A program made the position numbers and the translations under genes. A DNA stretch of 63,269 bases, counting the filler, from Perkinsus chesapeaki ATCC PRA-425 (taxonomy: Eukaryota > Protista > Perkinsozoa), in assembly GCA_013115145.1 (NCBI GenBank). It is 6 parts of 6 records of this genome, joined end to end, with 100 filler letters (N's around TTAATTAATTAA, not from the genome) between each part and the next. Parts side by side here need not be neighbours in the genome. Positions count along the whole stretch, not along the records: positions 1 to 21,398 come from JAAPAO010000595.1; positions 21,499 to 25,356 come from JAAPAO010001349.1; positions 25,457 to 31,790 come from JAAPAO010001094.1; positions 31,891 to 41,872 come from JAAPAO010000909.1; positions 41,973 to 53,110 come from JAAPAO010000857.1; positions 53,211 to 63,269 come from JAAPAO010000907.1. One strand, written 5' to 3'. The notes below the pieces were generated by a model, which was not told where the DNA came from, did no database searches, and was given only the letters and a program-made list of their open reading frames with translations. Within the stretch, counting starts at the first letter, position 1; each line of letters opens with the position of its first letter. This document shows positions 1 to 63,269 of the stretch, one piece after another.

Positions 1-583
1 TGACGATAACAATGGAGGGATCAAAGGGAAAAGGAGTTATTCTACTCTAACCAACTAATCTATGTACTTGCGTCCCCTTTAGCTACAAATGGGAAGTGCA
101 AGTAAGTACAAGTAAACAAGTTGGAATCCGCGCACAGCAACAGCGGCTCAAGGTTTCATCCCCAGACCCAAGCACCACAAGAGGGTGATCTTTTTAAGGA
201 GGTTTCAAACTCCTGACCGAAACTCAAAACAGCAAAATGGTGATTAAGCATTGGAATAAGTGGGATCTCCTGGCTGGAAAAGAGTTGAATTTTGTATTTG
301 ACGTCCAGTGGAGTACGAACCATCAAGGAGTCCCCCTGGGGTGCTGACGGGCGTGTACTGTTCTTCACGTCGACTAGCAAACCAAAAGGTGACATCGCCG
401 AAGCGCATCTTGGCTTCAAGATGCCGAAGGCAAGCCGTCCCAACCAGTCTCGAAGGTTGAGATAAACACCGGCCCTGTAACTTACAGGGAGTGAGAGGAG
501 AGGCGAGAACCAGTGACCAGTGGTAACCGTAACTAGCTACGATAGCTTGGCTTCATGACACCAGCTCATTATGTGATCTTCAC

Positions 584-667
584 ACAGCGCGAGAGAACCC
601 TCCACTTGTATTATACAAGTGGAGGGTTCTCTCGCGCTGTAACAGTATACAAGTTGTATACTGTTAC
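584..667. repeat. Two abutting perfect palindromes (28-bp and 14-bp arms, 1-nt centres) flanked by CTTGTAT / TTGTATA
   Basis: 584-611 is the exact reverse complement of 613-640; 639-652 is the exact reverse complement of 654-667. Confidence 0.95.
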
Positions 668-1029
668 TCGCTCTTCATAGCCATAATAGTTGTCTCTCGT
701 TTAAATGTATTATAAACTTCTCTCCAGGTCAAGTACATCTAAGATACTGGTTCAACTCATAGAGTTGTTAAGTTCTAAAGCATGTCACTTCATCACACCT
801 ATGGACTAGTTTATTCGTCATCAGTTATATCTCCAAAGGCGTTAATGAATCGCCACAGACTAGGGGGTCATCGATTCGGGGAAGGAGCGCATCGCAGATA
901 CTCCGCAGGTCACCGCTACCGATCTGGTTTCTCCCGACGCCCGCTGCTGGCTATGCTCGAGCACGGAGCATTTGAAATGTTTCATCCACTTTTCCGACTA
1001 ATTGACAGCAACTAAAGGTTAATAGTATT

Positions 1030-3628
1030 CTAAGTGGGACATAGCTCTCGCCGCAATGTGTCTATGAGGGCTAAATGGGATGGGCTGTCCTCTACCCGCC
1101 CTTTCAATCGTGTAGCAGTAGCTTCAAGAGACCAATCTCCTGAATAACAAACATGTAGATAGGCAAGAACGCTCCCTATACCGCGATCCTTCAGCGCCTC
1201 CTCTACAAGGTTCCGAGTCTCAGCGTTCGCCAGTAAGCTCCCTCTCAGCTGAGGACTACCATTCTTGCCATCTTCATTCTGAAAGTGAGGAGGATTCGTT
1301 GGAAAAGCAAATCGATGATAATCAGCTGATGCTGTCTCACCTCTTCATCTTCAGGCTTCTCATCATCTTCATGATCTTCACTCGGATCCTCTTCTATTGA
1401 TCCAAGCTCATCTAGTGCATCATCAGATATATCATCCATCTCTTCTTGAGCTAGATTCCAATCTTCAACCTCCATCATCACTGCTTCTTGAATACTCTCG
1501 TTAGATAGGTTTAGATCCTCCAAGTCTTTACTATTCTCTGACAAAACATCTACACCATTTGAAATGCCCTTCATATCATATTTACCTTCAGCATCATCAT
1601 GGTCAATCATCTCAGTATCATCTTGTATATTGTCAAGATCCTCTTTATCAGGGGAAGGTGGTAAGCCAAACTCAGGCATTGGTGGTAAAAGAACTTCATT
1701 ATCGTCGCCGTCTTCATCATTGTCTAAATGTCCTTCTTGTCCCTAAAGCCGATGTTACTTGTATCCGGAAGAACTCCGATTTACCCTATTTGCCTCTGCC
1801 TGAACGACAGGTCGGTCTGGTGAGGATGTGCGCAACTTCCTGTAATGAGGGAGTATAATCGTGATAATGTACATTATATTATGCGGCTTACTTTTCGAGT
1901 AGAACTTGACTTTTATAATATTTCTCTTGTTGCCTTAATCGCTTCTTCTTCATACTGTCACTACCCAACTCATCTGGGCTTGCCGTCACCAAGTGCTGAG
2001 GGTTCATCTCACCTAATTACCACCAATAACGCAAACTGGCGGCTCACATTTGGAACCTGTAAGGACTCGGCGGCGAAGGCTTGCATTCTGTGGATCAGAC
2101 AGGTTAAAGCTAACCGTCCTGTAAGCAGCTCTATAAGATTTGCTCTTGATACTCTGACCATGGTTATCGTACATAGCCTCCTCGATTCTTCTAGCCAACG
2201 AATTAAGAGGCTAATTATTCGCTAGAATGCATTTCCGAAGTGATACATGATCCTTACGATTGTATCATCTCCAGTTGTATCATCTGAACTTTCCTCCATT
2301 TCTAACGCTTTCATTTGTAAACCTGCAGCTTTCATCTCTGCCGCCCCCAGCAACAATGAGTTATAGAACTTATCAACTACCTAAACGAACAAATAAATAC
2401 ATTAAGAGACAGTATCTTACTTGTTTCCGCTTTTCTTCAGACTGTGGGGAAGATTTCGATTTCCTCTTTTTCCTCTTTTCGCTATTCCTGGAACTATCAG
2501 CAGCATTATTACGTGAATCCGATTCTCTATCGGACTCTACTGCTGGTGACCTCGTACCAGAGTCATCGTTCAATTCTTCATTTACTGTCTAACCAATAGT
2601 CGATGCCTTCCCCTCATATTAGGCTTACATCTCTCTGCAATTCGTTTGAATTAGTGGGTGTCGTTGGGAGGTTAACACTAATAGATCCACACCCTCCGCA
2701 GATGAAAGATATTGCTGACTAAAAGATGACGGATGCTGTTCACTAGACATTAACAATAGACACAAGAGAACAAGGGTAAGCAGCACAATCGATCTCCTCT
2801 CCCACCTGGGATGAGTAATCCTTCTCTCTTGTAGCTGCTCCCGGCTGTACTGCGTGTGGATGATACAGCTTGTGGCAATTCTGACACTCGTAGACTCTCA
2901 TTTCTGGATTGATAACTTGGAGATGCAACACCGGTACCTGTGGCGTGTTCATCTGATAGGAGAATTTCATCGCATCATCATCATCCTCACCATTGATGAA
3001 GTTGCTCCTTTAGGGTCGGGTGCTAAGACCGTCCTGGCTAGTTCAGGGGAGCATCCTTTACCTTCGGTGTAAACCTACCTCTCACCTTCCACTAATATCA
3101 ATTCCACTTCACTCACTTGTCTGGTGAAATATATCCCCTTTGCCGGTAGAGTGACATCAAGCTTTAACCATTCTTCTATAGGGAGTACCTGAGATAGGGT
3201 CTATACGAAGGCGTAGATGCTGTGACCTTACCTTCACGAGAGCTGTAATAGCCTCAGGTGGATTCCAATCCTCCCTATACCCACCTAATAGTTCTGATGC
3301 TCCATAGCTGTTGAGACTTCGTCCAGTGGCAGCATCAATATCCGGCATCCCTGCAGATTGACCAAAATCCAAGAAAGGCCTCCAGTACCTACTCAACAAT
3401 AGTGCTGCTTCTCTGTTTTACAAACCATAGTTACCATCTGCATCTGAGTCCCATGCCCGGTTTGAAGTCCTCTATTCGTGCTACATAAGGTTTAGATGGA
3501 TCACCGCTGAACAGTTCCACGTCACTGCCTCTATAAATCGGTATATTTAGAACAGGATGTGTTAATAAAAGCTCGCCGGGTGCTTCAGATAGGAGGCTTC
3601 GTAATTGCCTTTCCGGTGAGACTGGCAT
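1030..3628 (-). CDS. Multi-exon BAH domain + partial PHD-like motif + TFIIS central (TFS2M) domain protein with acidic C-terminal region
   Basis: BAH: GSDVELFSGDPSKPYVARIEDF...RCRW|YWRPF and SELLGGYREDWNPPEAI. PHD-like: NPEMRVYECQNCHKLYHPHAV. TFS2M: IEEAMY...YRAAYRTVSFNLSDPQNASLRRRVLTG|EMNPQHLVTASPDELGSD. GT-AG introns join these to the acidic exon (1245-1679 ORF) and a last exon ending TAG at 1030. Start approximate. Confidence 0.75.
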
Positions 3629-3739
3629 TATCAAAGGCTCAGCTAGTAGGCGTTTGAAGCTGATCCCGATGATGATGATGATTTCGTGTGGTTGCGGTCT
3701 ATTACCCCTCAATACTCTACAGAACACAAAAACTGTACT

Positions 3740-6700
3740 TTAATAAAGATGATGATTGATGAAAATGGTAATCGATAATGATAGATCATGTGATAGATTA
3801 GATAGATTCCCCCGACCCATCGAAATTGTCAGATTCAGCATCAACCGAATCTGGATCCTATACAAGGAATGTGGTAAATTAAAAAGGTTATTATTTTACC
3901 TCAGACACGCCATGCACAATTGCCATGATTATATCATCAGCAACTGCTGCTTCTTCTCCGGTGTTATCCCTTCTATTTACCCCTCTGATAGTAGCAGCAT
4001 CTTCTGGACTTGTCCATACAACAATAGTTGAGTCATCTGATACCGTTACCAAGCAAGGAGATCTGAGGCGAATAGACTGATGATCTTTACGCAAATAACA
4101 GTATAACCCTTATAGGAATCATAATTTAATTATTCAATACTAACTTCGAAGTACTAATAACTTACCACACTCAATATGCTAAATATTGTTTAATAATCTA
4201 TTAACATACTATTTACATGTGCTGTACTTTCCCTTCTGAATAATCTATTGATATCATATCCATGTAACTTAGTTCTGTATCAAGACACTACTTTACTTAT
4301 AATGTGTACCGGAAGGAAGACACTGTACCATACCTTTGCACTATATAACCCACTGTGGGTTACTCGCACAATTCCTGTCTATCGCACAATTGTCGTACCA
4401 CGCTATTACTAGCTATCTCTACTCGTGATATTCTACTCATTACCCACTCTGTTTACTGCTCTATCTCTCTTCGGATATATCTTATCCTTATGGTGTTTAT
4501 AACACTGCACCACCTTCCCCAGCCTTACATCATATCATTATCAGTTCCATCATGCTGGCTATGATCAATAGAAGGTAGCCATAATACAGCATTAACTGTA
4601 AGAGAATGTGCTCCACTAATAACTTGTAGAAGCGCACTTGTAGCTCGATGCCAAATAAACACCTGGCATAGTAGGAGCTCAGTGATGACGATATACTCAT
4701 CATCAACCTACTCTAGCATCATCACTGCCTGATAGAACAAGGGAATCTCCATCCCCTCCAAAGGCACATTTAAGGTTAAACCGTCCCCTTGTATGGCCGA
4801 TATACCTGACTACTATAGGAACACTGTTAGCTCCATCTCCTACCGTCGTAATGGTCTACGTTCACGTACATTCCACAACCTTATCATCGTCGGCTTAGAG
4901 TCCAACGCAAAAAGTACCTAACAACACTGCACCGGGACATATTGTATGCTGCTGCTAGCTAACCCAGTTAGGATTGAATGTTGATGGTGTTATGCATGTT
5001 ATGAGTGATGTCTCTGTGATAAGCCTTGCCACACGATACATTACCTAGCACAGCACTCTCTCACAGTTCTTATATCTCCCTCACTCACCGTGAATCCACC
5101 ACCCCCAGTAGATGAGCTATCGTCGGCTGTATCCTCAGTTAAACCAGTTATGGCAGCTAACTGTCTACCAGAAGCAACCCATAAGCTATTATCAGCAGGC
5201 GGAGCGAAGCAAATATCATGCACTCGACCGCGAAGCCGAACTGTTAGTAAAACCTGATATTAATAACACAACTATCAAACCACCACCACCACCGCCAACA
5301 ACAATACCTTACCTCATTTCTTTCTACATCCGATATAACAACAATCTTATCACGACTTCCGGATACTAACTAATTACAGCAAGAACAAGAGCATTCACTT
5401 ACGGTGGTGGTAATGTACTAATCAACCAACCTGCGTCCTGTACCCGGGCCTCCATACAACTTGTGTTATCACTTCAGAATGTACCTCTATATTACAGTGA
5501 GGCCCCCTCATCCTACCATGATCTGAAATATCACACTTAGATCAATCCAAACAAAAGAGTTGTTCACCTTTAGTAGAATTCGATATCTTCCAAACCTTAA
5601 CAGCACCATCATTGGCACCGGAAGCGAGATACGTATCATCACAATTAAAACTAACTACTGCACATTCATCTTCGTGCCCCATAAGTGTATCCAACTAACC
5701 GATAATGAATCGCATCTCAGTAGGACAATTGGTATCGTTCTACATATTTTAAGCATTCCCCATGTCTTTTAGCAGCATCCTCATTCACAACTGACCACAG
5801 TATAACACTTTTATCCTTACCACAAGTAGCTACCATTCTACCATTATTAGATAAAGCCATGTACCATACCTACCACGGATAGGTAAAATGAATGAATGTG
5901 AAGTCAGGACGTACTTGATCAGAGTGCTTCTTGATTATCTGTGCGGCTGCCAAGGTTACTTTAGGAGTAGGACAGTGATGGTCCTGATAATAAACCATCT
6001 ATCACTCATCATCGTTAAGGCTTACCTCAAGTAGAGTAAGTTCATTATGGTGATGATGATAAGAGGTTAAATCATGATTTAGACAGTTATCTAGTTGATA
6101 CTGTGTAGCGTACCTTACCCAGTAGTAGCAGCAGCTCATTTGTTATATATCCTTGTTACCCTAATAATGTCATCAGCCTTCCTGGTGGAACGCATACTTC
6201 TGGTGGTAGTTTCTGTCGTATCTTATCCCATAATTGACTTCTAGATTCCTAAGTATCCACCATTTCCGGTATAGTTCTACCTCCTCTTCACCTACTTCAG
6301 TATCCCACACCTTACCATCACATCCGTCCTCCCCCAGTTCATCATCAAACTCGCTATACGAGGAATACAGTAAACGACTAGAAAGGAGTTAATTAGAAAG
6401 AAAATAATTACACTACTTAGCATCATCATGAATTCTAGATGTAAGTGTTTCATCATCCCTACTAAGCTCTGTCATAGACTGTAGAGCTTTTACAACACTC
6501 AATGTCTCATGCTCATAACATGATTCAACATCGGCGGTATCTCGTAAGTACAAATACTCCCGAAGTGCTTCTAAAAACCTAGACATAATAAAAACGGTTG
6601 GTGGGCACTATAGAGAATACTTCTGTTCCATAATATCGAAAATCATCCGCTTTTTTATCTTGTCGTTTTCGTCGTTTATCTTCAGCACTTGTAGAGCTAC

Positions 6701-7065
6701 AATAGCCTACTTCAACGCATGGATTATGCATCACACTGTAATTTACCTTGTCCCAGTTCCCAAGTTCTATATCCTTCCTCATTATTACTATATCTTCTCT
6801 TGCGGACACACAACCACTTTCCTGTGAAAGGGCAGATGCCGCATTAGTATACCTGACCAGAAAGGATGAGATATAGTATAATTAATACGGATAAAATACA
6901 TTAATATCAATTTATCAGACGCGCATCTATCACCGAGAACTCACCCAAGATGCTCAAGTGTCTCCACCATCATGGATGCCAGCTCCTTGTTCTCTTTGCT
7001 GGCCTATAATAAATGTATTAACATGTTAACATAGTCCCCACCTTCTCATCCCTTGTCCACTTCAT
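3740..7065 (-). CDS. WDR26: WDR26/GID7-like LisH-CTLH-WD40 protein (CTLH E3 complex), multi-exon
   Basis: ELASMMVETLEHLG|YTNAASALSQESGC...DIELGNWDKV (LisH/CTLH with ESGC); YIGHTRGRFNLKCAFGGDGDSLVLSGSDD; VFIWHRATSALLQVISGAHSLTVNAV; LVTVSDDSTIVVW. These match the WDR26 family layout. Ends approximate. Confidence 0.8.
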
Positions 7066-7302
7066 TTCCCTTTCTTCCGAGCTTCCTCTACTATTACTCC
7101 TTCTAGTGTAACGCTTAGGCCTTTTACTACTAGTCGGTGTGGTCGAGTTATGTGGAGATGAGCTTGAGGCAGATGGTGAGGTTGTTGGTGGTGGAGGGGG
7201 TCTTTTACGACTAGTAATGAGGGGGAGTAAGGTTAAAGTTCACTAACCAGAATTGTGATGTACAAGAATATTGGACAACACTTCAACACAATAGTAAATA
7301 GA

Positions 7303-9062
7303 TTATCGTTGCCTTCGAGAATCGCTTCGGCTTCTACTATATCCATTATAAGGGCTTGATGAGTTGTGCCCTCCATCTCGGGACCGTGATCTAGACCTTC
7401 TCCTCCTCCTATCATCGTGAGATAATATCCTTCTATAATGTTTAGGAGATCTACTCCTACTATCATCACTCCGATGGCTATCGCTGGATACCTGATCGAT
7501 TATTGTCATCCAGTCAGAGTAACAGGTCCGAAGTGTGTGCATATAATAATAGTAGAGGTGATTACCGCCGCCTCTGATGCACTTTGCTCACCTCCCTCCT
7601 CGTTGCATCCTTAGATTCATGCTTATGCTTATGATGATGATGCTTATCCTTTTTAGCTTTTCTCTTCTTATCCTTTTTCTTACTCGTTTTATCATCCTGC
7701 AGAGCAAGACAATAACCCAATCCCTATTATCTCTTTATACCTCCTTTGCTTCATTGGCCTCTATAAGCCTTTTAGCATTAATAGCCTGTTCACATATATT
7801 TACCCATCCCCTTATCTCATCAGCAACAGCTTTGGCATAACGAACACCCTGATCACCATTCAACATAGTAGACATTAAGATAAGCCCACCTCAATTGAAG
7901 ATGCGAAAACGGTCCCGAGGCTCTCCAGTTGCTTAGCGGCTTTTAATGCAGTATCTAACAACGCATCATCCTCAACAACAACTCTGTACTTGTGAAGATT
8001 CTCGAAGAACAAGCCTAAGAAGGTAGTAGCATCAGATAATAAGAGTTAGGAAAGTGCGGAGCTTTACCTAGCCTCTTCCACATAACAGCCTGTTGAAGCA
8101 ATAGGTTATCGTCTAGGATGGCATCGACTTTATGATCAACCTATCACATCAATACGTCGATAATACCACACCTGTGAGATGTTGCCACTTACCTCTTCTA
8201 GTCCATCTCGTATCCTACACTTAATGCTTCTCATCACATCTATGGTACAGAGTGAGCACGCCTTCTCAACAGCTTTACGATTCCCTGGATCTTCATCACT
8301 CGTAAGATACTTCTCCAACTCGGTGAGTTGTGCCTGAAGTACCAATGGATGCCACAAGAAGTAAGTTTCATACTTGGAAGCCTAAGTTGGGGTAAACATG
8401 AGGACGGCGTGCCTCTACCATAGAGAAGGCCTCCTTGAAGGTTAGCCCTCTCAAAAACATAATATACCTAAAGAGTGTTCGGCATGGGACTGCTAACTAA
8501 GTCATTACGCTATAGCAATACTGGAGCTTCTCGACACTCCTTTTGAACAATGAACTAATACCCGATTATGTTCATTATCAGTTAATGCTTTATGAATGAA
8601 GCCAAAGGCACCAGGAAGATCTTGAAGGATGTCGTAATCAGGCAGGTCCTTCATACTAACTCGGTAGTACTTAAGGCGGCCCTATTAACAATAACATAAC
8701 AATTACTACTAAGTCATCCTATACCTCATATTTAGCTGGTAATTGAGGATGGGCTATAACGACATGAGTGATATTATGTTCGATTAGTAACCTGATTCAC
8801 TTAACAACTATTTTGATGATAAGTATAGCTTTATGGCAGGTCACCGTGGGGCTAGATTCGAAGCGTAATACTAATATCTACGACTAAATAAACAGAATGT
8901 ACTCCTTCACCTCTTGTCAGTGGCTGCCTCTTTAGAGCCCACATAGAGCCTTCTTAAAAGTGTATCATCATCAGATACGGCATGCAAATGACATGCTTGC
9001 TCGTGATAGAGTGCTTCAAAGAAGGAGTAATGTTTATCAAGCTCTGCTGATGATATAGCCAT
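7303..9062 (-). CDS. Dual-specificity protein phosphatase with Arg/Ser-rich C-terminal tail, multi-exon
   Basis: RLYVGSKEAA...HNITHVV...KYYRVSMKDLPDYDILQDLPGAFGFIHKAL...VLVHCSKGVSRSSSIAIA (HCxxGxSRS)...EARRPHVYPNLGF; last exon RRRRSRSRSRDGG...SRSRSDSRRQR*. Confidence 0.85.
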
Positions 9063-9210
9063 ATCACCAGCACTAACGGCACCACTTATAACAACCACTA
9101 CTAGAACAACTCAACATCAATGATCATGATGATGAGTTAATACATAATATTATAGCAACATGCAGGAAATAGTATATTAATATTTTGTGTAATAATACAG
9201 ATAATATTAA

Positions 9211-10356
9211 CTAGACCAAAGTAAGGCTCTCATAAGAGTCATTACCATGTTCAATAGGATTAGTAATGATTTTCTGTTTATAAACCTTATTATATAGTTT
9301 AGCGTTAACACAAGCAAAATGAATAAACTTGCCCTTATTGGTTACATCATACTTCACGAGATGACAGAAACTATAACACCGATAGTTATCCCATACACCA
9401 ATTATAATGCCATCCTTAATATCGTATAGAGCGAATTGACCTAGGGTACCCAGGGCCAGTGTCAGCCTGTCATTGATAGTTATAACTTGGGCTGAAAATA
9501 TCTGTGAAACATCATTTTTCCATAGTAGCCTCCAAGACTTCACTGCCACCATACGTCCGTCATTCAGGTCTGCCTTATAGTGCCGTAGGATACTATCATC
9601 TGCATCAATGGTATAAACCATAACCTCTTGAGAGCCATCAGGTGATGCTGATACCGCAAAAACACCACTGAAGAACGGTTTCCCAGTAGAGGTAGTCAAA
9701 TATACAGGAGAGTTCTGTGATGATATCCCAGTGCTTAGATTCACAACCCCTATAGATGCCGGTCCAGATAACCATGTAATAGCTTTCATATTATGTACCG
9801 TTGAAAACTGACGTTTATATGTTATCAAGGGAACATCACCACACATACGACCCAGTGATGTGAAACTGCCGCCATCACGTCGGTTTATCTGAGCAATTGT
9901 CTTATCCTCTAAAATAGCAAAGACATATCCGAGCATTGATTCGGAAGCTGTGATAGCCTCTACTAGACATCCTATAGAGGGTGTATCAAACCTGCACCAT
10001 GAGGTTACTATTGTGATATAATATGAACCCTTGGACAGGATATACAGTACTTCACCATCTGATGCTAGATCAATGATAGCATCATCTTGAGAATGTACCC
10101 GTACTTCCTCCTGTAGGAAACGTACAGGTCTATATGATGATACTAAGAGATAGTCCCATACCGTAATAAGAAGATCAGTGGATGTATCATAATCATCACT
10201 TTTTACTTTTATATAGGACAATCTCAACAACCATAGTGGTATCGAATGAGGCTCATATGTATGCAGCTTCCAAGTGGAAGTAGACAAGGCTTCACCACCC
10301 TGCCGTGGAGTAATGATTACTAATCCCTCAAAAGACTGAAACAGACTGTCGTACTA
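9211..10356 (-). CDS. Uncharacterised protein, long single exon, beta-propeller/WD40-like pattern
   Basis: 358-aa ORF with repeated beta-strand patterns (IIDLASDGEVLYILS, VEAITASESMLGYVFAI, FAVSASPDGSQEVMVY); frame stays open up to an AG acceptor near 10356. Family not recognised. Confidence 0.5.
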
Positions 10357-10403
10357 TTTAACTGAACACCTAATAGTAGATACGATAAGAAGATACATGA
10401 GCA

Positions 10404-13400
10404 TTAATCATCATTATCCATATAATGCTTTATATCATCTATCTCATTGAGATGTTCCTTTACCTCATTAAATGCTTTCCGTATCTAACATATCACTAAT
10501 TCTTACACCTTCCATTACCTCCTCTCTACCATATCCTTCAAAGCCTTGCCATCTTCATACTTATATTCACCACCATTCCCACTCTTACCAGATGACGTCC
10601 ATTTAGACAGTGGAGGGGTGGCGCGATTATGACCACTTAGTGGTCTCTGACATGGACACTAACCCCAGGTATATAATAACTATGCACCTTGAACTTTTCG
10701 ATTGTACCAGCAACCATGGCCAAGGTTCTGGCACTCTCTCTAAACTTCGCCGTCTTCCTATCAGCAACAACAGCTTCAGCATAGATCTCCTTTCGTTCAG
10801 CCAGAGATAGATCTCGCCATGGATCAGAGCATGGTGGACACTCCTATATGCAAGAGGCATGGGTTCGATCCCGGCACTCGCCTTTTTTACCACATCAATT
10901 GGTGTTTTAGGATCCCAATAAGGAAGGGTATGTTGTCCTTGTATACTTTGTGCTCTCTCTGTATAATCCATACCACTATATTTATGATAGACATCTCTCA
11001 TCTCCTGTAAATGTTCCATAAAATGGTCCATAAACCACATATACCTACTAAATCCTACAACCAGCTCAATCACTACTACCTCTACATTACTTGTTATGAA
11101 ATATCTTATCATCAGAAGAGCGTTTAGTTAATACCCGCACTACAAAGAAGTCACGAGGATTAACATCTAATGGAGATTATCAGTCATCATCGAGGGTGGT
11201 CCTGGTTACCGTCAATATCATCTATATCATCACATTCACCCGAATACACTATATCAATCTCAAATAGATATCTAATACTGCATCTAATAAAATGTTAATA
11301 TTATCCTTACCTATGAACAGGTTTTAAATCATCAGATATATCATTAGCTTCATCAACTGCTGGACATAATTCTTCCAAAACACTTTTAACTTTCCGCATA
11401 ACCCTACCATCTCGTACCTCATATACCTTTCCACCACCATACTGCCAATAGTCATTCTCACCATCTCCTCCAATTCATTTAACCTTGGTGTCAATTCGTT
11501 ATACGCTTTTGATGCTTCCAACTCCTCCCATATACCATCATCTACACTATCATTACTAATAGGAACAGTGGGACTGCGTGGGACCTAGGATAACCATTGT
11601 CCTATCATTACCGTATCACCCCAGCCACCTACCACCAAGGACATGGTAAAAGCTCTGCCGAACACTATCCTATCCCCACTTCTCAATTTAATACTCTTAT
11701 CAACTAACTTCCTATTTACTATTACCCTACACTTCGATGCTGGTCCACATAACCTCAACTCTACCTATCAACCATTACTTATTATTATTACTACCATCTA
11801 CTGCTGTTGGTATTTTTACCTCAATACCATCTTGTGTCTCTAATGTGGCTAAATGCCTTGTCATACCTAGACCTTTTAACACTATGGTATTATCAGATGA
11901 CGACCCTATTGATACTACTGTATTCAATGGTATACGATATCTGATAGAAAAATAGTAAAATACACCAAGATAGATCACACCCAGGTGCCCGAAGACGGGA
12001 CTGGAAGGGGATTTTCCACAATGTTAAGCCCGTAAAACAGCGAAGAATTCAAATCCGTCGGAAAAAAATTAGCGTATGAGCCCCCTCGCTGGACGATGAT
12101 GATGGTCCAGTATAACTAATATATGATCAAAGTCCCCCAAGGTTGTCATCATGTCGCATATCTTTAAAGTGAAGTAGTACACCACTACAGTGCATTGAAT
12201 GGTGATGGACATACCAATAGGAGAGAATGGGACAGGACTATTCAGACCTTCGCTACTATGGTTTTATGATACTATACTTATACCACTCTTCAGGCAAAAT
12301 TCAATGAGCTCAGAACTGGTTACAGTTTCTGGATATATCCGCACCATCTATATATTACATTAACCTGCCAGATAATAAAGGATCTGGTGATACATTATGG
12401 AGATATGGGCATCCATCAGAGGTGGTATCACCAACGCCTTTAACCTATTATTAATATCATATATTAATACATATACCAAACTAACATCTGCTAAACCATA
12501 GTTATTGAGTAACTTTTCCCGTTCAATAGCCATCTCTCTAGCCTCAGCCAGTTGTGCTTCATACCTAGTATCATCCATATATCATCCTATATAATATATT
12601 ATATCACTTCCCCTTCATCGACATCATAACCTTCTCCCTCATTTTCAGCTCCTCCTGTAGTTGCTCATGTACCCCAGGATCCACTGTCTACCATTCCTTC
12701 CCCCTTCCACCTTTCATTATTACCTTGATGCTCCTCCCTTTCCATTTCCATCTGTCTATGTTCATCTATCTCCCTTCTAAGATTCTTGATCTCCGCCTGC
12801 AGCTCCTGTATCATATCTATCACCATAATTCCCCCTCCCTCCCCCACCATCACCACCTACTCTGTGTCCCAAAATTCTGCTTAGCCGAAGTCTTAATAGT
12901 CTTGACACTAGATGCAAATCTCAGTGTACCTATAAACACACTAACCGCTGCCTGCCTGCCTGCCTGCCATTGCCATTATTATCACTTAGTGTCTCTTCAG
13001 CCTCAGATGGTGATGGACTTATTGCAGCTATCATAAAGGTACGGCTATTACCCGATAATGAATCCTTGAGAAGGAAGGTCAGCTTAGAGTTACGGAAAGG
13101 TACGTGATATCCCTCAGGTGCTGCCAGCACTGTGATATACAATACTTACAATATAAACCACTTACATGCTCTACCAGCCTTCTCTGACAGCTCCCTTATA
13201 CATATCCCCAGATTGGTCAGACTTTGGTTAATAGCAGTACCCTCTTTAAGCCTCTAACACACCTATTATTACCAATATTTAATAATAATCATTACATCCC
13301 CATCCGCTCCCGTCTTGCTCGTTCTCTCACTACCCGATAAATCTACTAGGTTAAGTCTTGAATTTAATGATACCTAATAACATGTATCCTCTCTCCTCCC

Positions 13401-14645
13401 CTTCACCCTCTCTTACCCTTTCATCATCCTCCTCTTTCACCGTACCATCATCTCTAGCAGTTCCTATACTATATACTAATCCATTATAAGCTTACATATC
13501 CTACTCTCAATCCGTAGTGTGAATACTGCATGACTTCGACTACTATGAGCATTCATATTAGTAGCTCCGACCGCGCGCCGCTTAATACCATAATCCATTA
13601 GCCTTTGTACCTACCCATATCATCATCACTTCTAATCTATCACCAATATACCTCATCAAAATCCTGTACTGGACATTCTGACACCCCTGGCACTACTACA
13701 CCATATTTAGGATGCTCAAAGATCTGTAATGGATCCCCTCCACCAACACCACTCTTATCATCACCTACAGTACTACACTTCATCTACAACGGTCGCTTCT
13801 TGACAACAATCGATTATTATTGCTTAGGGTCGATACTGCACATAGTAGGCTTTATAGTTAGGCCTTGGTGGCGGCTCGGAATTGGCTCGCTTAATAAGAG
13901 CCCTTTCTATATAAGCAAAGGAATTGAGCTATAAGTTGAGAAATAAAACCATTGTCAAGAAGCTTGCGTGCATTAAACTGTGAAATAGTACTATTATATA
14001 TCCATACCAGCACTGAGCAAATCCTGTATCCTTTCATTATATATCTCTAAGTAGGATACCCATACCTTAGTCTCCCCTAATAAAATTAACACCACTCCCC
14101 TTCCTTTCCCTTATCTCTATACTACTACCAGTAATATCATGCTTCATACTCTCAAAAAGCCTTTCTATCATTCGAGGTATAACACCATCATAGCCATCCT
14201 GCCCCATCATTGTGTAAGTCTTACCAGATCCTGTTTGACCGTACCTATCACAAATCCCAAACCCACCATAGCCCTTCATACGCAAATAAACATCCATTAT
14301 ATCCTACTAATCCTTGTTTAAGTATCTCAGCTCCTATATCAGTATACCTAACACTACCCCTATCAACACCACCACTGCACCACCCCCTCTTACACCTGCT
14401 GCTGTGTTGCATAATCAGCATGCTCTTCATTAACCATACTATTATAGCAATAATCAAAGTCAAATGATCTTGGTTTATCCGACACTAAGGTGATCTTCTT
14501 GGCTGACAACAACCCTCCACAGTAGTGTCCACAAGTTGACTCCTTATCTACCTGTAATTTCTATCGCAGATTTTGTCTTACCCAGACCCTTCTCTCTGTT
14601 ATTGAATGGTCTAACTCTCACTGCTACCTTGATACGATCTCCCAT
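10404..14645 (-). CDS. Kinesin-3 family motor (N-terminal motor, FHA domain, coiled-coil tail), multi-exon
   Basis: [18 protein letters not shown]; GYNGCLFAY|[11 protein letters not shown]; [14 protein letters not shown]; LVDLSGSER; [31 protein letters not shown]; FHA exons ([13 protein letters not shown]; [15 protein letters not shown]). 3' end approximate (…HYMDNDD* at 10404). Confidence 0.9.
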
Positions 14646-14885
14646 TGTAATACCAATAACACTTTATTTAATATCAACTATACACATCACAATTTTCAAG
14701 GAGAAACGTGTACCAGTGAAGTGACTGTGAGCGGCATCCTTCACTGTTAAGTGGTATAAGTAGGATCTGCTGCTGCTGCTGGTGATGCTGGTGGAAGGAT
14801 TATGACCTATAAAGACACTTTTATGAGCCCTATCCCCATATACCCTTCCTACTACAGTCGTAATAATGTAACAGTGTAATGATTA

Positions 14886-16094
14886 TCATCGTCGATGTGA
14901 GGTTGATGTTCGAGTTGTTGCTGGTTTAACAAGCATAGGTTGCTTCTGTTGAGCTTCATCCTCGTATTCATATTCAACCTCCACACGTGGCACTGAAGTA
15001 CCATGATTATTACTATTAACCATACACCATTATTACCCTTCCGTAGTGGCCTGCCACCTGGACCATTCTTAGATGATGCTAATGCTGCTATTAACTCAGA
15101 CTGATCCTCTATATCACCACTATCAATCTATACAGTATTATAATTCACATTACTATCAACCCCAATAGTACCTCCTCCTCTCCTCCAGACTCTTCCTCAT
15201 CGGATGACTCATCATCACCATCACCTGCTGCTGCTATGAAATTACTTCTACCATCAGCCATCATGGCTTGTAGCTCATCTTCCTCCTCAATCTCATACCT
15301 GTTACATTGATACTACTACATAACAGAAATTATAATTAATACTCTTCATCCTCAGACTCACCACTTAGATGATCGGCCTCCTAAAAAGCATCCTGTATAT
15401 ACCATACCACTATCCCTATATTACCAATCCTTCTTCAAGTTCATCTTCCTCCTCTACATCCTTTTGTTTATAAAGGTCGCCATAAGTGCCCTTACGTAAA
15501 CGTGCCAATAAGGCAGTACCTGCTTAATACATCCCTTTATTATAATATATTATTACCAATAGATTCCTCAACTTTAGCAGCTCTAAGAGCATGTGCTTCC
15601 CTATTCCTTTCCCTCTTCTCAGTCTTCTTCTTTACCACACTTATCTCCTTTTTCTCATCCCTCAATTCCAATTTCCTAGCCCTTATCAAAGTCTGCCTTA
15701 ACCGTGTTAACCTCTGTTTGCATCTATTTATCATATGGCCTGGCCAGTATTCCAGAGCCTTGTCTATCTGCTGCAACGCCTCTGCATAATTCTTGCTGAG
15801 CTTGACCTTTTCCCAAAGATTCTTGGGACTATGAGCACGTTCAACGGTTTTGATGTACAAATAACAAACCCCTTCATCTTCAATAACAGTAGCATAGTTA
15901 CTATTAGCTAAAGGGCAAGTCACTTTACTACACATACCAGTGACATTATACCTATATAATAATATATAAAAGAGCGGTATATAGTATTACTTATTGGTAC
16001 AAAACACCTGCGGAGGATCTTTCCGTTTAACCTTGAAGCTACAAAAGCCTTTTCCAGGGCCTATGCAGCTCCATATGGTCTCATCGTTCTGCAT
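14886..16094 (-). CDS. MAK16: Ribosome biogenesis protein MAK16, multi-exon
   Basis: MQNDETIWSCIGPGKGFCSFK; CSKVTCPLANSNYATV; YLYIKTVERAHSPKNLWEKVKLSKNY; KQRLTRLRQTLIR; LRKGTYGDLY; acidic region; C-terminal PRVEVEYEYEDE. Confidence 0.95.
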
Positions 16095-16212
16095 TAGGAG
16101 GAGGAGGAAACGAGTAAGAGAACTACTATACAAATAGAATTACGTCACCCCACTCATTTTAACTCGGCGGTGAAGGGGGAGCGTTAGGAAATAGCAAGAA
16201 AGCAAGATTCTT

Positions 16213-17793
16213 ATGAACATCTCTCCCTTACTTCGTTGCTGCTGGAAGGTTGTTGTTGTTGATATGCCTCTTAGGAGGAATAATGGTAGTAGAAGGTCTC
16301 CGCCTCCTACCATAGAGGAAGAGACATTTAATACTAGTGACTATATCAGTGATAGTAGTAGTAAAGGGGCGAGTTACGCTGCAAATGATACTATACCTAG
16401 AGATTTACAAGCAGCAAGAGAGGCATATGCATTAGGGGACTCTGAACTGTAATAATAAGACGTCATCGAATTTAACCTCAAAATATCTTTTAGATCTCGA
16501 TTAGCCCATCAAACACGGGAATTAGCTGAGCTGGCTTCTGGTGAGACAAGTCAACTTGTTAGTGTTGGTGATGATGATGTTATCAAAGCTCATGCCCTAT
16601 CTGGTAATATATAATATTCTATACTATATAACCTTATTATAGGTTTTATAGGGGGTAGTTTAATAACATCCTTCTTAATGGCTGCATTTAGCCCTTTTAT
16701 CCGTTCTATAATTGGTTATAATAATACCTTAATAACGGTATTATACATATTATCATTACTATGTGCTGCATTAGCAACAGGTAATCAAATGTGGATGAAA
16801 GAAAAGGTACCATAAAGGGTGTACTCTAAATCCATATATAACATATATCAGGCGGCTTTAGAATATTCTGATTATGAAAGGGCCCGTGAGCTTTGGGAAG
16901 TTGATAATTTTCCAGAAGGTGAAGTACAGGAAATGATGTATATATATCGTAATGCTGGTCTATCTGATGATGATGCTAACACCGTAGCGCATATATTATC
17001 GAAGTAATTATAAGCTTTATTAAATGCCAACACACTTAATATAGGTATCCCGAGTTTTGGGTCGATCATATGCTGCTTCACGAGGTTGGTTTATTACCAT
17101 CTAGATTGGACCAACAGACTCGACTCAGGACTCCTAGGTAAGATTTTTTGATTAATATCACAGTATTACTGTCTGTATCAGATATGTAACCAATATCGTA
17201 TCTTACGTTGTTCTTGCTGGATTCCTACCATGTCTATTAATTATACGTGGATTTGCACCTTGGGTGGTATGGTTATTCAGCGAGATACAGCTTATTGGTG
17301 GCTTATTGGTTAGGAGCCGTAATAAAGTGGAGAAAGGGCAAAAGATGCAAACACAGGTCATAATACGGGCAAAACTTGGTGATTGGTTGAAATAAAATCA
17401 ACGCATGCTAGGAGTGCGCAGGTTGTCATTACAGAGCTAGTAGACATTTGTCATGTGATCCATGGAAATATACCGAGTTTTCAATAACTTAATAATATCT
17501 GGTACAGTATTCACGTAAAGATGGCTTATAACTGAACCGGGCTTGTTGTAAATAACCATGATTAGGATAAGAACACTGCTATCGTGAAAGCCTGTATGTT
17601 GAAGAAGTCAATATATTATATATCGATATAGCATTATCATTATTATTAGGTTCGTGTGTTTCTACATTCTATTGTTGGTAGTTTAATAATAATGTTACTT
17701 GCTACCATTCTGGGATACATCACAACAAAGCCCCTACGTAACCTATTTGGAAGCACGAGAGGGTATTCCACAGCGGCATACATCACCATCTAA
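16213..17793 (+). CDS. VIT1/CCC1-family vacuolar iron/manganese transporter-like protein, multi-exon
   Basis: AAREAY...SRLAHQ; [48 protein letters not shown]|[13 protein letters not shown] is the typical VIT cytoplasmic metal-binding region; flanking TM exons; stop TAA 17793. Confidence 0.8.
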
Positions 17794-17919
17794 GAATAGA
17801 TTTTTCAATGACGTCCTTCTAGCTCATCTTGGCCCATGTAGATTGGCAGTAACGAGAATGCTGCTGATTATTGCTACATTATTACTCCTCCCTAGTGGGT
17901 TTTCCTTAATTTTCTGAAG

Positions 17920-19015
17920 ATGTTGAGTGCAGTATTTTATAATGTATAGTAGTATTTGGGTAATATGGTCCAACTTAACTCATCGAAAAGGATATTAATA
18001 CGGCATTTGGTAGTAAGGGACAGGATGTGTGTGATTATATAGTATTATTCAGCGACCCGATGTGTCGAAGGATAACCTTCATAGAGCTTTCAGACGTTAT
18101 GGTGATATTAAGGAAGTTTACGTACCAACCGATCCATCCAATGGACAGGGCAGAGGGTAGTAATAATTGTATAGTGGATATTTATATGGTTATCAGGTTT
18201 GCTTTTGTGGAGTATGTCAGACAGGAGTCAGCAGAGGATGCAATGTCAGAGATGAATAATCAACAGTTTGAGAATTCTGTCATACAATTAGTCTTCGTGG
18301 AGCCTAAAGACAAACATGACAGGTAATATATTAATGGTTATAATGAAAGCAACAGCAGCAGCAGCAGGGGCCGAGAAGCTGACCGAGATCGCGGTAGAGG
18401 CCATAGTCATCAAGGATTATCGTACCAGCAACCTCCTCCACCTCCACCTCCACGTAGGTGAGATGGAGAATATTTAGTATTATATTTATAATAGATATTA
18501 TGGGTAATGTTGGATCTACCTTTACTATTACTGCACCAGCGACTAATCCATCTTCTGATAGTTCTAGGTAGTACTACTGAGTGTCGTTGACACTCTTTGA
18601 GTGGTTTTGTAGGTATAATACAACTGCTGGGGATTTTATAATAGATGCAGCGGGGAGGTTGACTAGAAGGCTCCCAGTGAATGGTGGATCAACTGAAATG
18701 GATCGTAGTCGTAGTAGAAGGTAATATCGCGGCGGCGGCCTATATACACTATTATTACATCTATAACAGTCCAACTGCCGCTGGTGCTGGTACGGGATTG
18801 CTGACAGCAGGTGCTGCTAACAACAAGAAGGTACGAGGATTGTTATAATTATTGTTATCATCTACACAACATAATATTAGGATGATAATGCTGCTGCAGC
18901 AGCAGCAGGCGGTGGTGTCCCACCAATAGGGTCAGCCACGTATAGGCCACCAGCTTGTATAGCGCAGGAGTGCCCACTGCATCCAGCACTGGTGGTTGAT
19001 TACAGCAAGATATAG
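17920..19015 (+). CDS. RRM-containing, SR-like low-complexity RNA-binding protein, multi-exon
   Basis: RNP1-like FAFVEY followed by RQESAEDAMSEMNNQQFENSVIQLVF; downstream exons RGREADRDRGRG, PPPPPR, DRSRSR. Start uncertain. Confidence 0.6.
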
Positions 19016-19075
19016 TAGTTGGCTCGATATAGTTGGTGTTGCGTTAGTTGTTGTGATAGTACATGCCTCCACAGT

Positions 19076-21398
19076 ATGGCTTCATTATTAGCTAATCGTA
19101 TAAGAACATCTAAAGCAGCATCATACGCATTAAGTGATAAAATTAAGAAGGCAAATGATATAAAATATCTACATAGGATAGTAAAGAATAAATTGGTATA
19201 AAGTAATGAGTATCATAAAATATAATGTTCATGCTCAGGTAGATGGTAATGGTTATATGTCTTGTACAGCATCAGCTGGCACCCTATTAACCCCTACGAA
19301 TCTACTTGATTATACTGTTAGACTGAGTTATATTTTAACCAATACATCACATCCTACTATTACTGAGACAGATGAGCATTTTGCTAGTAGTTAATATGAT
19401 AATAGTAGATAGTATAGTGTTTATCAGATACAGTGATATCCGGGATAATACCAGATACACTTACACCTCATCAGCTGGCCTACTACTTGTCCACAGCAGT
19501 CCGACTGAGATCCATAACAGCTATCAACTTATCGTCTTTACCATTACCATCATTCATTACGGTATCATCTATTCTACACAGTACTGTATCATTACGTATA
19601 ACCGCTGAGCTCATAGCAGGATCGCTGCGTTCTGGGGTGATATCACCGCAAGAGCTGTCGTATTGTGATGAAGTCCTCAACATAATTGAATGCCGGTTGA
19701 GACAGCTGCTTACTAATGAAATGTGGTAATGCCACATGACAGTGTTTATATATTATTTACCTAGTTACCGAACCCTATCATCATTATTATGGAGTACGGC
19801 GCGATTGGTGAATCATCAGCCGGCACCTATGTCGACTAAGTCAACAGTTGACGATATATTTCACCATTCAACTAGGTTGTTAGAATATCCAGCATCTACT
19901 ACTATGTTGAATCTTCGTGATGCCTCTGAGATCCTGTGGGCCTATGCCACATCAGATGTGGAGGAGGCCTTGGCCCTGCGTGCTTTGACTGCAATAGATG
20001 GCCTTCTGCTAGGTGACTGGTATCACAGTCTGACCAATGAGAAGGTTGGTAACATATGTCTGCTAATGTGGTCGATATCTAAGATATCATCTTCATACGA
20101 CCCCATCGTTAACCGCATTTATGACGAGTGTGAGCAAGTACTATCGAGACATCTTCTTGAGGCACCCTTCATCCCACCGGAGTCAATGACTATGATAGCA
20201 TCGTCAGCTATAAGGCTACAACGCAGAGCAGTACTGTGGCCACCAACTCTATCAATACTACAGTTAATGTCACCTACTCAATTAGCTGCTATTGTTAGAT
20301 CATCTGCGGTGCTAGGTTGGGATAGTGTGTTTCATACTGTTGTGGTGGATTGTATCGAAAGAGAGTCGTTAGAAGGTGGCATTGAATTGATATCATCACT
20401 CAGTCAAGTATCAGCTGCCTATAATACTCTTTGTGTTGTTTTGGACTTGTCCAAGTATCATTTTACATCAGCGCCAAGTGACACTATTATACAGTTAATA
20501 TCATCAATAGTAAGGAGTGGCCTAACTAAGCCATACTTGTATATTATACAACAATCGATAGATGTCATCATACCGTATCGTGTTGACCAGCTCTCGATGA
20601 CTTGTATACTGGATATGCTAAGATGCTTAACCAAGTTGACTGGGCTCTACTTGTCACCACATCTTCTTCAATCATTACAGTCATTAATCAATATCTTCAT
20701 TTCTGAGCCTATAACTCATCGTATTATCCTTATTAAAGCCACAGCATCACTGTATCCCTCCATGGCCACAAATGCCCTTAACAGACTATCAATTATACCC
20801 TCCGATAGACCAGTATTGTTTTCGGCTCTCTGCGCTGGTATGGGTTACCGAGCCATCCCCCCTCCCGAGCTTCCTCAACTGGCCCTACAGGCCTCGGAAG
20901 TTGTGTCCGAATTAAGTGGTGTTGGCCTTGCTGCAATGACTAAGTTGTTCGCCAAGCACAAGGTGCGTGTACCCGCCCTTATATCATCACTGCAGCTATC
21001 AGCTCCGGTGGCAGATGGTTATGATGACACTGCACGTTGCTTGATGATAGTATATCTTCAACGTCTGGGGTGCCTAAGTGATGGTGTAGTTAAAAGCATT
21101 CTGGATGATGTTACCAGCATGGATGGCATAGGCCTAGAAGAGCTTGTCCTGATGGTTTGTGCTATTGGAGATGAATTCGATCATCTTGCCTCGGTTCAAT
21201 ACGCCAAGGCTGCTATGTATAAATCACTTAATGAACTTGGAGAATGTGTGAAAGACCGTCGGCAATATGATGGTCTCAAACGATTAGACCCTGAGTTAAT
21301 GTCTAAGATGCTCACGCAGTTAGCTCCTGGAGGGATTCTATCTCAGAATCGGAGTTCCGGGCTCCAACCACAGTACTTCTCTTCCCACTTCCCTTACT
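19076..21398 (+). CDS. Alpha-helical repeat protein (OPR/HPR/FASTK-like repeats), runs into gap
   Basis: 572-aa open exon plus short upstream exons; repeat-like segments TPHQLAYYLSTAVRL, ASEILWAYAT, ICLLMWSISKI, SPTQLAAIVRSSAVLG, PQELS. Confidence 0.5.
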
Positions 21399-21498
21399 NN
21401 NNNNNNNNNNNNNNNNNNNNNNNNNNNNNNNNNNNNNNNNNNTTAATTAATTAANNNNNNNNNNNNNNNNNNNNNNNNNNNNNNNNNNNNNNNNNNNN
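21399..21498. other. Assembly gap with artificial all-frame-stop linker
   Basis: 44 N + TTAATTAATTAA + 44 N. Confidence 0.99.
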
Positions 21499-21975
21499 AT
21501 GGTGTGTGGCAAAAAGTCGGAGGTCAACTCTCTTGCTATGTTCAAGTACCTACTGAAGGTCATTCAGCTCGTTGAAAAACGGAACGTTCAAGCAGGTGTA
21601 ATTTATGACCATAAATATCGAGGTTCCTTAATAGGATATCACCAACAAGGTCACTCCATTGCTGACGTTTTGGAAAATGACTTAGACCCGTCTATGTACA
21701 TTTCTGCACAGTTCGGTGGTTTGGAGGATACTGATCAGGTCTTCGGTAGCAATGAGAGTAACCTAATAGAGACTCGAAGAGGAAACACTCCGAGCGTGGT
21801 GCATGCATATTCTTCCAAAATGGAACTTGCAATAGAGGGGACAAATGTCCCTATAAACATGTCTTGATAAAAGAGGCAAAGAAGGGGCGTTCCTTTTATG
21901 ACATCGATGTCAAGAGCCACTCCTCTGAAGCTCGCAAGTCAGAGTCAAAAAAACTAGATTCGGCCCCTAAAGCCG

Positions 21976-24081
21976 ATGAGCGAGGGCTCTGAATCGGCCA
22001 CTAAAGGGGCCCCTTTATCTCATTCTAATCTTGTATCTGAGTTCGTAAATCATGCTTTAAATGCACTATCTGAATCGGTGGATGAGAGTCTTAATAAATT
22101 TACATCTGGTGCTGGTCTTGCATCCCCCAAGCCATGGGACAAGGTTTGTCCTATCAATATTGATAAAGCTAGCGAGCTTTTCCGAGTCCTTCAATCAACC
22201 ATTTCTGAGACTGGTCTAGATTCATTCCTAAACGATTGTATCTCGTCAAATTTCCCTGCGGAGAGGGAGAACCAATTCAATGAAATCATTGAATCTGCCA
22301 CGCAAAGCGTTCTAAATCCTGTCTGTTCTATTTTGGGAGCTCGGGCAGATACCTCTGAAGTAGGGTCACTCCTGAGGCCATCCGTTATTGCTTCACTTCT
22401 CTCTCTATGCGGTGAGGATTTTCAAGAAGAGTCTGAAATCCTCGAACAACAGATCAATGAAGGTTGTTCCTTGGGTCAGTACGAGCCGATTCCCCCATCA
22501 ACACATTGGCCTGAGGCGAAGCCTCGTCGCGTTAAGGAGGTGGAACTGTTGCTTGATAATTATGGTTCAGCTGTGGAAAACTGCCACTTCCTAGAGGAAA
22601 TCCTCCTGGAAGAGGTGAATTTGGGCCGAATGAAGGTTTTTGGTTTTGCAAGCGAGTTTAGGGGTGTCGTCACGCCCGTAGCTTTGATTCCCAAGGGAAG
22701 TTGCCCACCAGAGAAAGCTCGCCAAAGGGCGAAGCATTTTAGGGTAATCGAAGACTATAAGAGGAGTCATATAAATCAAAAAGCCTCTAACTTTTCGCAG
22801 ACATTATCTTTACCTAAGTACTCGGATATCCAAATGCTTATCCAAACACTATTGAAGAAGGGTTACGAACAAGGGAAACCTTTGAAGGCCTTCACCCTTG
22901 ATGTGAAAAGTGCATTCAGGGCAGTAGGTATCAGCCCGAAGGAGGCGCCCAGTCTTAATATACGATGTGGAGACAAGGTTTTCAGGCATTTACGCCTTGC
23001 CTTTGGCCATCGCAACTCCCCATTTTGCTTCTCCCGCATTGCGGGTGCCGTCCATAGGGCTATAGTCTCTTTGCTCCACACTTGGTCCTTGTCATCGTAC
23101 TTGGACCTAACAAGTGGCCTCCTGTATGTGGATGATATGTTGTACATATCAACGGAACGTTCTATATTGCTTTCTATGGCTTTAACTATGCTAATCTGGA
23201 GGCTTTGTGGTTTTACTCTGGCTTATGAAAAGATTCAGGTTGGCCACACTAACAAATTTTTAGGCTTCCAAGTAACATTCTCATGTGATAAACCCCAAGC
23301 TGCTCTCACGGTTCCTCACTCTAAAATCACTGAGCTCTTGAAGCTTACCCACCAAATCTTGTCCAAAGGGCAAATAACACCTAAAAGGTTATCGAAGCTA
23401 ACAGGGAAACTAGTCTGGGCTCTGCAGTGCTATCCGTTATTAAAACCATACCTTGGATCGTGCTTTCAATGTATTGCTATGCTTGAACGCAAGCACTTGA
23501 TGTCTGCCAGGCTTCCTCGTATGCTTCGGGAAGACCTCCGGTTTATTGAGAAGTTTTTCAGAGTGACTACGCCAGAGAGCCTTTACTTCGAAATACCAGT
23601 CGAGCCTACCTACCCGGAGTCTGTGCGACTGGTTGGTTGCGACGCCTCCTTGCACTCTTTAGCAGGATATGTCTATTGTTGTAAAACTTGGCGTTATTGG
23701 CGTTGTGAAGTGGCAAAGCTACCTTCCAAGCTCAAAAAGGAAATAATGAAGGCAAAGTCCAACACTAGTCATTCAGACATTTGCGCGCTAGAACTTTTAG
23801 CTTGTCTAGCGAGCTTGTACCTACTAACGGATATGAAGGGCCACTTTCACGCCAAATCTATTAACTCTCCTATTATTGTCCAATCAGACAACGATGGGGC
23901 AGTCAAGATCATCCGAAGTATGTTCAGCCGTAAGCCTCCTTTAAAGTGGCTCTTGAGGCATGCAGCCCACTTCTTGCCACCACTAGCGCCATACTTATCG
24001 GTACACCACATAAGTGGGTCTAGAAATATCCTAGCTGATCGTCTCTCTAGAGGCCACGTTGATAAATTCACGAATGATTGA
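21976..24081 (+). CDS. Reverse transcriptase-RNase H polyprotein of YR retrotransposon (intact, 701 aa)
   Basis: RT: FRVIEDYKRSHIN, TLDVKSAFRAV, LAFGHRNSP, LYVDDM, FLGF. RNaseH: CDAS, ICALELLA, QSDN, HISGSRNILADRLSR. Confidence 0.93.
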   Translation: MSEGSESATKGAPLSHSNLVSEFVNHALNALSESVDESLNKFTSGAGLASPKPWDKVCPINIDKASELFRVLQSTISETGLDSFLNDCISSNFPAERENQFNEIIESATQSVLNPVCSILGARADTSEVGSLLRPSVIASLLSLCGEDFQEESEILEQQINEGCSLGQYEPIPPSTHWPEAKPRRVKEVELLLDNYGSAVENCHFLEEILLEEVNLGRMKVFGFASEFRGVVTPVALIPKGSCPPEKARQRAKHFRVIEDYKRSHINQKASNFSQTLSLPKYSDIQMLIQTLLKKGYEQGKPLKAFTLDVKSAFRAVGISPKEAPSLNIRCGDKVFRHLRLAFGHRNSPFCFSRIAGAVHRAIVSLLHTWSLSSYLDLTSGLLYVDDMLYISTERSILLSMALTMLIWRLCGFTLAYEKIQVGHTNKFLGFQVTFSCDKPQAALTVPHSKITELLKLTHQILSKGQITPKRLSKLTGKLVWALQCYPLLKPYLGSCFQCIAMLERKHLMSARLPRMLREDLRFIEKFFRVTTPESLYFEIPVEPTYPESVRLVGCDASLHSLAGYVYCCKTWRYWRCEVAKLPSKLKKEIMKAKSNTSHSDICALELLACLASLYLLTDMKGHFHAKSINSPIIVQSDNDGAVKIIRSMFSRKPPLKWLLRHAAHFLPPLAPYLSVHHISGSRNILADRLSRGHVDKFTND

Positions 24082-24104
24082 TCAGAGGTTCCCCCGCCTT
24101 TTGA

Positions 24105-25222
24105 ATGGCTAGGCCTCGCTTGAGCTGCTACAGTCAATTCAATTCTAATACTTCTCTTCTTTTAGGCCTGTTGTGTGAGTCTCCTCGCAAGCGCAAAAGC
24201 GCTAAAGTATTACAACATGTGAAGCCGACGGCCAAAGCCCTCGCGGAATTTCTCGACCGGTCTCTTGCCGTCAGTACTCGGGCTAATTATAAGAGTATCA
24301 CGTCGATTTACGAGAAGTTCGTCTCACCTGAACCTGCATTTCCGCTCAGGATTGAGCATTTGCAGAAGTTTATCTGCACTATGACAAAAACGACTGACGG
24401 AAAGCAGGATTATAAATACTCTTCAATTAAGACCTACATCAAAGCTTTGAGGTCTCGTAATGCTTCCTCTGGCTTCTCCCTTGACGGCTCTGCTGAACAT
24501 GGGCTGAAAGCTGCTCTACGTTCCGCAAAGCGAGCCATCGGCCCTGAAGCCGAGGACAGAAAGATCCCTTTGAGTCTTCACGAAGTGAAAGGACTAAGCT
24601 CCTTAGGCATGGTTCCTGGTTTAAAGACAGATCTTAGATCTCTGCAAGTTGCCAGCTTGTGTGCCATTTTCGGACTATTCCGCGCTCGTGAGACGCTGAA
24701 ACTGCTCAGAGGAGACATTGATGTGAGACCCGACATGGTCATCATCACTATCCGGCAGTCAAAGACTGATCAATGGCAGTGGGGCGCAGCATAAAAATTG
24801 GCTGTGCGGGCTGTATCCCATCTTTGCCACCGCTACCATATTGTGCATTCCACCGCCTTGCTAATTGGATAGCCACTAATCTATTTAGGGATCATGATCT
24901 ACTCTTTCCAAATCTAAGCTACTCTGACTGGTTGGAAGGTTTAAAGATCGCTTTGCAATTCCTCAAAGGGTCTGCCAATCCTGATCAGTGGGGTACGCAT
25001 TCCCTCCGGAGAACCGGAGCTTGCCTTCTTTGGCGAGCAGGATATAACGACCTCTTCATTGAGCAATACGGTCGATGGACCTCCGACTGCTATAAACGGT
25101 ACTTGGACAATGTCACTGAGGAGTACACCCATTTATATGCTGCCAGTATGGTCAGCGAAGAATCACCAAGGGTGATTAAAGGGCCGCAATGGTGCTGGGT
25201 CCCGTCTACCACTTCAATATAA
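24105..25222 (+). pseudogene. Tyrosine recombinase with one frameshift near 24775
   Basis: FGLFRARE (R), SKTDQ (K), THSLRRTGA (HxxR), GRWTSDCYKRY (W, Y); split across ORFs 24105-24794 and 24773-25222, rejoined by adding one base. Confidence 0.9.
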
Positions 25223-25356
25223 AAAAATGCTAGGCGAAGCCTAGGTTTCGTCTTGGGGAGTGGGGCCACGTTCCTTCACCGGAGTTGGAGTGTGCCTGAA
25301 ACTGCTAACTTTACACTGGCGACCAGTCAAGCTGGTTTAGTTCAGTGACTGTTTGC

Positions 25357-25456
25357 NNNNNNNNNNNNNNNNNNNNNNNNNNNNNNNNNNNNNNNNNNNN
25401 TTAATTAATTAANNNNNNNNNNNNNNNNNNNNNNNNNNNNNNNNNNNNNNNNNNNN
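25357..25456. other. Assembly gap with artificial linker
   Basis: N run with TTAATTAATTAA at 25401-25412. Confidence 0.99.
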
Positions 25457-25666
25457 CACTAAACTCGTTCCCGTTGTGAAGTAATGATATTATTTCAAAA
25501 TATTCTAAGTTTATTTGGAGGACTGTAGCCGCTATAAACACCAACAGGCTCGAAATCATATCTAACACCCCAGGTACTAGTTTTCATGTAGCAACCCAAT
25601 AAGAGGTCTCTAATGTGGATAATAAGTTGAGTTATTATGGATATGGGGATATAAGCCACTAGCCTA

Positions 25667-28600
25667 CTAGCCTAGCTTACTAGCATATAGGGACAGTGGA
25701 CACAACAGCACTGGCCTAAGCTTTGGCCTGCCCCAGAAAATGCTGCCTATGCCCGAAAAACCTTCGCGCCAGTACCTTGTATTCCCAATGTGGCTAGCTC
25801 GGCCTGACGAGGACTTGACATGTGTCACGATCTTGGCGAGTTTTCGAAGGTGCAAAGGGAGCATCTTGCGAGTGCCTGCGGGGTTCAAGTTAGAAAGGCC
25901 GCGAAGTCCTAACTCCAGAATAGGGTCTCGAAGGGCTCCTTCTTCCAAATGTAGAAGAGATGCCCACTTGCGAACATGTGTAAGATAGTTCGCGGCTGTG
26001 GCCGAGCTCCTAAAAGTACTTAACCAAAGTCGTAGTGTGGATGATGAAGGAGGGAAGTAGAGCAGGGTTCGCCCTGAGACGACTGCAAGGCAATCGACAA
26101 AAGAGATGTAGCACCTCCGACCGGATAGGTACTGGCGGAGTGAAGTGGCAGACACGGAAGACAGAGTCATGTAGTAGGCGCTAAGCTGTAGTATTCGGCT
26201 GATACTTGAACCTTCTGTGGCTTGTTGCTGGCAGAGGAATTGTGCGATCTGCCTAGGTGCCGGAGGCTTTTTATGTGGCTTGATGAGAGAGGAGAAAGGC
26301 GAGGCTTCGAGCGCCCTAAGCTGCACCGCCGCGGAGGCCAGGCTTTCCAAGTGGGTTCTATCAGCAGGACTTCGAAATGCTTGGCGAGAGGTTGACATTG
26401 AGAAAGGAAGGGAAGCGACTAGCTATACCAGAATCTTCCCGTGTTAACACTGCGAGCACATTATTATCGGAAACGGAATAGCGTGAACAGCGACTGTACT
26501 CACTTTATAGATTCAGAGCCGGCCACACAGGCCGGACCCTCGAAGACGCCTGAACTAGCTCAAAGTTATGTCGGGATGGGCCATCTGCCAGATTCTGGAG
26601 GGAGGGCACTCTTGCCACCCATACTGATATCGAGTGGTGCGCGGCCGTCTTCCAGAAGGTGCCTATCATGTGGTTGAGATCCCTGGCAGCGGACGAACCA
26701 CGGACCAAGGCGTCTTCGACGCTCTTATTGTCGAAGACAATAAGAGCCACACGTCTTGGAATGCAACTGCCTACTAAACGTACTAAAAGTGGTCAACGCA
26801 GCATATAGTTCCAGGGCAGCTATCTGGTTTTTCCGGGAGTCGACCTTTCCCAAGGTAGTCTCTGGGACAGATTCCGCGAAATACAAATCCTTAGATCTGC
26901 AGCCTGTTGGAAAGCATAAGACACCAGTTATTCTCGAGTTGTCCGACTCCGCGTCAGAGTATAGAACAACGGGGTGATCAGCCTCGGCGACCAGAGGTAT
27001 GATTTTGCTCGGAGGGGCCTTCCGTACAAGAGAAGCAAGATCTCGTAGTGCTCCCCTTAGTCTTTTGTTCACACGGGGTGGCTCGTCGTTTAAAACTCTA
27101 TAAAGAGACCTCGTGAAACTTCTCCAGGAGTAGTCAGCCGATGTGGCTGAAGCGAACGTCAAACGACCACACAGCTTGCGAAGGTCGGCGGGATTGGCGA
27201 TTTCCTCGCGAGCCAGACTTTCCAGATCGCTAGCCAGTTTATCCCTCTTGTCACTAGGCAGAGTGACAGTCATACTGTCTCTACTGAAACCAATATTCAG
27301 GCCCAGTAATGGGACTTCTTCCGCGGGAGACGCTCTCTTAGATTTCTTCTCGCGGAAACCTAGAATTTCGTTAAGAAAGATCCAACAGTCAAACGCTGAC
27401 TCGACCGTACCGTCAGGTTCTATTCCCCAATAATCATCTATAAATGACATTGAGATCCCGGCGAAAAGTACCCGGTGGAGATGTATTAAGCACTGAGATA
27501 TTCTGCAATAGCCAACTACACTTGAGAGGGCCCCAAAGGAAAGGGCTAGATACTGAAAGACCAGCGGAGAACCAACTGGGCTTTTCACACAAATAAGCTG
27601 GAAAGGCGCATCTGCTGGGTTCGTGGCAATTTGCCGATATGCCGAATCGGCATATCGGCATTGCCGATTCATGATCGAATTTATATAACTTCATAGCTTT
27701 GTCAGGATAGTGGCGGCATAACAGCGCCAAGCAGCACAGAGAGTATTGTGAGTTGGCAGGGTGATCTTTTGGTCAAACTTCGTGGCAGAGTTGGTTAGAC
27801 TTCGCCGATAGTCGTCACATAAACGCACTTTACCAGGTTGATACACAGGAAAGCGACGAGCAAGCACGTGATCCCCGTATATTGACGCCGTCTCTTTAAG
27901 AGTATAGGGGCCCTTCATTGTACTAGCTGTGACCTCGTCCAAAGTTTGGGACCAGACTTTGGGCTCATACGGTTTGGAGCGAATGCTCCCCAGAAAGGAG
28001 TCTCTTAAACCAAGGAACTTGTCCAGCAATTCTGAACGAGAGAGAAAGTTCTCACGTGAAGGTACAGACTCTTCGGCGCTCCCTAGGTTGACCTTCTGAC
28101 TCTTCTCTGCAAATACACCCGGGATATTAGGCAAGGCGCCCAAGACAGGGAAGCCTTTCTCTAAGTCTTGAGCTAGCCCAAGATCAGTATAACCGGTAGC
28201 CTTGATGAGGAAGTCCAGAAGAGGCAAGTTGATTCCACCGACAATACGGCGTACATCTGGGTGCATCCGAGATCGCACGACATCCTTCTCTGGCGCCAAT
28301 TCGATTGCCTTCTCCCCGATGAGTTTCCGAACCTCTGTTCGGCGATGCACCAAATTGTCGGGGGAGAGCTCGGCGTGAACACCGATCGCAGCGAGCAAGG
28401 ACGAGGGAAGAGATGGTCCAACAAGAGTCGGGTGCGGGCGGGACTTGGCCGCAGCTAGATGCTCTGCAGGCCCACCCTGAACTACGAAATTTCGTAGGGC
28501 TTTGGCATCTACCTTGAAACTAGTGTAGAATAGCGTTGGGGGAGAAATGCCCAACTCGAGACAGATTCTACGATAATGGCGAATGGCCATCGGCGAGAGA

Positions 28601-30400
28601 TCCGTCAGGACTGTACGCAGGCGTTTTCTTGAAGGTTGGAAGATGCCCATGACAACGGAATCGGGAGGAAGAGTGCTCAAAGCCGAACTGTTTGGGTGGT
28701 TGTAACCTTATCTAATTGACAAGCGAGGAAACTTAAACGCAAATTGCTCCCTGACTCGGATATAAAACGAGATGATGCGGATTGTTATAGAAAAGAAACC
28801 GCTGAAATAATCGTAGGGTTATGGCAGAGACTACTGAGTGAGCCCTCCTTCAATGATACAACTACGAGTATCGATAACGCTTCCCCTCAGAGGAATTCTT
28901 CTTATCCTTGGACTCCTTGTCATTATTGCTATTGTTGTTGCCGCTACCACTGCTGCCGCCATCGCCACTGGGATACCAGCCACGTTTCTGGTAGCTCCAT
29001 TTACCTTCTTCCCATTTCTTGGCCTTCTCAGCCTCCTCCTGGCAACGAGTCACAGCCAAGCAGGCAGCCGTCTCACTGAACTTCAACAATTTACTGAAAG
29101 CCGCCTTTCCGCGGCCTTGCCGCAAGAGGTCAGAGACTTTAGTAGTTTGATAGGTGTGGTAGAACACAGCCCCCAATGGCCCACAGGCCCGGGAGCTATG
29201 CCCTTTGAAGGAACAGCATTGCATGCAATAATGCAAATGCTGAATCAGACCCCCTATAGTGAGGGCCGAAGTCAAGTCGTTCTCTTCGTCGTCATTATCA
29301 CTATCGGTGTCATTACCGGTGGGGTTGTTCTTAACTGGAGAATAGGCAACAAAGATTACCGTGACAAACCAACGCAGAATACACATGACGACTTCGTTCA
29401 AGTGGATGTTATTGATTTCGATCTCGGAGTTGACATGGAACTTAGATAAGTCCATAGCGAACACTCTCTGAAGCCTATCAGTAGCAGAAGTGCCCTTGCT
29501 GTAAATGGTGGAGAGTAGCTCAGTGGGTGGGTGAAGAGGCGGGCCCATATTTCTTAGCTGCGGAGCGGCATTGAGCATCCTTTTCAAACTGGGAACCTTT
29601 TTGGATTTTTGCTCTCGGGTAGAAGCCTCAGCCAATTTAAAGAGTAGAGGACCGAGTTTTGTGGGGTCTATGACAGGTTCATCTTCTTGGCCGCCGTCAG
29701 GAGGGTTCGCAACCGGCTGGGGGTCCTCGATTGGTAGCTCATCACCGACTGGTTGTGGTTGTTGTTGTTGTGGATCACCGGCCTGTCGCTGCTGCTACTG
29801 CTGTTGAATACCGACCTGTTGTTGTTGTTGTTGATTATCCCCTCGTTGGTCAATCAGGACAACCTGTGGAGGGAGAGGGATATTGCCGTTAAGGGCATTT
29901 ATGGCCGCATTAGCGACAATGGCGGCGTCGTTGTTGTCATTAGCAGACATGACAGAAAATATCTTAAAATAAAATAACTTGTCAACTGCGGGAAAAATAA
30001 AAGGAATTGTCTCCAAGAGACTACCGGCCCCAAGGGCTAAGATGATCTTAGTAAGATCAGAGAGCAACTCTCTTAGCTGACCTCAGACTATGAGAGAGTC
30101 ATGAGGGTAAGAAATAGGCTCAACCTATGGCTCAAAAGAGCGGGGGGAAGTCAACTTCTAACTCGAAGATATTGCTTTGTGAGTATAAACACCACTCTAG
30201 AAACATGTCTGACAACTAAGAGACCAAGCATCGCTAGCCATCATTTGGGAGCATCCGCTAAGTCACAGAGTTATCGACAGCCCTAAAGGGGTAGCTCAAG
30301 CTCTAAGGGCGAGGGATTCTCAGGAGGCGGGAAGGGGGGGGGGTCCCATCTAGGACCTCCCACGCCTCAGGATGCACCCTTGACGATTCACATGAAAAAC
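25667..30400 (-). mobile_element. Tyrosine-recombinase retrotransposon, copy 2 (different family), decayed and 3'-truncated
   Basis: gag-like ORF 29950-28862 (one internal TAG); RT KVRLCDDYRRS, KFDHESA/YRQI, LSFGALSSV, SFIDDY; RNaseH YSDA, IAALELYAA, FDN, RVPSLQNLADGPSR over three frameshifts; YR N-terminal core-binding part only (SLRQYLSG...ATAANYL). 5' boundary approximate. Confidence 0.85.
28862..29950 (-). pseudogene. gag-like ORF1 of YR element 2 with in-frame TAG in a poly-Gln tract
   Basis: ORFs 29795-30067 and 28862-29635 share a frame; ...CAA CAG CAG TAG CAG CGA... separates them. Confidence 0.7.
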
Positions 30401-30482
30401 AGCTTAAAAAAAGGAATAAACCTTCATCTCAACAATGGCATGTACAATTTAATGAAAGCAGTTTGGCGAAGGTATTTGGCCC

Positions 30483-30920
30483 ATGCCGGGCATCTGGTCT
30501 GACCAGCGATTTGTCGTGGCCGTTGGAAGGGCTATTGGGAGAAAACATTTCTACCCAAATACGTTTGTACTGCTGGGTGCATATGTTACGAGCCGTAAAG
30601 AGAGGGAGATAGGCAAATATATCAGCTACGAGACGGAAGGTTCCAGCAGCCAGGCAGCTGATAAACGTGATGCCTTCCTGGACGGCTTGAAGGCTCTCCA
30701 GCGAGCTCCGACCGAGAAGCAATTTGCGGTGGCCGCACAGCTACTTGATGATAAATGGGGCCCATGCTACCCATCTCTAATGCGATATTTCAAACACGAA
30801 TGGCTGTGTCAACGAGCTACTTGGGGGCAAAATTGTCGAGGAGTACCGAGTAGCGTCCCGCGCCATTCGTGTGCGATCGGAGGGACGCACTCAGGGATGA
30901 ACGTCAGTAAGCCGCACCAG
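30483..30920 (+). mobile_element. MULE/Mutator-like DDE transposase fragment (degenerate)
   Basis: PGIWSD...FYPNTFVLLGAY (eroded CxxH region)...APTEKQFAVAAQLLDDKW...YFKHEWL...W...GVP is the MULE-like layout. Confidence 0.65.
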
Positions 30921-31178
30921 TAGTCCTAGTTGTAGCAGTTCTAGTTCGAGTAGTCCTAGTTGTAGTAGTCCTAGTTGTAGTAGTCCTAGTTGTAGTAGTC
31001 CTAGTTGTAGTAGTCCTAGTTGTAATAGTCCTAGTTGAAGTAGTCCTAGTTGTAGTAGTCCTAGTTGTAGCAGTTCTAGTTGTAGTAGTTCTAGTTGTAG
31101 TAGTTCTAGTTGTAGTAGTCCTAGTTGTAGCAGTTATAGTTGTAGGAGTCCTAGTTGTTGTTGTTGTTGTTGTTGTTG
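30920..31178. repeat. Minisatellite, ~16 copies of 15-bp GTAGTCCTAGTTGTA, ending in (TTG)n
   Basis: Direct reading; variant units (GCAGTTCTAG..., GTAGTTCTAG...). Confidence 0.97.
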
Positions 31179-31352
31179 AGTTTTCCCGTCAACTCTTGGA
31201 GTTTTATACGGGATTTGGCACATTGCTCTCTCATGAGCAGGGGTAGAGGTCAAAATAGAACGAAAAATGTAAAGAAAATAGGATGCAAACATAACAAAGC
31301 TACAGATAGTATCATCTGCAGTATGTTAGAAAGTATACAGCTAATAGTACAA

Positions 31353-31790
31353 TTTTTTTTCTTTTTTTTTCTTTTTTTTCTTTTTTTTCTCTTTTTTTTC
31401 TTTCCTTTTATTATATATATATATAGCAAGGATCATAGACTACCCTCCTCAATATTCAGTATCCCCTCCAGAAACTTCCACAGCTCGCCGAACCTCTTTT
31501 TTGTTATACTCGCCCTACTCATTGTGCAGTAGTCATCTTTCAGCCACTCTGGTCTCCTTTCGTCGTATTTCGGACATTTCAATACTGCATGTTCCACGTT
31601 GTGCACTTGGCCTGGGCACATCTCACACATAGGGGACTTGTCTGGTTTTATCTTCGATAGATAGCTGCGCAACACTGGGCTCTGTCCTGCTAACATATTC
31701 CAGACTCTTCCTCCTCTTCGTCTCATTGCCATTTCCCTTACAACCTCTCTCTGCCGGGCCGTTTTCAGCATATTCTTCATGTACTCTTTC
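31353..31790 (-). mobile_element. 3' end of a non-LTR (LINE) retrotransposon: C-terminal Cys/His knuckle plus A-rich tail
   Basis: ORF 31433-31780 LAGQSPVLRSYL...CEMC...HNVEHAVLKC; followed on the minus strand by (GAAAAAAAA)n at 31353-31409. Confidence 0.85.
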
Positions 31791-31890
31791 NNNNNNNNNN
31801 NNNNNNNNNNNNNNNNNNNNNNNNNNNNNNNNNNTTAATTAATTAANNNNNNNNNNNNNNNNNNNNNNNNNNNNNNNNNNNNNNNNNNNN
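31791..31890. other. Assembly gap with artificial linker
   Basis: N run with TTAATTAATTAA at 31835-31846. Confidence 0.99.
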
Positions 31891-31996
31891 CACTAGTAAC
31901 ATATTTCCTATCAAACTCCTTTCTATTATATCTCCTCCTCCGTATCACTAGTAACATATTTCCATCCCCGTGATGAGATGAGTCATCATTTTTCAG

Positions 31997-36146
<4,150 letters not shown>

Positions 36147-36458
36147 TACTGCTGTTCAATATAACGAGCTGAGGTTGACGGACAGATGGTCTGTACAACC
36201 TATCACACTCGAAACAACGTTTCCACTGAAGAAGAAGGTTGTGTGCTGGGGGACAGCTGCGGTGGTGGATGGTGAGGGGAAGGGGGAGATTTGATTAATT
36301 TAGTTTGCTTGGTATGCTGGGAGACTGTCGGGAAAAATCGGGGGAACACAGAAATCCAGGCAGAAAAAAATACGGAAAAAAGAAAACTGTCTGGTGTTAA
36401 ATGTTTTGAGTTGTGGAGTACTTGACGATACTTAGGTTGTCTTATTGTATTGTACTCC

Positions 36459-36914
36459 ATGGAACTGCTATCGACATCGACATTGGGGCATCATAACCGT
36501 CACAACAATGGTGACGGTCTCGAGATGCTATCGGAAGCGACACAGACTGTGACGTCTCCGGGAGCGGAATCATGCAGTAGCGGAGCTTCGACTACGGACC
36601 GGTCAATTTCGAGCGACACTGGTGACCTCTCACTGAAGGGACATAAATTCTGGAAGGCATTGAAGCGGGTTTTTACAAAAGATAAGATTGATGATGATTC
36701 GACGGATGGGGGCAGTGTTAAAGGGGAGGATAAAATGGCAGAGAAAGTGACACGTGCCGGGATCGAACCCATGCTGCCTTTAGATGATGAGCTGAGTGTT
36801 GTGGATGTTCCTTTAGATGATCGAGAATACAACCCGGACGACATCATTTCGTGTTTGTCGGCCTTCTCCGGCTTTGAGGAGGATGAAGTGGTCCTGGAAG
36901 AGGACGGTCATTAA
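36459..36914 (+). CDS. Hypothetical Ser/acidic-rich protein; possible 69-nt intron 36715-36783
   Basis: Open ORF with protein-like composition (KFWKALKRVF); no family recognised. Confidence 0.45.
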   Translation: MELLSTSTLGHHNRHNNGDGLEMLSEATQTVTSPGAESCSSGASTTDRSISSDTGDLSLKGHKFWKALKRVFTKDKIDDDSTDGGSVKGEDKMAEKVTRAGIEPMLPLDDELSVVDVPLDDREYNPDDIISCLSAFSGFEEDEVVLEEDGH

Positions 36915-38685
36915 AATGGCTGGCTCTCGCCGCCTGTGAGCGTAAGCATTGCTCTCTTTTTTATTGGTTCTAAGTCAACAGCAGTTGCCCTGTTGCAGGG
37001 CGATGCTGAATTTACCGGGGCCAAATTCTCATACCAAAACTTCCCCTGTTCACGTCCGTGATGACGGGAGATTTCCTCCACGGGTCAACTCAAATGGTTG
37101 TTGTTTGGAAAATACTATTTTCTGTAGTTGTGGCTGTTGTCAAAAGCGCGCGCCCACATGATCGATTATGAGCACATCTTCTGTACTATTGATGTTGATG
37201 TTGTCCTCCATTGAAAGGAGGATTTCTCTGGTTGGTCCTATCCTCAATGAACTGTATTATTTATCTACTCCCAATTCCTGTTTTTCTGGCCTGGTCTGTC
37301 GGTCATGCGGCGTTCGTTTCTCCCAGTCACCACCACCGACGCTCGTTCTCTCTATCTTGTAGTTGAGCTGAAAACTCGCTCCTGATGTTTCTGTCCAGAC
37401 AGTCGGGAAATGTTGTGTTACATTGGCGGACGGGGATCTGAAGTGGAGGGTTGATAGTGTGCTGGCTGTGGTGAGGTGGTGAAAGTGGCTGCAAATGGTG
37501 CGACGGTTAATCACCTTGTTAATGTGTGCATTTATAAAGCTCCGACGCTGACGAAATTCAGCATTGTCGATCTGCCTAAGTTGCGTTGGAAGGATTTCGT
37601 GCGCTATCGGTCGTAGTCGTATTACACGCTTACTGGGTGATCACGAAGTGGATAACGCTATAGAAGAATTAATCCAAATGAACGATGGAAATAGGGCAGT
37701 TTGAGACAAACACTTGAGTCGGCATTCTTCAAGTCAAGTTGAGGGATAGCGCTCCCACTTCGCCCAATTTCATTCGATCCTAGCCGATTGCTCTCAGAGT
37801 TATACTTTTCCTGTAATGTGGACGGTGTCCTTCACGATCCAAGTCATGTCATGCCTGGCGTGGGGTGGCGTATTTGGGTTGATGCTCTACTCGAAGATGA
37901 AGACTGCGAGAGACTGGCTGGTGGCTTTATTCGTCCTATCATTTATGCTGTAAGCAGCAGAAAAATTGTGTTAAGGCACCTGTTGTGGCTCTGCAATGTG
38001 CCTCCTGTTTTGTTCCTAGCTTCAACAGGTGACATGCATTCTTATGAGCACTAGACTTCTCAGAATTCTTTTCCGGGCTTGAGGCCTTCAGATTAGCGAA
38101 TAAGAAAATCACGCAGGAGTGATATCCCTGTCCGAGGGGCAAGTGATTCCCCTACTCCTAAAGTTGGTGGCCTTAAGAAGCGCGACAAAGATTTGTCGAA
38201 GCTGTATAGTGCTGATGAGGATGCATTTAACGTCCCAGTTTGAGCTGGGAACACAATACTTCCTAATGAGAGTGACATTATCTTTTAGCATTACAGAGAC
38301 ATTGTCGGTGTCGAGGATTGCCTGTCCGATCAGCTTTGACATTATTTGTTTATTTTTAGATACGCCAATGCGGACGAGATGTTCTCTAAATTCCGTTACT
38401 ATCACCTAGCTAAGGCCTGGAAGCCCCAACTGGTCGCTGAGGCTGCCACTGCCATGCTCGTTGGTTTTGCGGCTACCACCTTTGATGACGTGAGTCCTAT
38501 TAGCCAACAGACTTAGGGCCTATTTAATACTATTTTTGTACTCGTGCTTTCATTGGACTTTTCCCGTACCTCTTCGTGATGGGAAAACTTTTCCGAAATT
38601 TCAAAATTCCGAGAAGGACTTGAGAACAATTTCTGTACTGCAGCAGATGCCGTTTTATGTCAGGTTCGCGTTGTAGCTCTGGTGC

Positions 38686-40978
38686 CATGTCTTCTAACGT
38701 ATGCTCTCCGACAGAAGGTCACTGGAAATAGTTTTACAACGATGCTGGGGTGAGCTGAGCGGGCATTGCCGTCGTTGCTGGTGTAACGCATTCACGAATC
38801 TAAACTCGGCGGGAAATACTTTAACTGAGTGAGAAGATCTCATAACGTATCGGTCTTAGGTTCAGCAGGGGAGCGCGAATCTGCTATTTATATTATTAGA
38901 ACTCATATCATCCTTTTCTATTATTATACTCGGTATCACGCACATTTCTATCAGCAATGTAAATTTACTTTATACAAGTAGTTTAATCAGGAGGTATGTA
39001 CTGTACATACCTCCTCCTAAGTGTACATAATGTGCACTCAGGCTTGTATTGCCCTCTGCCAAAGAGTGTAAAGCCTCTAGAAAGTGTAATTCGTCATATG
39101 TTTGTATTTAGCATGGTGACCGGAGAATATCGTCATTCCCAAGCGACACTCATCATGGTTGCTCAACTTGCTGGTTCTGTTTTTGGTGGTGCAATGCATT
39201 ACCTCCTTATGTACACAACTCATGCTGCGGCACCAACACTGGTAGGCGGATGGCATCCTTTCAGGGTTACTCAACAAGTGCCGCTAAAATTGGCTGGACT
39301 TCCATTTTTTCTTTTTTATTCAACTTCTAGTAGCGTGGTTATATCTGCGTGTACGGCAGTGCACCGCACCTTCATGCGCGTCAGTGTCTATGACGATTAA
39401 GTAGCTGCATGGCTCGCCTAACGGTATCTTACTAAGGCCCTTGAGAAATCATCCTGGACCAACTGCAAGCTGATAAATATAATCATGGATGTATGTATTC
39501 CGGAATTGTTACTCATCTCAGTCTGGCCCCTTCATGGCCGTACTCGTATCAGCGGCAGTGGCAACTCTCCCCGGGCAAGCACCTTATGCCGGTTCCCTAT
39601 CGATCCTGTTGCAGCCTCTTACTGTGAGTTCACACCGTATTTCCCTCAAATCACCGTCGTACTGCCTCAGTTCAACGTCATTGTAAGTCGCCTCACTGTG
39701 CAGTGGGCAGGAGTCGGCTCTCATATATTCACAGCCACCGATGCCGTCCCCGGTGGCATGGCCTTCGGTGATGCAATGTGGGCCTCGGGTTTGTTACTCC
39801 TCGCCACCGGACTTGCTGCCATTTATCTCCTCTCTGCTGCGAACGTCGGCCTCGGTAAGGAATGGGTATGCTGACATTGCTAACACCTTTGCAGGTATAA
39901 CATTGAGCAGCTTCGCTGTTGGAGTGGTATCTCTCGCTAAGCCCACCGATGGCGCTTTGGCGGCCTCCATCCTCTATGAGACCATGCCAAGTCGTATTGC
40001 TGTTACCGTGGCCGGTAAGTCGCCCTGATCGAGTGAGCGGAATTCCTGTTTATATTTCGCAGATCTCTCAGCTGGTCACTTGCCTTGTTCCTTCTTCATC
40101 GCCCTCGCTTCAACTGTTCTTGGCGGTGCCATGGCAGGTCTTGTTTCGAAATCTACCATTCTACCTGCGGTGGCGGTGGTAAGCAGGGACTTGAATGCAC
40201 CGTTGTCCAGACTGCCTGTGCCGCTGGACAGATTCCCACTCCTGACGAGGTTACACTGGAAGCTATCACCTCGGCTTCAATATCGATCGCAGTGGCTGGA
40301 AGAGTGCCCCATAAGTCCCTGATTGTCGGTGGTATGTAAATGAGGATATCTTAGGTTGTTCCATGCATTTTGCAGGTCTCATTTATTACGGATGCATTCA
40401 AAATGGCCGCCTCATTCCCACCGTGTCGGAGCTAATTGGTTCGAGCATTCAAGGCATGTTATCGGATGATCATCAATCATACTACAGTACGCATTTGGAG
40501 GATAAATTTCCTTCAGAAATCGAACATCGCACAAATCGGGCAAATAAATGGCCGTCAATGGACAGCAGATGATTGTATCGATGATCGGTATATGGTGGCC
40601 AAACCTTTTCGCCCTTCAGAGGTTTCTTTCTTTTTTCCACCACATTTATCATCCGATCAGCATTATAACGTTTTGAACCCACTCCTCGGGATCTCCTTTT
40701 TTATCAGATCTCGTACTAAGCCGATTGTTCTGGCAATTTTTGGGAGGCCTCATTGGTGCGGGTGCCTATTCATTCTTACTTGGTCATATACAGACCGACG
40801 CTGAACGACTGGCCGATAAAGAGATGGACCGGGTAAGGCCCCCTGTGGTTGACTGTTCGTATGTTGGTGATAGCTTCGCCAAGCTAAGCACGACAAGGAG
40901 GCTGCTGATGTGGAGGCATCTAAGAAGAAAGTTGCAGAGTTCAAGAAAGATGAGAAGGACCCGAAAAAGAAAGAATAG
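38686..40978 (+). CDS. Divergent MIP/aquaporin-like multi-pass membrane gene(s), possibly two tandem genes; structure unresolved
   Basis: TM segments resembling MIP helices: LELISSFSIIILGITHIS, IMVAQLAGSVFGGAMHYLL, SFAVGVVSLAKPTDGA, FLGGLIGAGAYSFLL; charged tail ...KKKVAEFKKDEKDPKKKE* ends at 40978. No canonical NPA found. Confidence 0.4.
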
Positions 40979-41872
40979 ACTTGATTGAGATTCTCTCAAG
41001 GTTGATTCGATTATCAACTTCTACTGTGTATCCTTACTATTGATGTTTCTTGTTCGGATTTAGAGCATTTCCTGATTTCTGCTGTTGAGTTTGAAAAGTT
41101 CAAGAGTTGTTGAAGGCAAGCTCGAATGATACGACAACTATGGGTGATCATTTTGAGAAACGTGAACTTCAAACCGATAGACTAGCGATCAAGTACACTC
41201 TGCATTCCCTCATACACAAGGCTTAGCCTGTCTCTACACTAGCATGCTCGTTACCTTGTGGGCGGAGTCGTGATCGAGACGTCGATTGATACTATCGGTA
41301 GACGATGGCCGACTCTGGTAACACAATCCCAAATGATTTATACGAAATAGTGCTTAGCCGGCAGGCAATACAGCTTCGATGTAGCTTGGCCTGGTAAACA
41401 AGTAATGAAGGGTAGATAAAGCCAACTTTCCACCAACAGAACGGAAAGAAGACTCCGGCGAATCTTCTCTTACACGTAGAAAGAATACAGGAACCTCCTA
41501 CCGCACGCTGAAAGTGCAACGTACCAACTGAAAACTCTAGTAGGCTCTACTAAGTAGAGTAACTCTACCCGATTTAATAAATTCGTGTCATGCAACTTGA
41601 ACATATATTTTGGTTCCGTTTAACCCTTACGCAGTCGGAACTCAGTAAGATATTTAAAGTCATGAAAATAAGAGTTGCATTTGCCTACTCTTCCCATGTG
41701 AAAATTCAACATCAAACCGTTGTTAGTGCCGCACCGCTTCTGCTGGTTGGGAGGAGCAATGCTCCACGGGAGCCAGTTGCGCTCGTACTTTGTTCCCTCT
41801 TTCATCTCGATCGCCTGAAGGTACAACTATACATATTCTACGAAAGAGGATTTGCATTTATACGCGTAAGTT

Positions 41873-41972
41873 NNNNNNNNNNNNNNNNNNNNNNNNNNNN
41901 NNNNNNNNNNNNNNNNTTAATTAATTAANNNNNNNNNNNNNNNNNNNNNNNNNNNNNNNNNNNNNNNNNNNN
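41873..41972. other. Assembly gap with artificial linker
   Basis: N run with TTAATTAATTAA at 41917-41928. Confidence 0.99.
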
Positions 41973-42042
41973 GCGTGCGGTACTCCCTTAATCTCTGGAG
42001 ATTTCACAGCCGCTACATTCGCAAGCTCAATCCGCTTATCAG
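41973..42042 (+). repeat. Dispersed repeat, second copy at 57881-57950
   Basis: 64/70 identical by manual alignment (…ctcccttaatctc[t/a]ggagatttcacagccgctacattcgcaagctca…). Confidence 0.9.
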
Positions 42043-42700
42043 AAAAAAGTTTTTTCCAAGCTTTTTTAAAAACCAGCTCAAAAGACATCCTACGAATCTC
42101 TCACGAAGCATCTCAGGATAGAAGATTACGCGACCGCACCAGTGGCGGCTATTACTGGACAGAATGGAGGGAGCATTCTTGTGATATAGTTTATAAAACG
42201 AATGGTCCGGGGCCGAACACTGGGCGCTCCTTAAAAATGTACAAGTGGACAGTTCCGTACACAGGCCACATGTGTACCTCATAGGGCAATGTTGCAAGCC
42301 ATTGCAGTGCTTATGTTACTAGTACTGCGCAAGATATAATAAAACTGTTTACGGTGGGGTGTATGCGGGTCTACAATCTATACACCTTTTGTCATCTATA
42401 GTGTAAGAGACAAGAGGGAAGGATCAAGACTTGAAGCTACTTCGCTAACAACCTTCAACGCTAATAACTCGCTCTTTAGATTTCACAAATTCGTGTGAGC
42501 CTTGGGTTATTGATTATTGATTACAGCCATCATACAAAGAAACCGCGTGAATATTCTCTACAGGCTAGAGTGAGTGACAAAGAGATACTGCAGTGTTGGC
42601 CACCTCGCCATAATCGAACTTGATTAACTGTACGCAAACTGTTGTACGTGGAAACTTGAAGGGCACTCAAGGGAAATACACACAACGATGATGAAGGTAC

Positions 42701-43774
42701 TTAGTATGGCTCCTTCCAGCATAAAGCATCTCCGACTTCCCGGCCATATGGACCAGCTGCCTCCTTTGGGGATGTCATCCTATTCGACGACTGATAAGGA
42801 GGAGGAGGCTTCTACTAATAAGTAACCTCCAATCGCAACCCACCTTCATAAATTCCGATATCCTCGGAGAGTTAATTAACTTTTCCCGCCAGGCCCTTAG
42901 CTTTGGTAGATCGCCTAGGACATCTTCGATACCAAAGTACTCCACACAATCTTCAATAACACGTAGAGCATATGCATCAGCCACAGTGGGTTGAGTGGTA
43001 CCTGGCAATACAAGGCACTACTCGTAATCTCAGAAGCGGCCGACACAGCCCATTCTGGCGGACAAGGTATCCTGGGAGTCTTCCGAGCGCGTCGCTCTTC
43101 ACAGAATCTGTGTTACTTTTTCAATAGAGTTGTTCAGCGATAGTTGTGTAAGCTTATAGGTTTCTGGATTTAATAGGAAACATTGTCATAGTAGCACAAG
43201 GAATCACAAACGGGAACCTCAGCCGATCCCTGGCGGTGGCGGCTTACCGGCTATATACTTTCCCGATTCTATCTCAGCCTCCCATGCTCGAAACCAACGG
43301 TATGCTTTCTTGCCACGCGATAGAGAGTCGGTCAAACTCATACCATCACGTACAAAGAAGGGTGCTGCAAGTAACTGAACAGGAAGAGGAGCTGTAGTGA
43401 AAAATATCACAGCAACTACTTACACCAGAGCACAAAGCGTCACTAGCTGCTTCTATTATCTCGTCAACTCTCTCCTCTTTACCTTCTGATGCTCCATAAA
43501 GGTTAAATCGACGGGCAATATAACGAATAATAGCACCAGTCTGGACAAGGCAATCACCTTCTGGAGTTTCCAGCATTGGAACTTGACCGTATCTACTCAC
43601 CACCTGCCACCTTCAAGCATCGTCGTCTTCGACTCACTTGAGCTTCGGCATCAGATCTAGCATATCCTTCCGCGTGCGGATAAAAACATTCTCGTACTCC
43701 ACGTTGGCCAATGCCAATGTAAAACGGATAGCTTCTGCGCGGCCTCGACCCGCGAAATAATTAAGCTTAAACAT
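42701..43774 (-). CDS. Cytosolic glutathione S-transferase (Tyr-type, sigma/pi-like), multi-exon
   Basis: MFKLNYFAGRGRAEAIRFTLAL; K|YGQVPMLE; LVQTGAIIRYIARRFNLYG; KYIAG|TTQPTVADAY; PKLRAWREKL. Confidence 0.92.
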
Positions 43775-44013
43775 GGAGGCGATAAGAAGACACAACTAAC
43801 GGTAAATAGGACGTTCCAATTAGTTCGCATTTCATGCCACTCCGGCCCCACTTACGGCCAGCCGTGGGACAAAAACGCTAAGTTGGACGACAGCAAAAGG
43901 ACGTTCTTTTGCCGACAGCCAGTCGGCCTCAGTCACTGGCCAAAGGCAACGGTTTCTTTTATTCATCCTTCCATGGACTCAGCACCAATGTTTAATTGAA
44001 ATTATAAGGAAAA

Positions 44014-45912
44014 TCATTCATCGTCGTTGTTGTCACCGTTTTTGAGCTCATCATCATTATCTTCACCCCACTCATGCAGATAAGCGTAGCAATCTTCCGC
44101 ATCACAAACGGCTAGAGATCCTTCCGAACTGCTATCGTCATCATAGAACATAATATCATCGCTACCATCCTCATCCTCGTCGGGGGCCTCCCCAACAAAC
44201 ATCTCTGGTAGAAGCGACACTCCACTGGGGCTGGTAGTCGCCCAATAGCGAGTTAAAATGTTGGGTGCCGGATTCGAACTCGGGACCGCCGCTGGATGTT
44301 CGCATTCTCTAATTATATGCTTCAATCTGCACGTATCTTCTTCATTTGGCTCAAAAACAAGGACGCCCATAGGCCTATATTTGCCACAACTTGCCACCAG
44401 AGGGCTCATCTTCGCGCGCCACGAAATTCCTCTAACAGCTACAGACGGTGGCGTAGCAACCGTAAAGATATCTTTGAACTTTGCCGACCTCACTTCGACG
44501 TTTGGTGCGATATATGCTACTCTATCATACTCAACCATATGTAGAGCTTCCAGCATCGTTAGCTCCCCAAAGGTCCTCGGATACCTGCTATCAAAGCAGC
44601 GCTGGGAAGCATGCCCAGGGTTCACAGTCATCTCTGTATCGGCTGGATTGGCCTTCGGGTGGGGGCTCTGGAACCTCCAGCGGTTCCTGTATATTCCCGG
44701 AACCGGATGCAACTCGTCCCAGCATCCCTCAAATAGAGCGGATACCTTCTCATCAATATCATCACCCTCCTGCCTTACCGCCACCAACAGCACTCTCGGC
44801 ACTCCAGCACAGTACTCGCCCAAGGATCGACCGAGACGTTGAAGGCTTTTAACTACATCCATACCATCATCCCACCAGCTCATGCCACCATTGGGGGCGT
44901 AGTATAACGATACAAATGCATACACACCACCGTTACTCCCTTCCTCCTCTTTCAACACATCATACTTCTCCAGACCGATTGGTCTCATACAATGTGGGCA
45001 GGCGGCCAGTACAGTCCTCATGTTCGAGCAACTACTGATGTCTCTATAAGGTCCAGTACCCCTATAGAGAGTGACATCCAAGTCCAAAGGCTCCGCTGTA
45101 TGATACGCCTTAGCTGGCCATGTGAAGCACGAAAACACCCCTCCACCTTGCACTGTGTAAACCGAGTAGTCAGAGGTCACTGCCAACACCTCGCCCTTCT
45201 TCACTGTTATATCCCTATCCACCCTCCGACCCTCTATCCTCAATACCATGTCTTGAGGTAGGACATTAACAACAGTAAGTATCGTATAGTAGCTTCTCGG
45301 TACCACCAGCCTCCCATCACTCTCACCATCCTCTACAGCATAACCCGACCAACACCTCAACAGCGTCTCTTCAGGCATGGCCGAGGTGACAAACTCCGTC
45401 ACACCGGCCATGCGAAAGTAGTTCCCAATAAGCTTCGTCAGGGGATTCACCGAGTTGTCGGCCAAGAGCCCATAAGAGTGTTTCATCCCCATTAGATTAA
45501 CAATGCACCAACAACCGTCGCCCATATCTCCACCCATCAACCGCCGCACTGCCTTCTCTGTACTCTCGAAAAAGCCACCATTTTCACCTTCGTATCTATC
45601 AAGCTCTCCCGGCCCAAATTTCATACCGCTCTTGAGGCTATTCATCACCTTCCTCTGTATAGGGTCCTCCAGTCCCTTTGTATCGTCAACCTCAACACTA
45701 AGGAGAACATATCCATCCTCCTCAAGCCCCCTATGTAATCCTGCCCACTCGTCCTGGCAAAGAATCCTAGCATCAACCTTAGATACCACTGCCCCCTCCA
45801 ACTTAGCAGCACATCTCTCCAGTAGCTCCGTAGACAAGGAGGGACAACCATCACACAATATGTCCGTCAATTTACAATAACTATTATCGGCAGTTGATGG
45901 TGGTGGGGGCAT
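44014..45912 (-). CDS. Intronless 632-aa protein: degenerate 2OG-Fe(II)-oxygenase-like N-half + glycogenin/GT8-like C-half
   Basis: C-half: AFVSLY...SLQRLGRSL...PRVLLV...TFGELTMLE...EYDRVAYIAPN...FKDIF...MGVLVFEPN (GT8 layout, DxD absent). N-half: EEDGYVLL, LRCWSGY, PRSYYTILTVV, VKKGEVLAV (weak IPNS-like pattern). Acidic tail. Confidence 0.6.
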   Translation of the reverse strand: MPPPPSTADNSYCKLTDILCDGCPSLSTELLERCAAKLEGAVVSKVDARILCQDEWAGLHRGLEEDGYVLLSVEVDDTKGLEDPIQRKVMNSLKSGMKFGPGELDRYEGENGGFFESTEKAVRRLMGGDMGDGCWCIVNLMGMKHSYGLLADNSVNPLTKLIGNYFRMAGVTEFVTSAMPEETLLRCWSGYAVEDGESDGRLVVPRSYYTILTVVNVLPQDMVLRIEGRRVDRDITVKKGEVLAVTSDYSVYTVQGGGVFSCFTWPAKAYHTAEPLDLDVTLYRGTGPYRDISSCSNMRTVLAACPHCMRPIGLEKYDVLKEEEGSNGGVYAFVSLYYAPNGGMSWWDDGMDVVKSLQRLGRSLGEYCAGVPRVLLVAVRQEGDDIDEKVSALFEGCWDELHPVPGIYRNRWRFQSPHPKANPADTEMTVNPGHASQRCFDSRYPRTFGELTMLEALHMVEYDRVAYIAPNVEVRSAKFKDIFTVATPPSVAVRGISWRAKMSPLVASCGKYRPMGVLVFEPNEEDTCRLKHIIRECEHPAAVPSSNPAPNILTRYWATTSPSGVSLLPEMFVGEAPDEDEDGSDDIMFYDDDSSSEGSLAVCDAEDCYAYLHEWGEDNDDELKNGDNNDDE

Positions 45913-46087
45913 GAGTGGCGTATCGATGGCGGGAGGTGGGGAACTGGAGGGAGTACTGATGGGGTGGAGGGGTAGCGGTCGCTGATGTGTACGTTACAAT
46001 GGGCATACAAACAACCCTTCTAAGAATCACCACCGCCGCCAAACACAACCCCAAAACCGCACGTACGTAGAAACCACTTAGAGGATC

Positions 46088-49000
46088 TTAAACCTTAGCT
46101 CGCTTAGTCTGCGGTGGTTCTCCATCACCTTCGATATCTCCAGCTTTATGCTTTATGCCGCTTTTGCTGTTGGCTCTGCAAACCACAACACTACCGAAGA
46201 TACTAAAGTAGGAATATATATTACCTGCCAAGTTTATCGCATTTCCGTTCGAGGTCGGTGACCATCTCCATGAGATCCTTTGTTTGCCCCTTCTGTGAAT
46301 CCTCCAACTCATCGGTGTATTGCCCGATGACCTCCCTTATCGACCCTACCAATAACATACAAATCAACACTTCCTCAACTGCCGAATCTGTAGCCATTCT
46401 AATCAACTCGCTTCCCTCATCTTGCCCATCAAAGCCCCTCAGTGTCAAATACATGGCAAACAGAATGGACTATATCACCCATCCACAACACTATACCAAT
46501 CGAAGCTCTATCAATCATAACAAGCCTCCTCCCCTCAATTCTACCTGTCATGCCCTCCACACATCTACACAAATGTTCAGTTAAAGCCTTATTCCCCGAA
46601 TTGTGACATAACCATAATAAACATAAATCTATCAGTTGTAGTTGAGACAGACCATTACCAAGAGCGTACACATAACGTCTGAGCATCAATAATGCCCTAA
46701 CACCGCCTCCAGCCCCCCCCATACGCTTCCTTAGGGTCCTCCTTCTCTATATCATCATCATCATCGTCCTCTTCTACATTCTTCGTCTCCTCGGCATCAT
46801 AACCCACCATTTGCCGATCTAACACTCAAGCGCTGCACTCACCACCACTAGAAGCACTTTTAAAGTCTCACCTAGATGCTTTCGAGTATCTTCCCGTAGC
46901 TTTGCAAGGACATCAACCTTTCCGAAGGATCCTTCAGTGAATTTATTAAGTACTCGAGCTGATAGGAACACCTTATCCAGACCACCCCAGTCACCGTACC
47001 GGCCTCCGAGCCTTTAGTGTTATAGAGGAGATGATGTATTATATTAATGGTCGTTTCCATCTCAGGATCAGTAGCTTTACGATGGGACAGCAACCCAAAC
47101 ACAGACTTCAATCCCATCCTGTACAGATTATTTATACCAAATTTCCCACAAATCTACGCCGCGTACTGCTCCACAAACAGCTTGCAATTCTCCGGATGGT
47201 CCCTCAATGCTGCCTCGATCACCCTCAAACTCAACCGGGCCGCCAGTTTCTTCCCCGCTCCTTGGGACAACAACTTAACCTTGAAAGACTCATCTATCCA
47301 CAACCCAACAGCAGCACTACTCACCATCAACTGGACCCCCTGTAACTGCCCAAATGCCGTTTGGTGATAGGGAACGATAAGGACAAGGGCATCGAAGCTA
47401 AGCGACATAACCACACCACTGACCATAAGCATTACACATTCTCCACCAGTTCGCTCTCAGAAGCTTCCTTAGGGTCACTGTGCTTATACATGTTAGTAGC
47501 ACGTAACAAACGATCCAGACTTCGACGATCCACAATTTGTGGAACTGAAATCGACCGCATGCTCGACCACCAATGATGAGGTTGAACGTACTGGTCTGCG
47601 TTGGATTAGGACATTGTTGCAGTAACAATGATAGAAGCTCCGAGGCGAATAGAGCGTTATATCTGAACACTTTGCTTTGTGAATAGGAAAGCATACGACA
47701 CCTCCACGAAAGTGTGATTTTCCGAGCCCAATAATGTGGAGTAAATAATGAGTACGGAATAGATAAGACCGAAATTCGATGGGATGCCCTTTGTCTCCAA
47801 CGGCGTGTGGTGAAAACCGCAGAGAGGTCCAAGAAAATAATCGAGCAGAGCTCCAGTTGAAAAACCAACTGCGATAAGAGATAGCCTTAAGTATTACGCA
47901 AATGTCTTCTCCCTGACAGCCTCCTTAATGATTGTCACCAGCCACTCCACGAACCTACCCTTACAGAACTCGGGCACTGTCTTGGCTGGCCTACAATAAC
48001 AATAATGATGATGTAATATACAGCGGTGATAGTAGTACCATATCTCAAATAGATTATCTATGGTTTGAAGGCAGTTAGTAATAGCTTGCTGAGCATCTTC
48101 CATCCTACCGGCAGCTTCACCGTTATCAGCAACCTAGACCAACTAAATGCACCAGTTAAGCGGGAGTGAGTATGCCGAAACAGTACTGCCTTGGCAGGCT
48201 TGGCCGAATTTTATATTATACGCCTGAAGGTTTTAACAGTCTACCAAGAGATAGATGTGCCTCTATTCAAAATACAGCTATTAGAACACACCTTTGAGCT
48301 GATAGCTCCGATATGATCACCCGAGCACAGTATCACAGCTGGTTCCTCAATTAAAACTGTTAACGACACAGGTGCTACCCTAATATCATCTCCCTACTAC
48401 CTTGTCATCCTCACTACTGCCTCCTTCTTCTTTATCACTCCCTTGCTCCCTATAAATACGCCATAATGTCTCTATGTATATACTAGGTAGCTTAGCTTCA
48501 TCTACTAATGATTTAACCTACACAATAACAGCAGCGCCCTCCCTTCCTGGCCCCCTCCCCTATATTACAAAATCCTCAGCGACTTCATCATCACAATCAG
48601 CCATCACTTCCGGCTCCGTTAAATCACTAAGTACCTACCGGACCCACTCTCTATCCCCCTTCACAATTATCTGCCCTACCGCCAATGCCTCTGCCGAGAT
48701 GTCTATATTAGCATGTTGAAGTAGCCCCACAACCACCCGTCCTCCATGTGCTGCAGTAAAGGCAGGATACCTGATGGCCTCCCTTCCTCCCACACAGTAT
48801 TGCATAGCCGTATATCTCACAGCTCAGCTGGGTTCACTGCTAATTCGGTCAACCGGCGAATCTCCTCGGCAAGGGACACTTCACTCTATATAAAACTTGC
48901 ACGGTTGAAAAGGCAGTCCTATAGTACCTCTAAAAATTTGGTAGGGTCATCCGAATGCTTTATCCTAAGTCTCTGGTTCTCCTTCACCAACGATGCTACC

Positions 49001-49187
49001 TTCCGCACTAGACTAGTGCACCCTTCGGCATCCAGACTATCCACCTTACAATGGCAATACACCCTCCACTAGCAACGACTCCACTCACTTCAGTCTGTTC
49101 ATTATTCTTAATCAACTCTTCTATATCATCAGCTGTTAAAGTCGATGGTAGGTTATCCAGGTTTTTAGGGTCATACGATGTAGCCAT
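46088..49187 (-). CDS. CTNNBL1: Beta-catenin-like protein 1 (PRP19/CDC5L complex), multi-exon
   Basis: KENQRLRIKHSDDPTKFLE; LLQHANIDISAEAL; SELLSLLLQQ; LDRLLRATSMYKHSDPKEASE; ALRDHPENCKLFVEQ|GLKSVFGL; NKFTEGSFGKVDVL; NLS-like end QTKRAKV*. Confidence 0.9.
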
Positions 49188-50256
49188 AGGGAAGCAACAA
49201 CAACTGCATCACAAAGCGGTGGTAAAGTAATAGATGTTATCTTGCCATTTGCCAACCAAATCTCAACGAATTCGACGTGATCTCCTTCGAATGGTCTCCT
49301 AGGAGTGAAGTTTTCTTACTGTCAGCATCGGAGCATACCCTCCAAGATAGGGTAGAGGTAGATCAGGCAAGTAGGGTACAAGTAAGGCTAGAATCACCGG
49401 TGATGCTTTAGACTACCTCCAAAGAGATACAGCGCACAACAACCGTCCATCAGCTTTCATTTGCTCCTCGGAAAGAAGTACTTCCTATCCCAACGGCGAC
49501 AACAATCAATGTGTCGTTCCAGAGCATGGATACAATGTCCTTTACAAGCTGTTACGAGGCATACTATTTTTGAACTTTGCAACAAAAGGCTGTTAATAAT
49601 GAAAGTAAATACATTCTCGATGACATTAGATAATGACAGACTCCTGTAAGCCCGGCACAGGGGGGGTTGGAGAACCTACGAGAAATAACATATCGTAAAC
49701 AACCTTAATGATGGTCTGATATGGACGTTTCCAAGTAGCCACTTATCGTTATTATTGCACTCCCTCTTACCGAAAGTCACAGCGCCCTTCTCTATATCTT
49801 TGTTGTACAATTTCTCGAGGTATCAATACTAACAGTGATGGGTGTATCGTCCAAGACTGACCACTCAGTTGATATGGTTGGCAAGATAAAGCCAGCAATA
49901 CTGAAGAATATTAGAATAGTGAGATAGGCCTCAAGCATGGTATCAGCAAGTGCAAGTTTCGAATACAATGCAGCAGAGAGCAGAAATGTTAGAGTTCCCG
50001 GCGTTAGAATCATCGATAGATATCATCGAACCAAGATATTCTTTAAGTAATGTCTGGAGGTTAGGTCTGAGAGCATAGTACATTACAGCTCTACGCAATG
50101 GGAAAATAATTCATATCTTTCCAAGTTTTTTATTTCTGTAGGATGGTTTCTCATGCAGAGTGTGCTTACCGACTCACACCACCCTTTCAATAGACAAGGT
50201 TGTGCACAGTCGATTCTCAAACTGGTAACGAACCCACAGCGTGAGATGTACATTTT

Positions 50257-50333
50257 GCCTGGTAGCTCAGTTCGTTAAGAATCGAACACGTGATGCACAT
50301 CTCCCAGGTTCAATCCCCGGAAGGAGAAAGTTT
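50257..50333 (+). other. Degenerate tRNA-like sequence (tRNA pseudogene or SINE head), intergenic
   Basis: A box TAGCTCAGTTCG (50263-50274), B box GGTTCAATCCC (50307-50317), then TTTT; acceptor and anticodon stems do not pair well. Confidence 0.5.
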
Positions 50334-52326
50334 TAACCTTTTTAATGGTCAGGGGAAGGAGAACTCGTGCAAATCCAGCGATACTATCAGATCACCTCTG
50401 GGCACATGGTACGGCCCTATCGGCCGAGCCGGGCCTGGAGCGTTGTCGAGTGGACTTCGACGGAATTTTTTTTGTGAAAGATCTTGAGTACGGCGATGTC
50501 TAGTCTATTGCTAATACACCTTGAACAGTGCTCGGCACCTGGGGTTTCCTCACTCCTTTAGTTCGAGGTCAAGATTAGACTGACATTGGAAACACACTAC
50601 TCACCTATCCTGGAACGCCGGGTGTTCATGGAGTTCACGCTTTGAACCTAGAGATAACCTAGCGTCCGGGTTTCGGGTTGAGTATTGCTGTTCCCTCCCG
50701 TAATCCCGTATTCGTTGAGATTTCATAATAAATTCCTGTGAAGCGCTGTGTCACGTGCCTCGAAATTTCGAGAACCACGGTGGTTCACCACGGTAGAGAA
50801 TCTCTCAGAGAGATAGGTCCTATATGTTTGTCCCAGGAAGGCCAGGTCAACCATCACGAAGGGTCCCACGGTGGGACTCCCGCCGTGGCACTCCCACGCT
50901 CGTTGGAACTCCAGGTTTCGTGAGTAGGGCGCGGCACGCTCCTTCTATGTGCGGGTTTCTACTGTGGAAAGCCCCAGTGTAATTTCGGGTTTCGCTCGAG
51001 AGCGCTCCGTTCACTGGGCCCCCAGCCCCATCCCCAGTGTCATGGGCGATGACTCATCGTTACTGACGATGACAACAAGCGTCCAAGGGATCAGTCTAAT
51101 AATACGCCTGCTAGCGGCGCGAGACCGGATGCAAAGTGGACCTATTACGTAACGTAATTTACGTCTCGTCGCATGGTGGCCGACTCTTCGTCACGATCGA
51201 GAATGTGACGTTCTGAATGCCTACTAGTGAACAAACCATTAGTTACTAAAATATCACCATTGAGCGTGCGAAGTAGTGTGCACGTGCATTCGCATGCGTT
51301 GATTGGAGGAATACGGAAGAGGAACACGCTCAAGGAAGTTCACTGAATTAACTCCTCCTGACTGAATTGACATAAGGCAGCACTGCTGCTGCCGGAGCAG
51401 CGTTCCTGCTGCGGGGATAACGCCACTGATGAGAAATGAGAGCTTTGAGAAATGTGAAGTTGCAAGTTGCGAGTCGCAACCATCCTGGCATATGAGTCAT
51501 ATGATATGACAGAAAGGAGCACTCTTGTCGTGACCGAATTCTGAGAACCTGTCAAAAAGGTCAGGAAGCGACTAGTCTATTCGCTACCCCACAATGTGGA
51601 GCCCACACTACATGGGGTAACATACGCTTTATGTCTGTGCTAGCCGGTGACACAGACATATAGCGTATTCTTGGAAAGGCTTTCTAGGAAAGTGTCTGCC
51701 GGGTTAGACACTTTCTTGTTAGGGTCAGGGCCTTGTTAGGGATCGGGTGGGTCCTGAGACTGCCGACTCCAGACTCGCAACGTGGAAGTCTCCATTTAAA
51801 CGGCGCGGGCGCGCCACGCGCTCTCTCGTGTCTCTCAAGCCGAAGCCCCCAGCGACACTGCCCCTATCCCCGAGGCTAATGGTTGAGAAGTAGGCCCCGT
51901 CGTTTACCTATTACTACTTACCTATTATTTGCAAATTACTACCGAATGCATGCTCTTGATGCAGCATGAAACGTGACAGGGCGATGAAAGGACGGTCGCG
52001 AGTCGCGATCTGATGGGTTGATATTGGTTTGTAAATATCTTATTTTTGCTGTCAAGCGATTAGTACTTCAGGTAATACGACAGGAAATGGGCTAGTCTAA
52101 GTAGCTGTCTGCGTATAAGTAGCCTACTTATGCGCAGACAGCATACGGCTCTTCCACCGTATGTCCATTGGTGTGCAGCCGCGCGGCGGGGGGGACCCAG
52201 CCTGTGCCACTGCCGGAGGCATCACGGCTGAATAAATTGACCAGTAATGATCGAATATAATAATTTTTTGGTTAGAGCCGTTACAGAAGCTTTACACTTT
52301 GTCTAGCGTCTTTCCGCAATTGTAGC

Positions 52327-53110
52327 GTGTGGATTCTCACCGTCAACTTCCACAGGCTTACCAGCTTAACGTGTTGGACCACTTTTCTCGCCGGTGGAGA
52401 ACTCCATCCGGAGTCTTCGGAAATCTACCCATCACCGCCCCAAGTCATCAACGAGTATATCGCTGATGCATCTGCTACCGACCACCCGGAGGGTGCTTGG
52501 TACCAGCATCAGGCTGGTTCTGGACCCGGTGTATCCATTTTGGGAGATTGGCTTAGCAACATTGCTACTAGTCTCATACCTTGGGCGGATCTGGAGCTCA
52601 ACAACGCGGCGAATGAGATTTATGAGAACCTCTATGGAGATATTCACGGACAAGATTTCTACTATGATTTTATCCCGAGACATGTTGCCACCTTCGAGAA
52701 TGATGGCAAATGGAACAACTTTGAAGGTCGGTGTTTCAAAAATATCAAAGCGAGGTCTATTAAACAAGATGATGGTACCATCAAGATCGAGTCTGACTAC
52801 CAGAACGCTGTCTCCTGGTCATGCGCAGAGTACGTTATCTTCGGAAATGCCGCGGATTTCCACATGCAGGCCGAATTCACCTTTGGGAAAGAAACATTGG
52901 CTTGGACGGCTGACGACAGAGGTGTTCACGTATTGAACCTGCCGCAGGTTACCTGCGTACGTCGATCGTGAATGCAGTTGAAGGATTGTTCAAGACTAAA
53001 AAGTTGTTTGACAGCCATGATGGTGTCGTAGAATTCCGTACAGTTCTCGTCAGAGAACATGTTCAAGCAAGTGTACGCCGAGGCCGGAGGAGTTCATCGT
53101 GTACTTGGCG
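52327..53110 (+). CDS. Hypothetical protein, truncated by gap
   Basis: 214-aa protein-like ORF (DFIPRHVATF...FEGRCFK...CAEYVIFG) ending at a GT donor; a further exon fragment runs to the gap. True start unclear. Confidence 0.55.
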
Positions 53111-53210
53111 NNNNNNNNNNNNNNNNNNNNNNNNNNNNNNNNNNNNNNNNNNNNTTAATTAATTAANNNNNNNNNNNNNNNNNNNNNNNNNNNNNNNNNN
53201 NNNNNNNNNN
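53111..53210. other. Assembly gap with artificial linker
   Basis: N run with TTAATTAATTAA at 53155-53166. Confidence 0.99.
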
Positions 53211-53239
53211 CTGACTTTCTATCGGAAATATATGGGTTT

Positions 53240-54032
53240 GTGAAGTATAGTGAAAGCGACCCCCTCGTGCCAGGAGAACGAACCGGCGCTGTCCTTGATG
53301 TTACGGTTGATGGGTACTATAACAGCGAACGCTGTCAGGTGGATTTTGAGGAATGTAGTGAAGCGGTTGCAAGCCTCACTGCTGAAGACGGTCAGAGGCT
53401 TCATTGTGCATTCCTTACTGATCGTAGTCCCATCCACTGCAAGTACCCCGAGGACGGTCTCAACGGGGGAAGAAGGGGAGAAGAAGGCGCAAAAGATGGT
53501 GTTCCCAGGTTCCCATCCTCTTTATCCGAACCTGCCCAAAGGACTTAGGGAAGTTTGTAGAGAGAGATTTGGGGACGCAGAAATCTCAGGGAAACGCCAT
53601 GAAGATCTCTTGCAGATGCTGTCAGAATGCGATGATTTTAGAAGCCAGAAGACTATTCTAGAAGAGCAGGCAGAAGCCAGGGGGGATGTTGTTGTATACG
53701 GGGTGAAGTTTCACCCAGAGTTAGCGCCCATAGAAGCAGCTTATCGTTCCATAGCGAAGTCTCTTAGGGTATCTAACACGTCAGGGTCCTCTCGGGGGTT
53801 CGTTGAAAGAGTAGAGGCCGCACAAGGTGCCGAAGACCTGACGATCACGCTCATTCGGAAGCATTTTAGATCTGCACGCGAGTACCTGCAACATTACAGG
53901 GAAGGGAAAACGATGGAAGAAATAGAGAAGTTGAGAGCTCAGAAGCGCAAGCACAGGGGTGCAGCGCCTGGCCTCCGAGTTTCGCCCGAGCGGTCCCAAA
54001 AGGGAAAGTACCCAAGGAATCGCCTAGGGTGA
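53240..54032 (+). mobile_element. IS630/Tc1/mariner-superfamily DDE transposase remnant with a frameshift near 53470
   Basis: Frame A: DGYYNSE...FLTDRSPIHCKYPEDGLN. Frame B: PKGLREVCRER...DFRSQKTILEE...VKFHPELAPIEAAY...IRKHFRSAREYLQHYREG. Confidence 0.8.
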
Positions 54033-54039
54033 AATTTAG

Positions 54040-57000
54040 CCGCTAAATCTATACTCAAAGAAGTCCTTTACGTTTCTAATGGTTTCTCGTACTTGTATTT
54101 GTCAATCACCAGCAATTTTTATTGGCTTGACAGGTTCCATGCCATCCTGGGCTCGAGCGCAAATGCTGCCCGAGGAGTCGAAAAGGTGCAAAAAATTTTT
54201 TCTTCCAAAATCGAGTCCGTGGAATATTTTAACGATATGATAGTGCTAGCAGAGTTCCCATGCCAAATTTCAGGTTGATATGAGCACTAGTTAAGAAGTT
54301 GAGCTCGCCACACGAAATTGGGTCTTTAGATTGCGCGTACTGTAGCTGGTGGTGATAGTAATGGATCAAGTCCTCTTTGGAACCCATTTCATCACACTTG
54401 TAAAAACTCAACGTCTATCAGGCTTGGAAGACTTGTATCGGACCTCTTCCTTGCGGAAGGGTTCATATGCGCGAACCAGGGCAGAAACCCTACATTTCGT
54501 GCATTAGATAGTAGCCTTAAAATAGGAAGTAGACGCAAAACATCGCTCATAGACGTGACCTTCTTCAAGGGTTCTTGCTCTGTTGAGGACTGGTTAGTTT
54601 CTGATGATTTTGAGCTGGGAGATCACGCTCCGATTAGCTTCTCACTTACTGAGGCTCAGCCTTCGTTTTTGGCTGGACTGCAAACAGAAGAAAACGTCCC
54701 AGCAGGCTGTCTAAATGATCATAATTTCTACAAGTGCAATTGGGAGAGGTATAGGAGCTATCCGGAAACTCTTAAACCCTCTTACGTTGATTCTCTTATT
54801 TACTCGTCAAAGGATCTCATCGAAAGGAGCGAATCATTGATTGCTAGGGTACAAGAAGCAGCAATAGTAGCGTGTCCGAAAAAGCGCGGAATTCCTCGCA
54901 AGATGAATGCAAGGCCACAGTGGTTTGACTCGGAGTTGAGAAAGAAACGCTCGGAGCTCAAACGTGCTGAGCGTATTCAATCTTCTTACAAACGAATGTT
55001 GCGAGCCGAATATCGTACACTGATAATTAATAAAAAGGAAGAATTTCTCCAACGGTGCTTCACATCGCTGGAGCACGCTCACGTCTCTGAGATCCACAAG
55101 AAAGCCAGAGGACCCAAGCCCCGTTTGATAGCAAGGATACTCGAGGACGACGAAACTATTGAACAGTCTGCTAATCGCCTAGCAAATCATTACGTTGGAA
55201 CAGGGGCCTCCACAGCGAGTAATGTTTTGGGTCCTAGATACTTGGCCAGTCATCGTGAGTTGTCTCAACCTTCTACTCCGGCGAACTTTTTGGTATTGAC
55301 AAGTGAAGAGGTGAAGTCATTAATTGAAAAGAGGCGTAAAAACTTCTCTACAGCGCCAGGAATTGATGGGATTCGTTTGAGACATTGGCATGAGAGTCCG
55401 GATTGGGTAAAGGCTGAACTTGGAAAGCTGATTGGGTTCAGCTTCTCAAATGCGTATCTCCCGCCGTCGTGGAAGCACTCACGAACCATTATGATAGACA
55501 AACCCAAACGGGACCGAAAGAGTGTGAAATCTTTGAGGCCCATCGCGCTATGTTCAAGTCTCTCGAAAATCGCTGAATCATATGTGCGGAAGCAGCTCGA
55601 GAGTTCTCTTGAGAGTATTTCTCAATCTGGGCGCCAACACGCCTATTTGCCCGGCAAGAGCGCCATCGATGTTATAAGCGCCTCAGCGCATTTTATCAAG
55701 GAGAGAAAACGTTGGAGTATAGTCTCTTTAGATTATAGCAACGCGTTTGGTGAAATTTCTCACGAGGCGATCGTAAATGGCTTGAAAAAATTCGATGTAA
55801 GTACTTGTACTAGGATGTGGATCTCTGAGTGGTTGGCTGATCGCACATCTGAGCTGAATTACGGCAGCACCACTGTCCGCAGAGTATGTTTTGATGGCAA
55901 AGGAACACCTCAAGGAGCTCTCCTCTCTCCCTTTTTATTCATTATAAGCACAGATGATGTTGGTGAGAAAGTTGAAAAGTTTGCAAATTGGCTCAACGAA
56001 GTAGAAGCTTGTGAATGGAAATGTTTTGCCGACGATTCATACCTATTAATTTCGTGGAGGGTCGGTGCTACTGATGAAGAGATAAGAGCGGCCCTGAAGA
56101 AAATCATTGATTTCACTGAGCGTGAATCTGCAGTGGTTAACCTCAAGTTGGACTCCAGTGGAGTCACTCCACGAAGATGGTTTTATTAACAAACCTCAAG
56201 AAAGTCCTCAGTGGTTTTCCGGGCTACTCTGACACTCTACGTCAGCTAGGATGTACCCTTACGTCAGGTCTTCAGTTCAAGAAGCATCTAAGCGGAAGAC
56301 TGGTACTCGCGAAACAAATTGGGAATATGGCGTTACGGCAATGTGGGGCGCTCATGGGGAAGAATCGAGGCGTCTCTGTCGGAATCTTCACCGAAATATA
56401 CAATAAAGTACTACTACCAATCATTCTATATGCCTATGAAATATGGGGAGGAACTATTGCAAATAAAACCATAAGAGAAGAGATAGATCTTTTGGGGGCT
56501 AGCTTCCTTAGAAGAGCTTTAAGGGTTAGAAGGAGTACACCCCGTCCACTACTATATATTGCCTCTGGAGTGATGCCACTATCGCAATTGGTGGCAGAGA
56601 GAGTAGTTCTGGCTCACATCTACAAAAGACCAATGGACATGCATATGAAAGGGAAGGTAGGTACTACCAAATTTCGAGAGCTGCTGGAGGAGTGGGGCTT
56701 CCCCACCACTCATCATCACTGTGAGGATAATACACCTGGAAAAGTTGTCAAACGCGCTGATACCAAATTTCGTCTTTCTCTATTGAGAGATTACCATATT
56801 GTTAGAATGGTATCCTCTTTATCTGAACCCTTACGAAGGGCTGTACGAAGTTCGAGGCAGAGAGAATGCTTGCAGTGCGTTGTGCGGACTAGCAAAAACG
56901 GTGCTTTCTTACAACTCTTATCTGGGCACTCTCCTCTGTTAAACGCCTATGTGTATCGGCCCGGCATCAATGTCGCGGCTCATGATATAAACTGTAACCA

Positions 57001-57190
57001 CTGTGGAGTAAAAGATGATAGCTCACACTTATTGCTCGATTGTAAGCGACCGGATCGGTCACGTTTTCGGCCTTCCTTTGTGGACGAGAACGGAACTCTC
57101 GGGCAGATAACAATTTGTGTGAAGCGATGTGCAGCGGTCGCTAGCTTTTGCGAGAAAATATTCTTTAGACACTTGCGGAATGGAGGTTGA
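54040..57190 (+). mobile_element. APE-type non-LTR retrotransposon ORF2 (endonuclease-RT-Cys/His knuckle), disrupted
   Basis: APE: AGGDSNG..PLW, SLIDVT, GDHAPI (upstream stop). RT: APGIDGI, RPIALCSSLSKIAE, LDYSNAF, GTPQGALLSP, FADD. C-terminal CNHC...SHLLLDC. Frameshift at 56158-56171. 5' boundary approximate. Confidence 0.92.
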
Positions 57191-57430
57191 GAGCATTAAA
57201 AAGCCTTACTGAGCTCATGGGGATGCCTAATCGAGTGAAGCTGTGTGGCAAGACTGAATACTTCGAGTCCTAGAGATGAAGCTTGTGGTCTCGCACCTTG
57301 GGAGCCATTGTGTTTTGGGTAGTTGTACACAGGCCCTTGGTTGCGTAAGTGAATTCTGCTAGGAGTAAGATCTCTTGAGACTAGCTACATTCGTTTTTGG
57401 TAAACCCTACAGTGACAGTAACAGTATAGG

Positions 57431-58050
57431 TATTAAACTCTCGCTCTGAAGCTGCACATGGAATGGATAGTCTAACTAAGCCAATTTTCGGCGTTGGACT
57501 ATAAACTCACACACACGGTTGCGATGACAGTCTTGAACGCCCACAGTTATTGCTATAACTGGGCCTGAATAATCTTTCAGTGATAAACTCTACAAGGTGG
57601 GCGTTGCGACTTTCCAAGGGCCTTTAGGACCTGAAGTTTAGGTCAGTAGGCCGTATTCAGGGATGGAAGAGGGAGGGTTAAAATTTTGCAAGAGCTACCT
57701 GTCACTATTTGGTGACCTTATGGTCGAACCAGGCTCAGCTCGACAACGGGCCGTGCCCGACCAACACATCGTATTTGTTATTAATCTTCAGTTAGAAGAT
57801 GCCCCTATGGCGGGTGCTTCAATGTAGTGCAAATCCAATATCTTTGTTTCGTGCATTGTGTCTGAGATTATTTGGGGTGTGTGTGCGGCGCTCCCTTAAT
57901 CTCAGGAGATTTCACAGCCGCTACATTCGCAAGCTCATTCAGCTTATCAGTATTAAACTCTCGTTCGGCAGCTGCACATAGTATGGATAGTCTTACTAAG
58001 GCTTAGTAACTAAGCCTTCTCCTGCGTTGGACTATCAATTCACATACACA
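57431..58050 (+). repeat. Local diverged duplication: 57431-57516 versus 57951-58050
   Basis: Both read tattaaactctcg..gctgcacat...tggatagtct.actaag..cc...gcgttggactat.aa.tcaca.aca; the second copy has a 14-nt insertion. Confidence 0.85.
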
Positions 58051-58842
58051 CACACTTCCTCAATTGGGGGAATACAATTGTTACTCCATTACTACTCATT
58101 GTTGTGAGACAGTATCACGAACCCACAACTACCATACATGAGCTAGCCGGTGTCGGGTCAGGCGGCCCGCCTATAATATAGGCCCTATATGTGTCGCAGT
58201 ACCGAAACGTCCCTCTATTGGTTGCCCGGTGTGGCTGGTCTTCAAGCTGCGCCAGTATGAGCCGAGCCTCACTGCTTGTCCCTGATCACTGTCCCCCAAG
58301 ACTCTCTGATCAAGAGGTTGACGGCCAAGCGCCTGCTTGGGTTCGAGAGAAAAACAAATGATGATGTCGATTGAGGTGCACCTAGTGACGTTCAATCCGG
58401 TGGCGCGATGAAACGAAGTGCAATGCAGCTTCTTCATTACGGTTCTGCGGCTTCAATCGCGAGGGTGGCACGAACCACGAGGAGCCACCATCCCGGTTTT
58501 CTGTGGGATGAGTACCCATATACCTCCAGCTCTCTAATGACAACTCAGGGCATACCACTGCAGTAGGCCCTACTGAGTAGGGCACGACCGAGCCTGGGGG
58601 CCGAGTGGTTCCGCGGTCAGAGTGTGCTGTAACCATTGTGATCGTTAGGATCAGTTGCCGTCGGGAGACACGACTGTCGTGAAACGCCGCCGGCTGATCG
58701 TGGGGAGGCGCTATCCTAGATGGCACTGTGCATGACCTTACTGTTTCGTCGATAATGTTTCGGAAACTCAACTCTGGAATGGAAACATTGTTTCCATTAC
58801 AGAGTTGAGTTAAACTTTAACTGTTAAAGTTCATCTTGAATA

Positions 58843-59928
58843 ATGATTGGGCTCAGCATGCGTCTAACAATGATGATAATGTTCAGTGAACGGTCGATTA
58901 TGGCACAAGTTATCAGGGTAAGGACAGAGCGCGTGTTCATCCCAGCTTATGGTTATGCTCTCCTTGGTGATGTCGCAGTCGATCGTCAAGAAATGCACGC
59001 TCTGGTCGACACTGGAATATCTGCCTTATACTTCACGTGGAAATGGTGGTACGAGCATTATACTCATCCTGGGGCATGCGCCACCCTCATTACTGGATGC
59101 TATCAATGCCCAGAAGGATGTTACATTGGTCCAACAACTCCTATAACCTATGCCGATGGTACTCGAGTTGACATATTCTCGAACGAAGGACATTTGGCTT
59201 TCGCACTGGGTGCGGTCAACTCCATCCAGTTTGGCGTGGTGAGCGGTCAAAACCCGGGTCCTGACCGACATCCGCCAACGAGCTCTATTGGCCTCGGCCT
59301 CAACGTCATCCCTGGTTATCGTTCCCTGATGGATCAACTACAGGGGAAAGTAGCTAGCCGAACCTTTGCTATGTATCTCAGAAGTTCATCGTCTGCTCGC
59401 ACTAAGGGCGAACTTCTACTCGGTGGTGGTGATCCTAGGGTATACGTGGCACCTCTCCATTTCGTTCCACTGCTAAGCCAACAACAATTCCTCGTGACTA
59501 TTGATACGTTACAAGTTAGCGGTCGAGCCAAAAGATCGGGAATTAACATGCCCATCTTGGTCGATACCGGTGTCCAAGGTTTAATAATCCCTCGAAACTT
59601 TGCTACCGATTTCATAAGGGATATATCTGATCAAGCGTCGGAGATGGCTAGAGCCAGAGTTCATATCGCCTGGGTACCTGCTCAAGGAATATGGGTTTTT
59701 GACTGCTCATATATCTCCTATTTCCCAATGCTGTTGATCGGCTTAGGCCGCGGAGGTTCTGTTCTACTAACCGTGGCCGGTAAGTACTACACCCGTAATA
59801 TTGGTGGCCTGTGCAGCCTAGGCATGACTCTTGGAGACAAGTGGTCTCTGCCCGAGTTCATGTTCATCGATAGATACGTAGAGTTTCGACCAAGTCAGAG
59901 AAGGATAGGCTTTGCCAATCTGGTGTAG
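58843..59928 (+). CDS. Pepsin-family (A1) aspartic protease, intronless, likely secreted
   Basis: Two catalytic motifs LVDTG (ALVDTGISA; ILVDTGVQG), flap ITYADGT, IGLGL, FAMYL, ELLLGG; hydrophobic N-terminus. Confidence 0.93.
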   Translation: MIGLSMRLTMMIMFSERSIMAQVIRVRTERVFIPAYGYALLGDVAVDRQEMHALVDTGISALYFTWKWWYEHYTHPGACATLITGCYQCPEGCYIGPTTPITYADGTRVDIFSNEGHLAFALGAVNSIQFGVVSGQNPGPDRHPPTSSIGLGLNVIPGYRSLMDQLQGKVASRTFAMYLRSSSSARTKGELLLGGGDPRVYVAPLHFVPLLSQQQFLVTIDTLQVSGRAKRSGINMPILVDTGVQGLIIPRNFATDFIRDISDQASEMARARVHIAWVPAQGIWVFDCSYISYFPMLLIGLGRGGSVLLTVAGKYYTRNIGGLCSLGMTLGDKWSLPEFMFIDRYVEFRPSQRRIGFANLV

Positions 59929-61386
59929 CGATCGATCGTCTTGACATCATTATGAGTCTTTAACCTACCAATCTTCATCCAACTATCCTGTATTATCGCA
60001 TGTATTCCGTATGCGAGCGGAGCCGCTATTCGTCAGCCAGTGACAGCTTATTATAAGAAATCTAGCTTTTTTCGCTTGAACTGCTACGAATCTTGTCGGC
60101 ATACTCACTCGTATGTTCAGATTTGGAGTGACGTAACTATCTCGACGATGCTCGCTTGAGTATGTCTCCTCTGGAAGCTCTCCAGGGCAAATAGTGTGTA
60201 CAGCTACTGCCCGCACAAATAGGAAAGTAGTCTAAGACAGTTGTCCTGTCACAGTTCTGTACGCACGGTGCGCAACGCATCCCCTTGTATTGTCCCATAC
60301 GTGTGAGGTTAGTATTACTAACTTAGTACCCCACAGTCTTCACACATTGGTGTGAGAGATATCTGTCGTCTACTTATCTCTACTCTTAACCTTAGTATAT
60401 TAGATCTAAGGTTTGGATGATCTAACTTAGATCTTCCCTTGCGTTATGCCAGTAACGGGACAGATGTCACTGGAAGCTCGCGAGTTCGTAGATTATTTCG
60501 AAACGACTCGTGAGCAGGAGTTGGTATGTCAAGATATATGAATGCAGTTGGAACACCCACACCAATGCCGCGAAGGCGAGGTCTTCAAGGCTCTCTGTAA
60601 ACTGTGATAATGCGGCACTCATACAGGCCTTACAGGCATGATACCCGGGGTACAAAGCCAAGATGAAAAGATACCTCCTAACAGTACAACAAGATGGCCT
60701 TGACCTTGCTAACGCAACGGATCAATGGAAGGGAGTATCTCTAAAAAACAGACGGTATTCGAAAGAGTCTACGGTAGGGTCTCCGAAGAATATACTGTGC
60801 ATACGCAGCCAGGACAAACTTTTTTCTGGGCTGCGCAGTGCTTCATACTTCAAGTAACTTGATCCGACAGTCGCATTGATATGCCGAAAAGTTAATAATT
60901 TGATTAATATTTCTTCTGGACAATGCATAGAGGAGAAGCTGAGCCCGAGGCAATCTCATTAACCAGCTCATCATCTTCGCATTAGTAACGGATTAAAGTT
61001 CTTTCGCTCACAATGACCCAGTGACGTTAATACTTTTGTTGTAATATAAAAGGTATCTTGAATTCTTTGTAGTGCGGTACTCGGTCCGATTGCTCATAAT
61101 CGATCATAGGCAGGGCGGAGGAACGAGCTTTCTTGATTACACAACTCATCACGAAGCCGGCATCAAGTGAGTGCCTATTCATTGAGCGCCGACAAGGTCA
61201 GCGAGAACCGCCTGAGCTAAGATGATCATATAGCGTCGAGCAATTAAAAAGTTGTGTCATCAGCCTTCTTAGCTTAGTTGTAGAGCACCCTCTTAGTAGG
61301 CGGGAGGTCGTCGGTTCCTTTCCGACACAAGGCTAAAGCAGTGCTTTTGAAGCATCGCTTCCTATATAGTACACGTAAACACAACT

Positions 61387-62130
61387 TCAATGACCGAATG
61401 CAACAACAATCTGGAAGATATTATAGACGGCATGAACACACTTCTTAATCACTGTCATCTTTGAGCCTGTGACTAGAACCTGCACACAAAGCCATGCGGA
61501 GGACAATGCTGGGCCAACTACCGCTGAATGCTCTAAATGTCTCCCTGCGACCATCCCGGCCGACAGCACCATAATCGCTGTTATCGACTCGTGAGGCAGC
61601 ACTCAGTCTTTGAGACACCCTCTGTTCCACCGATATTGCGTAAGTAGGCATGAAGTGGTCGAAAAAGTAATCGCTCTGTACCCGATACGCTAAGACCTGA
61701 AGAAGCAAAGACTTCACAAAGTCCACTGACTTTGGGAAGTCCTACCGCTACGAAGAAGCTCAAGCCCATGAAGACAACAGATACGATGAGCACGCCCGAT
61801 GCAAGGTTGTAGATGAACGCAGGGTATTCAACAGGCTTCCCTTCGTGGTTCTCAACAGTAATGGTCTGCAAGGAGGATGTTCTCTCCAAATGAAATCAGC
61901 CGAGCTCACTTCAACGCCTATGGCAAAAAGCCTGGACGGCCGGCGGTCCGTGCCAATCGCACGGAGCAGTAACCTGATAGGACGGCGCTAACGCTGACGA
62001 GCAGCTACTATTCGGCTCACTCGATGAAGTCGAAGAAAGCGTTGAGACCAGCGAAAACTGCGTACATTGCGCAGTGCGAGATATGCATCTTGCACCTAAG
62101 CGTGGATTAATGCAATACAGAAGCATTCTC
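61387..62130 (-). CDS. Hypothetical multi-pass membrane protein, multi-exon or decayed
   Basis: Hydrophobic exons flanked by GT-AG (MYAVFAGLNAFFDFIE; PAFIYNLASGVLIVSVVFMGLSFFVAVG; SITAIMVLSAG); family not recognised. Confidence 0.35.
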
Positions 62131-63269
62131 AAACAGTCTCACTCAGGCCCGGCAATATACGCCGCGTAGCTGCCTAGTACGCATAGCACCAATGCGGCCC
62201 ATACCTGCCTCGTATACAGTCGACCGACAACGCCTGAAGTATGGCACTTTCTCGAGAGTAACAAATCATGCTCCTACAGGCGAGCATTATGAAGGAGCAA
62301 ATTCCCATAGCGACTCTCAATGCCTTCACCTTGCCTGATCATCGCGATGGCTTGCGAAGCTGAGTATCATACTGGGCGCTTTGTATCGTACTTTTTATCG
62401 TTGCTGGGAGATCTGCGTCGTAATTATCATCGTATAGTAGAGGATTCGGTGATCCTACCCCAGTCGCCATGAGGCCCTCTTGGGCAATAGGGGCAACTGA
62501 GTGTGGTGTGAACTTTATTGACCAACGCAAGATAGATCAGATTGGACATCTGTAACATCGCAATGCTACGAAGGAAGAACACCATGTGACTGATCTACTG
62601 CCACTTAACTATTGACTTCGATCGAGGTAAGGTTGGATGGTGACACCTAGGGAACGATTAAGTCACTAGTCTGCGCTGGAGGTCTCACCTTGGTTTGGAC
62701 CAGCTGCCTGATGGCCCAGTGTCACCGGGAGTCTGCACCAGGAATGTCTTCGCCTAAGATGCTGCCATCGCTGTAAGTATCTCATGACCACTCACCTTCT
62801 GGTCCCTAGTAGCTGTGCCGAAGCCGAACGTTGGAGCGTTGGTATTTCGCGACTCGTACTGAGGACCGATGCCTGCCATGGTGATAGGAAGCGGAAACCA
62901 TTATCATGGACTTACTGCTTGCAACGCTGCGTGAAGTAAAATCGCCTTTTAAGCTTGGCGGCGGAGGAGAGCTTCCCTGGAACAGACAGCGATATCGAAC
63001 CAAAAAAATCTCCTATGGGCTCGCTGTTACCTGATTTCTCTCCGGAACCCTCCGCGCTTTGCTAAAACTGTAGGTGGAGAGATTCCGCCTATACAGCTGC
63101 CCTATAGCAAGCACGCCAACCAGGAAGCCTACCTCTGGCTTAGGTATTGTACTCCGACACTAGGCGGGAGAGGATAGGTACCTGGACCCACTACAGGGGG
63201 AGTCTGGCATTCGGAGGCAAGTATCTGAGTAAACATGTCATCAGACAACACTCGACCAACAAGCTCGTC

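What the first reader, a model, noticed from the sequence alone, without database searches (positions are those of the whole stretch)
584..60329. Recurrent '7-8-7' footprints: signature of a hairpin-forming, 8-bp-TSD cut-and-paste element excising across the window
Seen: exact pattern TSD[1-7]+revcomp(TSD)+TSD[2-8] at 30037-30058 (CTAAGATC), 56151-56172 (GACTCCAC), 57994-58015 (TACTAAGC) and 58808-58829 (AGTTAAAG). Variants occur at 605-660 (CTTGTATA, long arms) and 27639-27668 (ATGCCGAT, doubled middle). Copies with 1-2 mismatches occur at 51144, 51587, 60260 and 60308. An exact match fixes 14 bases, so chance expectation is about 63,000/4^14 = 2e-4 per window. Established: hAT transposases (Ac, Tam3, Hermes) make 8-bp TSDs and leave hairpins on the flanking DNA; their footprints replace the element-adjacent base with its complement and add palindromic nucleotides. 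Inference: an hAT-like family, not encoded in this window, has been very active, and repair here favours annealing of the two opened hairpins. That gives a stereotyped +14-nt, frameshifting scar at roughly one per 6 kb.
Basis: partly seen in the sequence, partly recalled or inferred. Interest (0 to 1): 0.82.

Follow-up and report, generated by a model that had tools for sequence, protein, structure and literature searches.

The report
Stereotyped transposon excision scars in Perkinsus
DNA of a Perkinsus-type shellfish parasite carries about two dozen scars of one shape, an 8-base site expanded by 14 bases into forward, inverted and forward copies, likely left when hAT-type jumping genes cut themselves out and the cell joined the two hairpin-sealed ends through their shared 8 bases, which would make past jumps readable in the genome.

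Summary
The pattern is real and commoner than reported: 8 exact 7-8-7 scars (reader: 4), 25 with up to two substitutions (0.58 expected) and 5 long-arm variants. No other unit length or offset comes close. The window is six joined contigs; homologue names point to Perkinsus. Three comparisons show the scars are insertions over a single 8-mer: a paralogous repeat, other LINE copies lacking exactly 14 nt, and a split RT motif. Contigs from two public studies carry the scars unchanged, so they are not assembly errors. The shape is what flank hairpins give if nicking is one base into the flank (Ac-type footprint rule), the hairpins are opened far from the tip, and they anneal over the 8-bp duplication. 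Flush-hairpin (8-8-8) and 5'-overhang (8-6-8) shapes are absent. Target sites lean to nnYTARnn, like Buster/Charlie hATs. No element or hAT transposase was found and no genome was held, so family membership is inferred. Scars are clustered (21 of 25 in 9.8 kb), not spread one per 6 kb. The scan noted the same scar before on other Perkinsus DNA. Verdict: new variant of a known kind.

The parts
30037..30058 (.). exact 7-8-7 scar, 8-mer CTAAGATC
   Evidence: spanned with 0 differences by a contig of run X2
56151..56172 (.). exact 7-8-7 scar, 8-mer GACTCCAC; frameshifts a LINE ORF2
   Evidence: contigs in X1 and X4 lack exactly 14 nt at 56152, while X2 and X3 cover the place without that deletion
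57994..58015 (.). exact 7-8-7 scar, 8-mer TACTAAGC, inside a copy of a high-copy ~90-bp repeat
   Evidence: the paralogue at 57430-57516 lacks 14 nt here; spanned by X1 and X2 contigs
   Evidence: spanned by X1 and X2 contigs
   Evidence: spanned by X1 and X4 contigs
58808..58829 (.). exact 7-8-7 scar, 8-mer AGTTAAAG
   Evidence: spanned by X1 and X2 contigs
41538..41559 (.). 7-8-7 scar, one substitution
50863..50884 (.). 7-8-7 scar, one substitution
51144..51165 (.). 7-8-7 scar, one substitution
57622..57643 (.). 7-8-7 scar, one substitution
60308..60329 (.). 7-8-7 scar, one substitution; a loose end in X2 shows another copy of the local repeat with a single similar 8-mer
4347..60433 (.). twelve 7-8-7 scars with two substitutions, starting at 4347, 35701, 50793, 51039, 51200, 51459, 51587, 51672, 54027, 60236, 60260, 60412 (about 0.6 expected by chance)
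584..667 (.). long-arm variant, 8-mer CTTGTATA: left hairpin arm 29 nt, right arm 15 nt, joined over 2 shared bases; net +48
27639..27668 (.). out-of-register variant, 8-mer ATGCCGAT: arms 15 and 8 nt, joined over 7 bases of a flanking near-repeat; net +22; splits the conserved RT motif of a tyrosine-recombinase retroelement
   Evidence: spanned by an X2 contig
58755..58811 (.). long-arm variant, 8-mer ATGTTTCC: arms 6 and 24 nt (one mismatch), 3 shared bases; abuts scar 58808
52091..52142 (.). probable long-arm variant: right arm 20 nt with one mismatch; left copy of the 8-mer carries two substitutions
38987..39036 (.). weaker long-arm variant: arms about 14 and 11 nt, about 3 bases between them unexplained
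57430..57516 (+). empty-site control: paralogue of the repeat at 57950-58049, with a single 8-mer where the other copy has the scar
54330..57190 (+). LINE-like ORF2 (endonuclease, RT) in two frames, with the break at scar 56151; a host of a scar, not its agent
25667..29794 (-). broken tyrosine-recombinase (DIRS/Ngaro-like) retroelement that hosts variant 27639; a host of a scar, not its agent

Best explanation
The scars are 14-base insertions that turn one 8-base site into forward, inverted and forward copies, and they are likely excision footprints of hAT-type cut-and-paste transposons whose two flank hairpins were likely opened far from the tip and annealed through the duplicated 8 bases. 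Steps: (1) Shown: the ancestral state is a single 8-mer T. (2) Inferred: an element inserted and duplicated T. (3) Inferred from geometry: on excision each non-transferred strand was nicked one base into the flank and the flank was sealed as a hairpin. The left end then reads T1-7 followed by revcomp(T), and the right end reads revcomp(T) followed by T2-8. (4) Inferred: host nucleases opened or unwound each hairpin on the 3' side, 8 or more (up to 29) bases from the tip, leaving long 3' tails. (5) Inferred: the two tails always share a perfect 8-base complement, so annealing there, trimming and ligation gives T1-7 + revcomp(T) + T2-8 every time. Annealing at a chance 2-7-base match further out gives the long-arm variants. 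(6) Clustering likely reflects local hopping or open-chromatin targeting, plus selection against +14 frameshifts in working exons.
For: The shape is exclusive. For exact matches, unit 8 with one base lost on each inner side gives 8; units 7 and 9-13 give 0; six other offsets give 0. The 8-8-8 (flush hairpin) and 8-6-8 (5'-overhang opening) shapes give 0 even at one mismatch. Odd-centred palindromes with arms of 7 or more number 44, against 12 even-centred and 3-6 for gaps of 2-5. The scars are insertions: paralogue alignment shows a 14-nt gap; contigs in X1 and X4 lack 14 nt at 56152; and homologues keep the RT motif D-H-x-x-A-Y-R-Q in one piece (13 of 14 printed proteins gave the motif) while the window splits it across frames by a 22-nt scar. 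Long-arm variants keep the same apices and copy up to 21 further flank bases, with 2-7 shared bases at the joint in 4 of 5. The 27639 joint uses a natural flanking repeat out of register, which points to homology-directed annealing. Ac/Ds footprints are centred on the complement of the element-adjacent base and mostly carry microhomology (PMC5873905, passages), and cleavage at the flanking nucleotide is inferred for Ds (PMC1978519, passages). Target bias: pyrimidine at position 3 / purine at 6 in 38 of 50 strand-symmetrised sites (p=1.5e-4); central TA in 7 of 25 (p=0.0014); similarity to nTCTAGAn reached by 0.1% of 5000 random draws (post hoc). Charlie-related hATs have TSDs NTCTAGAN/NYYTARRN (PMC3014272 Table 1), and TcBuster has nnnTAnnn (PMC10512250). 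Contigs of two studies carry the scars without gaps.
Against: The TIR-plus-TSD scan found no convincing element in the window; its single 8-bp hit is AT-rich, low-complexity sequence. No hAT or MULE Pfam family was hit in 175 ORFs (26, 149), and I recognised no allele with an element at a scar among the rows shown (both tables were cut). No paper found places hATs in Perkinsus. Merlin, which also makes 8-9-bp TSDs, is reported in P. marinus (PMC8101967). The Hermes-type T2/A7 bias is not significant in the 25-site set (18 of 50, p=0.12), though it is in the 19-site set (p=0.016). In the hosts described in PMC5873905, Ac palindrome arms of 3 nt or more make up 2-47% of footprints, so a dominant 8-nt-annealed product is not the textbook outcome. 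Units 6 and 7 show small excesses at relaxed thresholds that are only partly explained.
Confidence: 0.78

Rival explanations
1. Same hairpin-and-anneal route, but the agent is a non-hAT DDE transposase with an 8-bp duplication (a MULE-, Merlin-, P- or Dada-related family) that nicks one base into the flank.
For: MULE Muta1 forms flank hairpins and makes 8- or 9-bp TSDs (PMC5499845, PMC5225508; passages). Merlin ORFs with an intact DDE motif and eight Dada families are reported in P. marinus, whereas no hAT report was found.
Against: The Muta1 hairpin is given as 43+43 nt (flush, at gel resolution), its excision is about 90% precise and it has no target preference. The window has no 8-8-8 and no 9-unit scars and has a target bias. 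Dada TSDs are 6-7 bp and target small RNA genes. No flank hairpin is known to me for Merlin or P (recalled).
Confidence: 0.11
2. No element ever stayed at these sites. A transposase-like or domesticated nuclease cuts targets with an 8-nt stagger; fill-in stops one base short, each end self-ligates into a hairpin, and the two hairpins are repaired as above.
For: This gives formally the same hairpins and the same product (inference from the geometry). The window has 30 scars and no recognisable element. A domesticated hAT that makes hairpin-capped breaks is known (Kat1, PMC4763223, passages).
Against: It needs an unprecedented reaction. Kat1 is site-specific and cuts at element ends. One mobile element can leave many scars in series, so a high scar-to-element ratio needs no special cause. 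A 63-kb window is too small to show absence.
Confidence: 0.07
3. Generic short-range template switching during replication (an inverted triplication) with no transposon involved.
For: Such events also give forward-inverted-forward patterns (established knowledge, recalled), and the long-arm variants vary in length.
Against: It predicts a spread of lengths and offsets. Here only unit 8 with offsets -1/-1 occurs, the long-arm variants keep the same 8-mer and apices, and the sites share a target bias.
Confidence: 0.03
4. Assembly, library or chimera artefact.
For: The window is a concatenation of short contigs, and fold-back chimeras make palindromes (recalled).
Against: Contigs from two samples and two studies span the scars without gaps. 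Scars carry 0-2 substitutions, which implies ageing in the genome.
Confidence: 0.01

Closest known systems
Ac/Ds (hAT) excision footprints in plants, S. cerevisiae and Candida albicans (PMC5873905, PMC1978519; passages read)
   Same: 8-bp duplication; palindromes centred on the complement of the element-adjacent base; microhomology at the joint; occasional long arms (up to 20 nt reported in yeast).
   Different: There the footprints are short or heterogeneous: arms of 3 nt or more in 2.3% (Candida), 20-30% (Arabidopsis) and 47% (yeast). Here one product, joined over the whole inverted 8-mer, makes up 25 of the 30 recognisable scars and is fixed in a natural genome. Short plant-type footprints would be hard to see at this scale, so their share is unknown.
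Hermes and Buster/Charlie hAT transposases (PMC10368747, PMC6900584, PMC10512250, PMC3014272; passages read)
   Same: Non-transferred strand cut first, hairpin on the flank, 8-bp TSD; the Buster/Charlie-type target consensus (nnnTAnnn, NTCTAGAN) resembles the scar 8-mers.
   Different: No transposase or TIR was found here; the match of target consensus rests on 25 sites and may mix several families.
Ascot-1 footprints in Ascobolus immersus (Colot et al. 1998; only the reference-list entry was seen, content recalled)
   Same: Strongly biased, palindrome-bearing hAT footprints in a microbial eukaryote.
   Different: A single locus studied experimentally; I could not check whether its commonest product has the 7-8-7 shape.
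MULE Muta1, and RAG/Transib coding-end hairpins with P nucleotides (PMC5499845, PMC5225508, PMC6941560, PMC6900584; passages read)
   Same: Hairpins on the flanking DNA, opened by host enzymes.
   Different: Flush hairpins would give 8-8-8 (or 5-5-5, 9-9-9), which is absent. Muta1 excises mostly precisely, and RAG/Transib duplicate 5 bp.

Membership tests
hAT excision footprint | 8-bp target-site duplication | tested here: met
   Only unit 8 is enriched. Both apices need T1 and T8 on both sides. Empty sites hold one 8-mer.
hAT excision footprint | Palindromes centred on the complement of the base next to the element (nick one base into the flank) | tested here: met
   All 8 exact and all 5 long-arm scars fit, two of the latter with degraded copies. 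8-8-8 and 8-6-8 are 0. Rule as described in PMC5873905 and PMC1978519.
hAT excision footprint | Flank-derived inverted additions with microhomology at the joint | tested here: met
   Overlap of 8 nt in standard scars; 2, 7, 3 and 2 nt in four variants; one variant has about 3 unexplained bases.
hAT excision footprint | Target preference nTnnnnAn (Ac/Hermes type) or nnnTAnnn (Buster type) | tested here: inconclusive
   Central TA 7 of 25 (p=0.0014), Y3/R6 38 of 50 (p=1.5e-4), T2/A7 18 of 50 (p=0.12); small, post hoc set.
hAT excision footprint | A TIR element with an 8-bp TSD at the same site in another allele, or elsewhere in the genome | tested here: inconclusive
   None in the window. None recognised among the listed loose ends over 14 kb laid in two calls, with tables cut. 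No genome held.
hAT excision footprint | A hAT transposase (DDE, CxxH, BED finger, C-terminal dimerisation domain) in the genome | not testable with these tools
None among 175 window ORFs.
MULE (Muta1-type) excision | Flush flank hairpin (43+43 nt), which would give full 8-8-8 or 9-9-9 products | tested here: not met
   0 such sites at up to one mismatch; chemistry from PMC5499845, at gel resolution only.
MULE (Muta1-type) excision | Mixed 8- and 9-bp TSDs without sequence preference | tested here: not met
   No 9-unit scars at up to two events; target bias present; PMC5225508.
Transib/RAG-type excision | 5-bp duplication and a cut exactly at the element border | tested here: not met
   Unit-5 count is 1 against 1.03 expected.
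Merlin or P element excision | 8-bp TSD | tested here: met
   Unit 8; Merlin TSD 8-9 bp and presence in P. marinus from PMC8101967.
Merlin or P element excision | Excision through flank hairpins | not testable with these tools
   No such chemistry is described in the passages read; P leaves element-derived overhangs (recalled).

The most novel reading that the evidence does not exclude
Perkinsus has a hAT-like nuclease that writes these scars without a resident element: it cuts preferred nnYTARnn sites with an 8-base stagger, the ends seal into hairpins, and a dedicated repair route anneals them over the 8 bases. That would be an element-free mutator that stamps +14-nt palindromes into hot regions of the genome.
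Probability: 0.07. Interest if true: 0.85.

Novelty: new variant of a known kind. Interest (0 to 1): 0.48.

Why it matters
Cut-and-paste excisions are normally invisible in a genome sequence because footprints are short and varied. Here one product is self-identifying (14 constrained bases), so a simple scan can count, map and roughly date past excisions, recover target-site preferences without the element, and supply polarised insertion markers for population work. The scar also records repair chemistry. It implies hairpins opened well away from the tip and joined over 8 nt of homology, in a genus where one species is scored as keeping Ku70, Ku80 and Lig4. That makes it a natural test of what decides short P-nucleotide joints versus long-tail annealing. 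As a recurrent +14 frameshift it is also a mutational force: it breaks at least two retroelement ORFs in this window.

Tried and rejected
Whole-genome scan: no genome is held, so every count is for this window only. TIR+TSD scan for units 5-10: only weak, mostly AT-rich chance hits. Pfam on 26 + 149 ORFs (the latter the longest of 205 remaining at 72 aa or more): no hAT or MULE family. A second, 6-bp scar class: 4 exact 5-6-5 matches against 0.065 expected. The one at 26583 is the conserved RNase H motif with no length change against homologues; 12589 is low-complexity; 10310 lies in an open frame; 60846 is untested. I do not claim this class. Unit 7: 20 sites at up to two events against 5.6 expected; 4 overlap 8-bp scars, 4 are low-complexity, and 12 are unexplained, mostly outside the hot region. 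Not claimed. Unit 8 at three events: 23 against 8.25, not counted as scars. Plant-type short footprints (7-2-7): 3 of 42 after filtering, no clear excess over other base classes, although unfiltered counts were above background. Loss of NHEJ as the cause: not supported for P. marinus; Artemis is not in that table. Metagenome scan with a repeat-derived pattern, to get more Perkinsus DNA: 0 matches. Laying runs on 26300-30300 to find empty paralogues: the region is single-copy, identical in X2 and uncovered in sample S1. Longer homologues of ORF 52370-52933, to test scar 52936: none. The Tc1/IS630-like ORF at 53213-54032 was rejected as the agent: Tc1/mariner elements duplicate TA and make no flank hairpin. 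Literature: no description of this scar, or of hAT excision in Perkinsus, in searches of the open-access library, which lacks most subscription papers. Colot 1998, Yu 2004, Zhou 2004, Huefner 2011, Lazarow 2012 and Hickman 2018 were not read, and their footprint tables or supplements may already show this product.
Full report
1. Observation. The window is six contigs joined by artificial N-spacers. A protease encoded in it has named homologues only from Perkinsus chesapeaki and P. olseni (5 of 5 named hits, 48-72% identity), and a transposase-like ORF gives the same genus (10 of 12 hits). I therefore read the source as a Perkinsus-type alveolate; the species was not determined. No genome is held, so all counts are for this window. 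Exact matches for units 7 and 9-13 are 0, and so are six other offsets of unit 8. The sites are clustered: 21 of 25 lie in 50700-60500, while 5000 uniform permutations never exceeded 16 in 9.8 kb.

2. The scars are real insertions. The repeat at 57950-58049 aligns to its paralogue at 57430-57516 with one 14-nt gap over the scar. The LINE ORF2 changes frame at 56151; contigs in runs X1 and X4 lack exactly 14 nt at 56152, while X2 and X3 cover the place without that deletion. Whether the shorter form is another LINE copy or an empty allele cannot be told. At 27639-27668 a 22-nt variant splits the RT motif that homologous proteins keep in one piece; a separate one-base loss upstream hides the net frame change. 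Contigs from two samples and two studies bridge 57994, 58169, 58808, 60236, 60260, 60308 and 60412 without gaps, and sample S1 also bridges 58561. One X2 contig matches 26300-30300 without a difference and may be the window's source. These are assembled contigs, not raw reads, but an artefact would not age by 0-2 substitutions or recur across studies.

3. What the shape says. Both palindromes have a single unpaired centre: the left centre is the complement of T8 and the right centre is the complement of T1. Both ends therefore once carried the full 8-mer, that is an 8-bp duplication. If the non-transferred strand is nicked one base into the flank and the flank is sealed as a hairpin, the left end unfolds to T1-7 + revcomp(T) + revcomp(left flank), and the right end to revcomp(right flank) + revcomp(T) + T2-8. 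Opened on the 3' side, the two tails share exactly 8 complementary bases, and annealing there gives 7-8-7 (inference from the sequence). A flush hairpin would give 8-8-8, and opening on the 5' side would give 8-6-8; both are 0 at up to one mismatch. The general two-hairpin grammar finds interior length 8 dominant (13 sites in the relaxed scan, none in two simulations). Five long-arm cases keep the same apices: arms of 29/15, 15/8, 6/24, about 14/11, and 8/20 nt, with 2, 7, 3, no and 2 shared bases at the joint. Tails therefore run well beyond 8 nt, and the joint is placed by homology; at 27639 a natural flanking near-repeat was used out of register. Odd-centred palindromes (44) far outnumber even-centred (12) and gapped ones (3-6 each).

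4. Which agent. Published Ac/Ds footprints are centred on the complement of the element-adjacent base and mostly show microhomology (PMC5873905, passages), and cleavage at the flanking nucleotide is inferred for Ds (PMC1978519, passages). [quoted passage not shown] The MULE Muta1 also hairpins the flank, but its product is given as 43+43 nt, it makes 8- or 9-bp TSDs without preference, and it excises about 90% precisely (PMC5499845, PMC5225508, passages). The scar 8-mers are biased: Y3/R6 in 38 of 50 symmetrised sites, central TA in 7 of 25, and T2/A7 in 18 of 50 (not significant). This resembles the NTCTAGAN/NYYTARRN TSDs of Charlie-related hATs (PMC3014272, Table 1 passage) and nnnTAnnn of TcBuster (PMC10512250, passage) more than Hermes nTnnnnAn (PMC10368747, PMC2803484, passages); the comparison is post hoc. 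Against a firm assignment: no element in the window, no hAT or MULE Pfam hit in 175 ORFs, no recognised occupied allele in the rows shown, no paper found with hATs in Perkinsus, and Merlin and Dada families are reported there (PMC8101967, PMC3706591, passages). So the scars work like hAT footprints; that a hAT made them is likely but untested.

5. Repair. Table S1 of PMC6635534 (supplement rows seen) scores P. marinus 3 of 3 for Ku70, Ku80 and Lig4 (P. falciparum 0 of 3), with MRE11 and the POLA/POLQ group present; Artemis is not tabulated. Loss of classical end joining is therefore not the obvious cause. I infer that the difference lies in where hairpins are opened: far from the tip, exposing the built-in 8-base match. 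The share of short, plant-type footprints cannot be measured here (3 of 42 filtered cases), so 'dominant' holds only among recognisable scars (25 of 30).

6. Rivals. Another hairpin-forming DDE family (0.11); an element-free staggered cutter giving the same hairpins (0.07); template switching (0.03), which cannot explain one length and one offset; artefact (0.01). A 6-bp class looked possible (4 exact against 0.065), but the one case testable against homologues is conserved coding sequence, so it is not claimed. A modest unit-7 excess at two events is only partly explained.

7. Novelty. Hairpin-plus-microhomology footprints of hATs are known. Seven searches of the open-access library found no account of a fixed, stereotyped +14 scar in a natural genome, or of hAT excision in Perkinsus. 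Key subscription papers (Colot 1998, Yu 2004, Zhou 2004, Huefner 2011, Lazarow 2012, Hickman 2018) were not read, and their tables or supplements may show this product at single loci. Earlier notes of this scan describe the same scar on other Perkinsus or protist DNA (e1-9764471, e1-9958387, e1-9584337, e1-7223745, e1-9883554) and a 7-bp analogue in a fungus (e1-7649278, e1-9955687). These are unchecked AI notes, seen after my reading was recorded, and are not counted as support. Verdict: a real feature and a new variant of a known kind; interest 0.48.

Noticed in passing
window 21399-21498, 25357-25456, 31791-31890, 41873-41972, 53111-53210: Five artificial 100-base spacers (N runs around a six-frame stop motif) join six contigs, so distances across them are not genomic.
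   Followed up: yes
window 21958-25222: A DIRS/Ngaro-like tyrosine-recombinase retroelement with a long RT/RNase H ORF and a recombinase in two frames; no scar at up to two substitutions.
   Followed up: partly
window 25667-29794: A second, broken YR retroelement with several frameshifts; covered in X2 at about half the depth of other single-copy DNA and uncovered in sample S1, so possibly allele-specific.
   Followed up: partly
window 53213-54032: Tc1/IS630-like DDE transposase ORF with homologues named from P. olseni and P. chesapeaki, frameshifted near 53465; a degraded scar (54027) sits at its 3' end.
   Followed up: partly
window 57243-57914: Very high summed contig depth over the LINE 3' end and the adjoining ~90-bp repeat: a high-copy, possibly SINE-like family.
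   Followed up: no
window 52276-52971: ORF of no Pfam family; exact scar 52936 lies near its end and changes the frame. A search for longer homologues found nothing.
   Followed up: partly
window 60390-60436: Other copies of a local repeat have 10 bases where the window has 45, around scar 60412: possibly two nested scars.
   Followed up: no
window 60846-60861, 50774-50789, 51234-51249: 5-6-5 matches within or beside the scar-rich region; a minor 6-bp class is not excluded.
   Followed up: partly
window 58840-59928; 15540-15986; 17979-18323; 32379-35423; 42778-43612: Host genes or exons: aspartyl protease (Perkinsus homologues at 48-72%), Mak16/L28e, RRM, DEAH-type helicase, glutathione S-transferase.
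   Followed up: no
window 30919-31176: Tandem array of about 60-base units.
   Followed up: no
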